From: a virus
Virus record (IMG/VR): IMGVR_UViG_3300020469_000036
Coordinates: 7,731-71,730 of that record
DNA: 64,000 bases
Reading direction: 5' to 3' (one strand)
In this document: positions 1 through 64,000 of the stretch, piece after piece
How positions within the stretch are numbered: the stretch's first letter is position 1
Layout: every line of letters starts with the position of its first letter
The notes under the pieces: generated by a model
What the model saw: the letters and a program-made list of their open reading frames with translations, nothing else
Database searches by the model: none
Told to the model about the DNA's origin: nothing
Translations under genes and position numbers: made by a program

Positions 1-1
1 T

Positions 2-1483
2 AACAATTCTTAACATTCTCCACTGTCTTTCAGGATCATCGTAATGCAAAGGAATGCACGTTGCAAGTAAAAGAATGCCGCCGTTTAGAATTAATTCAAC
101 GGGCAACTTATACTCACAAAGCTTTTCAATAAACACCTTCTTTACAGTTTCGTTTTGAGAGGTGTTGGAAACAATAGCACTGTATCCATAGTAAACATCA
201 TGGGCGAGCTTACACCAGTCATAAAGGCTATCTCCAATGCAACCAATTTCTCCGCCGTAATTACCTCTTGGATCAATGAATTTAAACTGATTTGTGTAAT
301 GATTGTAAAGTATATTACCAAAATGAAAATCACCATGATGAACCGCTACACCAGTAACGCTATCCTGAATGGTAGATGCTATATTCATTAGTGTGGTTAC
401 TTCTTTAGGTTTAAGCGCCACATCAGCAAGACGGTCTTCAGCCTTTTTAATCCAAATGTTTTTAGAAAGATTTTGAAAGCGATCAGTTGTATCTTTATCT
501 TCAGAAATAGGAGAGGAAAAGTAATTAAACTTAATCCTAAACAACTTGTCCATAATAAAAGACCAGTTGGCTTCTGAAAGATTTTCATATTGCATGAGAT
601 CTGAAAGCAGTGAACCAGATTCATATGACATGATTAAATCCGTTTTATGCGGAAGGATTCTAGGAACAAACATGCTTTGCTCTGGCGTGATTGAGTTGTA
701 CCACAACCGCTCAGCATTTAAAGTTTCTACACTATGATTGGATTTATAATCAGGAGTCTTGGTAACGGTACCTAGATCATCGTTAAACGCAATGTTATTA
801 AACGCACGACTTTTAAGTTTAAGAAGCTTAGCACAAGTTTCGTGATAAACACTTAGAGTACCAATGTCATACCACTCAGAAGTTTGATGATTTGCAAATA
901 CAAAATCGTTACTAAGTTTTTCGTATCCTTTAAGAGCGTTAGAGATATCATAGTCATCCGACTCGTCAAATGCTTGAGCGGCCAATTTACCATTCTTAAA
1001 GGAATACAAACCAACCAACGCCATTGCCTTTTCAATGTTTTTCTCAGGCTTATCAAAATAATCACTACCGTTCCACATGCACCAAGAAGAATGGTTATCA
1101 ACCTGTTTGCATAGCAGAAAGTCTGAACCAAGAGGCATGTTTTCGGTTAAGATGATTGCATCACCCAGCCATACAACTGTGGGTCGGGAAACTTCAATTT
1201 CACCAAAGCCAAGAGCAATGGCAGGGCGGGGACCGTTAAGAGTCTTTTGCTTTACGAACTTAATGTCTGGATATTTCTTAGAGCAATACTCGCGAACATC
1301 ATCAAACTTACCGTCAACAATAACAACCTCTTGGATATCTGCGTGCTTTCTTGCATGCTCTATAATGTAATCAAGGCAGGGTTTACCGTTAACCCTTACC
1401 ATGATTTTAGACATGTTGTTTGAAAGTGGCTTTAAGCGAGTTGCCTCCCCCGCCGCAGGGATAATAAGATTAATCTTCTTCAT
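2..1483 (-). CDS. Sugar-phosphate nucleotidyltransferase fused to an APH/choline-kinase-like domain (BcbE/EcbE-like); 3' end runs off the window
   Basis: Not in the ORF track because there is no stop in the window. Manual translation from ATG 1483 gives MKKINLIIPAAGEATRLKP (NTP-transferase signature), WLGD, WYDIG, then C-terminal HGDFHFGNIL...IDPRG...YDWCKL (kinase-like motifs). Confidence 0.8.
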   Translation of the reverse strand, partial: MKKINLIIPAAGEATRLKPLSNNMSKIMVRVNGKPCLDYIIEHARKHADIQEVVIVDGKFDDVREYCSKKYPDIKFVKQKTLNGPRPAIALGFGEIEVSRPTVVWLGDAIILTENMPLGSDFLLCKQVDNHSSWCMWNGSDYFDKPEKNIEKAMALVGLYSFKNGKLAAQAFDESDDYDISNALKGYEKLSNDFVFANHQTSEWYDIGTLSVYHETCAKLLKLKSRAFNNIAFNDDLGTVTKTPDYKSNHSVETLNAERLWYNSITPEQSMFVPRILPHKTDLIMSYESGSLLSDLMQYENLSEANWSFIMDKLFRIKFNYFSSPISEDKDTTDRFQNLSKNIWIKKAEDRLADVALKPKEVTTLMNIASTIQDSVTGVAVHHGDFHFGNILYNHYTNQFKFIDPRGNYGGEIGCIGDSLYDWCKLAHDVYYGYSAIVSNTSQNETVKKVFIEKLCEYKLPVELILNGGILLLATCIPLHYDDPERQWRMLRIV

Positions 1484-1838
1484 TGTAATTCCAATCTTTA
1501 AATTGGTCAAGCGTCATTGACTTATCATCAACATAATATGTACTAGCATAAGGTTTACCAAAATGAATTTCATTATAAGGAACGTCATGACGAGATAACC
1601 AAGAAGTAGTTATAATGCCAATATCTGCGATGATCTTTTCAACATCTCCGTTATGCGTTAGCATTCTTCTAGCAGAAGAAAGAGTAATGTACCAACCATC
1701 ATCAGCCATCTGCTGCATCTTTTCAATAAGAGGAAGGTTGGGTTTGGCTAACCCATACTTTTCATAGCTATCTTTTTTAGAATGATCAGGAAAACAGATT
1801 GTGTCGTCAATATCAAAAACGATTGATTTTTCTTTCAT
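1470..1838 (-). CDS. HAD-superfamily phosphatase, EcbF/BcbF capsule-biosynthesis type
   Basis: FDIDDTIC motif I, SSARRM, GKP, YYVDDK; probable start MKEKSIVFD at 1838. Confidence 0.8.
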   Translation of the reverse strand: MKEKSIVFDIDDTICFPDHSKKDSYEKYGLAKPNLPLIEKMQQMADDGWYITLSSARRMLTHNGDVEKIIADIGIITTSWLSRHDVPYNEIHFGKPYASTYYVDDKSMTLDQFKDWNYNEED

Positions 1839-1842
1839 TATA

Positions 1843-3123
1843 TTACTTGATTGCAATTTCTTTAAGGCCTTTAAGCAGAGTTGTATTCATGTATGTACCG
1901 TCATAGTACTCATCTTTAAGAGCTTTATCAATAGCGTCCTTTAATTGATTGTATGCATCTGGGTTTTCTTCAAGAAACTCAATCTTATCAAAAAGATCTT
2001 TTGAATCTGTTACACGAAGAAAGGCAGGAACATTTAAGTGCTTTTGCTCATCGTAAGTTGGATGCAAGAATGGGATTATTCCATAATGGGCCATCTCCCA
2101 AAACTTAGCTGTAACCCATCCCTTTTTTATCGGAATACAAAAGGTATACTTAACTCGAGGAAGCATACTTTGCAATTCATTAAACTTCTTAGGTCCTTTA
2201 AATCTGTTATCGTCTCCAATGGTATCGGGATTCCATTTGCCATAGATATCAACATCCTTTACGTGGTCAAGTATATACTTTTTTAAATCAGGATAACGGG
2301 ACTTTGGTAATCCTTCATTACACACAACCATAAAGTTAATATCCTTTACGTTATCTTCTACCTCTTCAGGCGCATCAGAGAAAAACGAATCAAGAGAACC
2401 TTCCTGTTGCACTATAGCTTCCCCGCGCCTTTTACCAATAAGGAATATTGTTTCCATTGCTTTATACTCTTGGGGAATCTTTGTTGTGATGTCCTTTACC
2501 GAGTCGTATTCTTCTGGAGCGGTGTGTTCACAAATCTGATTGTATTGCGAATAAATCTTTTTAGGCGGATTCATCAAGTCACGCATCTTCCCAGGGTAAA
2601 GACGAGGATCATTTAAAACCATAATCCACGGAAGGTCTTTATAGGTATTTAAATAGTGAATGACTGGACCTGCATACAACTTCTGAGCATCAAGAGGAGT
2701 CGCAAGCTGAGATCGATTCTTTCTCTGCCTAGCCCATCCTGTAACATTAGAAGTTGCGACCAACCCCTGCAACATGATAGCAGCATCAACTTTTAAGTCA
2801 GGGTTGGTAAGAATAAATTCCTCCATAAATGCTTGGTTACCGTCAGGGCGAACCACGCCATCCCTTGCCATAAAAACGTCCGTCTTCCATTTCCCGAGTC
2901 CAGTCCATACGTCAATAAAGTTACGATGTTCGTTTATGCGTTCTTTATCTGCAAGAGGCAATCGAGAATAATCACTTTGACCCAGCATAATAAAAGTGTG
3001 CTGAGGATTATTACGAATAAGGTTTTCATACAAGATTGGAGCTTCATTATCTCCACCTACTGCTCCCCAGCTTTCGCTGTTAAACAATACTGACCTTCCA
3101 ATTTTTCCGATACCAATTTTCAT
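1843..3123 (-). CDS. DNA glycosyltransferase, T4 beta-glucosyltransferase-like (GT-B)
   Basis: NDPRL, KIYSQ and WVTAKFWEMAHYGIIPFLHPTYDEQKHL...RVTDSKDLFDKIEFL align by eye with T4 BGT (TDIRL, KVISQ, FITLRVWETMASDAVMLIDEEFDTKHRI...YVNNRAELIDRVNEL); located near gp42. Confidence 0.75.
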   Translation of the reverse strand: MKIGIGKIGRSVLFNSESWGAVGGDNEAPILYENLIRNNPQHTFIMLGQSDYSRLPLADKERINEHRNFIDVWTGLGKWKTDVFMARDGVVRPDGNQAFMEEFILTNPDLKVDAAIMLQGLVATSNVTGWARQRKNRSQLATPLDAQKLYAGPVIHYLNTYKDLPWIMVLNDPRLYPGKMRDLMNPPKKIYSQYNQICEHTAPEEYDSVKDITTKIPQEYKAMETIFLIGKRRGEAIVQQEGSLDSFFSDAPEEVEDNVKDINFMVVCNEGLPKSRYPDLKKYILDHVKDVDIYGKWNPDTIGDDNRFKGPKKFNELQSMLPRVKYTFCIPIKKGWVTAKFWEMAHYGIIPFLHPTYDEQKHLNVPAFLRVTDSKDLFDKIEFLEENPDAYNQLKDAIDKALKDEYYDGTYMNTTLLKGLKEIAIK

Positions 3124-3563
3124 TGATCTATATATGTGGTTTTAACACCAGCTTCAAGGAAGAACCTTTCGGCCAATGAACACGACTCATTCCAACGGTT
3201 ATCCTTTGTTTCATTGCTCATCACCACCCCTTTAATTCCAACTTGAATAATGGCCTTGGCGCATTCGTGGCAAATAGGTAATCCGTAAACATAGATAGTT
3301 GATCCATAAAGTGAAACACCGGTACGAGATGCGTTGTAAATAGCATTCATCTCTGCGTGTGAAATCCTTTTGTATTTCATTTCACGGTCAGCATAAAGCT
3401 CATCCAAGTCGCTGAGTCCGCGTGGGAATCCGTTGTATCCTTGTGCAAGAACCTGACCGCTTTCTCCAACAATAACAGCACCGCATTGTGTTGAAGGATC
3501 TTTCGACCAAGAAGCAATTTCTTTAGCTAAAGATATGTACCTAGCATTCCAATCTGTAAACAT
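3120..3563 (-). CDS. cd: dCMP deaminase
   Basis: SKDPST, GYNGFPRG, HAEMNAI and PICHECAK zinc-binding motifs. Confidence 0.92.
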   Translation of the reverse strand: MFTDWNARYISLAKEIASWSKDPSTQCGAVIVGESGQVLAQGYNGFPRGLSDLDELYADREMKYKRISHAEMNAIYNASRTGVSLYGSTIYVYGLPICHECAKAIIQVGIKGVVMSNETKDNRWNESCSLAERFFLEAGVKTTYIDQ

Positions 3564-3567
3564 AAAC

Positions 3568-3924
3568 TTAGTCCTCTGTATCTGAAGGCTTGACGCGATT
3601 TAAAAAGTCACGGTCTGGGCACTGGCCATCAACACTACCTCGGATAAAAGATACCGCAAAGCTTGCATAATTAATCATGTCTTTAAATGAATCTTCAACC
3701 GACTCAAAGTTTGGCTCGTAAGTAGGATCGAGTTCCATTGCTTCAACAACGCTTTGAGCACGCAGCACTTTGGCGTAAATGATTTCAAGGATTGTCTTTA
3801 CTCCGCTTGGGTAGTAATCGGATTGACGAATTCTTGACTTGGGATTTTGATAGTCGTTTGACTTTTTGAGTTGGAGCTCAGCGCATTCTTTTAAAACGCG
3901 AAGGCTTTCTTTATCGTTATTCAT
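3568..3924 (-). CDS. Nucleotide-modification-associated domain 1 (DUF1599-like) protein
   Basis: KKSNDY...K..R...ESVEDSFKDMINYASF pattern; lies in the modified-base cluster. Confidence 0.65.
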   Translation of the reverse strand: MNNDKESLRVLKECAELQLKKSNDYQNPKSRIRQSDYYPSGVKTILEIIYAKVLRAQSVVEAMELDPTYEPNFESVEDSFKDMINYASFAVSFIRGSVDGQCPDRDFLNRVKPSDTED

Positions 3925-3929
3925 ATTCT

Positions 3930-3958
3930 ATTATACACTATATCAGGGTGAATGTAAA
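3930..3958 (-). promoter_or_regulatory. sigma70-type early promoter, leaderless
   Basis: TTTACA-N17-TATAAT-N5-ATG(3924). Confidence 0.8.
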
Positions 3959-3961
3959 TAC

Positions 3962-4627
3962 TTATTTTACGAACTTGAAGTGGCGTTCGTATACGTGAAG
4001 TGAACCAACTTGCCAAGTAATATCGCCTACGCTGTAATCAGCAGTGGCAAGACGGTTAATATCGGCAACAAGATTTTGCAGAACGTGTAGCTGCCAAGCA
4101 TAGTCATTACGATAACCAAAGATAACATCATTGCTTCGCATTTGAACAACTGCGTTTACTTGGTTTCCTCGAATAAGATATTGAACTGCGTTGGTGCAGA
4201 TAAAATCAGACATGCCGTCAACCGAAAAGTCTTCGTGCATTGTCGGCCGTTGGTAAATCATTACCGCTCGGCGTGTTTGTCGATCAACAAGCAGTTGTGT
4301 TAAAACGCTTTGGTATTGATTGAAGTTTTCATCGCTGCTGATTAGATATCCGTAGTTGGAGTTGATCATACCACTATCAGATGAAATGCTTTTCCAGATG
4401 GCTGGAGTTTCACCAGGGATATCTTTAACGTTTAAGCTTTGGCTTTCATACCAAGCAATTTCACGAGAGATGTATTCTTCATTAGGTGTGCCGAAGATTG
4501 CAGGAGCATCAGCAAGAAAGCTCGCACCAACAAGGTCAAGTGTTTTGACGCCGGTTTTATCTTCTACGTATTCTTCATTCTCAAGTGCAGAAATGAAGTA
4601 AGAACGTATGTCTTTTATTGTTTGCAT
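3962..4627 (-). CDS. gp42: dCMP hydroxymethyltransferase
   Basis: Near-colinear with T4 gp42: DKTGVKT, VKDIPGETP.IW, INSNYG, DGMSDFICTN, MRSNDV.FG.RNDYAWQ (dCMP-specifying Asp), GSLHVY.RHF. Confidence 0.93.
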   Translation of the reverse strand: MQTIKDIRSYFISALENEEYVEDKTGVKTLDLVGASFLADAPAIFGTPNEEYISREIAWYESQSLNVKDIPGETPAIWKSISSDSGMINSNYGYLISSDENFNQYQSVLTQLLVDRQTRRAVMIYQRPTMHEDFSVDGMSDFICTNAVQYLIRGNQVNAVVQMRSNDVIFGYRNDYAWQLHVLQNLVADINRLATADYSVGDITWQVGSLHVYERHFKFVK

Positions 4628-4633
4628 AAATCT

Positions 4634-4662
4634 ATTATATCAAAAATGCGATAAAATGTAAA
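4634..4662 (-). promoter_or_regulatory. sigma70-type promoter, leaderless, for gp42
   Basis: TTTACA-N17-TATAAT-N6-ATG(4627). Confidence 0.8.
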
Positions 4663-4667
4663 TACAA

Positions 4668-4817
4668 TTATTCGCAACAAAGCTCGTGTAAAAGCCAACT
4701 TAAGGATCGCCTTACGTCCTCAATAGCGTATCCTTCTTCAATCAAGTTCATGATTTGTCTGTCTATCTGACTTAAACAAATTTCCCAGTGCTCTAATTCT
4801 CTATCGCCTTCGTTCAT
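4668..4817 (-). CDS. Small hypothetical protein (49 aa)
   Basis: Manual translation MNEGDRELEHWEICLSQIDRQIMNLIEEGYAIEDVRRSLSWLLHELCCE; fills the gap in the gene run. Confidence 0.55.
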   Translation of the reverse strand: MNEGDRELEHWEICLSQIDRQIMNLIEEGYAIEDVRRSLSWLLHELCCE

Positions 4818-4818
4818 A

Positions 4819-4971
4819 TTATTTTGTTATGGCCATCCAAAGGCCTACATTGCTAAGTGCATACGCGGCATAGGTAATGCCCATTGGTACGTTGTGTCTC
4901 CAAAACTGATCCACACTAACAATGGTGTAGATTGTTCCAGTTATTACAATAAGCCAACCGCTGTTAATCAT
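4819..4971 (-). CDS. Small two-helix membrane protein (50 aa)
   Basis: MINSGWLIVITGTIYTIVSVDQFWRHNVPMGITYAAYALSNVGLWMAITK; ATGA overlap with the upstream gene. Confidence 0.65.
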   Translation of the reverse strand: MINSGWLIVITGTIYTIVSVDQFWRHNVPMGITYAAYALSNVGLWMAITK

Positions 4972-5132
4972 CTGATAGGATCAAGTCTTTCGAGTTGGAC
5001 ATCGTGTTCTCCTCCAATGCGGTCAATGCAAAAGTAATAACCGGTGTCAGGATCAATCTCCTCAACAATGGCCCATGCGATTCCGTCAATAAGAACTTCT
5101 GAACCGCGTTCGATTTCTTCTTTATTTTTCAT
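4968..5132 (-). CDS. Small hypothetical protein
   Basis: Probable start MKNKEEIERGSEVLIDG; the upstream part of the track ORF overlaps another gene. Confidence 0.55.
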   Translation of the reverse strand: MKNKEEIERGSEVLIDGIAWAIVEEIDPDTGYYFCIDRIGGEHDVQLERLDPIR

Positions 5133-5142
5133 AATGCAAATT

Positions 5143-5379
5143 CTATTTAAGAGATCTGAGAATCCAGTCAACCGATGTATCCAACTCATCAGCTTCGCGA
5201 AGTGTTTTAACCTCTTCCCATGCGTGGGTTGTGTGATTGAGTACTCGTTCCTTAACCATGCCGCCTTGGATAAAGAGATCATCGCTCCAGCCGAACTCCT
5301 TGCAGAGATATTCCAAAGCGATTTGTTTTTCATCTTCAGGTGAGATGGTGATGCTGACTTGTCCTGTTACTGTTTTCAT
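5143..5379 (-). CDS. Hypothetical early protein
   Basis: 78-aa ORF with a C/A-rich leader. Confidence 0.6.
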   Translation of the reverse strand: MKTVTGQVSITISPEDEKQIALEYLCKEFGWSDDLFIQGGMVKERVLNHTTHAWEEVKTLREADELDTSVDWILRSLK

Positions 5380-5407
5380 AGGGTAGTGAATTTGTGGTTG
5401 GGGGTTT

Positions 5408-5740
5408 TTACATTGACCAGTAGGTCTCGGAAGCGGGGCTGGAGCAAGACGGGGTGTTTGCCGCCTCGAGGTATTTTTTGCCGGTCATGATGTTGGTACG
5501 CTCGATCATTTTGACCTCACCGTTTTCATAGTGAGGACAAATACCGTTGACGTATTCTTCGACGGAGCAAACAGCTGCGATGTCGTGTTCGTAGCCGGAA
5601 AGCTCGTTGAAGCGATTGGCGCAACGTGTTGCTGGACCTTTGGACTGGTAAAAGGCTTGGTCCAAACTTCCTGGGCTCTTGCGGACTGCGTGTCCGGTTG
5701 AAATGAGGTAAACGACGTGTGTTGTTTTTTGTGGTATCAT
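5408..5740 (-). CDS. Phage early protein with C-terminal SPASETYWSM
   Basis: Start MIPQKTTH; C-terminal N.MTG..Y.E..NTP...SPASETYWSM resembles a recurring phage hypothetical family. Confidence 0.65.
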   Translation of the reverse strand: MIPQKTTHVVYLISTGHAVRKSPGSLDQAFYQSKGPATRCANRFNELSGYEHDIAAVCSVEEYVNGICPHYENGEVKMIERTNIMTGKKYLEAANTPSCSSPASETYWSM

Positions 5741-5780
5741 AATATAAAGAAAAGTCAAAGTGAAGAATTGGGGGGTTGGA

Positions 5781-6044
5781 TTAAAGCTTGTTCTGTGCGA
5801 AGAGCTCGTCTGCTGTTGGCAGAGTGTCAGCATATTGCTGAAGATCGTAAATGATATCGTCAAGGATTTCACGATAGTGCTGATGGGTATCCCATTCACA
5901 GTTATTAGCGACCGTGGTAACAATCATGTCCTTGATTGTCTGATGAAGGTTTGGGTCCTCCATGGCCTTGGCTTTGGCCTGTTGAATATGGGATTTCGCG
6001 ACTCCGGTGAGGATTATTCGTGGTGTTGTGGTAGTATTGCTCAT
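5781..6044 (-). CDS. Hypothetical early protein
   Basis: First gene after the strong early promoter; ATG is 6 nt after the -10 box. Confidence 0.65.
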   Translation of the reverse strand: MSNTTTTPRIILTGVAKSHIQQAKAKAMEDPNLHQTIKDMIVTTVANNCEWDTHQHYREILDDIIYDLQQYADTLPTADELFAQNKL

Positions 6045-6047
6045 GAG

Positions 6048-6110
6048 TATATTCTACCACATTTCCGCAAAAATGTAAATACTAAAATGCTAAAAAAATG
6101 CACTTTTTTC
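6048..6110 (-). promoter_or_regulatory. Strong early promoter, copy 1 of a 63-bp repeated element
   Basis: TTTACA-N17-TAGAAT with A/T-tract upstream region; near-identical to 21105-21167. Confidence 0.85.
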
Positions 6111-6149
6111 CTATTTTGCTGAAAATGATACAAATATTGCACCTTTTGG

Positions 6150-7403
6150 CTATTTTACGGTATGGCCGTAAGGAAGATTTTCTGGCAGGGGAAATAGGGA
6201 ATCCATGGCCGAAAACAGATCAGAGAATTTGTCCTCAAAAACATCACCAATGAGCAAATCGGTTAGGGTGCCTTTCAGCTCGCCATTTGCCTTTATCAAA
6301 TCAGCGAAGTTAAAGGTAGGATGGTAAAAGGCATAAACGATTTTTCTCATTCGTTCAATGGCATCGCATAACGACTTTCCATATTCAGTAAAGCATTCAG
6401 CTTCTGACTTTGGCGTGGTAAGATAGGCGTGAATTGAATCGGCGGCGAGTTCAGCTGATTTAAGAGCAAGAAAAACTCCTGATGAAAAGACAGGATCGAG
6501 AAAGGCAAAGGCATCTCCCACAAGAACTATGCCAGGTGTTGAGCAATGGGTAGCACGATAACTGTAATCCCCGGTGGCCCATGTTTGACCAACCTGTTCT
6601 GCTGTGGCAAGTGAGTCCTTTACCCATAAGTTGTTTTCAATCTCTCGTTCAAGGATCTTCTTGGGATCTTGTGTATCAGAAAAAAGATAATCCCGCTCAG
6701 CAACAATGCCCACCGAAACACGGTCGCCTTGTTGAGGAATATGCCAGAACCAACCTTTATTGGGTAGTGCAGCAATGGTCGTTGAACCTTCGTCAATACC
6801 ACAGTTTCTTTTACCGCCTTTGTAATAAGTCCAAATGGCTACCTTGTTTAGGTTTGGATCGCGCTGTCTCCATTTTGACTTACCCGAATAAAAACAGTCA
6901 CGACCCGATGCATCAACTATTTGTTTACAATGGAAAGAGCGTAAAGTGCCTTTGTGTTTGGCAACAAGTCCTGTGATCCTCGCTCGATCTTCATCGTAAG
7001 TGGTAGAAAGAACTTTGGTTTCGTCCGCAAACGTGGCTCCGTTACTCACTGCCTTTTCAATCAGCATTTGATCAAAGTCGGCTCTCTCAACTTGCCATGT
7101 AATTGAAGAAGGATGGTCTTTATGTTCAAAGAAGTAAAACGGACTGCTTACCTTTCCTTCTTCAGACGCAAACTGAACACTGTGCTTTTTCTGAAAACCA
7201 ATTTCATCCATTCGGGAAACCAGTCCAAGTCGGTCAAGTGTGTACCAACAAAAAGGCATCAGGCTTTCGCCAACGTGATACCTTGGAAACTTTTCCTTTT
7301 CCAATACAAGAACACTATGTCCTTGTTCGGCAAGCAGCGCTGCAGTGGTACTTCCAGCAGGGCCGCCACCAATTACAATAACATCCCATGTATCTTTAAT
7401 CAT
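6150..7403 (-). CDS. Flavin-dependent halogenase-like oxidoreductase
   Basis: GGGPAG FAD motif, FPRYHVGESL, WFWHIP (WxWxIP), GDAFAFLDPVFSSGV. Confidence 0.8.
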   Translation of the reverse strand: MIKDTWDVIVIGGGPAGSTTAALLAEQGHSVLVLEKEKFPRYHVGESLMPFCWYTLDRLGLVSRMDEIGFQKKHSVQFASEEGKVSSPFYFFEHKDHPSSITWQVERADFDQMLIEKAVSNGATFADETKVLSTTYDEDRARITGLVAKHKGTLRSFHCKQIVDASGRDCFYSGKSKWRQRDPNLNKVAIWTYYKGGKRNCGIDEGSTTIAALPNKGWFWHIPQQGDRVSVGIVAERDYLFSDTQDPKKILEREIENNLWVKDSLATAEQVGQTWATGDYSYRATHCSTPGIVLVGDAFAFLDPVFSSGVFLALKSAELAADSIHAYLTTPKSEAECFTEYGKSLCDAIERMRKIVYAFYHPTFNFADLIKANGELKGTLTDLLIGDVFEDKFSDLFSAMDSLFPLPENLPYGHTVK

Positions 7404-7609
7404 TAAAGCAAAAACTTTCCAATAATGCCAACCGCGGTCATTGCTCCGTTGGTGAAGATGATTGGCTTGTCCTTCATTCTAATACCTGCGGCAAGCCAAA
7501 TAAGACCGCCAAGGATTTGAAGATACCAACCTGTAGAAACACCTGCACTGAATAAGCCAAAGCCACAAATAAGAATGGCTGTTGCCGCCCATTTCAAAAC
7601 ACTGGTCAT
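7403..7609 (-). CDS. Small membrane protein
   Basis: 68 aa with three hydrophobic segments; TAATG coupling to the halogenase. Confidence 0.6.
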   Translation of the reverse strand: MTSVLKWAATAILICGFGLFSAGVSTGWYLQILGGLIWLAAGIRMKDKPIIFTNGAMTAVGIIGKFLL

Positions 7610-7614
7610 TAGAT

Positions 7615-7899
7615 TTACTTGATAATACCAACAGCTTTCAGCTTACCTTTACCCCAGTCTTGTCCCAGCCTTTTAATATCTGCAGGGGTAAGGTCTTCAA
7701 CGATATATGTTTTACGTCCAAGTTTTACTTCTGTTTTTGCGGGTGTTTCTTCAACAGGTTCTTCTTCGATAATAATATCTTGCTCGCCGCCCAGCGGTGC
7801 TTCATCTTCATCACTCGTGAATTGAGGAGCAACTGGTTGTTGGTTTATAAGGGCATCTTGGCCGCTGTTCCATCCAAAGATTCTTTTAAGTAGTCTCAT
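7615..7899 (-). CDS. Hypothetical protein
   Basis: 94-aa ORF in the gene run, acidic middle. Confidence 0.55.
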   Translation of the reverse strand: MRLLKRIFGWNSGQDALINQQPVAPQFTSDEDEAPLGGEQDIIIEEEPVEETPAKTEVKLGRKTYIVEDLTPADIKRLGQDWGKGKLKAVGIIK

Positions 7900-7911
7900 A
7901 GCTTTTATTTA

Positions 7912-8850
7912 TCATGTGTTTTGTAATGCCCATTCAATTGCGCGGGAAGCTTCTTTTTTAAATGGTCGGTTCTTATACCATTCTCCAGTTTCATTATCAA
8001 TCTCTTTTGATAAAGATTCGATTTGTTGAGGAGTAATTGGGTAACCTTTTTTAATTGCGCTTACAGCAATAGAGCTCATGATAGCATACATCTTAGCATA
8101 CCAACCTGTTTCTGAAATGCACCTGTATTCACTTACAAGCGTTTGATTAACAAAAGGACAGTCGTGATAAGAAGACCATTGATAACTTGTATTGTTAAGT
8201 TGATCTCTTTTATACGCCATTAGCTTTTCTTGCATTTCAGCACTTAGCTTGGACTTAAATGAAGAAGAATTGGGCTCTGCAAAAGGATGCTTTTTCAAGA
8301 GATCCTCGCAGTTAAGGAATGGCGCATCACGATGAAACTCAATGAACTGATAAGAATTAGGATACTGCGCGGGTACGTAATACATGCGTGAAAGATCCTT
8401 TGTTTGCGGATCACCTAGTTCGTTGTATTCTTTATTAAGAGCAAACCAAAAGTGCTTTATCTTATCAGCAGCAATGGGCTTGTCGCATGGAATAACAATA
8501 CGAAACTTTGGATTCTCTTTTGTGCTGCTTGCCGATGAATAACAAATATGACGAATACCTTTAAAACTTTCCAGTGCTTCTTCAAAGGTACATTCATAAT
8601 CATCAATGTCAAGAGCAGCCCATCCGCCCCAGCCCAATACATTTACATTACGCCGCTTTTCACCAGGCTTATATACAGCTGGGCTAATAAGAGGAGAGCT
8701 TTTTCCGCGCTCACCTTTCTTAGGCTTATACCCAGGCTGCTGACTCAACCCTTGCAGGAGAGACTCAAATTCTTCCCACGTCTTGAACGCCATTCTACGA
8801 TGTGTAGAATTGTCAAAGATTGAGTTGAATATTGTAAGAGAGTATTCCAT
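7912..8850 (-). CDS. AEP-superfamily primase/primase-polymerase-like protein
   Basis: AALDIDD (DxD), YSSASS...PKFRIVIP, DPQTKDLSRMYYVP, helical C-terminal domain. Confidence 0.65.
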   Translation of the reverse strand: MEYSLTIFNSIFDNSTHRRMAFKTWEEFESLLQGLSQQPGYKPKKGERGKSSPLISPAVYKPGEKRRNVNVLGWGGWAALDIDDYECTFEEALESFKGIRHICYSSASSTKENPKFRIVIPCDKPIAADKIKHFWFALNKEYNELGDPQTKDLSRMYYVPAQYPNSYQFIEFHRDAPFLNCEDLLKKHPFAEPNSSSFKSKLSAEMQEKLMAYKRDQLNNTSYQWSSYHDCPFVNQTLVSEYRCISETGWYAKMYAIMSSIAVSAIKKGYPITPQQIESLSKEIDNETGEWYKNRPFKKEASRAIEWALQNT

Positions 8851-8852
8851 TC

Positions 8853-9260
8853 TTATACGCCAGTAAGCGTACCGTGGTTACCTTCATGGCTAGGGTTTTC
8901 CCATTCTTCTGGCTTCACGAGATCTGGGAGCCCAAGAGGATTGGGCCGTTCTTCTTTGATACCAACTTCTTTTGACATGTTTGCCTTATGAACTGCATCC
9001 CATGCTTTATAAGCGTCAACGCCAAAGGCATCAAGGGTTCCGATTGCGACAACGCACAAGTCAATCAACCCATCCACTACTTCTTCTGCATCAACATCAT
9101 AAACCGCAGCGGACTTTGTTTCATCAAGTTCTTCATCAAGAAACCTTAACCTGAACTCAAGAAACTCTCTTAGCTTCTTTTTATCAAAGTCTTTAATAGC
9201 TTCGTGTACACCGAACTTACGGTGCATATCATTTATGTCTTTTACCCAGTCTTTACTCAT
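8853..9260 (-). CDS. MazG-like (d)NTP pyrophosphohydrolase
   Basis: EELDET...EVVDGLIDL, VHKANMSK, LVKPEEW. Confidence 0.8.
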   Translation of the reverse strand: MSKDWVKDINDMHRKFGVHEAIKDFDKKKLREFLEFRLRFLDEELDETKSAAVYDVDAEEVVDGLIDLCVVAIGTLDAFGVDAYKAWDAVHKANMSKEVGIKEERPNPLGLPDLVKPEEWENPSHEGNHGTLTGV

Positions 9261-9279
9261 AGTTGTTATATAGATTTAA

Positions 9280-11757
9280 TTATCCAAAAAATTGTTCAAG
9301 GTCGGCCACAGGTTCTGCGTGCCAGCCAATTGCGTCGAGAATCATCTTAATAGGATCAACAAACGTTTTATTAAACTGCAGATCATAATCAATGTAACGA
9401 TCAAGTTCAAGCTCAGTTGGAAGGTGATCGGGAAATGATATCACGTTCTGCTGAATAGGGTTCGGCTTTTTGAGATATATAAACTTAATCTTATCCCCAC
9501 TTTGAATAAGTGGAAACTGTTTGTTTAAGCCGCGATCTTTAATAGCTTTGTTATACAGTAACGAACCTCGAACATGAATAGGAGTACCCTTTTCAAAAAT
9601 TGTACTGGCGTTGGCCCATTTGCGAATAGCATTAACTCCACGAGGAAAGGCAACCTTATCAGCAGACAGTACACTAAAATGCGATTTGAAAAGTTGAATT
9701 GCTTCTTGTGTTTTACCTTCATCACCAGTCATGATTATCTTGAACATTGCGTTCATGGCTTCACGACAGACTTGAGGAGTTGAACTTTTGATAGCTTCAA
9801 TACCCATGATCTTGATCTTAGGTTCTGCATACTGAACACCTTCATTGTTATGAACGTTAAGAATGTATCGTTTCTTTGCAGTCCAGATTCCACGATCAGC
9901 AATGGCCTCTCGCTTCATTACCATACGGTTGCAATATGCAGATGAATCTTCAGCGAATTTATCAAAGGCTTCTGCCAACATTGGCTCGATAGCTTTACTG
10001 CCAAACTCGTCAAGAAAGGCAACAGGATCTTTTGGCTTGAACTTGTCAATCACATCTTTCACGCCAATGTATAAAGAGTCGGTATCAATCGCAATAACCC
10101 TATCCTTCTTTTCTTTAAGAAAGTCATCGAGAAAGTCGTTAACTTTTTCTTCAGCATACTTGATAACAGCTTGGCCGGTAAGAGTGATTCCAGACGCAAT
10201 GCGAAGATCAAAGTAGCGAAAGTACTTGTTACCACACGCACCGTATAATGAGTTAAGAAGAATCTTTACCGCCGTTTGAGAAGTATCAAGTCTTGCCACA
10301 TCACTTTCTGCCGCCTTTCTTGCCGCTCGATCCGACTTGGAAACTTTCTCCAGGCTGCGTTTTGCGGCAATCATTTCATCTTTAATGTCGACCCTTTTAT
10401 CGTAAAGCTCTTCAACAATCGCTGGGATGATACCCTTTTTAGCTGTACTAAATACTGCACCATTTGATGCCTTTGCACCAATAGGATCTTTCATCTGCAG
10501 CAGTGTTTCGGGCGACATGTTATATTGAACAATAAGATTGGGATACAAGGAGTTAAGGTCAAACGACATAACCCAGTCATGCATACCAACGTGAGGTTCC
10601 TTTACAAAACCGCCAGGGAATGTTTCGGAATAGTTTTCTTTACTTGGAGTTACGGCAATCTTTTTCTTTGCCAACCGCCGAAAGATAATGCTGTCCCATA
10701 TCGCAGTGGTGCCAAGCGTGTCGGTGTAATTCACTCCACCTAGATAAGCCATGGTTAAAACCAATGTGATAAGACCTAGCTTTTCTTCCATGCGATCTAC
10801 CAGCTCAACGTCCTTGATATTATAATCAACAAACATTTGATAGTCGGCATCATAAAGATCTCGGAGTGTACCAATCTCTGAGTAGTCAAGTTTCTTCTCG
10901 CCAAGAACCACACTCGCAATATGATTAAGTGAATAAGACTCTTGGTTACCATAAGTGTAAGCAAACTTTTTAAAGAGTTCCATATAGTCCAGTGACTGAA
11001 CTCCGCTTATATCAAAAGTAACCTGTGTCTTACCCATGATAGTAATCTCTCGGCGATCAATCTTACCCCAAGGAGAAAAGCTTTTAGCAATATCCTCGCC
11101 AAGTAAAACGGCAGAGCGAGAAACAAGATAAGGAATATCAAAGAACCTTGTATTCCAACCAGTGATAACATCTGGAGTGTATTCAGGTTGGGACCAATGA
11201 TCAATAAAGTCGTGAAGCATCTCAGCCTCAGATTCAAACTGGCGATATTCGATTTGCAAGTGAGTTAGTTTGGAGGCGGCAACATCATAAGGCTTTATAC
11301 CCCATACACGATACCGATCTTCACGACTTGACTTGTAAGCGATTGTGAGGATCTCGTTTGTAGGATTATCAACCTCGGGAAAACCATCGCCGTAACTTGT
11401 CTCAATGTCAAGAGAGGCAACGTCAATGTTTGCGCGAGAGTAATTTATCTCATCGGGAAACTGACTTTGAATAAAGGCAGGAATGTGGCGAGTGTTGCCA
11501 TAAAGCTTAAAGTCGGCTACCCCGTCGTAAGTCTTTTCAAACTGACGTACTTCAGACATTGACTCGAACCGCATGGGCTCAACTGGAGTACCATCAAGGG
11601 CCTTCCATTCCGTGACATCGTTTTTGGACTGAAGGAAAAGCTGGGGGCGATACCTAATCTTGTGTCTTACTTTATTTCCCTGATCGTCATAACCTCGGTA
11701 AAGCAGTTGATTACCAAAGCGGTCGACACAAGTATAAAAACCTTCTATTGTAAGCAT
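9280..11757 (-). CDS. gp43: DNA polymerase, family B
   Basis: Exonuclease motifs DIET, GWN..FFD, YNIKD; polymerase motifs SFDLNSLYP, KILLNSLYG, DTDS, KKRY. Confidence 0.97.
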   Translation of the reverse strand: MLTIEGFYTCVDRFGNQLLYRGYDDQGNKVRHKIRYRPQLFLQSKNDVTEWKALDGTPVEPMRFESMSEVRQFEKTYDGVADFKLYGNTRHIPAFIQSQFPDEINYSRANIDVASLDIETSYGDGFPEVDNPTNEILTIAYKSSREDRYRVWGIKPYDVAASKLTHLQIEYRQFESEAEMLHDFIDHWSQPEYTPDVITGWNTRFFDIPYLVSRSAVLLGEDIAKSFSPWGKIDRREITIMGKTQVTFDISGVQSLDYMELFKKFAYTYGNQESYSLNHIASVVLGEKKLDYSEIGTLRDLYDADYQMFVDYNIKDVELVDRMEEKLGLITLVLTMAYLGGVNYTDTLGTTAIWDSIIFRRLAKKKIAVTPSKENYSETFPGGFVKEPHVGMHDWVMSFDLNSLYPNLIVQYNMSPETLLQMKDPIGAKASNGAVFSTAKKGIIPAIVEELYDKRVDIKDEMIAAKRSLEKVSKSDRAARKAAESDVARLDTSQTAVKILLNSLYGACGNKYFRYFDLRIASGITLTGQAVIKYAEEKVNDFLDDFLKEKKDRVIAIDTDSLYIGVKDVIDKFKPKDPVAFLDEFGSKAIEPMLAEAFDKFAEDSSAYCNRMVMKREAIADRGIWTAKKRYILNVHNNEGVQYAEPKIKIMGIEAIKSSTPQVCREAMNAMFKIIMTGDEGKTQEAIQLFKSHFSVLSADKVAFPRGVNAIRKWANASTIFEKGTPIHVRGSLLYNKAIKDRGLNKQFPLIQSGDKIKFIYLKKPNPIQQNVISFPDHLPTELELDRYIDYDLQFNKTFVDPIKMILDAIGWHAEPVADLEQFFG

Positions 11758-11763
11758 AATATA

Positions 11764-11792
11764 ATTATATCAAAATTCTAGGAAAAAGTAAA
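11764..11792 (-). promoter_or_regulatory. sigma70-type promoter, leaderless, for gp43
   Basis: TTTACT-N17-TATAAT-N6-ATG(11757). Confidence 0.75.
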
Positions 11793-11817
11793 TCCTAAAA
11801 TGTATATAAACTAAAAA

Positions 11818-12012
11818 TTATTGGTTCGCTTCTACTGCAAACCGTTTGGCTCTTTTTGCCAAGTATACTATAAAGCCGAAGAACGACATTAAAACTCCCG
11901 TTAAAACAAGTAAGAGTAGAAAGATAGCAGCATTGGATGCAATCAGCTCTTGACCTTCTGCCCCACTCAAGCACATAGGACACGCTAAAAATACTTTGCT
12001 GGAAATAACCAT
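11818..12012 (-). CDS. Small CxxC single-TM protein resembling small genes in bacterial cytochrome c oxidase operons
   Basis: LACPMC, N.AI.LLLLV, TM segment, YLAKR; family recognised from recall. Confidence 0.55.
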   Translation of the reverse strand: MVISSKVFLACPMCLSGAEGQELIASNAAIFLLLLVLTGVLMSFFGFIVYLAKRAKRFAVEANQ

Positions 12013-12023
12013 TTGCTGTAAAC

Positions 12024-12055
12024 AAAAGCCCGTCAGGGGTTGCCCAACGGGCTTT
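12024..12055 (-). terminator. Intrinsic terminator after hsp20
   Basis: AAAGCCCGT...ACGGGCTTT inverted repeat followed by T-run on the minus strand. Confidence 0.75.
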
Positions 12056-12066
12056 ATTATGTTTGT

Positions 12067-12495
12067 CTATTCGGACAGAAATTCTTTTTCTGTTTTACCG
12101 TTAATTGTAAATACCTTTGGTTGAAGTTCTTCAGGTATTTCTCTTTCAAGTTTGATCGAAAGGACTCCATTTGCCAGTATCACACCTTTGATTTGGACGT
12201 GCTCGGCAAGGTCAAATACCTTATCAAACTTTCTTGTTCCGATACCTTTATGCAGGTACTGAACGTCTTGACTTGAAGATTCTTCACCTTCAATTTTAAG
12301 CTGACTTTTTTCGAGAGTAACCTTTAGGTCTTCCTCTTTAAAGCCTGCTACTGCGATCGCGATTTCAAATGCGTTATCCGAATGTTTAATAACATTATGC
12401 GGAGGATACGTTTGGTTGGTTTGCGATGATTCAATTCGATCAAAGAACTGATCGAACCCTACTGTCCACGAACGTGGGATACTATATGCTGTCAT
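12067..12495 (-). CDS. hsp20: Small heat-shock protein (Hsp20/IbpA-like)
   Basis: YPPHNVIK, IAVAGF, YLHKGIG.RKF, NGVLSIKLEREIPE. Confidence 0.95.
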   Translation of the reverse strand: MTAYSIPRSWTVGFDQFFDRIESSQTNQTYPPHNVIKHSDNAFEIAIAVAGFKEEDLKVTLEKSQLKIEGEESSSQDVQYLHKGIGTRKFDKVFDLAEHVQIKGVILANGVLSIKLEREIPEELQPKVFTINGKTEKEFLSE

Positions 12496-12577
12496 GTTTT
12501 TCTCCTTGTATTAAGCGAGTTTATGTTGGTCGGAACCCCGAAGGCATTCCTATTGACTGACCTTCTTGGCCAATCAA
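12496..12577 (-). promoter_or_regulatory. ROSE-like RNA thermometer in the hsp20 5' UTR
   Basis: CUCGCUU pairs with SD AAGGAG (12502-12519); two upstream hairpins at 12532-12550 (cUUCGg loop) and 12553-12577. Confidence 0.65.
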
Positions 12578-12591
12578 AATTGTGTTACGCG

Positions 12592-12891
12592 TTAAGCGTA
12601 AAATCCAGTCTTTGTGAAGAGTACGTCGTTTGATCCGTTATCTCCGTCAAGATCATCGGTTGCGTATATCTCTTCATCGTAATCTTTACGAACCAAAACA
12701 CTTTTATTACCTTGTATAGCAAATACAAAATCCACAGAAGAATCATATCCTGAAGAACCGTTAGGTTGAATATGAATGTACCTTACTTGGGACTGGGTAT
12801 TTTGAACAAGTACCTGCTGGGCTTCTTCGAGCGTTGTAGCAGATGATTGTCCTTCAGCAAAGGTAATTAAACCAAGCGGCTGAATCTTCAT
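12592..12891 (-). CDS. Small probable late/virion protein, paralog B
   Basis: Shares QQVLVQNT, RYIH, SVLVRKDYD.EI.A and DVLFTKTGFYA with the adjacent gene. Confidence 0.75.
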   Translation of the reverse strand: MKIQPLGLITFAEGQSSATTLEEAQQVLVQNTQSQVRYIHIQPNGSSGYDSSVDFVFAIQGNKSVLVRKDYDEEIYATDDLDGDNGSNDVLFTKTGFYA

Positions 12892-12896
12892 TTGCG

Positions 12897-13184
12897 TTAT
12901 GCGTAAAAACCAGTTTTTGTGAAGAGCACGTCAGTTGCTGCACCTGTTCCAGAGGAAGCGGTTGAAGCAAAGATTTCATCATCGTAATCTTTACGAACCA
13001 AAACACTTTGATTTGGCTGCAAGTAAAATGATGCAATACGAGTTCCCGTACTACCTTGTTCAACATGAATGTAACGCCCACTTGAAGATGTGTTTTGAAC
13101 AAGCACTTGTTGCGAGTCGTCAACAGTGGAAGCATTTGCTGTGAGAGATGCAGCGGCGGCGATATTTAATGGATTAACTTTCAT
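12897..13184 (-). CDS. Small probable late/virion protein, paralog A
   Basis: Tandem paralog preceded by two overlapping TATAAATA boxes. Confidence 0.75.
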   Translation of the reverse strand: MKVNPLNIAAAASLTANASTVDDSQQVLVQNTSSSGRYIHVEQGSTGTRIASFYLQPNQSVLVRKDYDDEIFASTASSGTGAATDVLFTKTGFYA

Positions 13185-13206
13185 AAGTAAAGTACTATTG
13201 TTATTC

Positions 13207-13220
13207 TATTTATATTTATA
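13207..13220 (-). promoter_or_regulatory. T4-type late promoters (two overlapping TATAAATA)
   Basis: TATTTATA on + at 13207 and 13213. Confidence 0.7.
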
Positions 13221-13222
13221 GA

Positions 13223-13660
13223 CTATTTATACTGTTTCTTAACATTACCAATTGTATATTTTTCTTTAAGTACCCAATTAGACTTTTCTTTAAACGAAAT
13301 AATCTTAATCTTTTTCAGATCAGTTGTTTCGGTTATCTGGTCGCGTTGGGCCAAGCGAATCAGTCCCCAGTCGGAAAGTAAAATTGAAATAGTATTCCTT
13401 CGTCTAAGATCATCAAGAGTAAAGTCAGCAGGCTTTCCATCAAGCATAAACAATTCTTTGAAGTGAAGAATAAAGTAACGTCCTTGCTTGTGTAGAATAT
13501 GACAGCTTTGGAAAAGAGTGTTGCCATCTCGATTTGAAGCAACCCCAATTCTGGAAAGTGTTTCCTTCACCTTTAAAAAATCGTCAGGTTCATTCAAATG
13601 GACTTCGAGCATATTCTCGGGTGTCCATTCAACATAATCATTTTGAAAATTATCATTCAT
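13223..13660 (-). CDS. regA: Translational repressor RegA
   Basis: PDDFLKVKETLSRIG, LFQSCHILHKQGRYFILHFKELF, KYTIG. Confidence 0.97.
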   Translation of the reverse strand: MNDNFQNDYVEWTPENMLEVHLNEPDDFLKVKETLSRIGVASNRDGNTLFQSCHILHKQGRYFILHFKELFMLDGKPADFTLDDLRRRNTISILLSDWGLIRLAQRDQITETTDLKKIKIISFKEKSNWVLKEKYTIGNVKKQYK

Positions 13661-13679
13661 AATCTTATTTATATTCTTA

Positions 13680-14117
13680 TTAGCGGCCTCCTTTATCCCT
13701 TAGCTTATGCAGCTCGGTTAATGCGGATTGGGTAAACAACGGAAGTACTTCTCTTGCCTTTTCAGAGCTATACCCATAGTGTTCTTTAATAACTTCAATA
13801 TCTTTATCATCAGGCACAGCTTTAAACCACTTACTAAACCGTCGGCGGGGACGAATAGTATTTCGCAAAAAGTCATACTGCATACGGGCTGGTAAGCTTG
13901 CGTATTGATTCATCTCATTGGCAAACAAAACAGTATCCTGAAAGTAAGACATGGCTCGGTTAATCATAAATGGAACATAAGCCTTTTCAGGTGAGTCAAC
14001 CGCTACCGCTTCATCACTATATGCGGTTGCATCTTCTAAAATGTCTTTTGAGTTAGGTCCACTATTGATGTTTGTTACCACATCAAAGAAAGAAAGCTTC
14101 TTTTCTTTTTTAGCCAT
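13680..14117 (-). CDS. gp62: Clamp loader small subunit
   Basis: YVPFMINRAMSYF.DTVLFANEMN, QYDFL, RRFSKW, YGYS.EKA. Confidence 0.93.
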   Translation of the reverse strand: MAKKEKKLSFFDVVTNINSGPNSKDILEDATAYSDEAVAVDSPEKAYVPFMINRAMSYFQDTVLFANEMNQYASLPARMQYDFLRNTIRPRRRFSKWFKAVPDDKDIEVIKEHYGYSSEKAREVLPLFTQSALTELHKLRDKGGR

Positions 14118-14118
14118 C

Positions 14119-15063
14119 TTACTTCTTCCAAGCTACGTTAGCCATAAGTTCGGTAAGGCAAGCAACCATGTTTAACTCTCTGTCAGCTACAAATGCCGAC
14201 TTATATTGATAATCCGCAAGAATAAGAACGGCAGAAGGAACACCAGTTGCATCAGCGTGATCATTCAAGACATCATATATCTTTCGGAAAATAGCAGAAG
14301 TATCCAATGCTGCGTTGTTTGCTACCCACGATCGCATACTCTTAAAGTCCTTTGACTTGAGATGCGTAATTACCTCGGCAACACTTTCATCGCTGTTACC
14401 AATAAGAATGGCTGCTGGGATCTCTCCAGTGCTGCTGTATCTCTGACACTCGCCAATAACCCTACGCCAATCTGGCGCATGGCGAATAATAAGTTCGGCA
14501 ATAACCTTTTCGTTATAAGTGATACCTTCCTTGTCAAGAATATCCTTGAGCCGACCCATGAACTTACTTGCAAGTCCGGCAAGTTGTTTCTTGTTTGTAT
14601 TAAACTCAACAACTGCGCACCTGCTATGAAGAGGTTCAATAAGGCGATTCTTAAAGTTGCACGTAAGAATAAACCGACAGTTATTACTAAACTCTTCAAT
14701 GAATCCGCGAAGCGCGGGCTGTGTACTTTGTGCGTTTAAGTAATCGGCCTCGTCAAGAATGATAACTTTAATTCCGCCAGTTAGACTTACAGTACTAGCA
14801 AACTGTTTAATCTTATTTCTAAGAACGTCGATTCCGCTTTCTTCCGATCCGTTGATCAGCATCCAGTCCAAACCCAGTTCATTACACAATGCTTTGGCAA
14901 TGGTTGTCTTACCTGTGCCGGCGGTTCCAGCGAGAAGCATGTTGTGCAGCTCACCGCTTTTTACGATTGCATTAAAGGTGTCTTTAAGATCCTTGTCAAG
15001 AATGCATTCATTAATAGTTTGGGGTCTATATTTTTCGACCCACAGGAATTCACTTTTATTCAT
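14119..15063 (-). CDS. gp44: Clamp loader AAA+ subunit
   Basis: LWVEKYRP, GTAGTGKTT, DEAD, PLHSRC. Confidence 0.97.
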   Translation of the reverse strand: MNKSEFLWVEKYRPQTINECILDKDLKDTFNAIVKSGELHNMLLAGTAGTGKTTIAKALCNELGLDWMLINGSEESGIDVLRNKIKQFASTVSLTGGIKVIILDEADYLNAQSTQPALRGFIEEFSNNCRFILTCNFKNRLIEPLHSRCAVVEFNTNKKQLAGLASKFMGRLKDILDKEGITYNEKVIAELIIRHAPDWRRVIGECQRYSSTGEIPAAILIGNSDESVAEVITHLKSKDFKSMRSWVANNAALDTSAIFRKIYDVLNDHADATGVPSAVLILADYQYKSAFVADRELNMVACLTELMANVAWKK

Positions 15064-15069
15064 AATAAT

Positions 15070-15098
15070 ATTATAACATATTTAAAGGTATATGTAAA
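15070..15098 (-). promoter_or_regulatory. sigma70-type promoter, leaderless, for gp44
   Basis: TTTACA-N17-TATAAT-N6-ATG(15063). Confidence 0.8.
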
Positions 15099-15208
15099 CC
15101 ATAAAGGTTAATACTTAAGGACTGGTAAGATCAATAAGCGCATAAGCGCAAATCAATACCATTGCAATTCCTGCAAAGCCAAAAAGTATTTGCTCATTCA
15201 TGACGCAT

Positions 15209-15502
15209 TCACTCTCCTCCTAAAGTCCTAAACCCTTGAAAAAGTTTGGCAAAAATACCTTTGGCTGGGACTTCAATAATCTTTGGAGCGGAAGGAACAG
15301 GATCAACAAAATTAATTGGGATAATGTCCTCTGGATTTTTTTCAGCACGCTTGGCTGCGTTGGTCAGTTCAGACGCAGTAAACAAAAGAGGCTTGCTGTC
15401 TTCAATAAACACTTGAAAGTATTCACTTGAAGCCGAGGTCCTAGCCTTACGATTTGGCACTTTACAAACATACGCGCGTTTTTGTGTAGGAAGATCTTTC
15501 AA
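15209..15502 (-). CDS. Hypothetical protein
   Basis: 97-aa ORF with TTG start, fits the gene run. Confidence 0.55.
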   Translation of the reverse strand: MKDLPTQKRAYVCKVPNRKARTSASSEYFQVFIEDSKPLLFTASELTNAAKRAEKNPEDIIPINFVDPVPSAPKIIEVPAKGIFAKLFQGFRTLGGE

Positions 15503-15504
15503 AA

Positions 15505-15807
15505 TTAATAATTGTAATAAGGTGAGCGGGGATAACTATAACTAGGCCGGGGATGATTATAAGGTGGCCGTGGATAATTGTAATAAGGTTGCGGTTGGCG
15601 GTTGCGATAAGCTCGGTTCTTAGTGAGTTCTGATCCAGCCACTGCGCCTACGGCACCGCCGATAAGAGCTCCTGTGCTATCACCAATTAGGGCACCAACA
15701 CCAGCACCTACGGCACCACCAGCAACAGCACCGCGTTCGCCGGGTGTACAGGAAGAGCCAAGAAAGGCAGTTACCCCAAGAAGAGAAAGTAAGATTGTTT
15801 TTTTCAT
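15505..15807 (-). CDS. Glycine-zipper lipoprotein with Y/P/R-rich tail
   Basis: MKKTILLSLLGVTAFLGSSC lipoprotein signal; GAVAGGAVGAGVGALIG...GALIGGAVGAVAG. Confidence 0.8.
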   Translation of the reverse strand: MKKTILLSLLGVTAFLGSSCTPGERGAVAGGAVGAGVGALIGDSTGALIGGAVGAVAGSELTKNRAYRNRQPQPYYNYPRPPYNHPRPSYSYPRSPYYNY

Positions 15808-15820
15808 AATCAATTTAAAA

Positions 15821-15893
15821 TGGAGGCACGGAGATTTGAACTCCGGACCGCCTGCTTGCAAAGCAGGTGCTCTACCAACTGAGCTATACCCCC
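15821..15893 (-). tRNA. tRNA-Ala(UGC)
   Basis: GGGGGTATAGCTCAGTTGGTAGAGCACCTGCTTTGCAAGCAGGCGGTCCGGAGTTCAAATCTCCGTGCCTCCA; G3:U70 pair, anticodon TGC, CCA not encoded. Confidence 0.95.
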
Positions 15894-15899
15894 TTATTC

Positions 15900-16127
15900 T
15901 TATTCAGCAAAGTTGAACTCAAGCTGTTCAGCTGATACTTCTTCTTCTTCCTCTTCTTCGGGAGGTGAAGGAAGATGCACGACAAGTCGTTTAAAAAGAT
16001 CACCAACAACGCTTAGTTCTTCAGCCTTAAACGCTCCTCGCTTTGAGCAAATGTCAATAAGTTGTGCCGTGGTTGCAACGTCAGCAAGCAGCACAGGAAC
16101 GGTAGATGTGGATTGTTCTTCTGTCAT
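15900..16127 (-). CDS. Small hypothetical protein of T4-like phages
   Basis: LIDICSKRGAFKAEEL..VG motif, acidic tail; follows gp45. Confidence 0.7.
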   Translation of the reverse strand: MTEEQSTSTVPVLLADVATTAQLIDICSKRGAFKAEELSVVGDLFKRLVVHLPSPPEEEEEEEVSAEQLEFNFAE

Positions 16128-16137
16128 GTTTTATATA

Positions 16138-16812
16138 TTAAGCAGTAAACGTTGAGGATTTTTCAAGAGCAATAAAGTACTCGATGGGAGCTGCAGTATT
16201 TTCCCAGCGAGAGATAAACTTGGAGCTAACAGCAACATTATAATCACCACCAATTACACGAATGTTTGAGATGAGAAACTGAAAGTCAAACTCAGACTTA
16301 CAATCATTGTCTTCATCAACCACCATGTCAAATGTATTGGCGGAAGAGTTTTTATTATCGGTAACACTAAGGCTAACAGCACCTTCTTTACCAACAATCG
16401 AAACAACCGAGTGGCCAAGAACAGCAGCTGCTTTACGAACTTGAGAAAGTTGATCGGCAGTAACCGTTACGCTTACATCGGCAGCGGGCATGTTGATTTG
16501 GCTCGTTGGAGCTGTAAGAATATTGGCATCAGCAAAACGATAAGAAGCTTTACTCCGGCCGTTCTTAAGCAAAACAGATTCATCACTAAACTCAAGAGTA
16601 GGATCGCCAACAAGGTTCACCACGTTAATGAATTCATTTAAATCGTAAATGCCAAAGTCGCTTTTAAAAGGATCCGGAATGGTTGCCTTTGCGAATACGT
16701 TCTTTGCTTCTGCGATAGTCGAGAGAGGCTCACCGGCCTTCACAACAAGGTTAGGATTAATACTTGCGAAGTTCTTAAGTACTTCAAGTGTTTCAGTAGA
16801 TAGATTTGTCAT
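16138..16812 (-). CDS. gp45: Sliding clamp
   Basis: LS.ETLEVLKNFASINPNL, FGIYDLNEFI, YFIALE; start corrected to MTNLSTET. Confidence 0.95.
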   Translation of the reverse strand: MTNLSTETLEVLKNFASINPNLVVKAGEPLSTIAEAKNVFAKATIPDPFKSDFGIYDLNEFINVVNLVGDPTLEFSDESVLLKNGRSKASYRFADANILTAPTSQINMPAADVSVTVTADQLSQVRKAAAVLGHSVVSIVGKEGAVSLSVTDNKNSSANTFDMVVDEDNDCKSEFDFQFLISNIRVIGGDYNVAVSSKFISRWENTAAPIEYFIALEKSSTFTA

Positions 16813-16818
16813 GGTTCT

Positions 16819-16847
16819 ATTATATAATAAATTCAGGGAAATGTAAA
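16819..16847 (-). promoter_or_regulatory. sigma70-type promoter, leaderless, for gp45
   Basis: TTTACA-N17-TATAAT-N6-ATG(16812). Confidence 0.8.
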
Positions 16848-16850
16848 TAA

Positions 16851-16892
16851 AAAAGTAATGGTGGCTGGGCACCACCACAATACCCAGCCACC
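16851..16892 (-). terminator. Probable intrinsic terminator
   Basis: GGTGGCTGGG...CCCAGCCACC stem followed by a T-rich tract on the minus strand. Confidence 0.6.
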
Positions 16893-16908
16893 CTTCTAAT
16901 TAGCACTA

Positions 16909-17166
16909 CTAGGAGTGCTGCTTAGGTGTACCCAAACGGTAGCGGCTAACACGAGAGCCGCGAGAGTCGTATCGGTTATTAAGATAAATTGGCGCACCTT
17001 GCTCGTAGCGTAGTGTATTCACGACGCGATAAGGATCGGTTACACCAGCTGCTTTGAGGTCAGCGGGTGAAGGCTCGTATCCTGCTTCAAGTGCTGTCAT
17101 CACAGCTTCTTTTTGTGTCTTAACAAGAACAAGTTTTGTCAATCGGTTGATTTGTCTTTTAGTCAT
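16909..17166 (-). CDS. Small winged-helix-like DNA-binding protein
   Basis: V.TLR..G.PIYLN...YRLGTP pattern, basic. Confidence 0.6.
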   Translation of the reverse strand: MTKRQINRLTKLVLVKTQKEAVMTALEAGYEPSPADLKAAGVTDPYRVVNTLRYEQGAPIYLNNRYDSRGSRVSRYRLGTPKQHS

Positions 17167-17237
17167 ATTATGTTTTATTACTTTGTGTTTTGGCCTGTAG
17201 TGTTGTTAATTGGCGAAGGCCACGCCAAATTGTTAAA

Positions 17238-18422
17238 TTAGAATGGGACTGGACCGTCTTTGTCGAGTAGTTCAGCAGCTGGGGTTTCCTCGGCATCAGG
17301 ATCAATTTCTCCTGCGTCAATCTTAGTATAAAGATCAAGAAAGGCATCTCGTGTTTCGGTTTCAAAGCGAGAGATACACATCTTGATTGCGGTAAGGCGG
17401 TTACCAAAGATAGAATAGGCTTTAGCAATATGGCAGAGTCGGCGAGTAGAAACCACTTCATCAACACCGTCATCATCAAAGGTCTTTCGAATGATCTTGC
17501 TCCAAGCAACCAATTTGGTAATAAATTCCGAATCCTCTACGTCGTAACTGTTCATGTGCTTTCCAACAATCTTGGATTCAATAGGGGATGATGGAAAGGA
17601 CTGTTCAATGTTAGCAACGAAACGTTCAAGAAAGGCTTCATCAATAACCTGAGCTGCAACAAATCGACCATCATCACTGCCTTGACCTTTTGTATTTGCA
17701 GTGGCAATAATGTTAAATCCATTTGCAGGAGATACCGTTTCCCCTGTCTTTTTAATCAAAACAGGGTTACCTTCAAGAACACCTTGCAAGCACATTATCT
17801 TGTTTGATCCTCTGTCGATTTCGTCGATAAGAAGAATGGCTCCTGCTTCCATGGCCTTGATAACAGGGCCTTTCTGAAAAACCGTTTCTCCGTTAATAAG
17901 ACGAAAGCCACCGATCAAATCATCTTCATCCGTCTCAGGTGAGATCTGGACTCGAACATATTCGCGCTTGGTTTTAGCACACGCTTGCTCGACCATCATG
18001 GTCTTGCCGTTGCCGCTCAGGCCTGAGATATAAACTGGGAAGAACCTTTGTGAATCAATAATCTTCTTGATGTTCTTGTACTCGCCCCATTGAACAAAGT
18101 TTTTATTAACGGCTGGAACATAAACCTCTTCACTGTGAACGCTGCGAACGGAACCACTGGACATTTGAAATGCAGTGTTTGTAGTTGGTGCTGGAGCAGG
18201 AACCGGAACCGAGATTGGCGCTTGACCGTTTTCAAAGGCTTCAAGGTTCCAAACCCCTCTCTTGCCTGCAGAGGCTGAAGGAATAAGGAAAGTTGATTTG
18301 GCACTGTTGTAACTATGGCCATTCTTTCGAGCGGCGGTGTATACGTCAGAAGTCTTGGCAACAGGAAATTTGCCCATTGCTTTTAGTTCATTTATGGTGT
18401 TAATCACGTTATCGTTTTTCAT
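17238..18422 (-). CDS. cobS: CobS/MoxR-like AAA+ ATPase
   Basis: GLSGNGKT, DEDDLIGGFRL, LLIDEID, ATANTKGQG, EAFLERF, STRRL. Confidence 0.9.
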   Translation of the reverse strand: MKNDNVINTINELKAMGKFPVAKTSDVYTAARKNGHSYNSAKSTFLIPSASAGKRGVWNLEAFENGQAPISVPVPAPAPTTNTAFQMSSGSVRSVHSEEVYVPAVNKNFVQWGEYKNIKKIIDSQRFFPVYISGLSGNGKTMMVEQACAKTKREYVRVQISPETDEDDLIGGFRLINGETVFQKGPVIKAMEAGAILLIDEIDRGSNKIMCLQGVLEGNPVLIKKTGETVSPANGFNIIATANTKGQGSDDGRFVAAQVIDEAFLERFVANIEQSFPSSPIESKIVGKHMNSYDVEDSEFITKLVAWSKIIRKTFDDDGVDEVVSTRRLCHIAKAYSIFGNRLTAIKMCISRFETETRDAFLDLYTKIDAGEIDPDAEETPAAELLDKDGPVPF

Positions 18423-18454
18423 AATGTAGTGGAGTGTAGTTTGGTTACTAGTAT

Positions 18455-18483
18455 ATTATACCACAGTTTTCGGTAAATGTAAA
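18455..18483 (-). promoter_or_regulatory. sigma70-type early promoter
   Basis: TTTACA-N17-TATAAT followed by a short C/A-rich leader. Confidence 0.75.
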
Positions 18484-18498
18484 TAATAAAGTTACCCT

Positions 18499-20802
18499 TT
18501 ATGATATAAGATCGCTAAATTTGGATAGAAACACACGGGATGTCCGCTTGTCTCTGTTCTGAGTGGAAAACTTTTTAGCAAGTTTGTTGACATCAGCTGC
18601 TTTACTATAATCAAGATCTTCTTCTACTTCAAGCTCAGTGTTTTCAATCCTCACCCTACTTGTTTCAATAATAAAGTATCCGTCATATCCTAAGCCGTCC
18701 TCAATAAAGAGGGTCCTGCTTTTGTCTTTTACACACTTCTTTCGCAACTCCCTGTATTCCTCTGTACCTTGATACCAATCGGTCGCCTTAAATTTAGATG
18801 AATGAGTTATTGCAGTAATCCCTGCGCTCTTGGCGTCACGGCATTCTCCAAGAAAGAAGCAAATCGCGGAAGAACCCGTCATCTTTTTAAAGTTAAGAAC
18901 AAGCTGCCTATAAGTTGACTGCCGGTGACGAGCTCTAAAGGCATCAGGCCCAATTAAAGTATTACCCCAACGAACATATTCCTTTCTAGCTGAGTAAGAG
19001 TAATAGCCTTTAGGTGCATCGCCATTGGCCACCATAGGTTTTTCAAACTTTTCGTTTTCATCATCAGAAATATAATTTAAAGCGCTTGACTCGCCATCAG
19101 TAAGAAACATGGTGTGGAGCTTTTGAACTTTGTGCTGAGCTCGAAACTTATTTACAATTTCCGCAGCGATGAACACGGTATCAAAAAGAGGGGTTCCTCC
19201 TAAAGACTCAAGGTCGCTCTGAAACGTATTGCCCCATGATCGCGATCCAACAAACAATTCCTTACACGCATCTTCAAATTCTCTTTTGCAAATACTTGAG
19301 TTTAACAGCTCAAAGACGTGGGTTCCTGATAAGGATACCGTAGTGCCAACTTGGTCGGCAAGAATCTCTTTCTCTTGGCGCCAATTTCTTCCAGTTGTAA
19401 AACCGTAAACCTCGAAAGGTATGCCAATTGCTTTACAAAAGAAAGCCAATTGAAGGGCTTGTTCGATCACATCGTGAAGTACTCTACTCATACTCCCGCT
19501 CCAGTCAATAAAGAAGACCATTCCGTGATCCTTTGAAGTAGCCAATTTGGTAACCGACTTAAAGATCTGCTCTTCATACTTGTAAGAATGAAGTTTGTTT
19601 GGGTCAATGGCTCCGGTAGAGGAGCTCTGTGCTCGAGAGTATTCGTAAGCAGACTTTTTACGCTCAAATTCTCTGACAAGAAGAGCAACACTCTTTTTAG
19701 AATCTTTCTTGAATGCTGTCCACGAATGATCCTCATTCAGATCTGTCATCAGATTATTGTATAATGAAAGATTCACCCTTCTTCCCGCTCGGACTTTATC
19801 AAGAGGGCAAATGCATTTCTCTATCTGCTCACGACTAGGAGCATCGGCGTAAATTGTTCCGTCCCAGTCTTCTTGGGAGTTTTCCAGTTCTTCATCAAAG
19901 GCGCGCTGGGTTTCTGAAATGGCATCGGAATAGTCATAGTCATCATCACCTTCACTGCCGACGGAATTTTCTTTTCTCAATGATTCTTCAGCTTCTTCGT
20001 CTTTATTAAGAGTGTCGGCTGTTTGATCAGATTCATCTTTATCATTTTCGTTTTGATCTTGGTCAGAAATAGAATCATTTTTATCACCGTCTTCTTCATT
20101 CATTGAAGGGTCAGGCGTGTTTCCACGAATGTCAATGTCTAGACTATCATCATCTCCACCATCCTCTCCAGAATCTTTCCCAGGGTTGAACGGTTCTTCT
20201 TGTGTCGAAGGATTATCTTTTGGAAGCTTAGAAATAATCTCTCCGCAAATATCAAGTACCTCTTCGTAGGTTTCAGCCTTTAAGCAGCGGTTGTAAATCT
20301 CTGTTTCCCATTCGTCAAACTGCACATTAATAAGATGGCGGAGTTTACCTTTAAGGTTAAGACGATCAATAAAGTTAAGTTCATTGACGTCCCGTCCTCT
20401 TATTTTAAAGAAGTCATTATTAAGAAGATGGGTATAGCCTTTTGTAAATGCTCTTACCAAGCCAGGGAATGCAGCAAGAATCTTACGTTCAATACGAATG
20501 TCCTCAACAACATTGGCGATATCAAATGGAGCCTCTTTACCAAATCGCTCGTGGTATAATTTAATACCATCTTGCGGTGTCCAATGCGCGTGTCCTACTT
20601 CGTGTCCGACAAGAAGGTCGGAGACATCCTTTGATTCAAGGTTCCAAGTGGGAAGACCTAGTACACGCTTCTTAACATCAAAGAAAGCGGTTTTGTAATT
20701 CCCTTGGCGGACTCGGATGTTCTCTTTAGCAAGAAGCTTGGCGAGTTGCCGCTGATGCTCAAAGCTAATGTTATGCTGTGGCTGATCAAGTGTATCTAAC
20801 AT
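18499..20802 (-). CDS. CobT-like protein: N-terminal HExxH domain, acidic linker, VWA domain
   Basis: HEVGHA, NVVEDIRIE, DWSGSM (MIDAS), GGTPL, LTDGES; adjacent to cobS. Confidence 0.85.
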   Translation of the reverse strand: MLDTLDQPQHNISFEHQRQLAKLLAKENIRVRQGNYKTAFFDVKKRVLGLPTWNLESKDVSDLLVGHEVGHAHWTPQDGIKLYHERFGKEAPFDIANVVEDIRIERKILAAFPGLVRAFTKGYTHLLNNDFFKIRGRDVNELNFIDRLNLKGKLRHLINVQFDEWETEIYNRCLKAETYEEVLDICGEIISKLPKDNPSTQEEPFNPGKDSGEDGGDDDSLDIDIRGNTPDPSMNEEDGDKNDSISDQDQNENDKDESDQTADTLNKDEEAEESLRKENSVGSEGDDDYDYSDAISETQRAFDEELENSQEDWDGTIYADAPSREQIEKCICPLDKVRAGRRVNLSLYNNLMTDLNEDHSWTAFKKDSKKSVALLVREFERKKSAYEYSRAQSSSTGAIDPNKLHSYKYEEQIFKSVTKLATSKDHGMVFFIDWSGSMSRVLHDVIEQALQLAFFCKAIGIPFEVYGFTTGRNWRQEKEILADQVGTTVSLSGTHVFELLNSSICKREFEDACKELFVGSRSWGNTFQSDLESLGGTPLFDTVFIAAEIVNKFRAQHKVQKLHTMFLTDGESSALNYISDDENEKFEKPMVANGDAPKGYYSYSARKEYVRWGNTLIGPDAFRARHRQSTYRQLVLNFKKMTGSSAICFFLGECRDAKSAGITAITHSSKFKATDWYQGTEEYRELRKKCVKDKSRTLFIEDGLGYDGYFIIETSRVRIENTELEVEEDLDYSKAADVNKLAKKFSTQNRDKRTSRVFLSKFSDLIS

Positions 20803-20826
20803 AATATAAAAAGTTGGATATTAACC

Positions 20827-21066
20827 TTAAAGGAAGTTGTAGATTTTAGCGTTTTTCCTTGCCACCTTTATGCAGGTGGTGGCATCCTCCGATCCAGCCT
20901 CGAATTGCTCCGAGTAAACCAGCTTGGAGACGGGAGCCTCCTTACGGAATTCCTCCAGTTTAGCTGAGCCGTCAGCAAATTCCGAATAACAGGTATAAGT
21001 CCCATGCAGGGCGTTAATGTGATAGGAGGAATTTAAGAGGCGTGTTGGGTTAGCGGCTTGAGTCAT
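20827..21066 (-). CDS. Hypothetical early protein
   Basis: Start MTQAANPT, downstream of the repeated early promoter. Confidence 0.6.
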   Translation of the reverse strand: MTQAANPTRLLNSSYHINALHGTYTCYSEFADGSAKLEEFRKEAPVSKLVYSEQFEAGSEDATTCIKVARKNAKIYNFL

Positions 21067-21104
21067 AATATAGTAGGTGGTGGGGATTGTAGTACCGTTA
21101 CAGA

Positions 21105-21167
21105 TATATTCTACCATATTTCCGCAAAAATGTAAATACTAAAATGCTAAAAAAGAGCATTTTTTTC
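21105..21167 (-). promoter_or_regulatory. Strong early promoter, copy 2 of the 63-bp repeated element
   Basis: TTTACA-N17-TAGAAT; about 4 mismatches to 6048-6110. Confidence 0.85.
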
Positions 21168-21333
21168 ACAATCCCCCAGAATACGGGGGTTCGAAGACCA
21201 GTTTCCTAGTAAATCACGAGAAATGGGTAGTTAATATCTAAAAGCAGTATAATTTACCTACTAATCCAAAACGAGCCACTTTTCACAGATTTCACAATTG
21301 TAACTCGTTAATAACAATAGAGTTACAATCTTA

Positions 21334-23055
21334 CTATGTAATGGATTTCACGTTTGTAAAGTTTTGGCGGCGTTCAAACTCGATCTTTCGCTCGAACTTT
21401 CCTTCAAGAAGATCCTGCTTGTGGCTAATAACGCATACCCGTGTTTCTTCATCAAGGGTATTCATAATCTTCAAGAGATTGTCAATTCCATCAATATCAA
21501 GGCTTGCATCAAATACCTCATCAAGCATAAGCAAGTTTGTATTTGCGGAGTTCTTCATTTTGGCGATTTGTCTCCAAGCAAACAACAAGCTTAAATCTAT
21601 CCTCTGCTTTTCACCTTCAGAAAAAGATGAATATGAAAACGCATCGCGGTGTCGAGACTTGATTGTTTCAGTAAAGTTTTCGTCAAGCTCAAAGCTAACA
21701 AAGAAGTCAAGTACTTGAAGGTAGTTGTTAATCAGCTTGTTCATTACTGGAAGGTATTGCTGAATAATCTTAGTCTTGATTCCGGTATCCTTTAACAGTT
21801 CAGAAAGAACTTCATTATAATGTCTTTCCTCAATCAGAGCAGACTTATCGTTACTGATTGTTTCACGTGATTCTCTAAGATCGTCAAGATCGGCCTTTGC
21901 GGTTTCCAAGTCTTTATCCGAGGATATTGAACCTTTTTGCTTTTTAAGTTCATCTGCTCTTTTATTGAATTGAGCAATCAGAGACTGGTTGGTAGTTAGC
22001 GTATGATTAAGCTGGAGAATACGATTAAGCTCTTCTTGACTATCTTTAAGATCGGAGGTAGCCTTAGTAAGATGCTGTTGAAGAGCGGCTTTACCGTCCA
22101 CGAGTTTACCTCTCCACTTTTTACTTTTCTCAATCTTGTTTTCGCAAAAAGCTTCGCTCAATTGCTGCTGACAGGTCGGGCAAGAACGGTTATCAGTATA
22201 AAACTTAATGTCATTATCAACCGTACTAATGTTTGTTGCAATTCCTTTATCACTATCGCTGATGCTTGCAATTGATTCATTAAGCTTGTCGACCTTTGCT
22301 TTAGCAACAGGATACTTTTCCTGATACTCTTCAAGCAGCTGCTGATTACTTTTAATGTATACGTCAATCTGCTCTTCAACTTCTTTCAGTTCTTCATCAT
22401 ATTTTGCGTCGTTACTTTCGCCAATCTTTACCAATTTGTCAATGTGTTTATTTTGCATTGCCACTTTAGACTTGACCAACTCCAGATCGTGTTCGGCTTC
22501 AGTTAACTTATCCTTAAGCTTACCACTCGATTCCTTTAGCACTTGGTTCATCTTCGAGAAAATACTAATATCAAGAAGATCTTCAATTACCGCCCGTCTT
22601 TGATAAGTAGGCAGCTGCATAAACGGAACAAAGTTTGAACTACCAAGAACCACAACCTGGTGAAAGCTTTTATGATTAAGCTTGAGGATGTTTGTTTCAA
22701 GTAGCTTTTGATAATCCCGTGAATGTGATTCTTGGTTAATCATTTCACCGTCAACCCAGATCTCAAAGATGTTAGGTTTAATACCACGAACAATCTTGTA
22801 TTCCTTTGTGCCGATACTAAACTCAACTGTTACTTCGCACTTCTTTCCGTTGATACTATTAACAAGTTGAGGCTTATTAATTGCTCTATGGGGTTTACCG
22901 AAAAGTCCAAAGCTTAACGCATCAAGCATAAGACTCTTACCCGAACCATTATGTCCAACGATCAGCGTTGAACGAGAATCCATGAAGTTAATCTTAATTG
23001 GGTTTGATCCCACACTAAGAAAGTTTTTATATTCCACTGTCTTAAAATTAATCAT
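21334..23055 (-). CDS. gp46: Recombination endonuclease ATPase subunit (Rad50/SbcC-like)
   Basis: GHNGSGKS, CPTC zinc hook, FSEGEKQRIDL, LDEVFD, ISH. Confidence 0.97.
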   Translation of the reverse strand: MINFKTVEYKNFLSVGSNPIKINFMDSRSTLIVGHNGSGKSLMLDALSFGLFGKPHRAINKPQLVNSINGKKCEVTVEFSIGTKEYKIVRGIKPNIFEIWVDGEMINQESHSRDYQKLLETNILKLNHKSFHQVVVLGSSNFVPFMQLPTYQRRAVIEDLLDISIFSKMNQVLKESSGKLKDKLTEAEHDLELVKSKVAMQNKHIDKLVKIGESNDAKYDEELKEVEEQIDVYIKSNQQLLEEYQEKYPVAKAKVDKLNESIASISDSDKGIATNISTVDNDIKFYTDNRSCPTCQQQLSEAFCENKIEKSKKWRGKLVDGKAALQQHLTKATSDLKDSQEELNRILQLNHTLTTNQSLIAQFNKRADELKKQKGSISSDKDLETAKADLDDLRESRETISNDKSALIEERHYNEVLSELLKDTGIKTKIIQQYLPVMNKLINNYLQVLDFFVSFELDENFTETIKSRHRDAFSYSSFSEGEKQRIDLSLLFAWRQIAKMKNSANTNLLMLDEVFDASLDIDGIDNLLKIMNTLDEETRVCVISHKQDLLEGKFERKIEFERRQNFTNVKSIT

Positions 23056-24137
23056 AGTGCATCTAGGGTTTGAGCTTCGACGTAAAGCTCTTGAAGTTTA
23101 TTTTTAATGCGATCTCGATTCAAGTCAGTTTGAACCGAATCCACATATGTATTTAAAAGGGTGATTGTATCAGTTAACTCAAGCGCAGTTTCATCTACGT
23201 TTTCGGAAAGGTATTCGTCAAAGTTTTCAACAATCTTTAAATCAAATGGATTCCTAGCAACAATTTCATCAATGTATTTGTCAAAAAGAAACGGGTTCTT
23301 CTTGTTAACCACAACCACTTTAATGTATGATCCACTTACCACATCAAAGTTAATCTTTTTCAGCTCCGCCGCAACATCATCGGTTGAGTTAATGTCGTCA
23401 TATCGCATTCGGTTGTAAATCGTAATCTTATTTCTAACCGGAGTAAGCTCCCGTGTTTCGGTATCAATTACGTGAAAGTATTTTGGATCATCGCAGTCAG
23501 CCCAAGTAAGCTCATAAGGAGTACCCAGATAATGAACGTTACCCTTTGTACTTTTTGTATGATAGTGACCGCTCATCACGGTTTCAAATCTGGAAAAGAT
23601 ATCCGATGCCATTCCATGGCTAGAAGACTGAACGCCTTTCATCATATCAAATCCTGCAAGCTCAAGGTGGCCACCAAGAAACGGTGCCTTTACTGTTTTG
23701 ATAAAGTCAATACACTCTTCGTAATTTTCTTCATTGATCCAAGGTAGTAAACCAATATCCAAGCCATCATAACTGACTACCGTTGGATCCATGTGAAGGT
23801 TAATTACGTCATCGTAATGACTAAGAATTTCTGTTAAGCTATTTAAATCATTTGTGTTTTTGTAGAAAACATCGTGGTTGCCTGGGATCAAATCCATGGT
23901 CATACCTTCTTCTCTAAGGCGATCAATGAACATACTTCTGTTACGGGCAAGTACCTTGATATTGGCAAACCGCCGATGATCAAAGTAATCACCAAGGTGA
24001 AGAATCTGTGTGATACCGTTCTTCTTGCAGTAAGGAAAGAATACTTCTTCGTAAAACCTTTCTGCGTAATTTAAGAAGATCTCACTGCCGTTCTTAACAC
24101 CGGTATGTGTATCTGTAATTACTACTATCTTACTCAT
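23052..24137 (-). CDS. gp47: Recombination endonuclease nuclease subunit (Mre11/SbcD-like)
   Basis: DTHTG, GDYFD, GNHD, GHLEL.GF, SGHYH. Confidence 0.97.
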   Translation of the reverse strand: MSKIVVITDTHTGVKNGSEIFLNYAERFYEEVFFPYCKKNGITQILHLGDYFDHRRFANIKVLARNRSMFIDRLREEGMTMDLIPGNHDVFYKNTNDLNSLTEILSHYDDVINLHMDPTVVSYDGLDIGLLPWINEENYEECIDFIKTVKAPFLGGHLELAGFDMMKGVQSSSHGMASDIFSRFETVMSGHYHTKSTKGNVHYLGTPYELTWADCDDPKYFHVIDTETRELTPVRNKITIYNRMRYDDINSTDDVAAELKKINFDVVSGSYIKVVVVNKKNPFLFDKYIDEIVARNPFDLKIVENFDEYLSENVDETALELTDTITLLNTYVDSVQTDLNRDRIKNKLQELYVEAQTLDAL

Positions 24138-24765
24138 CTTCTTTAAAGAATTCGTTTAAAGGACCGTTGGTGACAGCCTTTTTTGCAGGACGTCCACGTT
24201 TCTTTTTCTTTGGTGGTGGTTTGTCCTCGTCTTGATCGACCCAGCAATCATCGTCCCACATGCCATTGCGGTGACGCATTCTTTCAACGATTGATTCACC
24301 AATGGCGTTAATATCGTCGGTACCAAATTCGGCAAAGGCATCAATAGAAGTGTTGTCGATAATCCTTTGCTTGATTTCGGTTTGTCGCTTTTCCTTTGCG
24401 ATTCGACGAAGAAAGCAAAAGTAACTGATTTGAGTAAAGTAACTAAAAGCGTTTGGAACACCGGTACGGGTTGGCTTATCAATATCAAAATTGTTAATCA
24501 CCTTAACGCAGTTTTCTACAGCATCCATAACCATATCCTCTCTGTAGGTATAGTTAATAAAGTTGGGGCTACGGGATAAACCATTTGCGATTTTATAAAG
24601 ACATAAACCAACATAATCGGTTATTGGTCTCGTCTCTTCGCCTTTGGCTTCGTCTTCTTTTACTCCTCGGACATGCGCCGCTACAGCTTCTCCGAATTCT
24701 TTGTTATTAACGTAGTCAACAGAGTCCTTTCTCCGCCTAGTACGTTTCTTACTTGGATTTGGCAT
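24130..24765 (-). CDS. gp55: Late-transcription sigma factor
   Basis: YVNNKEF, PNFINYTYREDMVMDAVENC, NAFSYFTQI.YF.FLRRIAKEK. Confidence 0.96.
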   Translation of the reverse strand: MPNPSKKRTRRRKDSVDYVNNKEFGEAVAAHVRGVKEDEAKGEETRPITDYVGLCLYKIANGLSRSPNFINYTYREDMVMDAVENCVKVINNFDIDKPTRTGVPNAFSYFTQISYFCFLRRIAKEKRQTEIKQRIIDNTSIDAFAEFGTDDINAIGESIVERMRHRNGMWDDDCWVDQDEDKPPPKKKKRGRPAKKAVTNGPLNEFFKEDE

Positions 24766-24771
24766 ATTCTA

Positions 24772-24800
24772 ATTATATCAATAAACAGGACTTATGTAAA
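24772..24800 (-). promoter_or_regulatory. sigma70-type promoter, leaderless, for gp55
   Basis: TTTACA-N17-TATAAT-N6-ATG(24765). Confidence 0.8.
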
Positions 24801-24843
24801 TAAAAATCAGCTAAAACTTTTTTAACTTTTCTTACTTTTATCC

Positions 24844-24872
24844 TTTACATGTTTATCGAATTTTGGTATAAT
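24844..24872 (+). promoter_or_regulatory. Plus-strand (antisense) sigma70-type promoter
   Basis: TTTACA-N17-TATAAT with TG extension; no credible plus-strand gene downstream. Confidence 0.65.
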
Positions 24873-24904
24873 AATCTTATCGAGATTTAAAACACTGCTG
24901 AAGT

Positions 24905-25216
24905 TTAATCCAGAGTTTCATCCTCGAACATCTTGATTCTATAGTCAGTATACTGATCATAATACTGTTTCTTCAAGGCAATTCCTGCAGCCATCTCTGA
25001 TTCAATTCGTTCGTCAAGAATCAGGAAAGGAACATTAAAGCTAAAAGGATAAAGTGGTTCAACCGCGAAAGGTTCAAATACAAACGCATTAATCAGGAAC
25101 AAACCATGTTCATCGCTGCTATGGTATTCACCAACAATGCATCGACCAGCGGTAGTTGTGATTGCGCGGATATCGACATTGTTAAGGTAGTTAAGGTAAT
25201 CGTCACTTGGTATCAT
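24905..25216 (-). CDS. Hypothetical protein between uvsW and gp55
   Basis: 103 aa; usual syntenic position in T4-like phages. Confidence 0.6.
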   Translation of the reverse strand: MIPSDDYLNYLNNVDIRAITTTAGRCIVGEYHSSDEHGLFLINAFVFEPFAVEPLYPFSFNVPFLILDERIESEMAAGIALKKQYYDQYTDYRIKMFEDETLD

Positions 25217-26714
25217 CAGGCATATTCATTTGAATTTCAAAAACTTTGTAATTGAAACCTTCTCTAGTATATATCTCAATTCTTTCCTGCGCATGTTTCA
25301 TTGTATAGTTCTTTCTTTTGCGCCATGAAAGGTTGTCGGATATATCGTAAATGGTAGTACCCTGGCCGTCATCTGACTTTCTTAGTCCTCGACCAATACT
25401 TTGCAGAACTCTGATTTGACTTTTTGTTGGCGCTGCAAATACAATGTTGTGAAGGTTTTTAATGTTAATGCCTGTACTAAAAGTTCCTGCAGAAGCAACA
25501 ATAATCGCATCCTTTTCCGATTCGGTAATTTCACGAATCGTTTCTCTTTCAGTGGCGTTAACTTCTCCACTAACATAAAAGATTTTTCTGTCATCGTCAG
25601 CCATTTCTTTTATCATATTATAAAGTGGCTTACCGTGTTTCTTGACAAGATTGAATATCACCAAGCTGTTTCCTTTTTGGCTTAGTGCCAACTTTGATAT
25701 AAACTCGTTGCGCAGCGGATGCTCTACAATGGTTGCAATCTCCGCCTGATAATCCATCTTAGCGGCAGCCTTTCTCAACACGTCATCATGCTTTAAAACA
25801 ATACATTGAATCTTAAGATTGGCGAGTGTGTCGTTATCAATAAGGTTCTTTGTAGTAATCACTTTGTGTATAGGACCAAAGTTTCCAATAAGAACAAGTT
25901 CATTACACTGGCTTCCATCTAAAGTACCTGTTGTACCAATTCTATATCCAGCACCTGACAAATTGTTCATGATAGAATTAAGGCTTTTAGCTTTGAACAA
26001 ATGTGCTTCATCCCCTATCACCATACCGTATTGAGTGAACCATCCTTTACCACACTTAATAGCGCTTTGCCAAGTAGTGATAACAACATTAGCTTCAAAG
26101 TTGTGCTTCTCCTTTCCTGAATAAATTTGGTGGCACAACACATCAGCATCAAAGGTTGGGTCGTGCGAACTATAATCAGCAAAGTCCTTTTTCATTTGCT
26201 CTACCAAGGAAGTTGTTGGAACAATAATCAGAGCTCGGTTCTTGTAATTTGCTAAGAAGTATCTAATCATTAAATAAATGATAAGACTTTTTCCTGAACC
26301 CGTTGGACTAATAATAAGTGACCGCCGTTGTACTATAGATCTAATAAACGCTTCAACTTGGTAATCCCTTGGCTCAATCTTTTTACCACCAGTTCTAATA
26401 TCAAGCGAGTTGATAAACTCTAAAAGCTCTTCCTGTTCTGGCACGTCTTTCGGCTTTAAATCGGGATCAAGTTTAACTTCATAGCCACGTTCGGATATAA
26501 ACTGCAAAGACTTGTAAAGCAAGCCATAAGGAAGGGTTCTTCGCCGAGCATCGTAAAGACGAATCTTACCGTCCCAAATTTTGTTGCGATACGCGGGCAT
26601 AAATTTATACCCGTCCACGTAGAAAGTAAACGCCTCGGCCAAATCCATTAGTGCGCCACTGTCGTCGCTGTCTAACCGAATAACCGATTCATCTATCTTT
26701 TCTACAGTAAACAT
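25203..26714 (-). CDS. uvsW: UvsW DNA/RNA helicase
   Basis: WDGKIRL, PRDYQ, SPTGSGKS, DEAH, GTTGT, LQSIGRGLR; start MFTVEKID. Confidence 0.96.
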   Translation of the reverse strand: MFTVEKIDESVIRLDSDDSGALMDLAEAFTFYVDGYKFMPAYRNKIWDGKIRLYDARRRTLPYGLLYKSLQFISERGYEVKLDPDLKPKDVPEQEELLEFINSLDIRTGGKKIEPRDYQVEAFIRSIVQRRSLIISPTGSGKSLIIYLMIRYFLANYKNRALIIVPTTSLVEQMKKDFADYSSHDPTFDADVLCHQIYSGKEKHNFEANVVITTWQSAIKCGKGWFTQYGMVIGDEAHLFKAKSLNSIMNNLSGAGYRIGTTGTLDGSQCNELVLIGNFGPIHKVITTKNLIDNDTLANLKIQCIVLKHDDVLRKAAAKMDYQAEIATIVEHPLRNEFISKLALSQKGNSLVIFNLVKKHGKPLYNMIKEMADDDRKIFYVSGEVNATERETIREITESEKDAIIVASAGTFSTGINIKNLHNIVFAAPTKSQIRVLQSIGRGLRKSDDGQGTTIYDISDNLSWRKRKNYTMKHAQERIEIYTREGFNYKVFEIQMNMPDDTK

Positions 26715-26715
26715 A

Positions 26716-27162
26716 TTAAGCTCCAGATTGAAACCTTCTCCAGTCAATTATGTTTTTAATCTGGGTGTGTCTCCACTTAATGTTATCAAGTATTTCCTTA
26801 CACACCTCAACATAAGTTTTCTGATATTCAATTTGCATACTTGCTTCCATAATATCTTTATCAGAATCGTAGAATTGCTGAAGGTCTGTTTTAAGTGGTT
26901 TGTTCATTCCGTTAAATGGATCATAAGGCCAACCGTGCTTGTCCATATCCTCTTTTTCCATCTTCCCGTTAAACCACAACCACTTGTCCTTTTTAAGAAT
27001 GGAAAGATCTTGTTCTTTCTTCTTTAATCTTAACTTAGCTACTGAATGAAGCTCTAAGTATTTACTGTGAAGTGATGCTCCACGAATGGTTGTATCATCA
27101 AGATTTTGCTCGTCAATTTTGGAGTCATCACCCCACATCTCTAAAAGATCTTCAATATTCAT
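26716..27162 (-). CDS. uvsY: Recombination mediator UvsY
   Basis: W..DSKID, LHSKYL, R..QIKNIIDWRRFQSG. Confidence 0.93.
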   Translation of the reverse strand: MNIEDLLEMWGDDSKIDEQNLDDTTIRGASLHSKYLELHSVAKLRLKKKEQDLSILKKDKWLWFNGKMEKEDMDKHGWPYDPFNGMNKPLKTDLQQFYDSDKDIMEASMQIEYQKTYVEVCKEILDNIKWRHTQIKNIIDWRRFQSGA

Positions 27163-27188
27163 AAACTATAATTTATATATAGCTTACT

Positions 27189-27650
27189 TTAATCTAGAAA
27201 AATAAATTCATCAAATCTAAAGCTGATGTCAAAAGTGGCAAAACTAATATCAGCACCTTGCGCATCAAAGTCAACAGATCCAATGCTTGTTGGAAATGCG
27301 TTTGTGCATCTTACTTCTCGTGAGATATTGTTATGGCTTGTTAGCAGGTTAATTGTGATATCATCAGTTTGATGTGTGGCTGTTCTGGTGTTGGTTTTCA
27401 TCCAGCCATAAAGCTCGTCATAAAGCTTCATTTTTTCATCACACATAAATCGCATTGAAAGCGCATCATAATTTAATGTTTCAGAAGGTGTAAACCCAGG
27501 CTCATTTCTATATGGTGTAGAAACGTCTGCGTTGGATATCCCAGGAAGGGTAAGACCAATTGCAAACGTATTTAGTCTTGGGTATTCAGTAGTTCCACCA
27601 ATAAGAACTTTAAATCCATTTGTTGGTAATAAGTTGTTGTCAACACTCAT
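27189..27650 (-). CDS. gp3: Tail tube terminator / tail completion protein
   Basis: N.L..NGFK, LPGIS, F.CDE.M..Y.ELY.WM, AFPTSIG; TATAAATA-N5-ATG. Confidence 0.8.
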   Translation of the reverse strand: MSVDNNLLPTNGFKVLIGGTTEYPRLNTFAIGLTLPGISNADVSTPYRNEPGFTPSETLNYDALSMRFMCDEKMKLYDELYGWMKTNTRTATHQTDDITINLLTSHNNISREVRCTNAFPTSIGSVDFDAQGADISFATFDISFRFDEFIFLD

Positions 27651-27666
27651 GTTTTTATTTATAAAG

Positions 27667-27698
27667 AAAAAAGGGGGTTACCCTTTCGAGTAACCCCC
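27667..27698 (-). terminator. Intrinsic terminator after the major capsid gene
   Basis: GGGGGTTAC...GTAACCCCC stem plus T-run on the minus strand. Confidence 0.9.
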
Positions 27699-27747
27699 AG
27701 TGGTGTCGTCCTAATCTAAGGTAGTGGACAACGTTTAGCTATTAATA

Positions 27748-28995
27748 TTAGCTGTGCTCAACATTCATTCCTGTAACGAGGAAACGACGGAAGTAAGGGT
27801 TGCTATCAGCACCAGTTCCACCAGTAGAAACGGCGGTGGAGCTAACAAGCGGGTTACTCACAAGACCGTAGCGAGTCTTGAAACCGATTTTCGGCTGGAA
27901 TGTATTTTCAGCAACTGCACGCACCATCGTGAGAGGAACGTAAGGGCAGTAGAAAATACCAGCATCGTAAGCATTCGAACCTTTGTAACCAACAGTAGCA
28001 TAGTCAGTACTCTGGAAAGGATCGACGTAAACCTTAAGGCGTCCGTTGATAAGACCTGCGAAGGTATTACCAGTGTCGTCCACGTTAAGATCAGTACTAA
28101 GAGCAGGTGTGTAATCAAGAACACCAGCAGCTGCAAGAGCAGAAGCAACGTTACTTGTTACAAGCACGTAGTTACCTTTACCGCGGCGAGTTCCCTTAGC
28201 GATGTTGTTCGCTTCGAGTTCGATCTGGAAGAGAAGAGACTTGAACTTCTCAACTGCCCACCGTCCATCGGCGTCAGTGTCAAGATCGAATGTACCAGGA
28301 GTTGCACCTTGAGCAGCACCGTGGATAGCCTCGGAGTTGATCTTAGCGATAACTTCGCGGTTGATCTCAGCAAGAATCTCAGTAGAGAGAATGTTTGCGA
28401 GTTCAGCTTCAGCATCAAGACCGTGAACGGACTTAAGATCCTGCGCGAGTTCCATTGTGTACTCAGCTTGGAGTTGGCGAGTCTTAGCTTCAACCGTTTG
28501 CTTCTCGATGGTGAAACCCATATCGGCAATGGAGGTAGAAGCTTCAGCAGTTGCAGTAGCAATACCTGTACCGGATCCAGCAGATCCTGCACCAGAGTGG
28601 TTATCAAGAATTGTGTCAAACAAAGCTTCGTCGTCATCAGTGTCGATAACAGCATTGTCTGGGGAATCCTGACCACCGTAACGAGCCTTCATCGCAAAGA
28701 TGAGACCAGTAGGACCGGTCATTGGCTGAACACCAGCGATGTCATAAGCAACGAGGCTTGGCATTGCACGGCGAACGAGGGAAACCAGTACGGGATCCCA
28801 CTTAGCAACAGCACCAGTAAGCGTTTGGTCCTCTGTGAGGAAGTTAGCTTGGGCAGCACTTTCGCGAGCAGCGATTTCTTGGTTTTCAAGGAGGACTGCA
28901 GTTACCGACTTACGATAGTTGTCGACAAAAGCAGGTGCGTCGGCAGACTCCAAAATGGGCTGCCACTTCTTTTCTAATTCTTCTGATTTAAACAT
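27748..28995 (-). CDS. gp23: Major capsid protein
   Basis: VTAVLLENQE, GVQPMTGPTGLIFAM, ELAQDLK.VHGLDAEAELANILSTEI, FYCPYVPL, FQPKIGFKTRYG. Confidence 0.98.
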   Translation of the reverse strand: MFKSEELEKKWQPILESADAPAFVDNYRKSVTAVLLENQEIAARESAAQANFLTEDQTLTGAVAKWDPVLVSLVRRAMPSLVAYDIAGVQPMTGPTGLIFAMKARYGGQDSPDNAVIDTDDDEALFDTILDNHSGAGSAGSGTGIATATAEASTSIADMGFTIEKQTVEAKTRQLQAEYTMELAQDLKSVHGLDAEAELANILSTEILAEINREVIAKINSEAIHGAAQGATPGTFDLDTDADGRWAVEKFKSLLFQIELEANNIAKGTRRGKGNYVLVTSNVASALAAAGVLDYTPALSTDLNVDDTGNTFAGLINGRLKVYVDPFQSTDYATVGYKGSNAYDAGIFYCPYVPLTMVRAVAENTFQPKIGFKTRYGLVSNPLVSSTAVSTGGTGADSNPYFRRFLVTGMNVEHS

Positions 28996-29035
28996 TTTTT
29001 TATATGATGTTATAAGTTATTGTTGGGAAATTTAA

Positions 29036-30346
29036 TTAGGTAGCACTCTTTTCGAGGCGCCCAAGTGTTTCCATGTAAGAGGCCATTGTTTTGTCAACAG
29101 GAGCGTCGGAAGTCTCTTCCTCAACATCTGCGCCTTCAACAATGGTTTCAACAGCTTCGTCTTCAGTTTCCTGAGACTCTTCTGCAATAGTTTTGCTGGA
29201 ACCACTGAAGTAAAACTTCTTGAGGGTCTCCACGTTCTTCGTGAATTCCTCGTCAAAATCAACTCCTTCTGCCAACTTAATAAGTTTAGCAGACTGTGTT
29301 TCAGCAAGATCTTTAGTAGCTTCAGCAAGAATCTTCTCTCGGCTAAGATCGTCAATACGATCAGCAAGAGAATCAGCAATGCTATTAGCCTTGGCAAGAT
29401 CTTCCCTAAGTGTTGCGGTTTCTTCTTCGAGAGTATCAAAGAGATTCACCTTGCTCTCAGGAACTTCAACGTAGTTCTCGACGAACAGAGCTTTAAGAGA
29501 AGTCATGAAGTTTTCTGCAATAGAAGTACGAAGTGAAGTTTCAATAGCAACTTCATTTTCGTTAATCCATTCTTCAACAGCATAGGTCAGATAAGCGTCA
29601 ACCTGATTAGTGAGTGTCTCATTAATCGTTTCAACTTCTTCGCTAAGCTTAGCTTCATATTCAGACTCGAGGCGATCTTTTGATTCTTCAACTTTGGTAC
29701 GAACCTCAGCTTCAAAAATAAGAGCAGCCTTTGCCTTGAATTCTGGTGTTAAACCTTCTTCCTCTTCAACAAGACGAGTAAGGTCTTCAGATGAAATGGT
29801 TTCTTCAACCACTTCTTCAGTTGCTTCAACTTCTTCAGTTGCTTCAACCACTTCTTCAGCAGTCTCAACTTCTTCAGTTGCTTCAACAACTTCTTCAGTT
29901 GTTTCAACTTCAGTATCTTCTTTCACACCCTTACCTGTTTCCAGATCCTGCTTTTCAACAGCACCCTTTTCGCCCTTCCGCTTTTCACGGCGAGCTTTAA
30001 GGTAAGAATCAGCTTCATCACCTTCTTCGGAATGCTTGTCAGCATTAACCATTTCAGGTTCTTCTTCTTTGTGTGCATCTTCTGTTACAGCTTCAGCATC
30101 TTCATCTTCATCTTCTTCAGAAGGACTGTCATCACCAGCGGCGACTTCTTCCTCATCTTCATGAGCACCTTCAGTGGCTTTCGCCTTTTTCAATTCAGAA
30201 GCTTCAGCAGCAACTTTCTCTTTGCCTTCTTCAATCTCTTCTACGTTTTCTGAGACGGATTCCTCCACCTCTCCTTGTTCAAGAGAAAGCAAGTCGGACT
30301 CAACGATATCCTCGATAATGTCTTCTTGGTTATCTATGTTTTCCAT
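29036..30346 (-). CDS. gp22: Prohead core scaffold protein
   Basis: EFKAKAALIFEA, VDAYLTYAVEEW..ENEVAIE, LF.ENYVEVPE; acidic; between gp21 and gp23. Confidence 0.92.
   Translation of the reverse strand: MENIDNQEDIIEDIVESDLLSLEQGEVEESVSENVEEIEEGKEKVAAEASELKKAKATEGAHEDEEEVAAGDDSPSEEDEDEDAEAVTEDAHKEEEPEMVNADKHSEEGDEADSYLKARREKRKGEKGAVEKQDLETGKGVKEDTEVETTEEVVEATEEVETAEEVVEATEEVEATEEVVEETISSEDLTRLVEEEEGLTPEFKAKAALIFEAEVRTKVEESKDRLESEYEAKLSEEVETINETLTNQVDAYLTYAVEEWINENEVAIETSLRTSIAENFMTSLKALFVENYVEVPESKVNLFDTLEEETATLREDLAKANSIADSLADRIDDLSREKILAEATKDLAETQSAKLIKLAEGVDFDEEFTKNVETLKKFYFSGSSKTIAEESQETEDEAVETIVEGADVEEETSDAPVDKTMASYMETLGRLEKSAT
29801..29913 (-). repeat. Imperfect 18/21-bp tandem repeats encoding (T/A)EEV(V)E(A/T) in gp22
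   Basis: About 6 units containing ACTTCTTCAG and TTCAAC. Confidence 0.8.
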
Positions 30347-30448
30347 GTTTGTTTTCTATTATGTTTGGAGAGGGGTATGTTACCCAGTCTCATATTAGTC
30401 AGTAATTTCCCATGCTATAATCAAAACATCCATAATGTAAAAAATTCT

Positions 30449-31093
30449 TTACGATATCTTCTTCAGAAAATCTGTAAACAAGCTTTCCTGTAAAGAAGTT
30501 AGTTTGGCGGCAGTAAGCCTTTCCATTTCAGCTTTGGCTTCTTCAGCCGCGCGGGAAACAATTTCGTTTCCTTCAAAAAAGTATTCAACACCTTCCATGA
30601 TACCGTCAACAAAGGCGGACGGAGCACTGGGGTCTTGAACGATATCCACTGTTGCAAGAATAAAGTCTTTATTAACAGTTGTTACACCAGCTTTATTTGA
30701 TACCGATCCCATGCCTCGTGAACTAACACCAAGTTGGCATCCACCTTCAAGAAGACCTTTCGTAATGCTTCCCATTGGAGTATCAAGAATAAGTGCTTTA
30801 CCCATAACATCAGATCCGTTCCAATTAAGTTCAGTAATGCGGTGGGATACTTTATCAAGATTAATTGTAGGTCCTTCGGGATGGTTGAGTTCCCCAACAG
30901 CGCGACCCGTTTTCACGTAATCTTTATCATAGCGCATAACAGCAGCTTCTAGTGTTGCCTTTGGATAAACCCTTTTATTACGGTTTACTTTATCAGCCTG
31001 CATAAAGATACCTTCAATAAAGGTTTCTTTTTTACCATTTGTTTCTTCGGTGATATATTGTAGATCTTCTAAATGTTCGGTAATAAGTTTCAT
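30449..31093 (-). CDS. gp21: Prohead protease
   Basis: IEGIFMQAD..NRNKRVYP, GELNHP, GVSSRGMGS, DIVQDPSAP.AFV.GIME. Confidence 0.97.
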   Translation of the reverse strand: MKLITEHLEDLQYITEETNGKKETFIEGIFMQADKVNRNKRVYPKATLEAAVMRYDKDYVKTGRAVGELNHPEGPTINLDKVSHRITELNWNGSDVMGKALILDTPMGSITKGLLEGGCQLGVSSRGMGSVSNKAGVTTVNKDFILATVDIVQDPSAPSAFVDGIMEGVEYFFEGNEIVSRAAEEAKAEMERLTAAKLTSLQESLFTDFLKKIS

Positions 31094-31127
31094 AGTGGTG
31101 TTTCGTAATTAACTTCTTCTTTAACGA

Positions 31128-31544
31128 TTAACGCAACAGCTCTGGAAAAAGATCTTTAATATCTTCATCTTCCATTCCGTAATCATCTGTTTGTAAGAAT
31201 GCAATGATGTCTTTCTTTTCACCAGTGATGTCAGCTGTTGATCTACTAGTTGGTTTAATCTTAAGTTTAAACTTGCGCTGAGAAACGTTTGTAAAATAAC
31301 TGTCACCAATATAATCTACATCAACTGTTGTTTTACCGCTGCCAGCACGAAGCCTTTCAGTCAGTATATTTGCAAGATCCAAAGAAATGGTAACTTCAGC
31401 AGATTCTTCAATCGTTTCTTCAACTCCTTCAACTTCTTCAACTTCTTCAGCAGATTCAATTACTTCGGCTTCTTCTTCTTTACGATTAAATATCGCTTCA
31501 GCAGCTTGAGCTAAACTGTCATAGGATTTATGGAAATCACTCAT
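31128..31544 (-). CDS. Probable internal head / prohead core protein
   Basis: Between gp20 and gp21; acidic, with xxE protease-type sites (VIES, IEES, LTE). Confidence 0.6.
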   Translation of the reverse strand: MSDFHKSYDSLAQAAEAIFNRKEEEAEVIESAEEVEEVEGVEETIEESAEVTISLDLANILTERLRAGSGKTTVDVDYIGDSYFTNVSQRKFKLKIKPTSRSTADITGEKKDIIAFLQTDDYGMEDEDIKDLFPELLR

Positions 31545-31575
31545 TTGTTTTTGATTTGGTTTTAAATTTTAATTG

Positions 31576-32421
31576 TTAAGAAGAAGCGTCAGCATCATCT
31601 TTCTTTTCAGAATCAGCGGCAGCATCTTTCTTTGCCTTTTCCTTTTCTTCCTCAGCTTCCTTTTCCTGCTTTTCCTTTTCAGCAGCAGCGGCGGCAGCTT
31701 CCTTTTCCTTCTTTGCCTTTTCAGCGGCAGCTTCCTTTTCCTTCTTTGCCTTTTCAGCGGCAGCTTCCTTTTCCTTCTTTGCCTTTTCAGCATTGTCTGA
31801 AGAATCGCCGCCATCTGCTTTCTTAGCCTTTGCAATGGCCTTTTTATATACAATTTCTGGGTCTTCAATTCCAGCGTCTTGATAACCTCTTGGGACAGGT
31901 TTACCTGCTCGCTTGGCCGCTTTTTGAGCTTTACGAAGAGCCTTCTGAGCTTTCATCGTAGCCTTAGCCTTCATTAGTTTTGCACGATCAGCAATCTTTT
32001 TCTCACCCTTCTCTGCCTTTTTCGCAGCACGATCAGCGCGACCTGAAACGGTAACACGAGATGCAATTCCTTTACCAATCTTTTTAAGCAAGCTGTCCTT
32101 TTCGCTCAATGTATTAAACCTATCCTCAAGAATCTTTTCGATTTCTTCATCAGACATCTCAGAGATATTAATGGTTTCATCTTCGAGAATACCGTCAATC
32201 GCGTATTCGTAAAGAGCATCTTCAGTTGCTTCTTCGGAAAGCTCAGTGCTTTCGTTAACACTGGTTTCTTCTTTGTTATTATAAACCTTATCAGCAACTT
32301 CCACCGTTTTGGTATCAACAGCGCTTTTAACTTTATTTTGCATTAAGTCGTTAAAGGTTGAAGCAACTTCATCTTTATCGCCCAACGCAAGTGACGTGAT
32401 TAATTTTTTAATATCGGTCAT
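31576..32421 (-). CDS. Prohead core protein (gp67-like N-terminus) with K/A/E-rich extension
   Basis: F..LM..KV..A.D.K..EVA N-terminal pattern; directly follows gp20; late promoter. Confidence 0.65.
   Translation of the reverse strand: MTDIKKLITSLALGDKDEVASTFNDLMQNKVKSAVDTKTVEVADKVYNNKEETSVNESTELSEEATEDALYEYAIDGILEDETINISEMSDEEIEKILEDRFNTLSEKDSLLKKIGKGIASRVTVSGRADRAAKKAEKGEKKIADRAKLMKAKATMKAQKALRKAQKAAKRAGKPVPRGYQDAGIEDPEIVYKKAIAKAKKADGGDSSDNAEKAKKEKEAAAEKAKKEKEAAAEKAKKEKEAAAAAAEKEKQEKEAEEEKEKAKKDAAADSEKKDDADASS
31691..31789 (-). repeat. Perfect 3 x 33-bp tandem repeat (EKAKKEKEAAA)
   Basis: GCGGCAGCTTCCTTTTCCTTCTTTGCCTTTTCA three times. Confidence 0.95.
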
Positions 32422-32477
32422 GTTGTTATTTATATTGTTTTAAGTCTTAAGTATTTAAAGTGTTACATATTTTCTAT

Positions 32478-33977
32478 TTAAAACAGATCGTCTTCCTCTT
32501 CTTCAGGTTCATCAGAGATCTCTGCTTCCATTCTTTCAACGTCTTCTTCAGACATATTAAGAACGTTACTTCTTACCCACTTATTTGAGTAATATTTTCC
32601 AATATGAGGTTGAATTTGATCAAGCATGTTAAGGCGCTCGCCAAGGATCTCAAAGTCCTTGAGTTCGGAAAAGAAGTTATCCTCAATATAGTCAACAGAG
32701 ATTGACTCACGAATGTCAGGCCATTCAGATTCGGTACAAATGTTTTTCAGCAGGCATTGAACCTTAAGCATTTCGATAAACAGTGCAGAGAACTTCTTCC
32801 TTAAACGGTTAATAAACTTTTGGAATTTAACTTCCTCTCTGCTAATCTCACTTGCTCGGCCAACACTAAACTGAGCGCCTTCAACATCAAGACGACCAAC
32901 AGGAACGTTCAGTGAGCGATAAAGTTTCTTTTGAAAGAATACAACGTCATCAATCTGACTAAGGTTTTCACCACCAGGAAGGGTAGTAATTTCCGTTCCT
33001 CGTCCACCTTCTCGCCGTGGCAACCAAAAGTCTTCCAGCATACTCATGGCTTTGCGGTCATCTTTAACTTCACCGCTTGTTGCATCGTAAACAAGTTTGT
33101 TTCGATACTTACTCATGATACCCTGAACATATTGTTCTGCCTTACCTTTTGGAAGGTTACCAATATCAATGTAAAAGATTCGTCGTTCAGGGGCTCGTGA
33201 GATACGGTAAATAACCAACGCATCTTCCATGATACGAAGTTGGTTTACAAGTTTAACACTTTTGTGAAGGTAAGAAACCGCGTACTTACCAGCATCATCT
33301 AGGTTACCACTTGGAACATAAACAATACTTGTTGGATCAATTTTAATTGCGTTCGTATTTGATCCTAAATTGTCGCTGTAAAGAAAGTATTCTCTTGCAA
33401 CGTAATGAGTTTTAACCTGACTGTCAGGATCGGTTTTACTTTTAATCTCTTTAATCTTTTTAATCTTAAGAGGATCAATCATTCTTACTTCCTGAATACC
33501 CTTTTTGATATTCTCAGGATCAATAAGAAGGTGATAATAAAGTTTACCGTCAATGTACCACCGGCGGAAAATATCGTGGCCGTTGAAGTTAAAAGAAAGA
33601 AGTTTACAAACGTTTTGAAATTCTTCTCGAATCAAATCTTTAACATTATCAGGAACGTCGAGCGCATCGGTATCGAGATTAACTGGGGTACCTGAGTTAT
33701 CAGCAACAATTGCTCCGTTAATAATATCGGAAATAGCGTTATCACATTCGGGTTGGGATGCTGCTTGGCGATATTTAAGAATAGCGTCGCGTTCGTTACC
33801 AACGCTTACATCGTCAAGGTCAAGTGTTTGTCCGTAGTAACCACTTGTGCTATTCCCTGAAATGACCTGACTTCCGTCCGTTTCAATAGGAGGAGCAAAA
33901 GACGATATCTTTTTTTCTTCTTCGCTATCGTCGATTTCTTTTATTCTGCGTGAAATGTCAAGTCCGAATATTTTCAT
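32478..33977 (-). CDS. gp20: Portal protein
   Basis: FRRWYIDG, EDALVIYRISRAPERRIFYID.GNLPK.KAEQY, EDFWLPRREGGRGTEITTLPGG. Confidence 0.98.
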   Translation of the reverse strand: MKIFGLDISRRIKEIDDSEEEKKISSFAPPIETDGSQVISGNSTSGYYGQTLDLDDVSVGNERDAILKYRQAASQPECDNAISDIINGAIVADNSGTPVNLDTDALDVPDNVKDLIREEFQNVCKLLSFNFNGHDIFRRWYIDGKLYYHLLIDPENIKKGIQEVRMIDPLKIKKIKEIKSKTDPDSQVKTHYVAREYFLYSDNLGSNTNAIKIDPTSIVYVPSGNLDDAGKYAVSYLHKSVKLVNQLRIMEDALVIYRISRAPERRIFYIDIGNLPKGKAEQYVQGIMSKYRNKLVYDATSGEVKDDRKAMSMLEDFWLPRREGGRGTEITTLPGGENLSQIDDVVFFQKKLYRSLNVPVGRLDVEGAQFSVGRASEISREEVKFQKFINRLRKKFSALFIEMLKVQCLLKNICTESEWPDIRESISVDYIEDNFFSELKDFEILGERLNMLDQIQPHIGKYYSNKWVRSNVLNMSEEDVERMEAEISDEPEEEEDDLF

Positions 33978-33998
33978 ACAATTTATATATACATTAAA

Positions 33999-34030
33999 TT
34001 ATCTCGGGAGGAATACACCCCCCGAGATAA
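33999..34030 (-). terminator. Hairpin / probable terminator after the tail tube gene
   Basis: TTATCTCGGG...CCCGAGATAA. Confidence 0.65.
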
Positions 34031-34061
34031 CTGTTTTTAATTTTTACACTGAATAATTTAA

Positions 34062-34619
34062 TTAAGAAGTAACTCCTTCAGCTGTCCAGTATTGATACTG
34101 GAAGTCAACTGTAAACTCCTCAATCGCGTCATTCGAGTCAGCAGCAAGTGCAATAGCGCTTACGTTTGTTGGAAACGCGTCAACGAAGGTGTATGTTTTA
34201 ATACCATTTTCGTCACCGTCTCGGTCAAGTTGAACCATTTCCATGTTTCGCATGTAGCCCAAGTGTTGCCCGAAAATAGCGTCATCACTAACGTTAGCTT
34301 CGTGGTTATTAATACGATTTACCCAACCTTCAAACGCATCGCGAAGGTTAAAGTCAACGTCGTTAATAACAGTAATCTGCCAAGCTTCAGCAAAAGTCAT
34401 ATCACCAGCAATTTTAAGATTTCTTCCTCTAAAGGGAATTTCAATCTGTCCAATAGCGCTAGTAGGGATACCGCTTGTTGCTTTAATCAAAAATCGAGAT
34501 TGCTCTCTAAGAGCCTGATTGTTGTCAGGGAATGTAACCCTGCACTCAAACAGGTTGGGTCGAGCGCCACCTTGAAAGTTTGATTTGAATTTTGAAATAC
34601 CTGTGTTGGTAGTAGCCAT
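34062..34619 (-). CDS. gp19: Tail tube protein
   Basis: GGARPNLF, IPFRGR.LKIAGD.TF, FPTNVSAI.L, IEEFTV.FQYQYW. Confidence 0.96.
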   Translation of the reverse strand: MATTNTGISKFKSNFQGGARPNLFECRVTFPDNNQALREQSRFLIKATSGIPTSAIGQIEIPFRGRNLKIAGDMTFAEAWQITVINDVDFNLRDAFEGWVNRINNHEANVSDDAIFGQHLGYMRNMEMVQLDRDGDENGIKTYTFVDAFPTNVSAIALAADSNDAIEEFTVDFQYQYWTAEGVTS

Positions 34620-34664
34620 AATTTTTTTATCCTAACTATTTGTTATTATTTATATCCTTATTGC

Positions 34665-36398
34665 TTATCTTCCGATTAATTCCTCGAATGATATACCAGT
34701 TCTAGTAGCAACGAAATTCAACGTTACAAAGTTAATCGAACGTGTAGGCTTGATAAAGATATCTGCCACAAAACGATTTGCGTCAACTACCGCACTGCCA
34801 TTATTGGTTTCGTCGCAAACAACGCGAAAGTCAGTAATACCTCTCCGGCCTTGAACATCCCGAAGGAATGGCTCAATAGCGTTACGGAAAGTAGAGCGGG
34901 TAAACGTGTCGTTAAGTTCAAACAGTTGAAACTTACTTGCAGTAGCAATCGCTTTCTCGATAGTAATAAAGAGACGGCGAACGTTAATGCGATCAAACGC
35001 ACTAGGCTTGGTTAAAGCAGTCTTGTCACCAAAGAGAACCGTGCCTTGCCCAGGTAGGGTAACAACAGGGTTGATTCGCTTTTGGTAAAGCTCATCACGA
35101 TCCGCTTTCTTAGGGTTATACGCAAGACGTGTAACACCTCGAAGTTGACCACGATTAAGACCAGCAGGAGAGAACCAAGTATCGGCGGCATCGTCAGTAG
35201 CAGCACAAAGACCAGCAATGTGGCCATGAAGCTGAATAAATGCGAATGCGTCGCGATACTTATTATAAACATAAGCTGGAGTACTGTCAAACACAATATA
35301 GCTGCTAGAACTAATAGCATCAAAGTGTGTTGTGATTGAGGTCTTCTTAGAAGAATCTGATGTTAAATCCTTAATTGCAAGAGGAGCAGAGATAAATCCA
35401 ACAAGATCTTTACGGCTATCAGCAATAGTTTTAATCTTAGCATCAGTTTCACCACCGCTATCTTCAAAAGCGAAGAGCAGGTTAACCTCTACGGTTTCCG
35501 AATCTTCAAGCAATTCAAGCGCGGTTACAACAGTAGCATTCGTGTAAGTGGATGCATCAGCACCACCTGCAAGCTCTACGTATGTTTCGCCGGGGCTATC
35601 GTCTCCAAGCCAGGAAATTGCTCCAAGGTCAGTAGAAACTGAAGTAATCTCTGGATCAGTTGATGTATCCTTAACACCAAAGATAAGTGAGGAATTAGTA
35701 TTAACAAAATCTGCCCAGTAGTTCGATTCGCCAAATTGGTTTTTAGCATTACGTGCAATGGAAAGACCTTCGTGAACTTCAAGAATTTCTCCTTTAACTC
35801 CCGAGAATAGGCCGCCATTATCAACAACTACAACGGATACTTCGTCGTTAATAACAGTTCCTCCCGTGAGATCCAAAGCAAAATCGCTTGTCCCAGGTTT
35901 AAACTGTAATGATCCTCGAACGCTTGCGGGTTGAGAGTCATAGTTTTCTTCATTAACAACGTGAACCCTGAGTGAGTTACCAAGAACACCAGCATAGCGA
36001 GCAACAACGTGTGCGCCAAGCGTATTAAGAGCGGCTTGATTACTTTCGAGTTCTGTTACAGTACTAATAGTAAATCCGGCCGATTCAGGAGAATCATCTC
36101 CGTGGCTAGAATACGAGTTAAGTGCTGTAGCTGCGTTTGCCCGGACGACTTTCAAGTTGTTGCTGTATTTCAAGAATGCAGCAGCTTCTAAAAAGCTCCG
36201 TTCGAGTGTGGCGTCTTCTGATGAGGGGGCTCCAAAAATTCTTGCGAGTTCCTTCTCCGAACTGACGGTTACGACTTCTCCAATCGGTCCCCATCTGAAG
36301 TGACCAGCGTATCCACCAATAGAGGTAGACTGTGCCGGAATGATGTCTGTAAGGTCGATTTCTTTGACCTCGACACCTGGTGATACTAAAAATCCCAT
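34665..36398 (-). CDS. gp18: Tail sheath protein
   Basis: SPGVEVKEIDLT, F.WGP, WFSPAG.NRG, GDKT, SAFDRINVRRLF, IKP.RSINF. Confidence 0.98.
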   Translation of the reverse strand: MGFLVSPGVEVKEIDLTDIIPAQSTSIGGYAGHFRWGPIGEVVTVSSEKELARIFGAPSSEDATLERSFLEAAAFLKYSNNLKVVRANAATALNSYSSHGDDSPESAGFTISTVTELESNQAALNTLGAHVVARYAGVLGNSLRVHVVNEENYDSQPASVRGSLQFKPGTSDFALDLTGGTVINDEVSVVVVDNGGLFSGVKGEILEVHEGLSIARNAKNQFGESNYWADFVNTNSSLIFGVKDTSTDPEITSVSTDLGAISWLGDDSPGETYVELAGGADASTYTNATVVTALELLEDSETVEVNLLFAFEDSGGETDAKIKTIADSRKDLVGFISAPLAIKDLTSDSSKKTSITTHFDAISSSSYIVFDSTPAYVYNKYRDAFAFIQLHGHIAGLCAATDDAADTWFSPAGLNRGQLRGVTRLAYNPKKADRDELYQKRINPVVTLPGQGTVLFGDKTALTKPSAFDRINVRRLFITIEKAIATASKFQLFELNDTFTRSTFRNAIEPFLRDVQGRRGITDFRVVCDETNNGSAVVDANRFVADIFIKPTRSINFVTLNFVATRTGISFEELIGR

Positions 36399-36484
36399 GT
36401 GTTATCCTTTCAGTGTAATTAATTTATAAGTGTTAAGAATCATTATAAGGTTATTTCAATAATACTATTTATTATTTTTAAGTT

Positions 36485-38074
36485 TTAGAGAGACCTCCAA
36501 CGTTCCATCTCTTGAATGATATCCTGATAATGATCGAGTGACTCTGGTGTTTCATTACCAGAATCAACAAAACCAAAGGGTGGCAAATCCTCTTCCATCT
36601 CCAGTAGCTTTTCCTGATAAAGAAGATCTTTAAGTTGCACGTTACTCATGCTTTCAAATATATCGGTACTAACAAACCACGCAAAGAGGACAAAGTTCAT
36701 TACTGAGTCATCATGTGTACCATCTTTACCGGCATAACTTTCACCTTTGGGCTCAAACGAACTCAACTCTGAAATGGTTTCAGGGTCTACTATATGAAGC
36801 TTTGAATCTTCAATAAGGTCTTTTAAGTTAGAGCAACCAATCCTTTTAACTTTACGCGACATGGTAACACCGATACCGTTACTCTTAACGGTACTTGTGG
36901 TAAAGGTATTTTCGTATTCGTGATCATAGTAAACGGAGTTACAAACAACCATACCAGCATCATTGTTTTCGATAATTACCAGTGCTTCATTATAAACCTT
37001 GGCAGCACGAATAATTATGTTGGGAAAGAGCAGTGGAGAGATTGTGTTATTCCGATAAGTACAAACTTGCTTAAATGGATTTTGAGAGATATCAATTACA
37101 GAGAATGTACTGTAATCCTGTCCTCTTCCCTTTGATACATCTGCACAAAGAATGTATTCATGACCTTCAATAGGTTCTTGATAATAGCTAATCTCGTGCT
37201 GGGTCTTTATCGGAGATTGCGCTTGCATTCCAAGTAACACGTCGGAATCAATAAGGGTTTGAGAACTGCCTATAAAGCTACATTCAAATTCTTGTTTAAA
37301 CTGCAGCTCACTTGTGTTAGAAATGGTTTCTTGTTTCCATTTTTCATCCCGCCCAGGCACGTCACGCCACTTAATGGTAAAAGGTTTAAATTCGTTTGCA
37401 CCTTGAGTTGCACCTTCCCATATTTTGTAAAACATATTACCTACCCCGTTTGGAGTACTGGTGATAATAACCTTTGTGTCTTTACCACTTGAAATAACGG
37501 GATAAGTTGAAGTATAAAATTCATTTGCTTTATTAACGAATCCAAACTCATCAAGGAAAATACAGTTAAGTGAAAGGCCTCGAATTGAATCACCACTTGT
37601 TGCAGAAGCGATAATCTCAGAGTTGTTACTAAACTTGATACTACCTTTGTTAAGAACTTTACATCCTGGCTGTAAAAAGAACGGAAGGTTTTCTAGCATC
37701 AGTGTTAAACGTCCCAGCATCTCCCTTGCAGTTGCACCTTTGTTGGCCAAAACACCTACCTTTTTATCAGCATTGAATATAACATAGTGAAGAAGCCACG
37801 CAACTGATGTAATACTTTTACCACTTTGGCGGCAGGCTAAGATGATAGCAAAACGGTTATCGTTAAAGTGCTCAACCATTTTCTTTTGATAACCCCGCAG
37901 AACAAATGGTGTCAGGCCTGTATCAAGACTAATAACCTTTACATAGTTCTCACAGAAATAAGCTACATCTTTACTGCACCGAATGTATTCATTGATCTCG
38001 TGCTTAGTAAATTGTTCTTGAACGCCGTCAGCCTTTACATGAGGGTTTCCATTATATGACAGCGGACTAGACAT
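36485..38074 (-). CDS. gp17: Terminase large subunit
   Basis: RQSGKS, LDEF, TSTPNG, F.QEFEC.F, DVSKGRGQDYS, HDD.VM. Confidence 0.98.
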   Translation of the reverse strand: MSSPLSYNGNPHVKADGVQEQFTKHEINEYIRCSKDVAYFCENYVKVISLDTGLTPFVLRGYQKKMVEHFNDNRFAIILACRQSGKSITSVAWLLHYVIFNADKKVGVLANKGATAREMLGRLTLMLENLPFFLQPGCKVLNKGSIKFSNNSEIIASATSGDSIRGLSLNCIFLDEFGFVNKANEFYTSTYPVISSGKDTKVIITSTPNGVGNMFYKIWEGATQGANEFKPFTIKWRDVPGRDEKWKQETISNTSELQFKQEFECSFIGSSQTLIDSDVLLGMQAQSPIKTQHEISYYQEPIEGHEYILCADVSKGRGQDYSTFSVIDISQNPFKQVCTYRNNTISPLLFPNIIIRAAKVYNEALVIIENNDAGMVVCNSVYYDHEYENTFTTSTVKSNGIGVTMSRKVKRIGCSNLKDLIEDSKLHIVDPETISELSSFEPKGESYAGKDGTHDDSVMNFVLFAWFVSTDIFESMSNVQLKDLLYQEKLLEMEEDLPPFGFVDSGNETPESLDHYQDIIQEMERWRSL

Positions 38075-38090
38075 TATTTTTCTTTTTTCC

Positions 38091-38119
38091 TTTACAAGCC
38101 TTTTGCGTTTTGATATAAT
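38091..38119 (+). promoter_or_regulatory. Plus-strand (antisense) sigma70-type promoter
   Basis: TTTACA-N17-TATAAT with TG extension, pointing into the 3' end of gp16. Confidence 0.65.
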
Positions 38120-38142
38120 TAATTCCCGAAGGGATCAAAGGA

Positions 38143-38592
38143 TTAAACATCAATAGGCTCGCTATCCGATCCTTTAAGGAACTTCTGGAGTTCAGAAGTG
38201 GTTCCAACAAAGATAGCGTTATTAGTGGTTGATCCACCTTCATTACCTTTTAGATCATCCGATTTAACAAGAGTCTTACGTTGCTTTTGAAGATCCAAAA
38301 GTTGTTGGTTCATTTCCGCAGCTTGTTTGATAAGGGTACCAAGAACTTCAAATGCTCGCGGATGTTCGGCATCAGCAGCAAGACACGACATGGAATCAAT
38401 AGCAATCTCAGAAGTTTCAATAAGCTTTTTTATTCGATCCCGTGCGTAACGATAATCCTCTTCTGTTTCATCCACAAGCTGAGCATCAGAAGGACCAATC
38501 AAAGAATCAATCGTAGCAAGATCGTCGGAAGTCTTTTTTACCTCGTCCAGATTCTTCTGTAACGCGGCGACCATCGCATCCTTCTTACTCAT
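38143..38592 (-). CDS. gp16: Terminase small subunit
   Basis: DYRYAR, EHPRAFEV, TTNNAIFVGTTSELQKFL. Confidence 0.93.
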   Translation of the reverse strand: MSKKDAMVAALQKNLDEVKKTSDDLATIDSLIGPSDAQLVDETEEDYRYARDRIKKLIETSEIAIDSMSCLAADAEHPRAFEVLGTLIKQAAEMNQQLLDLQKQRKTLVKSDDLKGNEGGSTTNNAIFVGTTSELQKFLKGSDSEPIDV

Positions 38593-38626
38593 AATTAATT
38601 TTATTTATCAGAATATTTTCCAGCCG

Positions 38627-39403
38627 TTATGGGGAATCATCCCATATTACGTTTGGATCAGGAGGGCCACCAATTTCAATCACAACAGTGTTGGATTCGG
38701 GTGTATCGGTACTTGAACCCGTTCTTACCCTAACACCAGCATCGGTATAACGTTTCGAAGTATCAAAGTCATTAAAGAAAGTATCCACGGACTTGATAAG
38801 ACCGGTGGTTTGAGGGTTACTCGTGAACTTGGTTTTAACGCTAAAGGTTAGTGTGTAAACTATAAGACGTCGAGAAGATTCAAAGTCTCCTTCATACGCA
38901 TCTTCTGCGCTTACGCCTGATAACGTTATTGGTACATCTGTTATACTTTCAGGACCTTCAAGACCTTTAACGCTTAAAGTATAATTAGGATTAAAATGCG
39001 GAACAATTTGCTCAAGTATCTGAAGAGCTTCATCCTGTCCTCTTGACATAATGTTCAGTGAAAAATCAAGAGTGTATGGTACGCATTGATTTACTTTAAC
39101 TTTATTTCCTTCACTGTCAGTTTGAACATTTCGGTTTAAACGATTTAACTTGGTGGATTGGTCAAAGCTCAATCCTGTCATTTCAAACGACATGCGGGGT
39201 AGTCTAAGTGCAACGTCCCGCTCCGCCCGAGCTTCAACTCTGACCAGATATTTTTCCTTTGGAGCATAAGCAAGTGGAACCCGCCTTGCGCCAATTAATT
39301 TACCAGCATCAAGCTGCGCTATTTGAATGTCATTAAACATTTGACCAAAAGCAGCAACCATATTCTTTATGGTTCCATTGTAAAAGTATTCGTGTCCAAG
39401 CAT
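38627..39403 (-). CDS. gp15: Tail sheath stabilizer/terminator, paralog A
   Basis: YFYN.TI...V.AFG..FNDI, VPLAYAPKEKYL, LPRMSFE, DEALQILEQI.P.F.P. Confidence 0.92.
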   Translation of the reverse strand: MLGHEYFYNGTIKNMVAAFGQMFNDIQIAQLDAGKLIGARRVPLAYAPKEKYLVRVEARAERDVALRLPRMSFEMTGLSFDQSTKLNRLNRNVQTDSEGNKVKVNQCVPYTLDFSLNIMSRGQDEALQILEQIVPHFNPNYTLSVKGLEGPESITDVPITLSGVSAEDAYEGDFESSRRLIVYTLTFSVKTKFTSNPQTTGLIKSVDTFFNDFDTSKRYTDAGVRVRTGSSTDTPESNTVVIEIGGPPDPNVIWDDSP

Positions 39404-39411
39404 AATCTTAA

Positions 39412-40140
39412 TTAGGTTCCAGGCTTAGTTCCAATAACCGTACTGGTTTCAGTTACTCTTACTCCAGCATCAACATACACGCCGTTGGTGTCAAAGTCGT
39501 GGAAGAAAGTATCAACCGTTTCTATAAGGCCAACTGACGACGGGTAAAACGCAAACTTTGTTTTAAGTGAGAATGTTAGAGTATAAACTATAAGTCGGCG
39601 AGAAGATTCAAAGTCTCCTTCATATGCGTCTTCAAAGTTAACACCTACAAGACTAATAGGAACATCAGTTTTACTTTCAGGACCTTCAAGACCTTTAACA
39701 GTAAGAGAATAATGTGGACTAAAGTGCGGTAGTATTTGTTCTACTATTTGCAAAGCTTCATCCTGTCCTCTTGACATGATATTCAAATCAAATCCCAACT
39801 CATAAGGAGCGGGTTGCCATACTTTAACTTTACTTTCTGGACTACTTGTAGCATCAGTTTGAATTGTTCTGTTTAAACGATTCAGCTTTGTGGTTTCATC
39901 ATAAGAGATGTCTGTCATTTCAAATGACATGCGGGGAAGCTTGAGCGCAACGTCCCGCTCCGTTTCTTCTTTAACTCTCGCTAAATATTTTTCTTTCGGC
40001 GCATATGCAAGAGGTACCCGTTTAACACCAACCATCTTCCCTCCACTAATATTGGCCACTTCAAGGTCATTGAAGATTGTGCCAAAAATAGACACAATCT
40101 TCTTTAGTGTTTCATTATAAAAGTATTCGTTACCTAACAT
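39412..40140 (-). CDS. gp15: Tail sheath stabilizer/terminator, paralog B
   Basis: Same motifs as the adjacent copy. Confidence 0.92.
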   Translation of the reverse strand: MLGNEYFYNETLKKIVSIFGTIFNDLEVANISGGKMVGVKRVPLAYAPKEKYLARVKEETERDVALKLPRMSFEMTDISYDETTKLNRLNRTIQTDATSSPESKVKVWQPAPYELGFDLNIMSRGQDEALQIVEQILPHFSPHYSLTVKGLEGPESKTDVPISLVGVNFEDAYEGDFESSRRLIVYTLTFSLKTKFAFYPSSVGLIETVDTFFHDFDTNGVYVDAGVRVTETSTVIGTKPGT

Positions 40141-40142
40141 AC

Positions 40143-41087
40143 TTAGAAGTTAAAAGGTTCTCCAAACGGATTCTCTTCGCTAAAGTCAAGAAAGTCGCCA
40201 ACGTTAACAGCCTGACTAAAGGTCGAGTTTTGAGCTCCGTGATCATTTCCAAAAAGCTCGTCATCATCAGCAGTTCCATCACTTATCAGATTAATATTGC
40301 TAGCGGTTACACTTGCTCCAGATGTTTGGCCGGTGAGTACTGTTCCCGTTACCAACGTGTGATACTTCCCATCGTTAAAGGTAGGAGGACTTACGTGAAT
40401 CCTTTGCAGCTGCGGAGAGTCGGTTGTAGTACTGTACTTAAAGAACTCGCACGAACCTGTAACCCCACTCGGAAGAGTAAAGTTGAGTGTTTCAAATTCT
40501 TGTAGTAACTGCTCAGGCGAGTCATTGTTGGTATACTCTAAAATCTGAGAATCACCAGCCACAGCTTGTATGTTATCAACTTCCCTTATGCCGGTATCAA
40601 TCTCTTGGCTTTCGTATTCGAACAACTCACAAGAAAGTCTAAAAATAGGCAAGTCTTTAAGTTGAGCAAAAGGTTTCTTATCCTCAACAAATTTGATTTC
40701 AAACAATCCTTTGGTCAAGGGGAAGTATATAAGGTCTCCTTCAAGCGGACGAGTACTGTTCTCTGAATACCCGTGTCGACCTATAAGTTGATTCCAGCGA
40801 AGATTTGAAACAACCAAGTTAACGCTGTCTCGAATCTCAAGACCAAACTTAGAAAGTAATTGCCCATCACCTTCAAAGCCGTCAACGCTTTCAACGTACA
40901 TCTCAATCTGATAAGCCTTTTCAAACGCGCTTATAAGATCTTCGTTAAGAATAAGATCCCGCTTAACAATTTTACGAGGAATGTAAAAACAATCTTGACC
41001 ATATATTTGAATGGCCTCGATTATCAGCGACTCGTAAAGATCTTGCTCTTGCTTAGATCCGTTTTGAAAGTATTGATTAGTTGCCAT
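40143..41087 (-). CDS. gp14: Neck protein
   Basis: EQDLYESLIIEAIQIYG, SKFGLEIRD, RP.EGDLIYFP, DFSEENPFG. Confidence 0.95.
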   Translation of the reverse strand: MATNQYFQNGSKQEQDLYESLIIEAIQIYGQDCFYIPRKIVKRDLILNEDLISAFEKAYQIEMYVESVDGFEGDGQLLSKFGLEIRDSVNLVVSNLRWNQLIGRHGYSENSTRPLEGDLIYFPLTKGLFEIKFVEDKKPFAQLKDLPIFRLSCELFEYESQEIDTGIREVDNIQAVAGDSQILEYTNNDSPEQLLQEFETLNFTLPSGVTGSCEFFKYSTTTDSPQLQRIHVSPPTFNDGKYHTLVTGTVLTGQTSGASVTASNINLISDGTADDDELFGNDHGAQNSTFSQAVNVGDFLDFSEENPFGEPFNF

Positions 41088-41833
41088 TATCCGATAAATA
41101 GGTCAACGGGTTCTTCGTATTTAAGCTGCCACGTTTCTTTAAGCGCTTGAATATCAGCAGTAGCCTGTTCGTATATTGTAGCTCCACTGATTGTAACTCC
41201 TCCTGGAAGTTGCATACCTTCAAACTTACTAAGGTTCTGACCCCACTGCTTTTTAATAAGAAGCGTAAGAAGTTCTTTTAAACCCATGTCATCGAAAACA
41301 TCTGTATAAGAAGCAGGATCTACGGTTTGATAGGTTTCAAAAATAATAAATTCGCCTTCTGCTACATGGTCTTTAATGTCCGCGTAAAACTTTACAGTAT
41401 TCTTGTGACGGTTAAAAGCCATTTGTGTTCCATGCCCGTTGAGAATATCTTCAACCAAGCTCATGTATTGAGAAGTAAGCTCGTAGTTTAAAAGACCGCC
41501 GGGGTTTCTCATTCCAAAGAAGTCATTAAGATACATCTGATATTTCGCATTGAATAAAGATGCACTGGTAAAGTCTTCAAAACCAAGAACCCGAACAACA
41601 GCAATAACAGCATCGGGAACTTCAATTTCGTTACTCGTGAGTTCAGCTGCAGTTACCTGGTGTTTGATCAATGTTTTGACGGTAGCATCGCTGTGATACT
41701 CTTGCCAAAATTGAATCGCTTCATCAATACGATCTTCAATTTGATCGTCATCAATATTGATTTCAACCACAGGAGCTCCAAGCGCTCTTAAACAGTAGTC
41801 AGCTAATTCGGTTCTAGTTGTTGGTTTAGCCAT
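41087..41833 (-). CDS. gp13: Neck protein
   Basis: YCLRALGAPVVEIN.DDDQIEDRIDEA, KKQWGQNLSKFEGMQLPGGVT. Confidence 0.96.
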   Translation of the reverse strand: MAKPTTRTELADYCLRALGAPVVEINIDDDQIEDRIDEAIQFWQEYHSDATVKTLIKHQVTAAELTSNEIEVPDAVIAVVRVLGFEDFTSASLFNAKYQMYLNDFFGMRNPGGLLNYELTSQYMSLVEDILNGHGTQMAFNRHKNTVKFYADIKDHVAEGEFIIFETYQTVDPASYTDVFDDMGLKELLTLLIKKQWGQNLSKFEGMQLPGGVTISGATIYEQATADIQALKETWQLKYEEPVDLFIG

Positions 41834-41860
41834 ACAACTATTTATATAGTTTAATTCTTA

Positions 41861-42076
41861 TTACTTACACCTTCTTCTACCAATTTGAGAAGACAGCAGA
41901 ACGGTAATAAAGACCACAAGACCCATGAGAATATCATCAGTGGAATCCTTTAGCATTTGAGATGGCAGTTCAAGATCGTTAAACTTTTCTCTATACCAAA
42001 CACAAGTTCCAAGTAAAGCTTTATATGAAAAGATACCAACGATTGAAAGCAAAAATATTCTAGTAAAGGTTTTCAT
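41861..42076 (-). CDS. Small two-TM membrane protein
   Basis: Two hydrophobic segments and a basic C-terminus. Confidence 0.6.
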   Translation of the reverse strand: MKTFTRIFLLSIVGIFSYKALLGTCVWYREKFNDLELPSQMLKDSTDDILMGLVVFITVLLSSQIGRRRCK

Positions 42077-42079
42077 TAA

Positions 42080-42400
42080 TCATTTCCGAATAAATCGCGA
42101 AGGATTCTTTGCGATCCTTTTAGCCAAAGTAACAATGCCTTCAATTACTTCTGGTGATATAACACCAACAATTCCATAAATCACAGCTTTATACAAACTA
42201 TCAATTGATGTTTGCTCTAGTATGTACCACGCAATCCCACTTGATATAGCAGCGGCTGGAATCCGTTTACAAAGAAGCTGAGCGGTAATACTTTCCTTTG
42301 AAGAAAGAATTCTTGCGATCATACCCGCCGCACCAATAAGTGGAACCAACCAACCTCCATCTAAGAAGGCCTGGATTAATGATTTTTGGGGCTCTTGCAT
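42080..42400 (-). CDS. Holin-like three-TM membrane protein
   Basis: Three hydrophobic segments, basic C-terminus, late promoter TATAAATA at 42419-42426. Confidence 0.55.
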   Translation of the reverse strand: MQEPQKSLIQAFLDGGWLVPLIGAAGMIARILSSKESITAQLLCKRIPAAAISSGIAWYILEQTSIDSLYKAVIYGIVGVISPEVIEGIVTLAKRIAKNPSRFIRK

Positions 42401-42449
42401 ATTTGCGGTGGTATCAAGTATTTATACAAAGTCTTCTCTTAACATTGTA

Positions 42450-43205
42450 TTAAATATAGTTTTTTAACAAATCATTAGCTTTCGTGTAAAGCCTTGGACA
42501 CCTTACATTATCCTTACCCATGATTGTTTCTAAAATTGCTGACGCCGCGATAATTACAGAAAGCCTGTCAACAAGTACTATTTCAAAGTTGTGAATTGCA
42601 GCTTCATAAATCTCTTTTGAATATTCTGCGTCCTGCCCTGTCACATAACACGCTCCCAACACATTTACCATTGCTGCAGGCCATAATTTAATATCAGCAA
42701 AGGAATGTATCTTATTGAAAAAATTTAAAGCCTCGTTGACATTTCTTTCTTTTACATAGCAATGTGCCAGTGCAGTCCAAATTGAGGTGATCCAACGATA
42801 AGTAAATTTACGCCAATAAGGATCATTGAATTCTTTGAAACCTTGCAGGTCTTTATAAAGACTTTCCAGCTCATCAATAGATCCCATGTCGTCATAAATG
42901 TATCGATAAGCAAGTGTACAAAAAGACTGACTTACAACTTCAAATTTATCGGGATAGATCTGAGCTAAAAGAAAAGCCCGACATCTTTGGTACCCTGCCG
43001 GATCGTCGTTTCTACCTTTAAAGTTTCTTACAAACCTTTTGGGGTTATAACGAAGGCCTTCTAACATTCGGTTAAATTCATCAAGATCCAAACCCGGAAT
43101 AATCAGATCATTATCAGGAAGGGATGAATAGTCAAACGAAAGCTTAGTATCCTTATAGGTTATAAAAACACTATTTTCTTTCCAAGAAATATTAGGGACC
43201 ATCAT
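42450..43205 (-). CDS. Hypothetical helical (TPR-like) protein, third gene of the GT operon
   Basis: WTALAHCYVKERNVNEALNFF TPR-like helix pair; overlaps the stop of the sulfotransferase gene. Confidence 0.6.
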   Translation of the reverse strand: MMVPNISWKENSVFITYKDTKLSFDYSSLPDNDLIIPGLDLDEFNRMLEGLRYNPKRFVRNFKGRNDDPAGYQRCRAFLLAQIYPDKFEVVSQSFCTLAYRYIYDDMGSIDELESLYKDLQGFKEFNDPYWRKFTYRWITSIWTALAHCYVKERNVNEALNFFNKIHSFADIKLWPAAMVNVLGACYVTGQDAEYSKEIYEAAIHNFEIVLVDRLSVIIAASAILETIMGKDNVRCPRLYTKANDLLKNYI

Positions 43206-44181
43206 TTTCGGAGGTATTATTAAGTTGATCTGAAAGTTCTTTAACCTTATCTTCAAGCTGGTCAATACGACCCATGGCTTCAATAGAGAAGATGATTGCT
43301 TGGTCCACCAGTCTTTTGTAATCTTCTTCGCTTATCTTCCGTTCTTTAGGGGGCGGGTCATTTTGAAACGAGATAGATTCGTCTCTCAGAATCATCGCTA
43401 ATCTTTCTATGTCTTTTAACGAAAAATAATTTTTTGAATACTCTTGAACGCTACCGTAGTTTACATACGTGTCAAACTTGTGAGGTGTGACGGGGTCTGA
43501 ATACGTATTATTATAGATAGCTCTCGACAAAATTTCAGATGATGATGGAGTTTCATACGCTCGGATTCGTGGAAGGTCTAAGCCCGTAACCTCACAGAAG
43601 TCGTCAATAATATTTTCCCCTTCTTTATATTGTCTAATTTCAGCAATTTTTCTCCACCACTTCCAACTGTTATAAGTTCCAGCGCCAAATTCATGAAACC
43701 ATCGACGTAAAGTCATTGAGCGTAAAATCTTTTCGTCCATCCTCCTTCGCCGCTCAAATATTTTGCCTTCAAGAACTTTATGTCTAAGACCCCACTGCTC
43801 CCATGCTGACTTTAGCCACTGCCCGGGCGCTCTAACATAAAGTATAATCTGAACATCAAGATCAGGTGACCAGGTCGAAAGATGTCTAAGTAACTTAACA
43901 GCTTCTGGGGTATTGGATATTGCTTCGTTTGACCAAAAAACGTGATCACAGCCGGTCTTCTTTGAATGAGAGACAATAATCTTATACAATGCTTTGGTCT
44001 TTTCTGCGGTGTGCTGCGAAACTAACCACTCGTGATTCATTCGATTCCCATCGGGTAAAATTGGCCACAGCCTTCCCAGACCCGTTTTACCCGCCGTAAG
44101 ATTTCCTTTATACTCTTGTAATGCAAACTGAATTGCACTTGTTCCGGTTTTACCTAAACCGATATGTGCTGTAAACTTCAT
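43192..44181 (-). CDS. Sulfotransferase-like protein
   Basis: HIGLGKTGTSAIQ (PAPS 5'-phosphosulfate loop type), SNE, YVR.P...LKS.W.Q (3'-phosphate motif). Confidence 0.75.
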   Translation of the reverse strand: MKFTAHIGLGKTGTSAIQFALQEYKGNLTAGKTGLGRLWPILPDGNRMNHEWLVSQHTAEKTKALYKIIVSHSKKTGCDHVFWSNEAISNTPEAVKLLRHLSTWSPDLDVQIILYVRAPGQWLKSAWEQWGLRHKVLEGKIFERRRRMDEKILRSMTLRRWFHEFGAGTYNSWKWWRKIAEIRQYKEGENIIDDFCEVTGLDLPRIRAYETPSSSEILSRAIYNNTYSDPVTPHKFDTYVNYGSVQEYSKNYFSLKDIERLAMILRDESISFQNDPPPKERKISEEDYKRLVDQAIIFSIEAMGRIDQLEDKVKELSDQLNNTSENDGP

Positions 44182-45338
44182 CCAATTAATCTTTCTACCT
44201 TTTCATCCCAAACACTCTTAGAGAATTTTTCGTTAACTAGTTTTCTAGCAGAGTGAATTTTCGACCTACTTTGACCTGTTAGGTGGAAGTAAAGAAGTTC
44301 CGCGTATTTTTTTGCTTCATCCTCTATCTCAAAATCAATCAAATAGTTTAAAGGAACCAGTTCGCTTACAGCACCAACATTACTAACAGCCATTGGAACT
44401 GACCACTGCATTGCTTCAAAATATGTAAGAGGTATACCTTCGTCAACCGAAGGGCAAACAAGCGCACTGGCTCGTTTATAATACTCTTGCATTTGTTTAT
44501 AATCAATACCTTTCTCAAATTGTATCCAGTGGCTAACTTTCAGTTTCGCTGCATGTTCTTTAATGTCTGTATAAAGCGGGCCGTCTCCAACAAACTTAAA
44601 AACCGGCATATAAGCGGCAGGTAAAAGCTTAGCCAACTCTGCAGCAATATCACAAACAAACTTAGGACGTTTTTGAAAGTGAAAGCGGAAAGGACATAGT
44701 ACGTACCTGGGATCTTTATCTGTTTTCCTTAAAGGCCAAGTCTTTTCTATCTCAGGAAACCCGAACCAATAAAGGGTTTCAATCATTCTTTTATTTACGC
44801 CTTTTTCAATAAGTTCATTCTTAAGCTTATCCGAAACAGTTAGTACCAAATCAAAAGGAGTTCCTTTTTGAAGGCTTTTCTCAAAGTCCCAAGGTTCTTT
44901 TAAAATCATGTGAAACAAAGAAATTAACTTTGTATTTGGCGCAGCTTCTTTTATTGCCCAAGCTTGATCATAAGCTTCATGCGAATTATTGACAACCGTG
45001 TAAACGGGTTGCAGCTTTCTAACGATTTCTATAACCTCACCGGCACAAATAACGTCGTCAGCAAGTTCGGTAAATGCAGATTCCCTTCGGCTTTCTTTAT
45101 GCGGCATTATCCGCGTTGTTATAATGACGATTCTAAAGCCTCTGTTTTTATAATGCAGCATTAAATCCAAGCCGCATCTATCCGCTCCTCCGAGCGACAT
45201 CCAAGGGATGATAAGACAAAAGACGGGCTTTTCTTCAGTGTGCTTTGACTGAGATTTTAGAATGACCGGTTTTTTACCAAGTGCATGGCGGGACGGTCGA
45301 GATGTTTGGCGTTCAGTTCTTTTGGACCTTCGGGACAT
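44178..45338 (-). CDS. Glycosyltransferase family 4 (GT-B)
   Basis: GGADR, R...QKRP, VGDGP, PSVDEGIPLTYFEAM, SNVGAVSELV. Confidence 0.9.
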   Translation of the reverse strand: MSRRSKRTERQTSRPSRHALGKKPVILKSQSKHTEEKPVFCLIIPWMSLGGADRCGLDLMLHYKNRGFRIVIITTRIMPHKESRRESAFTELADDVICAGEVIEIVRKLQPVYTVVNNSHEAYDQAWAIKEAAPNTKLISLFHMILKEPWDFEKSLQKGTPFDLVLTVSDKLKNELIEKGVNKRMIETLYWFGFPEIEKTWPLRKTDKDPRYVLCPFRFHFQKRPKFVCDIAAELAKLLPAAYMPVFKFVGDGPLYTDIKEHAAKLKVSHWIQFEKGIDYKQMQEYYKRASALVCPSVDEGIPLTYFEAMQWSVPMAVSNVGAVSELVPLNYLIDFEIEDEAKKYAELLYFHLTGQSRSKIHSARKLVNEKFSKSVWDEKVERLIG

Positions 45339-45354
45339 ATATTATATATATGCC

Positions 45355-46569
45355 TTAGTAATCAGCTGCATCAAAGTAAAGACGAACTCGAAGGAAGCCA
45401 CTAACAGAATCAAGTCCACTAGTACCAGATGGATCATTACTAGGATGGCCATTCTGGATAACCTTTATGTTAATGCCATCCCCGGCGGCAACTGCTACAC
45501 TTACAGCACTGCTTGCTCCAGTGTAAATTTGTCCTCGGTGCGATCCAGTATCATGTGCAAGCGGGGTTGTTGGATTTCCGTCAACTGTCACCGTTGTTAA
45601 AGTTACAGCTGTTGGGCTATCATCAGGATCTCCCACAGTAATAGCAAACTCAGGATCGCCCTGATCTGACGCGACAACTGCCCATGCTGGAATATCAATT
45701 TCTGCTTTACGGAATGTCATTGCAGTGTTAACACCCATAAAGAAAGCAGTCTCATTTACTTCCAATGGATCCACGACATTAGCCGAAGATTTAAAATCGG
45801 AAACAGGCATATCCAACGAGTAAACATAAGGGCGAACACTAATAGCACCAGCGGCTCCAGTCGCGCCTTGAACACCTTGAGCACCAGTTGGTCCAATAGG
45901 ACCTGCAAGACCTACACCAGTGGGCCCCGTAGGACCAGTGGGTCCAGTTGCGCCTTGACTTCCGGCAGGACCCGTAGGACCAGTTAAACCTGTGGATCCT
46001 TGAGGACCAACTACACCAGCAATTGCGCCAAGGTCATCCCATTCTTCTGGAGAATTATCAGGCCCTTTATATGCAAAAAGGTGAGGGGTTCCACTTGCAA
46101 ATTCATCACCTGGGGAATCAGATAAACTCCCTGGGCCAATCTTAACAATAAAACATGTACCTTCTTTTTGAAGCTCATCAGCAAGAGGATTAGGACTTGA
46201 ATAAGAAACAGGAAGGTCATCACCATAGTCAACAACACCAGCAATCGCTACACCAACACCAGGGTCTCCTTTAACATTACCAATCACTTCTGTTGAAGAA
46301 TCGGACTTGACCTTTGATACATTACCGTCAGAGTCAACAGTAATATCTGTAATAATAGCAATAGTATCAAGGTATTCATTTACTTCTCCAGCAACCTCAC
46401 TTGTGATATTAAGGTTGTTTGTTACCAAATCACCATTTTCGTTAAGGAAAAAGATTTTTTGATCGGCGGCATTAAACGCAATTTCACCGTCTCTTAGTGA
46501 ATCGACATTCGGAGATTCTCCAGATGAAAAGGAGTGTTTTAAAATAATTCTTGTAGGTGTAGTAGCCAT
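45355..46569 (-). CDS. Collagen-like fibre protein
   Basis: N-terminal I.LK.S...G..P....L.DGEIAFN..D fibre domain; G-X-Y run at about 45844-46018. Confidence 0.8.
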
Positions 46570-46587
46570 GTTAGTAGTATATATATT

Positions 46588-49500
46588 TTATGAAGACAGA
46601 ACCTGAGCCTCGATTGGATGCCAATCTGCTTTACCATCGACTTGCTGTCCTGAACCAGCTCCTAGGAAGTATGTCGCGATGCCAGCTCCATAACTCCGGC
46701 CGGGTTTAGCCGCAAATTCTGCTTCGGTTTCTCCGACAACAGCGGTTTTAGCAATTGCGAACGATGCAACATAATTACCTCCACCGGATGAAACCAGCCT
46801 CGAGGTTTGTATTGCAACAATATTTTTAGGATCTTCTGGAAACGGAACTCTGATATAACGGCGTGTTGTCGAGTTAAAGTATTTACCTGTTCCTAATCGA
46901 CCAGTAGTATTGCTTCCTCCAGCAAATAACGCATATTTACCTGCTTCACCTTTCGATTCAGCAACAATGAATATACTTCCCGCATTGGAGCCATAGGCAC
47001 CGGATGAAACAAAAACCTTTTCGACCCACCAATTAGCATCAATAGTAGTTGATAAAGTAAAGGCGGTATGGAGGGCCCGACTTGATAGACTACCATCTTC
47101 CCTGTCAGCTAAACCATTGTCTGCATCTCCGGCATGTCGAATAGAACGATTTCCGTCGGTATTTTCAGTGATAACAAATGAGCTATCACTTGATGAAATT
47201 GCAATGATATCTACAGGGCGATCATCTGTTCCTAGAGAAACCACTCCAGGACTTCGAGTATTAACAGCAGCGCCTCGACCAAGCTGACCTCTGTCATTTT
47301 GACCCCAAGACATAACAGTTACGCCGCCAGTAATATCGGTTTCTGAAAGAGCATCTAGCTCGGTAGCGGAATTTGGCGTATTAACTGTTCGTCTTGCTAA
47401 AACAAAGGCGCTAGAGTTTGTGCTTGTCGTCGCTCCAACTGAAATATCAAACATACCTTTTAATTTTGCAAGGTGACTTACAGTCCTGTTGCCAATAGAA
47501 GCATCAGGATAAGCACTAGTTGTTCCTCCTTCAGCAAGAGCGTTGTATGCGCGGGTTTCGTCAATAAACAATCTAAAGTGAGATGAAAGGTTTGCGTTAT
47601 TTTCGTCACCGCGGATAATGTAATAGAATCTATTATTAAATTTTAATCTTTCAAAGTCTTCAAATCCGTGATCTACATTGGCTTCACCAGATCCGGTTCC
47701 AGCTGCTGATCGAAATACTTTATTACTAGTACCGGTAACCACTTGAAGGAATATCGCGCTATCCAATGTTGTTCCACTGTCCAAAGCAGGAACGTGTCTC
47801 ATCACGAAGCTATCAGTGTCTCCATTTCCTCCCTGTCCTTGTCCGTTCCATCCGGCAAACCAAAGTTCGTTGTCGTTTTCATTACCAGGCTTCCCAATAA
47901 TATGCCAAGAAGTAAAGGCATTAATAACAGATTTTTTAATGTAGTAAGAGTATTGATCAAATGTTTCCGATCCAGTGAGACCAAGCTCGGTTTTCCATGC
48001 AGCAAGAGCCGTTGCATCATCAGTATCATCAAGGCCGCCTTTTAGAGTTGCGTTGCTCTTGTAATAATGGAATCGTTTGTTAACTTTTTCAACAGCATCA
48101 GAATCAAGGCTGCTAATACCTGCAGCTCGTTCTGTATCAGTTAATCCGAATGTAGCCCAAAGACCGCTTCCCGCACTATTAAGACCATACACCAAAGGGC
48201 CGGAAGCATCGTATGATGTCTTTGCTGTGGATCCAGTTCCTAATGTGCCGTAGGTGGCATTAGTTATTCCAATCACCCAACCGCGAGTATAAGGAACACC
48301 CGCACCGGCAACAGCAGCGCTGCTCGTTTCATATCGTTCTAAACCATTAAGGCGATTGCCACTAACGTATTCGTTGCCAATACCGTCTTTGGTCTTGATA
48401 ATAATTCCAGGCTGGCTCTCTTCATTTGTATAAGTTACCGTATCAACAGTAACAGCATTGGCAGGCCATGAACTCTTTTGAGGAAGCATGGCTGGGTTTG
48501 GAGTTTCAACCGCGGTATCGTTGTATGGCTGCTCCCCGAACGAATTAAACTCAGAGTAATAATCTATAAAATCGTCTGCGGCTGTAGTGCCGCGGGATTG
48601 TTGACCAATCTCGCCGCTGATATTTCTTCCACTGCCATAAAGAACGTCATCTTCATCTATAAAGAAAAAGTTATAATGATTTGCAAATGAACGTTTAAAA
48701 ATTGCTTCTTGATTCGTAATTGGTGAAATGGCAGCGAACCAACCATCAGGTTTATCATTGCGATATTGACTCGTCCCATGCCGCTCCTGATTGTTTATAC
48801 CAATAACTCGGCCTCTTCCATCTCTATCTACCATAGTTACTGTCATTTGGTTATCGAAATATGATTGGTGGCCATCGATAAGTTCTGCAAAGGACTTAAC
48901 GCTATCCTCGTATACTCTAACTTTTGTAAGGGCGGAATCGACAAAGGCCTTTGTGGTAGCGTGAGCATCTTCGGTTGGAGTTGCCACAGAAAGTGTACCT
49001 GCAGAATCCCGTTTAGCAAGTGTATTAGCAGTTGCTGCAGTATCAATCTCTTCAACGAGCTCAAGTTTTCCACCTACACCAAATGCGAAATCATCGGTAT
49101 TAATATTTAGTCCAATCTTTCCTCCCGTAATATCAAAGAAACCAACCTCAGCATTACTTGTATCAAAGAGGTTAATTCCCGAAGCACCAGCAACACCTGT
49201 AGTAGTTGAAACTGCAAACGATGTAGTGTCGTCACTCTTGTATTTAATAAGGTAAACAATTGCATTACCTCCAATAGGATCTTCTTCACCTGGTGACCCG
49301 ATTGTATCAGGAAGTGTTGTACTTCCGTTAGGACTGTCAATACCTTCAAGTAATTCAATAAGCTCTTTAAACTCAGTATCAATCGGGCTATTTTCTGTAT
49401 CGTCAAAAGAAAGAGTTTGACCCGCGCAAGGGATCCAGCCTGGGACTGTATTTAAAATACCGTAGTTTTCAGGACTGCTTAATCCGTTTAAAGTTTCAGG

Positions 49501-50235
49501 CCAATTGTCAAGGATTCTTGCATCTACTGCAACCATTGTTCCAACCGGAATCAAAGTAACTGGAAGAGTAAAGTTAGACTGCTGCAGTGCTGCTATAACG
49601 TCTGCAAGAATACTAGTAGCAAAAGAACTTTGACCTAGCCATTCAAGTTGACTTCCAGTTCCGCTCCATTTTAAAAGAGACGGTGTAACGCCTGGTGATG
49701 TGGCAGGCAAGTCCCATTCATAGTTGTTAACACCAATCGTTGGTGAGGAACCTGCAAGAGCAAGCTTGTTGCCATCAGCAATTTCAAAAATACCTTCTCC
49801 AGCTCCAGAATAATCAAACTGAAGTTTTTCTGGTGTACCTGCGTTTTCAAATTTAAGAGATGCAACACTAGAAGTAGAAGAAGATTTTAAACCAATACCA
49901 CTTGCCCCAATCACTTCAAATCCACTGCCCGTGGTAAAGGTGCCAGAATTAATCTGAAACGTTGGCGCATTAATTATTCCGGTTGTTCCACCTAAAGTAA
50001 AGTTACCTGTACTCGTAATGGTTCCGGTGCTCGTAAAACCTCGCGTTAAAGTTGCGGATTGGGTAAATGATTTCTGACCAGTGATTGTTTGGTTAGAAGC
50101 TAATGTCAGAAGCCCTTCTGAACTTGTAACAAAGTCAGTAGAGTTTAGACCATCAATGATCTCATTACATTTATCCGCCCACTCTTTAAACGTGTCGGTG
50201 TTGTCAATTCGTGTTAGATTAAAGTCAAAGGCCAT
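46588..50235 (-). CDS. Tail fibre / receptor-binding protein with tail-collar and RCC1-like repeats
   Basis: DTF.EW..K.N N-terminus, QTITGQKSF, PVGT...GWIPC.GQ collar, repeats GSGRNISGEIG, AGWNGQGQGG, SWGQNDRGQLG, GGSNTTGRLG. Confidence 0.8.
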   Translation of the reverse strand: MAFDFNLTRIDNTDTFKEWADKCNEIIDGLNSTDFVTSSEGLLTLASNQTITGQKSFTQSATLTRGFTSTGTITSTGNFTLGGTTGIINAPTFQINSGTFTTGSGFEVIGASGIGLKSSSTSSVASLKFENAGTPEKLQFDYSGAGEGIFEIADGNKLALAGSSPTIGVNNYEWDLPATSPGVTPSLLKWSGTGSQLEWLGQSSFATSILADVIAALQQSNFTLPVTLIPVGTMVAVDARILDNWPETLNGLSSPENYGILNTVPGWIPCAGQTLSFDDTENSPIDTEFKELIELLEGIDSPNGSTTLPDTIGSPGEEDPIGGNAIVYLIKYKSDDTTSFAVSTTTGVAGASGINLFDTSNAEVGFFDITGGKIGLNINTDDFAFGVGGKLELVEEIDTAATANTLAKRDSAGTLSVATPTEDAHATTKAFVDSALTKVRVYEDSVKSFAELIDGHQSYFDNQMTVTMVDRDGRGRVIGINNQERHGTSQYRNDKPDGWFAAISPITNQEAIFKRSFANHYNFFFIDEDDVLYGSGRNISGEIGQQSRGTTAADDFIDYYSEFNSFGEQPYNDTAVETPNPAMLPQKSSWPANAVTVDTVTYTNEESQPGIIIKTKDGIGNEYVSGNRLNGLERYETSSAAVAGAGVPYTRGWVIGITNATYGTLGTGSTAKTSYDASGPLVYGLNSAGSGLWATFGLTDTERAAGISSLDSDAVEKVNKRFHYYKSNATLKGGLDDTDDATALAAWKTELGLTGSETFDQYSYYIKKSVINAFTSWHIIGKPGNENDNELWFAGWNGQGQGGNGDTDSFVMRHVPALDSGTTLDSAIFLQVVTGTSNKVFRSAAGTGSGEANVDHGFEDFERLKFNNRFYYIIRGDENNANLSSHFRLFIDETRAYNALAEGGTTSAYPDASIGNRTVSHLAKLKGMFDISVGATTSTNSSAFVLARRTVNTPNSATELDALSETDITGGVTVMSWGQNDRGQLGRGAAVNTRSPGVVSLGTDDRPVDIIAISSSDSSFVITENTDGNRSIRHAGDADNGLADREDGSLSSRALHTAFTLSTTIDANWWVEKVFVSSGAYGSNAGSIFIVAESKGEAGKYALFAGGSNTTGRLGTGKYFNSTTRRYIRVPFPEDPKNIVAIQTSRLVSSGGGNYVASFAIAKTAVVGETEAEFAAKPGRSYGAGIATYFLGAGSGQQVDGKADWHPIEAQVLSS

Positions 50236-50257
50236 AGATTAATTTCTTCTTGTAGAT

Positions 50258-50467
50258 CTATTTATCACTGTACATCACAGCTTCTAATTTAATAATTCTT
50301 TCTTTTAACTCGCAAACTTCGCGTTTAAGTTCTTTAATTTCCTTATTACGTTTCTTTCTGGCAAGAGCTGATTTATAAGCATCTTGATCGGTATTAAGTA
50401 CTACACCTGTTTCTAGATTTTTTACTAAATGCGGGTTATCAGCAACCTGTCTTTGTGATTCATCCAT
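50258..50467 (-). CDS. Small coiled-coil protein
   Basis: LVKNLETGVVLNTD..AY followed by a coiled coil; follows the DUF4815-like gene. Confidence 0.7.
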   Translation of the reverse strand: MDESQRQVADNPHLVKNLETGVVLNTDQDAYKSALARKKRNKEIKELKREVCELKERIIKLEAVMYSDK

Positions 50468-50468
50468 G

Positions 50469-53400
50469 TTAAACGGTTGCAATTATTCTCAAGTCCTTAG
50501 AGAAAGGTGCATCACCGTAATTCTTTCCTCGCATGACAATTTTAATTATAAACGAACTAAACTCTACTGGTTCAGTATTAAGATTAAATCTCACTTCACT
50601 AAATCGACCTCTATTAATGTTAACTGGAATCGACGTAGGATTAATCGCACTAAGCGTATGAAAGTTGGTATCTGTTTCAGTGCTACTAATGATAGCATTA
50701 TTGGTATCTTTAAGCTGGGCAAATACCTCAATCTCAGATGTTGTAGAAGGACGATTAACGTCAAGATAAACATCAATCTGATCACTGAGATTATCCAAAG
50801 CCATTTCACGTGTAATGTATTGAGAAGTATCTCCAGTTTCAGAGATAAAGTAATCTCTTGTTTCTAGTGAAAGATCTCGGTTAATAACCGGTGTAAGTCT
50901 TTCGTCTGTTGAACTGAAGAATGTTTGCAAGTTTGTTTTATCAATATTGGACGCTTGGATATTGTGATTTTGATTGGTGATATATTCTACCGGTAAGAGA
51001 GGCTCAACATCGTATTTGGTTTCTTCAAAGAATACTTCATTTCGGATTGAAGTTTTTCCACCCAAGTTAATTGATTTTTGATTTAATGAGAATGCACCAA
51101 CGTTATACCTGTTAAGGGTTCCTGTTATGGTTTCGGTTTTTGTACCATCAGTAATAGTTACGGTTGGCACTTCAAGATAACCAAATCCCTTTCTTACAAG
51201 ATTGATTTTACTGATTGAGCTGTCATCTGGATTAAACACTGGAGTAGCTGTAGTAGTAATCCCGCCGGAGACTGCAACCTTAGTTGAGTTACCATCTGAA
51301 TCAATTACCGTTGTGAATGGTGCTTCAACTGTAACAGTGCAGGTAAGTTCGTTCCAACCCGTATTGTTAGAAATTGTAGTAGAATCAATCTCACCAAGGT
51401 GAGTTCCAACTTGAGGGCCCGCCACAAACTGCGCGGTTTGATTGGTCGCAAAGGAACCTCTGCGTAAGGTAAATTTCAAATCCTTGTTTTGCATTGGCGT
51501 CCAAGTAGACTTATTGGAACTTGCAAAAAGCGATCCAAGTGCGGGCTGAGAAGTAATAACATGACCTGTTTGAAGATCGGTTTTATCTCCACCTTGTTCT
51601 GCAATATAAGCGGTGTACTCAGGACTTGTCGAGAAACAAACCGTTGCATATTCGGTATCAGCCGCAAGGTGAATCGGATGTGGAAATTCAAACGTGGTTG
51701 CAAGTGATGCATCCGTACTTGTTCTAACATCTTCCCAGTCAATAGAAATTTCACTGCCAGGAACAACTTCTCCTGTTGGATATCCGTTTGAGGTTGTTAC
51801 GATATACGATTGAACAGGGACCTTCGTGTTTTCAGTTGCGGGTTTCCCTGCAAAGAACAAGTCGATTGAAGTAGCAAAGATACCAGTTGTATCAGTAACA
51901 CTAAATGATTGTGCAAGAGGATCGTAAATGGTATTTGTACGTGTTTCAGTTCGCGTCTCACGTTGTAACCTCGGAAGAGTTGTACTGATGTTTAACGCTT
52001 GCTTGTTTATTTCAAGTCCATTTGAGATGAACCTTGCCGAAGCATTACTTGTAGATTCTTCCTTTAAGTTACGCGGCGAATTTGTAATAGTAACTGTCTT
52101 TTCACCAGAAGAGAATCGCAAGGTATCGTTGTTTGGAATAATAAAGATTCCTTCCGCAACTCCGTCAGCATCAGATATAATATCAGAAGTAGGAAACGCG
52201 GCTAAAAGAGTTGCTTCATCAGCTCCATCGTATTGACTTAAGCTTGACTGGTCGAAGCCAGGGAGCAGTGAGTTAATTTGTCGTGTCTTTTCTTCAGCAC
52301 TGTTTGTGGTTGCGTTAATTGTATCAAGGATAGTTTTCACATAGCTCCAGTAACGCAATGCTGTATTTTGATTAGCAACAGTGGTTGCAAATGATCTGTC
52401 AGAAGACTTTAAGTTATACCAACGTGTACCAAACCAAGTTGGAACCGTAAGATCATTTGTAAGGAACTTCTCAACTTCACCTTCGATTTGACTCGTAAGT
52501 ATCGCGGTTTCGGTATGCTCGTGGCTATTGATAATCTCGCTTCGAGTTAAAAGGTGAGCGTTACTTGTAACGTCAACTCCGTCAATAAAGAAGTAGAACT
52601 TCGAGCTTGGTTTAAGACCTTCAGCTCTGAAGTATAGCGCCTTTGATCTTGCGTATGGCCTGACCTTAACGTCAGTAACAAACTCACCCAGCGCCTGTTC
52701 AATTCTTTCTTGAACAACTCGAGTTTCTGTAACTGTTCGGGTTTCTTCCCTTTCCCACCAAGGTCCGGTGCGGGTTGTATCGCGACGCCATCCACCGCCA
52801 AGCGCAGGATTGCCTTCACCAGGCCTCGCCGCACGCCAACCTGCGTTTGCTGAACCAATTCCGCTTGCAGCATTTGCTCGACCTGCTTGATTTTCAAGAA
52901 CGTCGTTAAGAGTATCAAACAGGGTTGTTCCACCAAAGATATCAAAATCAATTTCTGGTGCGGTGATTGTATCGTTCCACGTATCAACCTCGGGAGCAAG
53001 TATCATTTGACCTAGAGTTGCAACAAACTCATAAGGTTGAACACTCATGAATTGTGTAGCATAAGGCTGAGTAATATATGCAACTTGGTTATAAGGAAGT
53101 GTTAAAACTTCGTTATGAAGGCCGGACTCCGTGAATTCAGAATCCGCATCAATATCAATACCGTCAGTGGAAATTAATTCAAAAGGAATGCTGTATCCTT
53201 TAAATGCAGGATAAAGATGTCCGCGTTCTCTTTCATAATGGCAAAGGAAGTCAGAACTTCGAGCATTACCAATAGTAAAGTTTCTAAAGCCATCAACTAC
53301 AAGACCATTTTTAAATCGTGCAGTACCGTCATCATCAAAAATACTTTTATCGTTTGCACCCTTTTCCAAAAGCGAGAGAGATGTGTAATACTCAAGGTTG

Positions 53401-55913
53401 GATACCCGTGTATCAATCTTACCAATATCGCGCATTGTATAGCGGCGATGGTTGTATTTCTCAACACCAATGTTGGTTGCTTTAAACGTATAAGCAGGAA
53501 CAAACAAGTCGAAAAGGACCAAGCCATTTGCTGAGTTAGTAGGAGGAACAGCAGTAAGACTTGGTGTTCCTTTTTCGATTGAGAAATCTCCGTTTGGTAA
53601 AATAGTTACTGAGTCAACACGGGGTAAGAAGTAATCAATCTTACCGGTAATTGCGCTATAAGGATCAAGCGCAAGAATATCTGTTGTGCTTGGGTAAGGT
53701 CTAATATCAAAGAAGTCTCCCAAACGTTTACCGTTGTAAAGAGGAATATCCTCAAGATCAGATTGACCGCCAGAAGAGTTTCTATAACTGTTTACCGTGT
53801 AATAGTTACCTCCGCTAAACTTCCAGTGCTTTACACTAATGGTAGATGCACCAGCTTTAAGGCATCGAACTTTAGCAAGTTCGTATTCTGTTGACCTCTG
53901 ACCGTCACTAACAAGTTCAAAGTTATCATCTTCAACGCTGATCAGGTGAAAGACATTCGGAACTTCAACAATATCCCCAACGGCTGGCAGAGGACTGTTA
54001 TTTAAAGTTATTGTTTCGGTGGTTTCGGTTTTAATACCAATGTTGGTAAGGTCATTTACTACTGTAGCAATAATGCTAATAACATCTCCATCGGCCGCTG
54101 TTGGAATATCTAAAGTTAGCGAATCCGTGTCAGCGCTTGACACAACAGTAAATTGTGTTGGTAGTAAAACCTTATCTTGAGTAGAGTTGTAAACAGTAAT
54201 TGAAGAAGGACTCTTATCAAATGTTACTCCAGTAAGATCAAAGGTTACTTCGTTACCAGAAGCTACCGGCATGTCAGCAGAGAGGTTAACTCTTTCAGTA
54301 ACTTGAATTGAGTTAAACTTTCTAACCGCTATTCGAGAAAGTGGAAACAGCGTTGAATTAATTTGTGTATCGTGTAACTTAACGCCGTTCCTTGCTTCAA
54401 CATTAAAATGAAGTGTGCCATAATCGGTAACTGCGGCTCCTCTAATGGTTTCTACATTGTCAAATTTCTTTCCAGTATTAAGAGAAATATCGTGAAGAAA
54501 CATACGATGCTTGGCGCCGTCAATAAGCTCAACTGAAAGAATTTTACAAGTACCAATTGTTGCATCACTTGCATCCAAAAGGTTATAAGTTCGACTGTAA
54601 TTATCAAAGAAAGGTAAGCCTTCACCGTTACCTGTACCATATCCTGATTCGGGACTAGAGTCAGTTTCAGGACTAGCAAGAGGGGAAGCAAAGTTATCAA
54701 CATTTCGAAGTTGACCTTCAACATAGTTACCCATATTGGCCACGGCTGAACTATCTTCCAATACTCCGCTTCGTAAATCGGCTGCGGATACCCGTGCTTT
54801 ATCTCCTAAAAGCGTAAGCGGCGATTGCAGATCAACTCTTTTTCCACGAACATAAGCAACGGAAGGGGAAAGAGTAGCTGCATATTTTTTGTCCGCATCT
54901 GTTTGAGAAAGATTATTAGCAGCGGTGCTATTTTTATAACGTCCTGTGTATGAAGCAGCGTTTAAAACTTCTTGAATTTCAATACCAAAATTGTTTACCA
55001 CATAGCTTCCGCTTTCTTCAAAAGTTCGTTGGGCAAGAATTTTTTCAAGAGTAGTACCACTGTTATCAATCGCATTCTCAACAATAATAACCTTGTTATC
55101 TTTAATCTGTAAAAGAATTACATAATTGTTATCGTCCTCAAAGGCTGTAACCAAATCCAAAGTAAGAGTAATTTGATAACGATCCGCGCCTGGTGCAGCA
55201 AAGTTTGGTTGCCCGTTTGCGTTATCAAACAACGTTGAATCCGCACCACTAGTAACTTGCTTTTCACCGATTTTTAATACTGCATACCCGTCGAAAAGTT
55301 CATCTTCTCCAAGGGCTCGGCAGACAAACTGTTCTGTAGCGGAAGCTAAACAACCATTGACAAAGAAGATACCGTTTGGCAAAAACAAGCTAACAGCGTT
55401 ACCGTTGTTAATCACGGTACCATTAATAACATTTTCCAGTGTATCTTCAATCGCCACCCCGCCTGCTGTAATTTCATTTACAGTTCCGGTGGTATTAGCT
55501 TGACGATATTGAATATAAAGACGATACGTAAGATTCTGGAGTAACTCTCCTTTTACCAACGCTGCTGTAATGGTGTCGTTAGATGTTACAGAAATACCTG
55601 TTGTGTCAGCAAGTAATTTAGCAAATGCATCTCCATCAGTTGTGTTTTCAAATGTAACATCAATAAAGCTTAACGTATTATCAAAGGTGGTGTCACCGCC
55701 AATAATAGGACTGTTTGGTTTAAACAAACTCTGGCCAAGACGATCAAGTTGCGCTTGAAGAAGCGACTGAGCCTGGTTAAGCTCCCTTGCCTGAACGGTT
55801 CGCCCCGGCTGGAATAAAATCCTTAAATAGTTTTTATCCAGAGGAGTTAAACCGGCAGTGTCCGGTGTGTTAATGTCGTCGTAATACTTTGATGTGTAAG
55901 CCGTGATTGCCAT
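50469..55913 (-). CDS. Large virion structural protein (DUF4815/VrlC-like)
   Basis: YYDD, ILFQPGR.VQARELNQ.Q, APGADRY, RTFEESGSY, RRYTMRDIG..D.R..NLEYYTSLSLLE, DPLAQSF, DLRIIAT. Confidence 0.9.
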   Translation of the reverse strand: MAITAYTSKYYDDINTPDTAGLTPLDKNYLRILFQPGRTVQARELNQAQSLLQAQLDRLGQSLFKPNSPIIGGDTTFDNTLSFIDVTFENTTDGDAFAKLLADTTGISVTSNDTITAALVKGELLQNLTYRLYIQYRQANTTGTVNEITAGGVAIEDTLENVINGTVINNGNAVSLFLPNGIFFVNGCLASATEQFVCRALGEDELFDGYAVLKIGEKQVTSGADSTLFDNANGQPNFAAPGADRYQITLTLDLVTAFEDDNNYVILLQIKDNKVIIVENAIDNSGTTLEKILAQRTFEESGSYVVNNFGIEIQEVLNAASYTGRYKNSTAANNLSQTDADKKYAATLSPSVAYVRGKRVDLQSPLTLLGDKARVSAADLRSGVLEDSSAVANMGNYVEGQLRNVDNFASPLASPETDSSPESGYGTGNGEGLPFFDNYSRTYNLLDASDATIGTCKILSVELIDGAKHRMFLHDISLNTGKKFDNVETIRGAAVTDYGTLHFNVEARNGVKLHDTQINSTLFPLSRIAVRKFNSIQVTERVNLSADMPVASGNEVTFDLTGVTFDKSPSSITVYNSTQDKVLLPTQFTVVSSADTDSLTLDIPTAADGDVISIIATVVNDLTNIGIKTETTETITLNNSPLPAVGDIVEVPNVFHLISVEDDNFELVSDGQRSTEYELAKVRCLKAGASTISVKHWKFSGGNYYTVNSYRNSSGGQSDLEDIPLYNGKRLGDFFDIRPYPSTTDILALDPYSAITGKIDYFLPRVDSVTILPNGDFSIEKGTPSLTAVPPTNSANGLVLFDLFVPAYTFKATNIGVEKYNHRRYTMRDIGKIDTRVSNLEYYTSLSLLEKGANDKSIFDDDGTARFKNGLVVDGFRNFTIGNARSSDFLCHYERERGHLYPAFKGYSIPFELISTDGIDIDADSEFTESGLHNEVLTLPYNQVAYITQPYATQFMSVQPYEFVATLGQMILAPEVDTWNDTITAPEIDFDIFGGTTLFDTLNDVLENQAGRANAASGIGSANAGWRAARPGEGNPALGGGWRRDTTRTGPWWEREETRTVTETRVVQERIEQALGEFVTDVKVRPYARSKALYFRAEGLKPSSKFYFFIDGVDVTSNAHLLTRSEIINSHEHTETAILTSQIEGEVEKFLTNDLTVPTWFGTRWYNLKSSDRSFATTVANQNTALRYWSYVKTILDTINATTNSAEEKTRQINSLLPGFDQSSLSQYDGADEATLLAAFPTSDIISDADGVAEGIFIIPNNDTLRFSSGEKTVTITNSPRNLKEESTSNASARFISNGLEINKQALNISTTLPRLQRETRTETRTNTIYDPLAQSFSVTDTTGIFATSIDLFFAGKPATENTKVPVQSYIVTTSNGYPTGEVVPGSEISIDWEDVRTSTDASLATTFEFPHPIHLAADTEYATVCFSTSPEYTAYIAEQGGDKTDLQTGHVITSQPALGSLFASSNKSTWTPMQNKDLKFTLRRGSFATNQTAQFVAGPQVGTHLGEIDSTTISNNTGWNELTCTVTVEAPFTTVIDSDGNSTKVAVSGGITTTATPVFNPDDSSISKINLVRKGFGYLEVPTVTITDGTKTETITGTLNRYNVGAFSLNQKSINLGGKTSIRNEVFFEETKYDVEPLLPVEYITNQNHNIQASNIDKTNLQTFFSSTDERLTPVINRDLSLETRDYFISETGDTSQYITREMALDNLSDQIDVYLDVNRPSTTSEIEVFAQLKDTNNAIISSTETDTNFHTLSAINPTSIPVNINRGRFSEVRFNLNTEPVEFSSFIIKIVMRGKNYGDAPFSKDLRIIATV

Positions 55914-57913
55914 TATAGTTGGATGATAAGTTTAAGCTCTTCGTTTTGCCCTTCAGCTCGAGTAACTGTAGATCTGTTATCAATAAAGACCACGTCTCCA
56001 GTTCCTTTTTGGTATGTAGAAGTAAATTTAGCGTCGGGTGTCAAGCTGGTCGTAACGGTTGATGAACCAAGTGTGTCATCTTTAGGTGCCTCAAAAGTAA
56101 TTGCAGAAGCTTCGCTAGTTTCACCTGATACAAGAATTGGCTCGTAACCATAGTAATGATCGGTGTAATAGTAGTATCTAAAAGTACTTAGTTCACTACC
56201 AGACTCTCGTGTTTGCACGTGAGAAATAACGCCAACCTTTTTACCATCTTGAACGATTTGCCACCCAGCACCAATATTATTTGCGCCGTCTGCAGGAATT
56301 ACTTGAGTCCCTGGGAACGTAAAATACTTAAGAGGTTGAACGTAATCCGCAGTAAGATTCGCGTCAGCTGCATTGAGAGGATTTTTAATAACGCTAACCT
56401 GATGATATTCTGTAGCATCAGGAATATAAGTAGCATTACCGGTATCAATAAAAAGTCCAAGGTAAAAGGCTGGAAGCGTTTCAAACTTGGCAAACCCAAA
56501 TCCTTCAATAGGACCAATCTTTGGCATGATAACCGCATCTCTTCTCAAACTTGCGGAAGCGTAACTCGATACATCAGGGCTATCATCGAATCCTAGAATA
56601 CCTGAAGTATTACCACGAAGATCTTCAAGTCTGGTGGTTGTGAGCGGCGAACCGCCAGCTGCGCTTATATCAACCCTGCAATCTTTCCATGCAAGAATAT
56701 CAGCAAAATCAGTTGTGTAATTTGTATCAGTAAGTCTAATTTCTGAAATTGATTTGGTCGCAATATTAATCACGTGATCAACGTCGGTGATTGTTTCACT
56801 GCGAGAAAATCCAAATTCATCTATACCGCGTAAGGTAATATCAGCTTGAATAGTAACGGTTGTATCTCCGCCAGTAAAGAGACCTGGGTCAGGCTCGTAA
56901 ACGTTACCGCCATCAATTATATTAAATCCGAATACCAAACCACCAGTTTTTGTTTTGATATAAGAAGTAAGGTTATCACTTCCAGCAAGAGTAAATACAG
57001 CAGGAGATTCGCTTAGGCTTTCAACATCCGCTTTGGTATCTCCACCAGAAAGAGTTGTAGCCGTGACTAGTGTATTAACTTCAGGGGAGTCTGCGATTGA
57101 ATCGCGAATCGCTTGAGCAAGTTGGTCAATCGTAAGATCAACTTCACCAGGGCTATCAGCAGAAGCTGGAACAGTGATTGTTATATCCGTTCCAGTAACC
57201 GCAACTGCAATAGCACTTGCTTGAGGACTCGATTCATCAACCACAAATGTAACCGTAATACCGTTTCCGGAAATACCAGTTGTTTGAGCTTCAAGTTTTA
57301 GCGTACCATCAGTAAATTGCACAAACGCAAAAGCTGCAGTGGTGTTATCACTTGAAGAAGTTGTAGCACTGCCGTTTCCAATATCAATAAACTGAGAACT
57401 GTTAATGTCGCTGTATTGCTCAAACCTTCCAAGGTATGTAAACACATAACCTGAAGTTGTTGAAAGAATTCCGTAATCAGTAAAGGACTGGCCAAGACGC
57501 GCAATCACGTCAGCATCAACCGCAGATCCATCAACCGGAGCCTGTAGAACCAAAAAGATTTGATCACTAACTGTAACGTAGCAAGGTTTAAGGTCATTGG
57601 TCGTATCGGTATAAAAACACGTTGGATCAAGAGGATCAAACGCCTTGTATTTAGTTGATATCGCAAGATCGTTACGTGGAATCACTCGGGAAATATTTGT
57701 TGAATTAATTCTAAATAATCCAGTGATGTGATCCAAAACGCGTTGTTGATCGTTAAATGTTCCAACCGGAAATGGAGCGGTAGCAGAAGTACCTGCAACA
57801 TCGTCCCATGCATCTTGTTGACCAATCCCTACGTAATAGGAATTACTCGTAATATCCGATTCCAGTATGTCCGCAGAATTTCTTCGGAACTGTTCTGTAA
57901 TGATTGCTGCCAT
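55913..57913 (-). CDS. gp8: Baseplate wedge subunit with an inserted domain
   Basis: MAAIIT.QFR, YYVGIG...W, RVIPR, C-terminal G.V.FIDNR..V.R..GQ.EELKLIIQ. Confidence 0.85.
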   Translation of the reverse strand: MAAIITEQFRRNSADILESDITSNSYYVGIGQQDAWDDVAGTSATAPFPVGTFNDQQRVLDHITGLFRINSTNISRVIPRNDLAISTKYKAFDPLDPTCFYTDTTNDLKPCYVTVSDQIFLVLQAPVDGSAVDADVIARLGQSFTDYGILSTTSGYVFTYLGRFEQYSDINSSQFIDIGNGSATTSSSDNTTAAFAFVQFTDGTLKLEAQTTGISGNGITVTFVVDESSPQASAIAVAVTGTDITITVPASADSPGEVDLTIDQLAQAIRDSIADSPEVNTLVTATTLSGGDTKADVESLSESPAVFTLAGSDNLTSYIKTKTGGLVFGFNIIDGGNVYEPDPGLFTGGDTTVTIQADITLRGIDEFGFSRSETITDVDHVINIATKSISEIRLTDTNYTTDFADILAWKDCRVDISAAGGSPLTTTRLEDLRGNTSGILGFDDSPDVSSYASASLRRDAVIMPKIGPIEGFGFAKFETLPAFYLGLFIDTGNATYIPDATEYHQVSVIKNPLNAADANLTADYVQPLKYFTFPGTQVIPADGANNIGAGWQIVQDGKKVGVISHVQTRESGSELSTFRYYYYTDHYYGYEPILVSGETSEASAITFEAPKDDTLGSSTVTTSLTPDAKFTSTYQKGTGDVVFIDNRSTVTRAEGQNEELKLIIQL

Positions 57914-57940
57914 AATGTTATTTATATATGTATTAAGAGA

Positions 57941-60406
57941 TTAGTCTTGAGTAAATGTGAAAGAATTTAAAAAAGGTTCTTTTGTATCGTATTCGTAGCC
58001 AACTGGAGAATCATCCAATCCTCCTAAAAAGCTCCTTGAATTTAACGGGGAATCAAAGGGAGGAGAGTTATCTGTCCAAGCTGTATTATATATTGGGTTG
58101 ATAAAGCGATCGTTTGATACAATCGCAGCTAAAGCATAACTGCTTCCAAAAAGTGGAGTGCTATCATCATATGATGCTACAGTTTCCCATAAAGTAAAAT
58201 CAAGTTCAAATAATTCTGGAATATGATCGGTTGTCCAAGGGTCGCGATTAATAAATAATAGCTCGCCTTCAGGACTTGAGTCTGAAGTATAAAGTCCCCA
58301 ATAACGATTTGATTCAGAGAACTGGAAAAACAAATTTGAGTTATCCGATTCATATGTATGAAGTGTATCAATAATTGCTTCTGGGCTGTTGCCATCTACA
58401 ACACTTGTTGTTCCAGTAAATACAAAATGTTCTGATGCAACTTCTCCTTCAGCGAGACCTTCGGCGTGAGCATCCATAATAAAGTCAAACTCTGCAATAT
58501 TAAATTGACCTAAGTAAGATAAGGTATAAAAGTCAATAAGTGCTTCAGTACTAAAGTTGTTAAAGTGCGTATTATAACTAACCCCAAACGCAGAAGCAGT
58601 ATCTGAAAACCTGATATTACCTTGTAGTCTGTTGATAATATCTGGAACCGCTTCTCTAAATTTTTGAATGTTTAAAGTATTACTTGAAAAGGTGGCGTCT
58701 TCATACAGCGCTCTAAAGGTAGGATCAATTCCGCTCTCTGAAGTGATTGTTCCAGTTGGGAGTTTCCATTTATACTTTAGTAGCACTTGTTTAAACCCAC
58801 CGTCGAGAAGAGGAACATCATTATTAAAAGTTGCACTTGTACTGTGTTGGTAATTTGTTTCGTCTCGGTTAAGAGCCAAAGCACCGTTAACATATACATC
58901 TCCAACCTGTAAAAGATCGTTTCCAATTTCAATGCGGTCGCTGTAAATGTGTATAAAACTAGCAGTCTCGGGCGAATCATCGTTACTGGTAAATCTAATA
59001 AGATTTTGATCAACAGCAAAAGGACTAGGATCGCCGGCGTCAAAAATAAACGAAACCCAACCTTCCTTATATTCAGTTGAACTTAAATACGTAGGAAGAT
59101 ATGTAATAGGTGAGTTGGCAGGCTCGTTAAAGTCTTCAATAATCAAGCTGCTATCAACAAATGTTGAAAACGAATCGCTTGAAGCTTCAAGCGGCTCAAA
59201 GGCAGAAGCAAATTTAAATGCACCGTCAGAAACTTTTGTATATTCAGCATCTCCTTCAGATATTGAAAGGTTTCCAAACTCACCCCAACCTGCGTTATCA
59301 ACAAACTTTCCATCTTTATTCCACGTATCGCGATAAGCGGTTTGAACGGTGTTTTGATTTACTGCGGAATAGCAAATAATAAAGTTAACGAAAAACGCTT
59401 TAAGTAAATCTCTATCAACCCCATCCCTTCTATTGTTACCAAAAATTGATCTGGTGTGTGTCAGGTAATGAAAACCTCTGTCACCCATCAACACTTTAAT
59501 TAAAAACGTAAGAGCAAGATTCGAGTATTGATTCAGCGGAGAATGCCGCCCGAAAAACGTATCCCAATCAATAAAGTCTGCAAAGGAATTAAGCGATTGT
59601 GTTTCGGCCCAGCCTTCTGGGGATGTACTTGTTTTATATTCAAACAACCGTGGGATGTTATTAAATTTTGTAACACTACTTTCAAGATCGTCAGCATCAG
59701 TAACAATATAAAGCGTACCGTCTGCGGGAGCATCAGCACCAGTAGGAAGTTCTGAAGTAAGCTTAACAACCTTGGTTACGTCCAAGTAAAACTCAAGCGC
59801 TTCTTTGATCCAATCATTATCATGAATGAGTTCAAGAGTTAGCGCAACAAAGAATTTAAGGCCAGCTGGGTGAACGAACTTAAGGTATTCATTTCTCCAA
59901 TTTGCTTCATCGTCTTTAGATTTAACAACATAAGAAAACTCTTGATACCGAAAGCTATCACGGATCTTATTTACTGTTGAAGTTGTTCCTTTTTCTAAAT
60001 CAGCCACTGTAAATAGCACGTCTTTTGGATACACCAGAGTTACAAATTCATTATAGAAAATACGGAAGAAGGCATAAATACTTTCTTCAGATCCACGTGC
60101 ATTGTAGTAATCAGCAATAATCTTATACAGTCTTACACGATCAAGGGATCTGCTTTTAGGAATTGCAGACGCGATCATGCGTTCAATCGCATCCAAATAC
60201 CTTGAGCTTGCTGTATCAACGTCGTGTTGACGAATTAAGTTATTCAGCTCAAAGGAAGGTTTAAGCTCTTTGTTAAGGTGACGATAATAAGCCTTTAACA
60301 GCTTTATCATTTCTGGTGCAGATGTTTCAAAGTGCTCGGGTAAAACCGATTCGACCATCTGTGTTTCAACCGCGGTTGCGGTACCTGTTGCTATGCTTAA
60401 CTCCAT
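57941..60406 (-). CDS. gp7: Baseplate wedge initiator-like protein
   Basis: LPEH, LKAYY, Y.ARGSEES...FFRI.Y, IRDS..YQEFSYVVKS, VHPAGLKFF. Confidence 0.75.
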   Translation of the reverse strand: MELSIATGTATAVETQMVESVLPEHFETSAPEMIKLLKAYYRHLNKELKPSFELNNLIRQHDVDTASSRYLDAIERMIASAIPKSRSLDRVRLYKIIADYYNARGSEESIYAFFRIFYNEFVTLVYPKDVLFTVADLEKGTTSTVNKIRDSFRYQEFSYVVKSKDDEANWRNEYLKFVHPAGLKFFVALTLELIHDNDWIKEALEFYLDVTKVVKLTSELPTGADAPADGTLYIVTDADDLESSVTKFNNIPRLFEYKTSTSPEGWAETQSLNSFADFIDWDTFFGRHSPLNQYSNLALTFLIKVLMGDRGFHYLTHTRSIFGNNRRDGVDRDLLKAFFVNFIICYSAVNQNTVQTAYRDTWNKDGKFVDNAGWGEFGNLSISEGDAEYTKVSDGAFKFASAFEPLEASSDSFSTFVDSSLIIEDFNEPANSPITYLPTYLSSTEYKEGWVSFIFDAGDPSPFAVDQNLIRFTSNDDSPETASFIHIYSDRIEIGNDLLQVGDVYVNGALALNRDETNYQHSTSATFNNDVPLLDGGFKQVLLKYKWKLPTGTITSESGIDPTFRALYEDATFSSNTLNIQKFREAVPDIINRLQGNIRFSDTASAFGVSYNTHFNNFSTEALIDFYTLSYLGQFNIAEFDFIMDAHAEGLAEGEVASEHFVFTGTTSVVDGNSPEAIIDTLHTYESDNSNLFFQFSESNRYWGLYTSDSSPEGELLFINRDPWTTDHIPELFELDFTLWETVASYDDSTPLFGSSYALAAIVSNDRFINPIYNTAWTDNSPPFDSPLNSRSFLGGLDDSPVGYEYDTKEPFLNSFTFTQD

Positions 60407-60427
60407 ATTGTTTATTTACAATCTTTA

Positions 60428-62416
60428 CTAATATGAACTCCCGCCAGTAGAAGTTGATCCAGTACCACTGCTGCTACTGCTGCTCGAGCTTGAATCTCCA
60501 AGTGTTGTTGTGTTACGATCTTTACTAAAGGCGCTGTAATCAACTGAGCGAGAACTACCTCCTCGGGCAATCTCATCAGGAAACGCCGTAAAGGTTGAGT
60601 TATTAAGGTCAATGTTTAAAAGCAAGTTTCTTTTACCAACAATATCATTACTTTTAGGATTGGCTATAAAGGTTATTTCGGTCGTTTCATCTGCAAACAC
60701 ATTAGCCAAATCCATTATACCTGTGCTAAGATCAATTTGGCCAATGTCGGCAACGCGTGTTACGGTTCCATTATTAATTGTGCATGTAAAAACGTTTCTT
60801 ATAAGCCGGTCTGAGGTTGCTTCATCCTTAATATAAATTGCTTCACCACCAAGTTTATGAACAGGATTGGTGTTAATGTTAATAAGTGTTTTACCATCAT
60901 CAGGTACCAGCTCTGCACCGAACTTAATATTAAAATCTGAAATACTTCCGTCTGCAGGAATGGTAATTTTCTTACTTAATAAAACACGAACCAAAGAGTT
61001 CATTATAGAATTAAGATGTGTATCAATCTTTCGTTGAAACAAGGAATGCCTGAAGATAACATCAAACCCGTTAATATCATTTTGTGCAAAAGGAACAACA
61101 ACATTGTTTTTAATTTCCAGTGCCAGTTCTGTTGCACTAAGAGAAGAAATACTTGGGTTGTATTTAACAAGAACATCAACCACAATATCTACAAACTCAG
61201 GGTCCACAATTTGTGGTGTAATGGCAAGAACCTTTTTAGATTCAAGAAAGTCAAGAATGGCAGTTTTATCAGCTTCAGAAATAACACTTTCTGTATAAGA
61301 AGAATTAGGCTTTGCAGAAATAAGGGCCGATCCAAAGATAGGTGGATCGTTGTCCTCCCCACCCCAAGCACTAACACTTTGAACAAACGAAAAGTTAGAA
61401 AGAATTAAATTTTTATAATCTTCAGAAGTAACCGCTCGGTTCTGTGTTGTGAAACTGTTGATTGCATTACTTTTTAAATGATCAACCGTTTCTTTATTGC
61501 TTCCTCCACTTGACCTAGCTCCGCACATAATTGAAAGGGAAGTACCTGCCGAAGTAAAGTTACCACTGGTATCACCTGCAATACTAAAGGCAGCATTTAC
61601 GTCGTTTCCTGCTGTACCACTTGTCACAAGATATTGAACTTCAATCACGTTACCTGCATCAAGCTTGTCGCCATAAATTCCGTTACCAAAAGTAAGCTCG
61701 TAGCGACCAGAACTGTTCTCATTAATAAAGTAAATTTTGGATTCTGAATTAATACCAATTGTATCAAATTGATTGTAGCGTGTTGCGGTTCCTTCACTCT
61801 TGGCTCCTGTTGGATAAACCAAAACGCGAAGCGAAGTTATATCAACATCTTCATCGCCTAATTCGTAACGCTGACCGGTGTCAACCGCATTAGCTTCAAA
61901 CGTTGTTGTAACAAGTCGGCCTTCGTACCCAATCAGTGGTTCATCTTCGCCAACGGTATAAAAGTGTGAGTCGCCAACCGTTGTCTTTTTAAGCGTAGTA
62001 ATATCATCAAGAATAACAAAAGAATAGTTTTCAGAATTATAAGTTGTTGTTAGTCGAGTACCACGAGGAACTACATAAGTGTTGTCAGAATCAGCTTCAG
62101 CGCCAATGGTTCCAACAAGGTCCACTCGAGCTGCAGCAAAACTACGAGGAATATATCCAAGGAGTTTGGCCGCGGAAACAACACTGCTTCTAAGTTGAGC
62201 AGAGTCAATAAAACTTTCGTTCACCGCAACATGCGCAAGCATTGCGTTATAATGAGTGTTGTATGCTAGCAGGTCAACAATGTTGTTAAGGTTGGAACCT
62301 TCAAAATCCCAATCAGTAAATTCTGTTTCGCTGTTCTTAAAATAATCAATTAGATTCGCTTTAATTTGCGCAAAGTCTAATTCAGAAACATTGAGCTGTT
62401 CTCCGTTAATTGCCAT
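60428..62416 (-). CDS. gp6: Baseplate wedge subunit
   Basis: ELDF.QIK.NL, FTD.DFEGS, LLAYNTHYN, SAQLRSSVVS.AK.LGY.PRS, FGNG..G, QNRAVT.EDY, WGGEDNDPP. Confidence 0.96.
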   Translation of the reverse strand: MAINGEQLNVSELDFAQIKANLIDYFKNSETEFTDWDFEGSNLNNIVDLLAYNTHYNAMLAHVAVNESFIDSAQLRSSVVSAAKLLGYIPRSFAAARVDLVGTIGAEADSDNTYVVPRGTRLTTTYNSENYSFVILDDITTLKKTTVGDSHFYTVGEDEPLIGYEGRLVTTTFEANAVDTGQRYELGDEDVDITSLRVLVYPTGAKSEGTATRYNQFDTIGINSESKIYFINENSSGRYELTFGNGIYGDKLDAGNVIEVQYLVTSGTAGNDVNAAFSIAGDTSGNFTSAGTSLSIMCGARSSGGSNKETVDHLKSNAINSFTTQNRAVTSEDYKNLILSNFSFVQSVSAWGGEDNDPPIFGSALISAKPNSSYTESVISEADKTAILDFLESKKVLAITPQIVDPEFVDIVVDVLVKYNPSISSLSATELALEIKNNVVVPFAQNDINGFDVIFRHSLFQRKIDTHLNSIMNSLVRVLLSKKITIPADGSISDFNIKFGAELVPDDGKTLININTNPVHKLGGEAIYIKDEATSDRLIRNVFTCTINNGTVTRVADIGQIDLSTGIMDLANVFADETTEITFIANPKSNDIVGKRNLLLNIDLNNSTFTAFPDEIARGGSSRSVDYSAFSKDRNTTTLGDSSSSSSSSSGTGSTSTGGSSY

Positions 62417-62420
62417 AAGT

Positions 62421-62852
62421 TTATCGTGTTCTTGTTAAAAGAAAAATAAATTCTACTTCAGTGCCATACGACATTTGAAAAGTTGTTGTAATGCGGTAAG
62501 CGTTTCTTTCGTGATCATCAGTAACCTGAACCTTAAAATTTAAAATTCTTTTTTCAAACTTCTTAATGCCGCGGTCAATTTCATCTCTAAGCAAAGAAGC
62601 AGTAAAGTTATCTGCAAGTTCAAATAAAAGACTGGTGGCCCGTGTACCAAATTCTGGGAAAAATGGACGAGTACCAATTGGTGTTAACACAATGTTTTTA
62701 ATACTGTTTTTCACCGCATCAATATCCGTGGCAGGAACCACATCACCAGTAACGGGATGAATAAATGTAAAGCTTACATCTTTAAAAACACTTCCTGCTA
62801 CAACAGTTGGTTGATAATTGGGTTTGTTAAAGTCTGAAAGAATGCTGTTCAT
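62421..62852 (-). CDS. gp25: Baseplate wedge subunit
   Basis: HPVTGD, DAVKNSIKNIVLT..G.RPF.PEFG, LLFE, FE.R. Confidence 0.93.
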   Translation of the reverse strand: MNSILSDFNKPNYQPTVVAGSVFKDVSFTFIHPVTGDVVPATDIDAVKNSIKNIVLTPIGTRPFFPEFGTRATSLLFELADNFTASLLRDEIDRGIKKFEKRILNFKVQVTDDHERNAYRITTTFQMSYGTEVEFIFLLTRTR

Positions 62853-62899
62853 TACTTATTTCTATTTATATACTAACACCGCACCTTATTTGTTTTTTG

Positions 62900-64000
62900 T
62901 TAAGCATTCCTAAGTGAGGCATCAGCTTGTAAAACCGACGCATCAGCAATCAAAAGGTTTGAAACGTTTGTGCTTCTTTCTCTAAATTCGTTTAATATAT
63001 CGCCTGACCATTCATCCCGCCTTGAGTCAACAACTCTTTGTATTTCCCTTTCGGTCTTTTCTTCGGTGCCTTCTGTACCATTTGTAATAACTTCAGATTT
63101 AACTCCGTAATAAAACGAGTTTAAAGCAGTTAGCATTGAGCCATATGAAGGGTCTGATTCCAAATCGTTTGAACTGTATACCCCGTTAATTAAATCGCCT
63201 GCTCGACCGGTATGATCAATAAAGTCAGCTTTTGTCTTTTGCCTGTTGGTATTAATGCGAATTAACTCACCTGGGTCAGGATGTCTTGCCGCAGCTGGTG
63301 GACCAACCCGTAAAAGCGTAGGAAGATCAATACCTCCATCGGTAACATCCAGCATATTACAAACATCAAAAGAATCAATGTTGGCAATAATGTTATTTAA
63401 ATTTGAAACCACTGGACCAAATTTTTCCCTAATGGTTTTAATAATGTCAACTCTTTCCAGCAACCCAGCGTTACGCGCATCAATTAAAAGCTCGGCCAAT
63501 GATTTATTTTTAGCATCTCTTGCAAGAGCAAAAATGTTTCCAATTTCAAATTCAAGTTTTGGTATACTTGCAAGCGCAGCTAAAATCTCATCAGCACTAT
63601 TAGAATTTCTGATAATCTTCATTATCATCTTCTTTAATTGCTGAATTAAAAGCTTATCAATACTTTTACCACAATCAGAACGATTGTTTAATCTTTTAAA
63701 ATTTACTCCTTCTCCCGTGGTATTAAAAGCAACATTTTGAATATTTGCAATTCTGATAAGCTGATCAACGTCAACCGTAAGTCCGTCAGATTCAACTTGC
63801 TTTTGAATTTCAGGAATATTAAATTCATTTTCTCCTGTTGTTACAGCATCAATGGAAGTTTGAATACGTGCAAGTTTGTTAAACTCATTTTGATCTTCAG
63901 CAACAACAGCCTCGACCTCAACCGCAGGAGTTTCGGTTGCGTTTAAATCTTCTTCCCTTATTATACTTTCCGCTTTATCTCGCTCTAAGCGCGAAAGTTC
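62900..64000 (-). CDS. Hypothetical (probably structural) protein, 5' end beyond the window
   Basis: The frame of track ORF 62900..63628 stays open to 64000 by manual translation. Confidence 0.7.
   Translation of the reverse strand, partial: ELSRLERDKAESIIREEDLNATETPAVEVEAVVAEDQNEFNKLARIQTSIDAVTTGENEFNIPEIQKQVESDGLTVDVDQLIRIANIQNVAFNTTGEGVNFKRLNNRSDCGKSIDKLLIQQLKKMIMKIIRNSNSADEILAALASIPKLEFEIGNIFALARDAKNKSLAELLIDARNAGLLERVDIIKTIREKFGPVVSNLNNIIANIDSFDVCNMLDVTDGGIDLPTLLRVGPPAAARHPDPGELIRINTNRQKTKADFIDHTGRAGDLINGVYSSNDLESDPSYGSMLTALNSFYYGVKSEVITNGTEGTEEKTEREIQRVVDSRRDEWSGDILNEFRERSTNVSNLLIADASVLQADASLRNA

Follow-up and report, generated by a model that had tools for sequence, protein, structure and literature searches.

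Organization of the locus and the D-S-P motif

The window analysed here is a stretch of 64,000 nucleotides from an uncultured marine T4-like phage (IMG/VR record IMGVR_UViG_3300020469_000036, positions 7,731 to 71,730), in which all 66 scanned open reading frames lie on the minus strand and encode 20,215 amino acids in total. The tripeptide D-S-P (hereafter DSP) occurs 17 times in these proteins: 16 times in 10 proteins within a structural block at 27748-60406 (once each in gp23, gp22, gp15A and an RCC1-repeat fibre, twice each in gp18, gp14 and a collagen-like protein, three times each in gp8 and gp7) and once outside it, in a homolog of the clamp-loader protein gp62 (13680-14117). This recount agrees, coordinates included, with an earlier note in which the 16 structural sites, eight of them DDSP, and the single non-structural one had been tallied by hand. 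The structural sites, and one cluster of near-variants, are as follows.

28660..28668 (-): gp23 major capsid protein, residues 110-112, GGQDSPDN
30122..30130 (-): gp22 scaffold, residues 73-75, AGDDSPSE
35592..35600 (-): gp18 sheath, residues 267-269, LGDDSPGE
36087..36095 (-): gp18 sheath, residues 102-104, HGDDSPES
38630..38638 (-): gp15A, C-terminal, IWDDSP followed by the stop
40413..40421 (-): gp14 neck protein, residues 223-225, TTTDSPQL
40515..40523 (-): gp14 neck protein, residues 189-191, TNNDSPEQ
45613..45621 (-): collagen-like protein, residues 317-319, DPDDSPTA
46111..46119 (-): collagen-like protein, residues 151-153
49330..49338 (-): RCC1-repeat fibre, residues 300-302, EGIDSPNG
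54642..54692 (-): near-variant cluster FASPLASPETDSSPESG in a DUF4815 protein, residues 408-424, with SP at 410, 414 and 420 (nucleotide positions worked out manually from the end of the ORF at 55913)
56576..56584 (-): gp8 baseplate protein, residues 444-446, GFDDSPDV (DASP in the relative L101)
57083..57091 (-): gp8 baseplate protein, residues 275-277
57149..57157 (-): gp8 baseplate protein, residues 253-255 (ANSP in L101)
58004..58012 (-): gp7 baseplate protein, residues 799-801, GLDDSPVG
58046..58054 (-): gp7 baseplate protein, residues 785-787, PPFDSPLN (YESP in L101)
58970..58978 (-): gp7 baseplate protein, residues 477-479

The cluster in the DUF4815 protein had also been reported in the earlier note, and its string was indeed found there.

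Statistical support for the DSP excess

The composition of each protein predicts 2.23 DSP for the structural block, in line with the rough figure of about two given previously, against the 16 observed. Shuffled sequences contained 2.26 on average and 9 at most, none of 3000 attaining 16, which is a stronger signal than the earlier note had claimed, and DDSP, which accounts for 8 of the 16 sites, was expected 0.17 times. DSP ranks first by enrichment among all 8000 tripeptides (Poisson P = 2.8e-9, or 2.3e-5 after multiplication by 8000), with SPE second (14 vs 1.99 expected) and NSP fourth (8 vs 1.69), and a dipeptide (Markov) null, under which 4.8 DSP are expected, gives P = 4.3e-5. Among the six possible orders of D, S and P this is the sole enriched one, the others occurring 1-3 times with 2.27 expected for each. 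Thr in place of Ser shows no excess in the block (DTP 2 vs 2.32 expected), nor does Ala in place of Pro (DSA 3 vs 4.77), and neither TP (30 vs 32.1) nor AP (24 vs 31.0) exceeds expectation. Before the 56 SP dipeptides of the block stand D (16), N (8) and S (8), while the two positions after DSP (+1 and +2) are often D, E, S or T, and D or N stands ahead of it. Non-structural proteins display no excess (1 vs 1.44 expected; structural against non-structural, Fisher's test, P = 8.5e-4). Ser is encoded by TCN at 10 of the 16 sites and by AGY at 6, and this use of both codon classes confirms that the motif is not a DNA repeat.

Placement, retention and gain of sites

Three of the sites, that of gp23 and both of gp18, were modelled (AF2), and all three are coil with dips in pLDDT. 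The gp23 DSP lies in coil 107-130 and opens a segment that stands in place of residues 135-246 of T4 gp23. In gp18, residues 102-104 are coil in a block whose pLDDT drops to 65, between the Pfam matches to domain III-N (29-86) and sheath (300-461), and pLDDT is below 50 at residues 268-270, where DDSP is a clean insertion of four residues relative to a 78% identical ortholog (L002). A helix N-cap (S-P-E box) was considered and rejected since none of the three modelled sites begins a helix, the next helices being at residues 131 (gp23), 114 and 287 (gp18).

Overall, S-P is retained in 46 of 75 variant contexts, with a flank identity of 0.50. The clearest case is gp23, where S-P is kept in 8/8 variant contexts with a flank identity of 0.34 and in 11/11 aligned rows of the clade, the surrounding loop differing in both sequence and length; an expanded loop carrying xSP is found in 9/9 clade rows, in both of the nearest outgroups and in 1 of 29 others. 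In gp14, S-P persists in 6/6 variant contexts at residues 189-191, followed by E, I, S, D, A or V, and in 5/5 at residues 223-225, once as NSSP. The first site of the collagen-like protein (151-153) retains it in 4/7 contexts; the column of the second (317-319) is gapped in 8/8 aligned variant contexts, yet two relatives (L301 and L302) have DPEDSPTA. Orthologs of the RCC1 fibre carry IDSP, LNSP or TDSP, or DTVST in one group, and gp15 homologs of other lineages end in DDSP as well (FGFDDSP in L153, FDDDSP in L278). As for gp22, the sole internal protein among the DSP sites, 8 of 14 distinct clade orthologs have the motif and the remainder carry KKAKxxEGA instead; a site on an internal scaffold counts against the proposed modification sequon.

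DSP positions differ between lineages and were gained through independent insertions of 4-10 residues in length-variable coil loops, those creating new sites including DDSP, VDSP, SGDSP and SPDSPPDSPE, and tandem clusters exist (SPDSPPDSPE, EDSPLDSPDLP). Ortholog alignments and AF2 models thus bear out the previous observation that the motifs favour termini, insertions and variable segments. Together, these sequence comparisons support the view that selection acts on DSP at the peptide level, in what appear to be exposed variable loops of the particle proteins.

Lineage and protein specificity

The DSP signal is strong in the clade of the window and in a second lineage (lineage 2, ~45-65% identity) and is missing from most related marine T4-like phages. 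Among unique proteins, the clade has 89 DSP against 22.1 expected and lineage 2 has 74 against 9.7, totals that overstate the evidence because orthologs are not independent, whereas other marine T4-like loci (2051 unique proteins, 232 loci) barely exceed expectation (131 vs 103.9). There is none in 80 gp18-based loci (38 vs 39.4 expected), and the structural proteins of HTVC008M contain 0 DSP vs 1.08 expected. The same picture emerges protein by protein, with a mean number of DSP per ortholog of 1.00 in the clade, 1.25 in lineage 2 and 0.02 in the others for gp23, of 1.33, 1.47 and 0.06 for gp18, and of 1.83, 1.45 and 0.16 for gp14. The carriers are outward-facing proteins (gp23, gp18, gp14, gp15, gp7, gp8 and the fibres), while portal, tube, protease and terminase are free of DSP, with zero counts for gp19, gp20, gp21, gp16, gp17 and gp13 in both DSP-rich lineages and for gp6 and gp25 in the window clade.

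The GT4 cassette

Inside the structural module, flanked by the gene for the collagen-like fibre and by neck genes, lies a cassette that the earlier note had put forward as the source of the modification (42450-45338). Its genes, and the two late-promoter-like sites nearest to it, are as follows.

44178..45338 (-): predicted GT4-family glycosyltransferase (Pfam Glycos_transf_1, E 2.1e-16; Glyco_trans_1_4, E 2e-15)
43192..44181 (-): sulfotransferase-like protein, a weak assignment (Pfam Sulfotransfer_4, E 2.4e-4)
42450..43283 (-): TPR/PPR-like protein (weak Pfam PPR/TPR_8, NCBIfam PPR repeat, Atlas lead)
57919..57926 (-): late-promoter-like TATAAATA site preceding gp8, the nearest upstream of the cassette
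42419..42426 (-): the following TATAAATA site, immediately after the TPR gene and ahead of orf106

With a Pfam score of 60.4 bits against a curated cut-off of 26.4, the first protein belongs to the GT4 family, although its nearest solved relative, the LPS galactosyltransferase WaaB, is a weak match (E 8e-5). GT4 is the constant gene across at least 8 cassette architectures, while its partners in relatives (Sulfotransfer_2, E 4.5e-24; Sulfotransfer_3; PS_pyruv_trans) are swapped, and in distant homologs GT4 is fused to a sulfotransferase or adjoins one. That the partners are sulfotransferases and a pyruvyl transferase indicates that the substrate is a sugar. The neighbouring protein of the window is less certain: its Sulfotransfer_4 score (21.5 bits) is under the family cut-off (22.8), hhalign against the sulfotransferase part of the fused proteins gives a probability of just 4.5% and no PDB match was found, but two of its nearest Atlas clusters are named sulfotransferase. 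Some sulfotransferase-like enzymes of the cassettes end in -KLDDSP or -NESP. The TPR/PPR-like protein probably starts near 43205 (the Atlas record begins at residue 27); like the sulfotransferases its gene is not constant, being missing from several cassettes and from lineage 2 loci.

The late-promoter-like motif TATAAATA has 11 matches in the window, all on the minus strand, a number reached in 0/100 shuffles. There is no match from the site upstream of gp8 to 42426, and the cassette therefore appears to be in one late transcription unit with virion genes, running from gp8 through the TPR gene.

Does the cassette track the motif?

The expectation raised earlier that DSP enrichment would co-occur with GT4 across relatives fails, since lineage 2 equals or surpasses the window clade in DSP richness and no GT4 of the window family was found in it. 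In three of its contigs the 6.6-10 kb upstream of gp14 have no cassette at the corresponding site and encode instead fibre or adhesin proteins (DUF4376, fn3, Laminin_G_3, beta-helix and Gly-rich). The records of this lineage are only 8-14% complete, so a different writer may lie elsewhere in these genomes, which leaves the candidate sequon standing. A GT4-family HMM gave 0 matches in 78 gp14-based loci, and when IMG/VR and JGI metagenomes were scanned by pattern, the only T4-like contigs with this GT4 family were those of the window clade, the other homologs being confined to GC-rich, non-T4 contexts. These contexts show no DSP excess (0 in L143, 1 vs 1.07 expected in L305 and 1 in total in L327-L330 and L333), and the fibre proteins of two loci with GT4 (L299 and L315) contain no DSP.

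What may read the motif?

The lineage-specific excess, the persistence of S-P beyond its flanks, the repeated gains by insertion and the strict requirement for Ser and for the order D-S-P all fit recognition of the sequon type. We tentatively favour the explanation that selection maintains DSP as a short linear motif recognised by a factor acting in trans, in the most likely case as a modification sequon. We infer that the reader would be an enzyme, that the modified residue would be Ser and that GT4 would be the writer. The motif would take the form [D>N,E,S]-S-P, in many cases DDSP, kept in flexible outward loops and C-termini; its Ser would accept a covalent group added to the particle proteins at a late stage of infection; the candidate writer would be the late-expressed GT4, the sole candidate visible within the window and the weakest step of the scheme; and the swappable enzymes encoded next to it would sulfate or pyruvylate the sugar added. 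Of the original proposal, the sequon itself agrees with the selection seen on the peptide and with its location in variable, exposed loops, and the operon remains attractive as a writer for its clear GT4, its place in a late unit and its sugar-tailoring partners, but a necessary link between GT4 and the motif is not upheld. It is unlikely, if conceivable, that the whole particle is coated with sulfated or pyruvylated anionic O-glycans on a D-S-P sequon, loop insertions adding or removing sites and swaps of tailoring genes around a constant GT4 varying the glycan. If this were true, such a coat on head, sheath, neck, baseplate and fibres would give a bacterial virus a glycan shield that is programmable.

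The sequon could also be real and its writer another enzyme, whether of the host or from the ~60% of the phage genome that was not seen, with a different glycosyltransferase, a Ser kinase of the proline-directed kind and a prolyl hydroxylase that modifies Pro as candidates; the cassette would then have some other task, such as glycosylating the adjacent collagen-like fibre alone or altering the host envelope. This is the foremost of the rivals, albeit an improbable one. It would account for a lineage 2 that has the motif with neither the cassette at its site nor the GT4 family in any contig found, and the homology of the gp23 loop site in both lineages suggests that the motif predates the clade-restricted cassette. 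In HTVC008M, the corresponding position upstream of the neck genes is occupied by 2OG-Fe(II) and phytanoyl-CoA dioxygenases, so the island is able to carry other protein-modifying enzymes, and in PMC7029224 the fibre-region glycosyltransferases of pelagimyophages are read as modifiers of the host O-chain. However, the 71.7 kb record yielded neither a kinase nor a prolyl hydroxylase, the lack of enrichment of TP and AP argues against generic proline-directed kinases and Hyp-type X-Pro rules, and the late unit offers no strong candidate other than GT4.

That DSP is instead a non-covalent docking motif, its loops and C-terminal DDSP tails bound by some phage protein (a fibre, a decoration protein or the product of the TPR-like gene, for instance), seems distinctly unlikely. 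TPR domains often bind short acidic C-terminal peptides, and the TPR-like gene of the cassette, the DDSP ends of gp15 homologs in three lineages and the similar ends of some cassette enzymes would all fit. Three residues set in capsid, sheath, neck, baseplate and fibre nevertheless make a poor protein-binding site, the tandem clusters resemble multi-site enzyme substrates more, and the TPR gene is, as mentioned above, not constant.

Less probable again is an intrinsic loop element with no reader (an acidic, proline-stiffened, protease-resistant or ion-binding turn) that would favour survival in sea water. All sites are in exposed acidic loops and present data hold no writer common to both rich lineages, but charge or stiffness can hardly explain the strict order and the need for Ser, the helix N-cap version fails at 3/3 modelled sites, and the 232 other loci with almost no excess come from the same waters. 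Finally, chance is expected to yield 1-2 of the 16 sites, and the non-independence of orthologs inflates the clade totals, but an excess owed wholly to chance, to composition or to common ancestry of some functionless sites is scarcely credible, given the corrected tripeptide probability and the dipeptide one for the window alone, the clean permutation control, positions that differ among lineages and an S-P that persists longer than its flanks.

Comparison with known systems

The general O-glycosylation of Bacteroidota takes place outside the cytoplasm, on host proteins, while phage particles assemble in the cytoplasm. Its sequon, given as (D)(S/T)(A/I/L/V/M/T) in PMC8550257, is like the window motif in having three residues with Asp at -1 of the acceptor Ser, but it accepts Thr and has an aliphatic residue or Thr at +1, whereas the window shows no excess of Thr and has Pro at +1. 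Pelagimyophages, marine T4-like phages too, have sugar-handling genes among their fibre genes, mostly GT8 enzymes in a 'host recognition' region; no peptide motif is reported in the portion of PMC7029224 at hand, and HTVC008M has no structural DSP.

An OGT-like design, a TPR module plus a GT-B enzyme acting on proteins, was considered for the cassette and would have the TPR protein bind the glycosyltransferase; several cassettes lack the TPR gene. GT4 enzymes of the GtfA/GtfB type (GT-B fold) O-glycosylate Ser of serine-rich adhesins in the cytoplasm; no specific similarity to them was found for the GT4 of the window, WaaB being its best solved relative. The chlorovirus PBCV-1 encodes glycosylation machinery for its own capsid protein, with non-canonical sequons, but unlike the window phage it is a eukaryotic giant virus, its glycans are N-linked and it is not known to follow a D-S-P rule. 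A further parallel is offered by mycobacteriophages, whose virions are reportedly glycosylated by phage-encoded glycosyltransferases; their genes are said to lie beside structural genes, as in the window, with O-glycans proposed or demonstrated on proteins of capsid and tail and the sites reportedly falling in Ser/Thr-rich C-terminal extensions of two proteins. The window differs in presenting a defined D-S-P tripeptide over ~10 proteins of a Gram-negative-type marine T4-like phage, and its cassette and those of its relatives add predicted sulfo- and pyruvyl-transferase tailoring enzymes.

Layout of the window and its relatives

All the long ORFs of the window lie on its minus strand. Pfam matches define a T4-type replication block (DNA polymerase, clamp and clamp loader, RegA, UvsW, UvsY and gp46/47-like proteins), followed by the virion genes listed below. 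The source record of 71,730 bp is rated 40% complete in IMG/VR, and its nearest named phages are the Pelagibacter phages HTVC008M and Mosig and the Methylophilales phage Melnitz, at approximately 50% identity in gp18 and 41% in gp14.

Virion genes and cassette of the window, in order
27748-28995, minus strand: gp23 (Pfam), opening the T4-type virion block after the replication block
after gp23, minus strand: gp22 and gp21 (virion block)
32478-33977, minus strand: gp20 (portal)
34665-36398, minus strand: gp18, together with gp19 (virion block)
after gp18, minus strand: gp17 and gp16 (virion block)
between gp16 and the cassette, minus strand: two gp15 paralogs, gp14, probable gp13 and two small ORFs
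after the two small ORFs, minus strand: TPR-like (42450-43283), sulfotransferase-like (43192-44181) and GT4 glycosyltransferase (44178-45338) genes, here called the cassette
after GT4, minus strand: collagen-like protein, RCC1-repeat fibre and 1814-aa DUF4815 protein
after the DUF4815 protein, minus strand: gp8, gp7, gp6 (60428-62416) and gp25

The gp15 (tail sheath stabiliser) paralogs are adjacent (38627-39403 and 39412-40140), and only the downstream one, gp15A, has a DDSP end. When sister contigs are compared (L083 with L084, and other contigs of the clade formed by the close relatives of the window), blocks that are 100% identical to the window abut blocks of approximately 75-84% identity, a pattern suggesting that clade members recombine often. 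A tryptophan-halogenase-family flavoenzyme is encoded in the replication block (6150-7403), and another inside the structural module of HTVC008M.

Enrichment of DSP in virion proteins

The enrichment of the tripeptide Asp-Ser-Pro (DSP) is genuine and specific, and selection acts on it. The earlier note had counted by hand 16 DSP in structural proteins, eight of them DDSP, for about 2 expected from composition, and a single non-structural one in gp62. Recounting gave the same 16, spread over 10 virion-block proteins (27748-60406) and at the same positions, with 8/16 DDSP and one DSP in the gp62 homologue, for an expectation of 2.23 computed from per-protein composition; 0/3000 shuffles reached 16, the highest giving 9. 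DSP ranks first among all tripeptides (P 2.8e-9, or 2.3e-5 after correction by a factor of 8000), SPE being second and NSP fourth, and DDSP occurs 8 times in the virion block versus 0.17 expected. Among the six permutations of these three residues DSP alone is enriched, and DTP is at expectation in the virion block. The SP dipeptide is found 56 times versus 31.6 expected in the virion block and 18 times versus 23.2 in the replication block, while no enrichment was seen for TP and AP. Serine is encoded by TCN at 10 of the sites and by AGY at 6, so the signal resides in the protein and a DNA-level repeat is ruled out, as had been claimed.

The claim that selection acts on the protein also held, since 46 of the 75 distinct variant contexts of the 16 window sites retain S-P although their flanks have a mean identity of 50%; a further 18 have a substitution there and 11 a gap. 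DSP, NSP, ESP and ASP interconvert at these sites. Sites are also gained by short insertion, as with a DDSP in the window gp18 relative to a 78%-identical orthologue, VDSP (L092) and SGDSP (L085) in DUF4815 proteins, SPDSPPDSPE in L097 gp7 and two DSP segments in L085 gp18. The gp23 loop is a clear case: S-P, preceded by D, E or Q, is kept in 11/11 rows (the window and clade orthologues of 80-100% identity), with variation at all other positions and in loop length. In an alignment of 40 sequences, the expanded xSP loop is present in 9/9 clade rows, in the 2 nearest outgroups (VDSP in L026, GESP in L076) and in 1/29 others. A gp18 homologue of 60% identity (L003 453-2828) has, where the first DDSP lies, an inserted domain of approximately 200 residues that contains GGLDDSP and PSPSPS.

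Distribution among lineages

A general trait of T4-like structural proteins is ruled out, since 80 IMG/VR loci retrieved via gp18 (41-78% identity) have 38 DSP versus 39.4 expected and the 17 structural CDS of HTVC008M have 0 versus 1.08. Clade contigs (approximately 55-100% identity) are also enriched (8 versus 1.59 in L085, 9 versus 1.32 in L097, 6 versus 1.48 in L101), although some with fibre genes alone show no excess (0 versus 1.0 in both L090 and L299). The head-module loci L103-L117 are enriched too, with 36 versus 7.08, against 9 versus 13.25 in the distant L118-L142. A second DSP-rich lineage, lineage 2 (L026, L033, L144-L155, L220-L231), about 43-63% identical to window orthologues, has 74 DSP versus 9.73 expected over unique proteins (L147 by itself 8 versus 0.65), at sites in gp14, gp15, gp18 and gp23 whose positions are mostly unlike those of the window. 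The remaining 232 loci pooled have 131 versus 103.9, a few lineages being moderately enriched. No cultured relative was found in either DSP-rich lineage, the best gp14 match being 41% identical. In other lineages, a 112-aa ORF immediately upstream of gp13 keeps a (S/P)DSPSI segment (L272 7917-8255; L274 1194-1532; L278 2687-3025).

Which proteins carry the motif

The mean number of DSP per orthologue in the clade, lineage 2 and others is, respectively, 1.00, 1.25 and 0.02 for gp23, 1.33, 1.47 and 0.06 for gp18, and 1.83, 1.45 and 0.16 for gp14; clade gp7 and gp8 have approximately 3 each. DSP is absent from gp19 (tube), gp20, gp21, gp16, gp17 and gp13 in both rich lineages, and from clade gp6 and gp25. 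Going by T4, where the arrangement is established, the motif-bearing proteins form the outer surface of the head, sheath, neck and baseplate rim, and the DSP-free ones are internal or do not belong to the particle. The exception is the scaffold gp22, which holds one site in 8/14 distinct orthologues. Window gp23 aligns to T4 gp23 through residue 109 (T4 134) and resumes at 156 (T4 247), and the site therefore opens a short segment replacing T4 residues 135-246, which in T4 form the external insertion domain. In a gp23 model of mean pLDDT 71 the site is predicted inside a long coil (107-130, following strand 96-106), and in a gp18 model of mean pLDDT 78 both sites are in coil, residues 268-270 falling below 50 within an otherwise confident domain. 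A helix N-cap is ruled out in these models, no helix starting at any of the three sites. Avoidance of SP in supposedly unmodified proteins found no general support: SP is scarce in clade gp20 (0 versus 1.47 per protein) and gp6 (0.14 versus 1.81), but above expectation in the lineage 2 portal (1.5 versus 1.06) and clade gp17 (2.25 versus 1.71).

The glycosyltransferase cassette

GT4 clearly matches Glycos_transf_1; its closest solved relative, by a weak match, is the LPS galactosyltransferase WaaB, and its 329-aa neighbour has a weak sulfotransferase likeness. At least eight cassette architectures exist, in which GT4 alone is constant; its neighbours in relatives include clear Sulfotransfer_2 (E 4.5e-24) and Sulfotransfer_3 proteins and polysaccharide pyruvyl transferases, the last implying that the substrate is a sugar. 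Sulfotransferase domains are also fused to or adjoin distant GT4 homologues, a small family (proteins P0025-P0034; loci L143, L305, L327-L330) from GC-rich contigs (53-58%) unrelated to T4-like phages, which probably makes sulfated glycans. Direct homology of the window sulfotransferase-like protein to the fused sulfotransferase half was not supported (BLAST not significant, hhalign probability 4.5%).

The word TATAAATA, the consensus of T4 late promoters, occurs 11 times in the window, always on the coding strand and just upstream of genes (0/100 shuffles reached 11). No copy lies from the one ahead of gp8 to the one following the TPR gene, which suggests that the cassette is co-transcribed late with gp8 and the DUF4815, fibre and collagen-like genes. 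A C-terminal -KLDDSP or -NESP is seen in some of the sulfotransferase-like enzymes of the cassettes (L095 455-1438; L304 343-1317; L083 9071-10066). It resembles the WDDSP end of gp15A, and such tails could be docking tags or self-modified. In HTVC008M (L306), four or five 2OG-Fe(II)/phytanoyl-CoA dioxygenase genes (9956-12829 and 16346-18305) occupy the position of the cassette, just upstream of the neck genes, and this position may be a general island for enzymes acting on particle proteins.

Does the cassette track the motif?

The proposal that the GT4 operon modifies DSP stands in part: GT4 is present in the clade, but its family was not found in lineage 2, which is DSP-rich. GT4 occurs in every clade contig spanning the interval, most of them retrieved with GT4 as query, while four GT4-bearing records were also retrieved via gp7 or gp22 (L096/L097, L085/L105, L086/L106, L302/L113). 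Three lineage 2 contigs reaching 6.6-10 kb upstream of gp14 have only fibre and adhesin-type genes there, a GT4-family HMM found no match in 78 gp14-based loci, Pfam PF00534 was not found in five lineage 2 records, each just 8-14% complete, and BLAST found cassette homologues in 0/17 loci retrieved via gp18 whose upstream sequence spans at least 8.3 kb. In IMG/VR and 241 million metagenome records, pattern scans placed the GT4 family in the clade and otherwise solely in unrelated contigs of high GC, which have no DSP excess. The GT4-sulfotransferase fusions proved uninformative as a separate test: their sole IMG/VR locus (L143, 58% GC, not T4-like) has 0 DSP. The motif is therefore wider than the window's GT4, which leaves three options: a different enzyme as its writer, an unrelated writer in lineage 2, or no enzyme at all. 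The cassette-motif link is weak, and GT4 is a candidate writer in the window's clade only. An association of Sulfotransfer_2 with DSP was not cleanly supported either (2.9-fold enrichment in bearing loci versus 1.9-fold in other gp14-based loci).

A DNA-hypermodification-like cluster (G000 C1:6449-7699, locus L298, and window 2-4627) encodes C5-cytosine methylase-like, 509-aa NTP_transferase (sugar-1-phosphate nucleotidylyltransferase-like), dCMP deaminase, DUF1599 and thymidylate-synthase-like proteins, together with an ORF of 426 aa whose GT10-like match is weak (E 0.0027). It could supply NDP-sugars or represent a second glycosyltransferase system.

Readings of the motif and known systems

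We tentatively favour reading DSP as a motif recognised by a trans-acting factor, and most probably as a modification sequon. A writer other than GT4 is the first of the less probable readings; Pfam found no prolyl hydroxylase or protein kinase among 39 window and 9 upstream ORFs of this approximately 40%-complete record. More doubtful is a docking motif; gp15 homologues with a C-terminal DDSP are found in three lineages. An intrinsic loop element is more doubtful still. Chance is scarcely credible, a dipeptide-aware null giving 4.8 expected (P 4.3e-5).

As a modification sequon, DSP would give tailed phages their first short and defined acceptor rule for modification across the whole particle. 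Sugar genes among marine phage fibre genes could then target the virion rather than the host envelope; particle lifetime in sea water, sticking to marine gels or hosts and escape from recognition might all be affected; standard viral metaproteome searches would miss the modified peptides; and a three-residue tag would be available to decorate phage particles. Even without an enzyme, the repeated gain of a three-residue motif on every outward-facing protein demands an explanation.

No report of a DSP/DDSP motif in phages was found in the literature searched, which took in phage virion glycosylation and sulfotransferases encoded in structural regions of marine phages. One of the nearest known systems is mycobacteriophage virion glycosylation, reportedly described by Freeman in 2023. 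The other is the O-glycosylation sequon of Bacteroidota, D-(S/T)-(A/I/L/V/M/T) (PMC8550257), from which the phage motif departs both at Thr and at +1.

Follow-up and report, generated by a model that had tools for sequence, protein, structure and literature searches.

In an uncultured marine T4-like (Kyanoviridae-like) phage, three overlapping minus-strand ORFs are placed between genes for fibres and genes for the neck. Together they may form a modular cassette, expressed late, that makes an anionic glycan, most likely on the serines of D-S-P tripeptides in virion proteins, a reading that we hold with middling confidence. The source contig is about 40% complete, and the stretch analysed here (the window) comprises 64,000 nucleotides of it. 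A sequence-only reading had described three overlapping genes embedded in the virion morphogenesis cluster. The ORFs and neighbouring gene families confirm this arrangement, and the flanking fibre and neck genes its late-module setting, but two genes for small membrane proteins, which separate gp13 from the cassette, had been overlooked. The features of the locus are as follows.

45355-46569, minus strand: collagen-like fibre protein, GPT-rich with G-x-y runs at residues 185-243; candidate acceptor
45343-45350, minus strand: TATATATA, matching the late-promoter consensus TATAAATA at 7 of 8 positions and lying 4 nt ahead of the GT4 ATG
44178-45338, minus strand: 386-aa glycosyltransferase of the GT4 family (GT-B); basic N-terminal tail, E-x7-E motif at E300-E308
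43192-44181, minus strand: divergent sulfotransferase-like protein of the PAPS type, 329 aa; its C-terminal helix/coiled coil is conserved
42450-43205, minus strand: TPR-like helical protein, 251 aa, with a small N-terminal beta-sheet; putative accessory role
42419-42426, minus strand: TATAAATA without mismatch, followed after 18 nt by the start of the gene for the 106-aa membrane protein
42080-42400, minus strand: small membrane protein, 106 aa, in the same clade-specific insertion as the cassette; weak holin resemblance
41861-42076, minus strand: small membrane protein, 71 aa, part of the same insertion

The cassette ORFs overlap by 4 nt (ATGA) and 14 nt. The helical protein most likely starts at the ATG at 43205; the alternative TTG at 43283, taken from a mechanical ORF list, is less likely because 17 relatives start at the position equivalent to the ATG. 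The collagen-like fibre gene (Pfam Collagen, E 1e-7, and PHROG tail-fibre family matches) lies directly upstream of GT4, a synteny seen in 11 loci, and its product carries two D-S-P sites and one NSP site. Fibres of 1215 and 1814 aa are encoded further upstream, and the neck genes downstream are gp13-like (41087-41833) and gp14 (40143-41087). The 106-aa protein has hydrophobic windows and weak Pfam and PHROG holin matches (E 0.002-0.04), and is 85-100% identical across sister loci; the 71-aa protein matched no Pfam or PHROG family. All three cassette genes are under purifying selection, with dN/dS of 0.13-0.16 for GT4, 0.17-0.30 for the sulfotransferase and 0.15-0.21 for the helical protein. 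The cassette contains no flippase, polymerase, initiating transferase or membrane segment, and no hydrophobic segment was found in GT4 or the sulfotransferase.

The late-promoter-like motif previously noted before the GT4 ATG is present, with weak shuffle support: TATATATA occurs four times in the window against 1.1 expected, and 5 of 100 shuffles reach that count. All four copies lie 4-11 nt upstream of a minus-strand start codon, and the copy before GT4 is weak promoter evidence on its own. Only 16 nt separate the fibre stop from the GT4 start, so co-transcription of the cassette with the late fibre genes is likely, motif or not. Exact TATAAATA occurs 11 times in the window (3.9 expected), always on the minus strand, and the copy at 42419-42426 appears to mark a separate late start just past the cassette. 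Inspection by eye revealed no early-type promoter upstream of the cassette genes.

HMM and structure searches gave a solid assignment for GT4, concordant matches for the sulfotransferase, whose own Pfam score falls under the cut-off, and a lead-level TPR assignment for the helical protein. GT4 scored 60.4 bits against Pfam Glycos_transf_1 (cut-off 26.4; E 2.1e-16) and 57.8 bits against Glyco_trans_1_4 (cut-off 27; E 2e-15). E300 and E308, forming the E-x7-E motif that we take to typify retaining GT4 enzymes, are invariant in 20 GT4 sequences and also kept in relatives fused to a sulfotransferase domain. The N-terminal Glyco_transf_4 domain reached 26.2 bits against a cut-off of 28.5; it exceeds the cut-off in two of seven scanned relatives (P0218 and P0219) and appears in the precomputed Pfam annotation of P0194 (93% identical) and P0217 (45%), but not in that of most close homologues. 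Family membership suggests that the enzyme transfers a sugar from an NDP-sugar.

The claim that the second gene encodes a PAPS sulfotransferase is backed by weak but concordant motif, family-wide Pfam, fold and profile-profile matches. The protein itself scored 21.5 bits against Pfam Sulfotransfer_4 (E 2.4e-4; cut-off 22.8 bits); 23 of 41 distant relatives match this model (E<=0.01, best 4.9e-6), five match Sulfotransfer_1, and some close relatives carry a precomputed PF17784 match. Twenty close sequences all keep the GKTGT loop (residues 10-14) and R117...S125, and among the 41 distant relatives (22-32% identity) G10, K11, T12, R117 and S125 remain invariant and G13 and T14 nearly so. We take GxxKTGT/S to be the P-loop-like 5'-phosphosulfate-binding loop, and R-x7-S the 3'-phosphate motif, of PAPS sulfotransferases. 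Foldseek searches of the PDB with the predicted structure (pLDDT 73.8) returned SULT2A1, TPST and NDST as top matches (E 3e-3 to 4e-2; weak TM of 0.3-0.4), with zeta-toxin kinases also among the matches. In a viral library the best match (E 5.5e-5) was a Mimiviridae ChoanoV1 protein, followed by named sulfotransferases; that of S-SCSM1 was among the matches. A profile search against PDB sequences and a tblastn search against 50,697 phage records gave no match, and no PAPS-synthesis or sugar-epimerase gene was found on the roughly 40%-complete contig.

Relatives of these two enzymes point to a functional coupling between them. In the nearest outgroup relatives of the phage GT4, glycosyltransferase and sulfotransferase domains are fused in one polypeptide. 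Among the search hits P0218-P0227 (539-586 aa, 30-38% identity to the phage GT4), nine of ten carry both GT4 and Sulfotransfer_4 in precomputed Pfam annotation, P0225 carrying GT4 only, and the double architecture was confirmed in five of the six fusions rescanned. By hhalign, the phage GT4 aligned to the glycosyltransferase part of the fusions with a probability of 100% (E 1.6e-81), and the phage sulfotransferase to their Sulfotransfer_4 domain with a probability of 90% (E 1.7e-6), both motifs being covered. The contig holding the nearest outgroup fusion also carries Erv1/Alr, SNF2 and intein genes, and looks like that of a giant virus. For the sulfotransferase, 80 bacterial loci were kept from 132 relatives, mostly Rhodobacteraceae. 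In all three Rhodobacteraceae loci inspected (L010, L012 and L017) the relative, of the same superfamily at 25-30% identity, sits directly downstream of an ORF of about 860 aa that carries RgpF in both cases scanned, together with Glycos_transf_1 in L017; a fourth bacterial locus, L014, has no large glycosyltransferase neighbour. Unlike the phage cassette, these polysaccharide loci lack fibre genes, the helical protein and the small membrane proteins, and their RgpF-containing enzyme is not detectably similar to the phage GT4.

We treat the TPR-like character of the third protein as a lead only. Sequence models did not find several TPR repeats: a single repeat (residues ~143-169 of the 251-aa form) matches TPR/PPR models, with the NCBIfam PPR model the only one passed (21.8 against 20) and Pfam PPR (20.2 against 25) and TPR_8 (16.6 against 25.7) below cut-off. 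The AlphaFold2 model (pLDDT 66) has a three-strand sheet followed by 11 helices, and its top Foldseek matches are TPR proteins (E 0.03-0.1), the TPR domains of OGT being among the weak matches. The ESM Atlas places the protein with a TPR_14 cluster (0.93; 174 features in common). OGT is a TPR-bearing, soluble GT-B enzyme that modifies protein Ser/Thr in the cytoplasm, and GtfA/GtfB of streptococcal serine-rich adhesins is a cytoplasmic GT4 protein O-glycosyltransferase with an accessory partner. As proposed, the phage system would resemble both in pairing a soluble GT-B enzyme with a non-catalytic partner or TPR domain; unlike the TPR domain of OGT, the putative partner is a separate small protein.

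Fibre genes on one side and neck genes on the other flank the cassette in the window, as they do in each of the 11 sister loci with a visible upstream gene. Five variants were found, each right after a collagen-like fibre gene (ST, the sulfotransferase-like gene; ST2 and ST3, Sulfotransfer_2 and Sulfotransfer_3 genes; HEL, the helical protein).

GT4-ST-HEL
GT4-ST2-ST-ST3
GT4-ST-ST3-HEL
GT4-HEL-pyruvyl transferase
GT4-ST-HEL-pyruvyl transferase

The common theme of the swapped partners appears to be an anionic substituent on a sugar. The helical protein is dispensable in some variants, as in L005, where a Sulfotransfer_3-like gene takes its place; L006 has the same spacing by BLAST match. Melnitz, P-SSM7, S-SM1 and C48C1 carry nothing in this slot. 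One sister locus, L091, has neck genes 100% identical to those of the window, but identity falls to 81% for GT4, 55% for the sulfotransferase and 55-59% for the fibres, so that cassette and fibres vary together. The phage is common: 89% or more of the words sampled from this 6-kb stretch occur in 20 DNA runs from 12 studies, five of these runs possibly being the source sample.

A clue to the acceptor comes from the structural proteins themselves. D-S-P is the top-ranked tripeptide in the late proteins, with 16 observed against 2.6 +/- 1.6 (0 of 300 shuffles reach this), and DDSP occurs eight times against 0.2; early proteins show no enrichment (1 against 1.2). The structural proteins of sister phage G001 hold 15 against 3.4 expected (0 of 300 shuffles), while four Kyanoviridae without the cassette hold 4 against 1.6, 3 against 2.1, 1 against 2.2 and 0 against 0.9, a correlation that spans two related phages and four controls; short sister contigs show only weak enrichment. 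The sites persist among sisters while their flanks change, and are gapped or different in Melnitz. Their serines are coded by both TCN and AGY, so selection acts on the protein. Both sheath sites fall within a stretch not aligning to solved T4-type sheaths. A site also occurs in the head scaffolding protein, although mature T4-like particles are not expected to contain this protein, and the enrichment could instead reflect a structural or other clade-specific feature. The proposal that D-S-P sites on virion proteins are the acceptors is strengthened by clade- and structural-protein-specific enrichment, short of proof.

In the proposed mechanism, the cytoplasmic GT4 would use an NDP-sugar made by the host (or the phage) to glycosylate a hydroxyl of the acceptor, and the sulfotransferase would add sulfate from PAPS to that sugar. 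In sister phages the same slot, which holds between one and three sulfotransferases from different families, a pyruvyl transferase, or both, would likewise yield a negatively charged sugar. The TPR-like protein may serve as an accessory (adaptor or chaperone); the role of substrate adaptor given to it in the sequence-only reading is speculative, as are the shielding of the particle and the mimicry of sulfated polysaccharides suggested there. The acceptor would be the serine of D-S-P, often within D-D-S-P-E/G, in exposed loops of virion proteins, with the major head protein, sheath, neck, baseplate and fibres as candidates; modification in the cytoplasm before or during assembly would leave a charged glycan coat on the particle. 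We favour a virion acceptor because of the late module, the soluble enzymes, the lack of visible lipid-carrier machinery, the co-variation with fibres and the D-S-P enrichment. The idea of a charged glycan, originally put as possibly sulfated, has likewise gained from the fusions and from the extra sulfotransferases and pyruvyl transferase of sister phages, without being proven. Going further, it is a tentative possibility that this clade of abundant marine phages has its own general protein O-glycosylation system, in which GT4 reads a D-S-P sequon on loops of almost all exposed virion proteins, tailoring enzymes are swapped and the coat diversifies with the fibres. Such a charge-tuned coat might, as an equally tentative part of that idea, add a second layer, made of glycans, to the variation in host range or anti-adsorption.

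A serious, though less likely, alternative is that the cassette adds a sulfated or pyruvylated sugar to host O-antigen, capsule or exopolysaccharide and masks a receptor, which would limit superinfection or keep progeny from sticking to debris. The bacterial sulfotransferase relatives sit behind RgpF-type polysaccharide glycosyltransferases, PS_pyruv_trans is a polysaccharide-modifying family, and both usually act on polysaccharide intermediates. The best NCBIfam matches of GT4, far below threshold, are exopolysaccharide and LPS enzymes. Co-variation with fibres also fits a receptor-linked role, and cyanomyovirus sugar genes are usually read as host-surface modifiers in the available text of PMC12801897. 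However, the cassette has none of the flippase, polymerase, initiating transferase or membrane segment noted above, envelope remodelling would be oddly timed in the late module of a lytic phage, and the D-S-P enrichment in structural proteins would be left unexplained.

Direct action of the sulfotransferase on protein Tyr/Ser/Thr, a small molecule or a lipid, with an unrelated GT4 acceptor and no sulfated glycan, appears improbable. Tyrosylprotein sulfotransferases are among its fold matches (probability 0.95-0.97), a collagen-like fibre gene adjoins the cassette, and Iyer et al. (2010) predicted, in the portion available as PMC2938197, bacterial sulfotransferases acting on hydroxylated collagen-like/tail-collar proteins. 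Against this, the fusions, the bacterial coupling of glycosyltransferase and sulfotransferase and the replacement by a polysaccharide pyruvyl transferase point to a sugar, and no hydroxylase was seen in the cassette.

T4 glucosylates hydroxymethylcytosine. Sugar hypermodification of phage DNA to evade restriction is nevertheless very improbable for this cassette: T4-like phages do glycosylate DNA, phage GT-B enzymes can build DNA glycans (bioRxiv 10.1101/2023.12.21.572611, as available) and GT4 has a weak GT4-conflict Pfam match (E 0.0016, below cut-off; above it in the fused relatives), but the cassette belongs to the late structural module and not to the early region, shows no early-type promoter by eye and no linkage to base-modification genes, and has no PADLOC match, the main text of that preprint holds no word beginning 'sulf', and a separate early-region cluster (window 1-3123: a nucleotidyltransferase with a tail that looks kinase-like by eye, plus HAD-like and GT-like proteins) resembles a published DNA-sugar pathway and would already cover the role.

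Literature searches found no published description of such a cassette for T4-like phages, in agreement with the sequence-only reading. To our knowledge, actinobacteriophages are the only phages documented to glycosylate their virions with enzymes of their own; beyond phages, the same is documented for giant viruses of eukaryotes. As proposed here, phage-encoded glycosyltransferases of mycobacteriophages glycosylate capsid and tail proteins (Freeman et al., 2023, via PMC12619734). Those phages are actinobacteriophage siphoviruses, their glycans lie on C-terminal parts of capsid and tail-tube subunits, and the available text of PMC12619734 reports no sulfate or pyruvate enzymes. The fibril glycosylation clusters of Megavirinae, according to the parts of PMC10117803 available, include a Mimivirus pyruvyltransferase (L143) and, in Moumouvirus australiensis, a sulfotransferase (Ma461) with a SAT/APS kinase (Ma457). 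They share with the phage loci clade-specific, swappable, virus-encoded glycosyltransferases with a pyruvyl transferase or sulfotransferase, proposed to decorate the virion surface; sulfation there is likewise unproven (PMC10117803). The giant-virus-looking contig of the GT4 outgroup fusion and the ChoanoV1 fold match add to this likeness. The present virus differs in being a tailed bacteriophage, with one glycosyltransferase, no adjacent sugar-nucleotide or PAPS synthesis genes and, in place of a fibril protein, a putative short D-S-P acceptor motif across many structural proteins. Among marine phages, PAPS-type sulfotransferase genes are also annotated in OM43 phage genomes and Synechococcus phage S-SRM01; the available text of PMC10580990 treats these Sulfotransfer_3-type single genes as metabolic, unlike the sulfotransferase paired here with GT4 inside a structural module.

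If the proposed function is correct, virion glycosylation would extend to T4-like phages of marine Gram-negative hosts, and charged tailoring by sulfate or pyruvate would join its known repertoire. D-S-P would become a candidate sequon open to direct testing. Phage sulfotransferase genes, whose function is called unclear in the available text of PMC10580990, would gain a functional context. A charged coat could also change how particles adsorb to marine gels and sulfated polysaccharides, and could bear on their stability, on grazing and on recognition of the host.

The window covers 64 kb of a 71.7-kb viral contig in IMG/VR with an estimated completeness of about 40%. Its gp14 neck protein shares 41% identity with the counterpart in Methylophilales phage Melnitz and 36-38% with those of cyanomyoviruses, which places the window in an uncultured marine T4-like phage near Kyanoviridae. 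Nearly all of its genes lie on the minus strand. As the sequence-only reading had claimed, three overlapping minus-strand genes (the cassette) sit between the fibre genes and the neck genes:

45355-46569, collagen-like fibre, upstream of the cassette, then two very large fibre proteins
44178-45338, minus strand, GT4 glycosyltransferase, 386 aa
43192-44181, minus strand, sulfotransferase-like protein, 329 aa, overlapping GT4 by 4 nt (ATGA)
Start ATG 43205, minus strand, helical protein, 251 aa, with a 14-nt overlap
42080-42400 and 41861-42076, minus strand, two small membrane proteins of 106 and 71 aa, between the cassette and gp13

The gp13-like and gp14 neck genes follow downstream, and the cassette's GC content (0.38-0.43) resembles that of neighbouring genes. 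The helical protein most likely starts at ATG 43205, because its relatives begin at the equivalent position; a TTG start at 43283 was rejected for the same reason.

The GT4 assignment held, as the protein passes the Pfam cut-off (Glycos_transf_1, E 2e-16) and keeps the E-x7-E motif, which is invariant. For the proposed PAPS-type sulfotransferase, motifs and the Pfam matches of distant relatives speak in favour, while its own Pfam score (Sulfotransfer_4, 21.5 bits) falls slightly short of the 22.8 cut-off and the fold match is weak. A profile built from 20 close relatives reached 1153 cluster representatives at E<=1e-3, and among 41 aligned distant relatives 23 matched Sulfotransfer_4 and five Sulfotransfer_1. 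Within the GKTGT loop, G10, K11 and T12 are invariant in all 41 and G13 and T14 nearly so; N85, E86, and R117 and S125 (R-x7-S) are likewise invariant. The first PDB matches of the AlphaFold2 model (pLDDT 73.8) were sulfotransferases (E 3e-3, TM 0.3-0.4), and in a viral structure library a Mimiviridae ChoanoV1 protein (E 5.5e-5) was followed by named viral sulfotransferases. The family profile gave chance-level matches alone against PDB sequences; NCBIfam held no match for the sulfotransferase, PHROGs none for it or the helical protein, and PADLOC none for five proteins. The TPR-like character proposed for the helical protein stays at the level of a lead from sequence and modelling, and its predicted complex with GT4 (score 0.00) gives no verdict either way. 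All three genes are under purifying selection (dN/dS 0.13-0.30, 3-4 sister loci each), and a hydrophobic segment is absent from both GT4 and the sulfotransferase. No APS kinase or epimerase gene lies on the contig, which at about 40% completeness is uninformative.

A GT4 and a sulfotransferase domain also occur fused in one protein among relatives. In the GT4 protein search, precomputed Pfam annotation assigned both GT4 and Sulfotransfer_4 to nine of the ten rows P0218-P0227 (539-586 aa, 30-38% identity), with GT4 alone in P0225, and an independent Pfam scan confirmed the double-domain architecture in 5 of the 6 scanned. Profile-profile comparison matched the phage GT4 to the fusion's GT half (probability 100%, E 1.6e-81) and the window's sulfotransferase family to the fused domain (probability 90%, E 1.7e-6), spanning both PAPS motifs; this latter relationship is seen by profile comparison only, BLASTP against fusion protein P0220 giving no significant similarity. 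The fusions suggest that GT4 and sulfotransferase may act jointly on a sugar. Among viral loci, L089 alone (7593-9320, 575 aa) yielded such a fusion. Beside it lie genes for a TylF-type O-methyltransferase, Erv1/Alr oxidase and SNF2 helicase, as well as a 982-aa gene bearing an intein, so the contig looks like part of a giant virus, probably one of eukaryotes that encodes a putative sugar-sulfating enzyme.

Bacterial sulfotransferase relatives are more distant (25-30% identity; 80 of 132 loci kept, mostly Rhodobacteraceae). An ORF of about 860 aa directly precedes the relative in 3/3 inspected Rhodobacteraceae loci, with RgpF in both of those scanned plus Glycos_transf_1 in one; a fourth inspected bacterial locus has no such neighbour. 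The 857-aa Sulfitobacter GT showed no similarity to the phage GT4 by BLASTP. By tblastn across the 80 loci, neither the phage GT4 nor the helical or small membrane proteins have a conserved association with the bacterial sulfotransferase relatives.

The cassette occurs on 16 distinct IMG/VR contigs. The collagen-like fibre is the upstream gene in 11/11 loci where it is visible, and in every locus whose downstream end can be seen the two membrane proteins and gp13 come next. Gene content itself varies.

Cassette gene orders in the window and sister-phage loci (ST, sulfotransferase-like gene; HEL, helical protein)
GT4-ST-HEL: window, L003, L004, L090-L094; L002 begins within ST
GT4-Sulfotransfer_2-ST-Sulfotransfer_3-like: L005; equal spacing in L006 (spacing alone)
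GT4-ST-Sulfotransfer_3-like-HEL: L007
GT4-HEL-pyruvyl transferase: L098, L099
GT4-ST-short HEL-pyruvyl transferase: L100

The pyruvyl transferase of these sister cassettes is a polysaccharide pyruvyl transferase, and the common denominator of the variants would be a negative charge on sugar, via sulfate or pyruvate ketal. We consider it very probable that the cassette is a glycan-building and glycan-charging unit. The region is mosaic: between L091 and the window, neck genes are 100% and membrane proteins 99-100% identical, against 86% for HEL, 81% for GT4, 55% for ST and 55-59% for the fibres. No insert is present in Melnitz, P-SSM7, S-SM1 or C48C1, where fibre or structural genes directly adjoin gp13. 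In a collection of 50,697 phage records, which may not include the window's own, neither megablast of the region nor tblastn of the sulfotransferase and the L005 Sulfotransfer_3-like protein gave a match; GT4 had nine, all distant, and the L005 Sulfotransfer_2 protein two.

The 71- and 106-aa membrane proteins belong to the same clade-specific insert and are preceded by an exact late promoter of their own. Their identity among sister phages is 60-100%, reaching 99-100% in several that differ in the adjacent cassette genes. Their resemblance to holins is weak (E 0.002-0.04); they may form a lysis pair or have nothing to do with the cassette.

A late-promoter-like motif before GT4 had been pointed out. 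The motif TATATATA indeed lies at 45343-45350, 4 nt upstream of the GT4 start codon, and 4/4 copies in the window stand 4-11 nt upstream of minus-strand start codons; by itself the motif is weak (4 copies against 1.1 expected, a count reached in 5/100 shuffles). The exact TATAAATA has 11 copies against 3.9 expected in the window, 11/11 on the coding strand, one of them 18 nt upstream of the 42080-42400 membrane-protein gene. Before five minus-strand genes (13666-13673, 27656-27663, 32427-32434, 41839-41846 and 57919-57926) it lies exactly 5 nt upstream of the ATG. T4 late transcription begins a few bases past the promoter octamer; with a similar start site here, these late mRNAs would be nearly leaderless. 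By eye, early-type TTTACA-N17-TATAAT promoters stand upstream of genes at 3.5-25 kb and none was seen before the genes of the cassette. The fibre stop and the GT4 start are just 16 nt apart, no convincing terminator is present, and scans for intrinsic terminators and sigma-70 promoters across 39-51 kb stayed at chance level. Given the promoter pattern, the short gap and the lack of a convincing terminator, the cassette is likely transcribed late together with the upstream fibre. No RNA run holding this stretch is listed among sequencing runs.

The early region has features of its own. The early-promoter-like element (A/T)TTTAC(A/T)-N17-TATAAT recurs on the minus strand at 3568-25000 and precedes many early genes (for example upstream of 3924, 4627, 6044, 11757, 15063, 16812 and 24765), often with identical flanking bases. 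A single tRNA-Ala (anticodon TGC) lies at 15821-15893, minus strand. A second sugar-related cluster, also in L102, occupies 1-3123 on the minus strand. One member, 509 aa long, carries an NTP_transferase domain (E 4e-13) at its N-terminus and, by eye, a kinase-like C-terminal half, and its gene extends past the window's left end; the others are a HAD-like protein of 128 aa and one of 372-426 aa that weakly matches GT10. The cluster resembles the HAD/APH-like, cytidylyltransferase and GT-B set which places heptose onto 5hmC DNA (Pyle et al., bioRxiv 10.1101/2023.12.21.572611), and is by analogy probably a DNA-sugar modification pathway or donor supply.

As to the cassette's target, virion proteins are the best-supported reading, a putative one to which we give roughly even confidence. 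The closest analogues are clade-specific fibril-glycosylation clusters of Megavirinae, among which Mimivirus has a pyruvyltransferase (L143) and Moumouvirus australiensis a sulfotransferase plus SAT/APS kinase; sulfation is unverified there too (PMC10117803). Mycobacteriophage virion glycosylation is a second (Freeman 2023, as described in papers citing it), and in Iyer et al. 2010 collagen-like and tail-collar proteins are predicted targets of bacterial sulfotransferases (excerpt of PMC2938197). Marine phage sulfotransferases have been annotated, their role being termed unclear in the accessible text (PMC10580990). The main rival, modification of a host surface glycan, follows the usual reading of cyanomyovirus sugar genes as host-surface modifiers (excerpt of PMC12801897); we consider it rather unlikely. 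In a full-text collection with few subscription journals and no supplements, no account turned up of a cassette pairing GT4 with a sulfotransferase inside the structural module of a T4-like phage, in line with the sequence-only reading.

For virion proteins as target, the tripeptide D-S-P had been proposed as the acceptor.

D-S-P counts, observed against shuffled, with shuffles reaching the observed count
Window, 30 late ORFs: 16 against 2.6 +/- 1.6; 0/300
Window, early ORFs: 1 against 1.2; 208/300
G001, sister phage with the cassette (proteins 60-80% identical): 15 against 3.4; 0/300
Melnitz, without cassette: 4 against 1.6; 21/300
P-SSM7, without cassette: 3 against 2.1; 101/300
S-SM1, without cassette: 1 against 2.2; 264/300
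C48C1, without cassette: 0 against 0.9; 300/300

D-S-P ranks first among over-represented tripeptides in the late ORFs, and DDSP occurs 8 times against 0.2 expected. A baseplate wedge protein and an 821-aa structural protein have three sites each, and the sheath, gp14 and the collagen-like fibre two each; the others fall in the major head protein, the scaffold, a gp15-like protein and the 1215-aa fibre. They are kept in sister phages despite changing flanks, while Melnitz has a gap or a different sequence in their place. Both sheath sites (2/2) lie outside the region alignable to solved T4-type sheaths, in what we take to be the outer domains. A by-product of a DNA motif is ruled out by 13 different 9-nt codings, with serines from both TCN and AGY codons. 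The enrichment fits a glycosylation sequon, as a correlation in two related phages against four controls; the scaffold site and the weak signal in short sister contigs speak against it. Two adjacent minus-strand gp15 paralogues (38627-39403 and 39412-40140) match phrog_227, tail sheath stabilizer (E 2e-65 and 5e-67), the downstream one having ...W-D-D-S-P as its extreme C-terminus.

The collagen-like run of the fibre at 45355-46569 (residues 185-243) is rich in G-P-T triplets. In BclA of the Bacillus exosporium, Thr of GPT repeats is O-glycosylated, and by analogy this run is a conceivable second acceptor candidate besides D-S-P. With virion proteins as its putative target, the cassette would represent virus-encoded virion glycosylation in a new form, with a concrete, testable sequon hypothesis.
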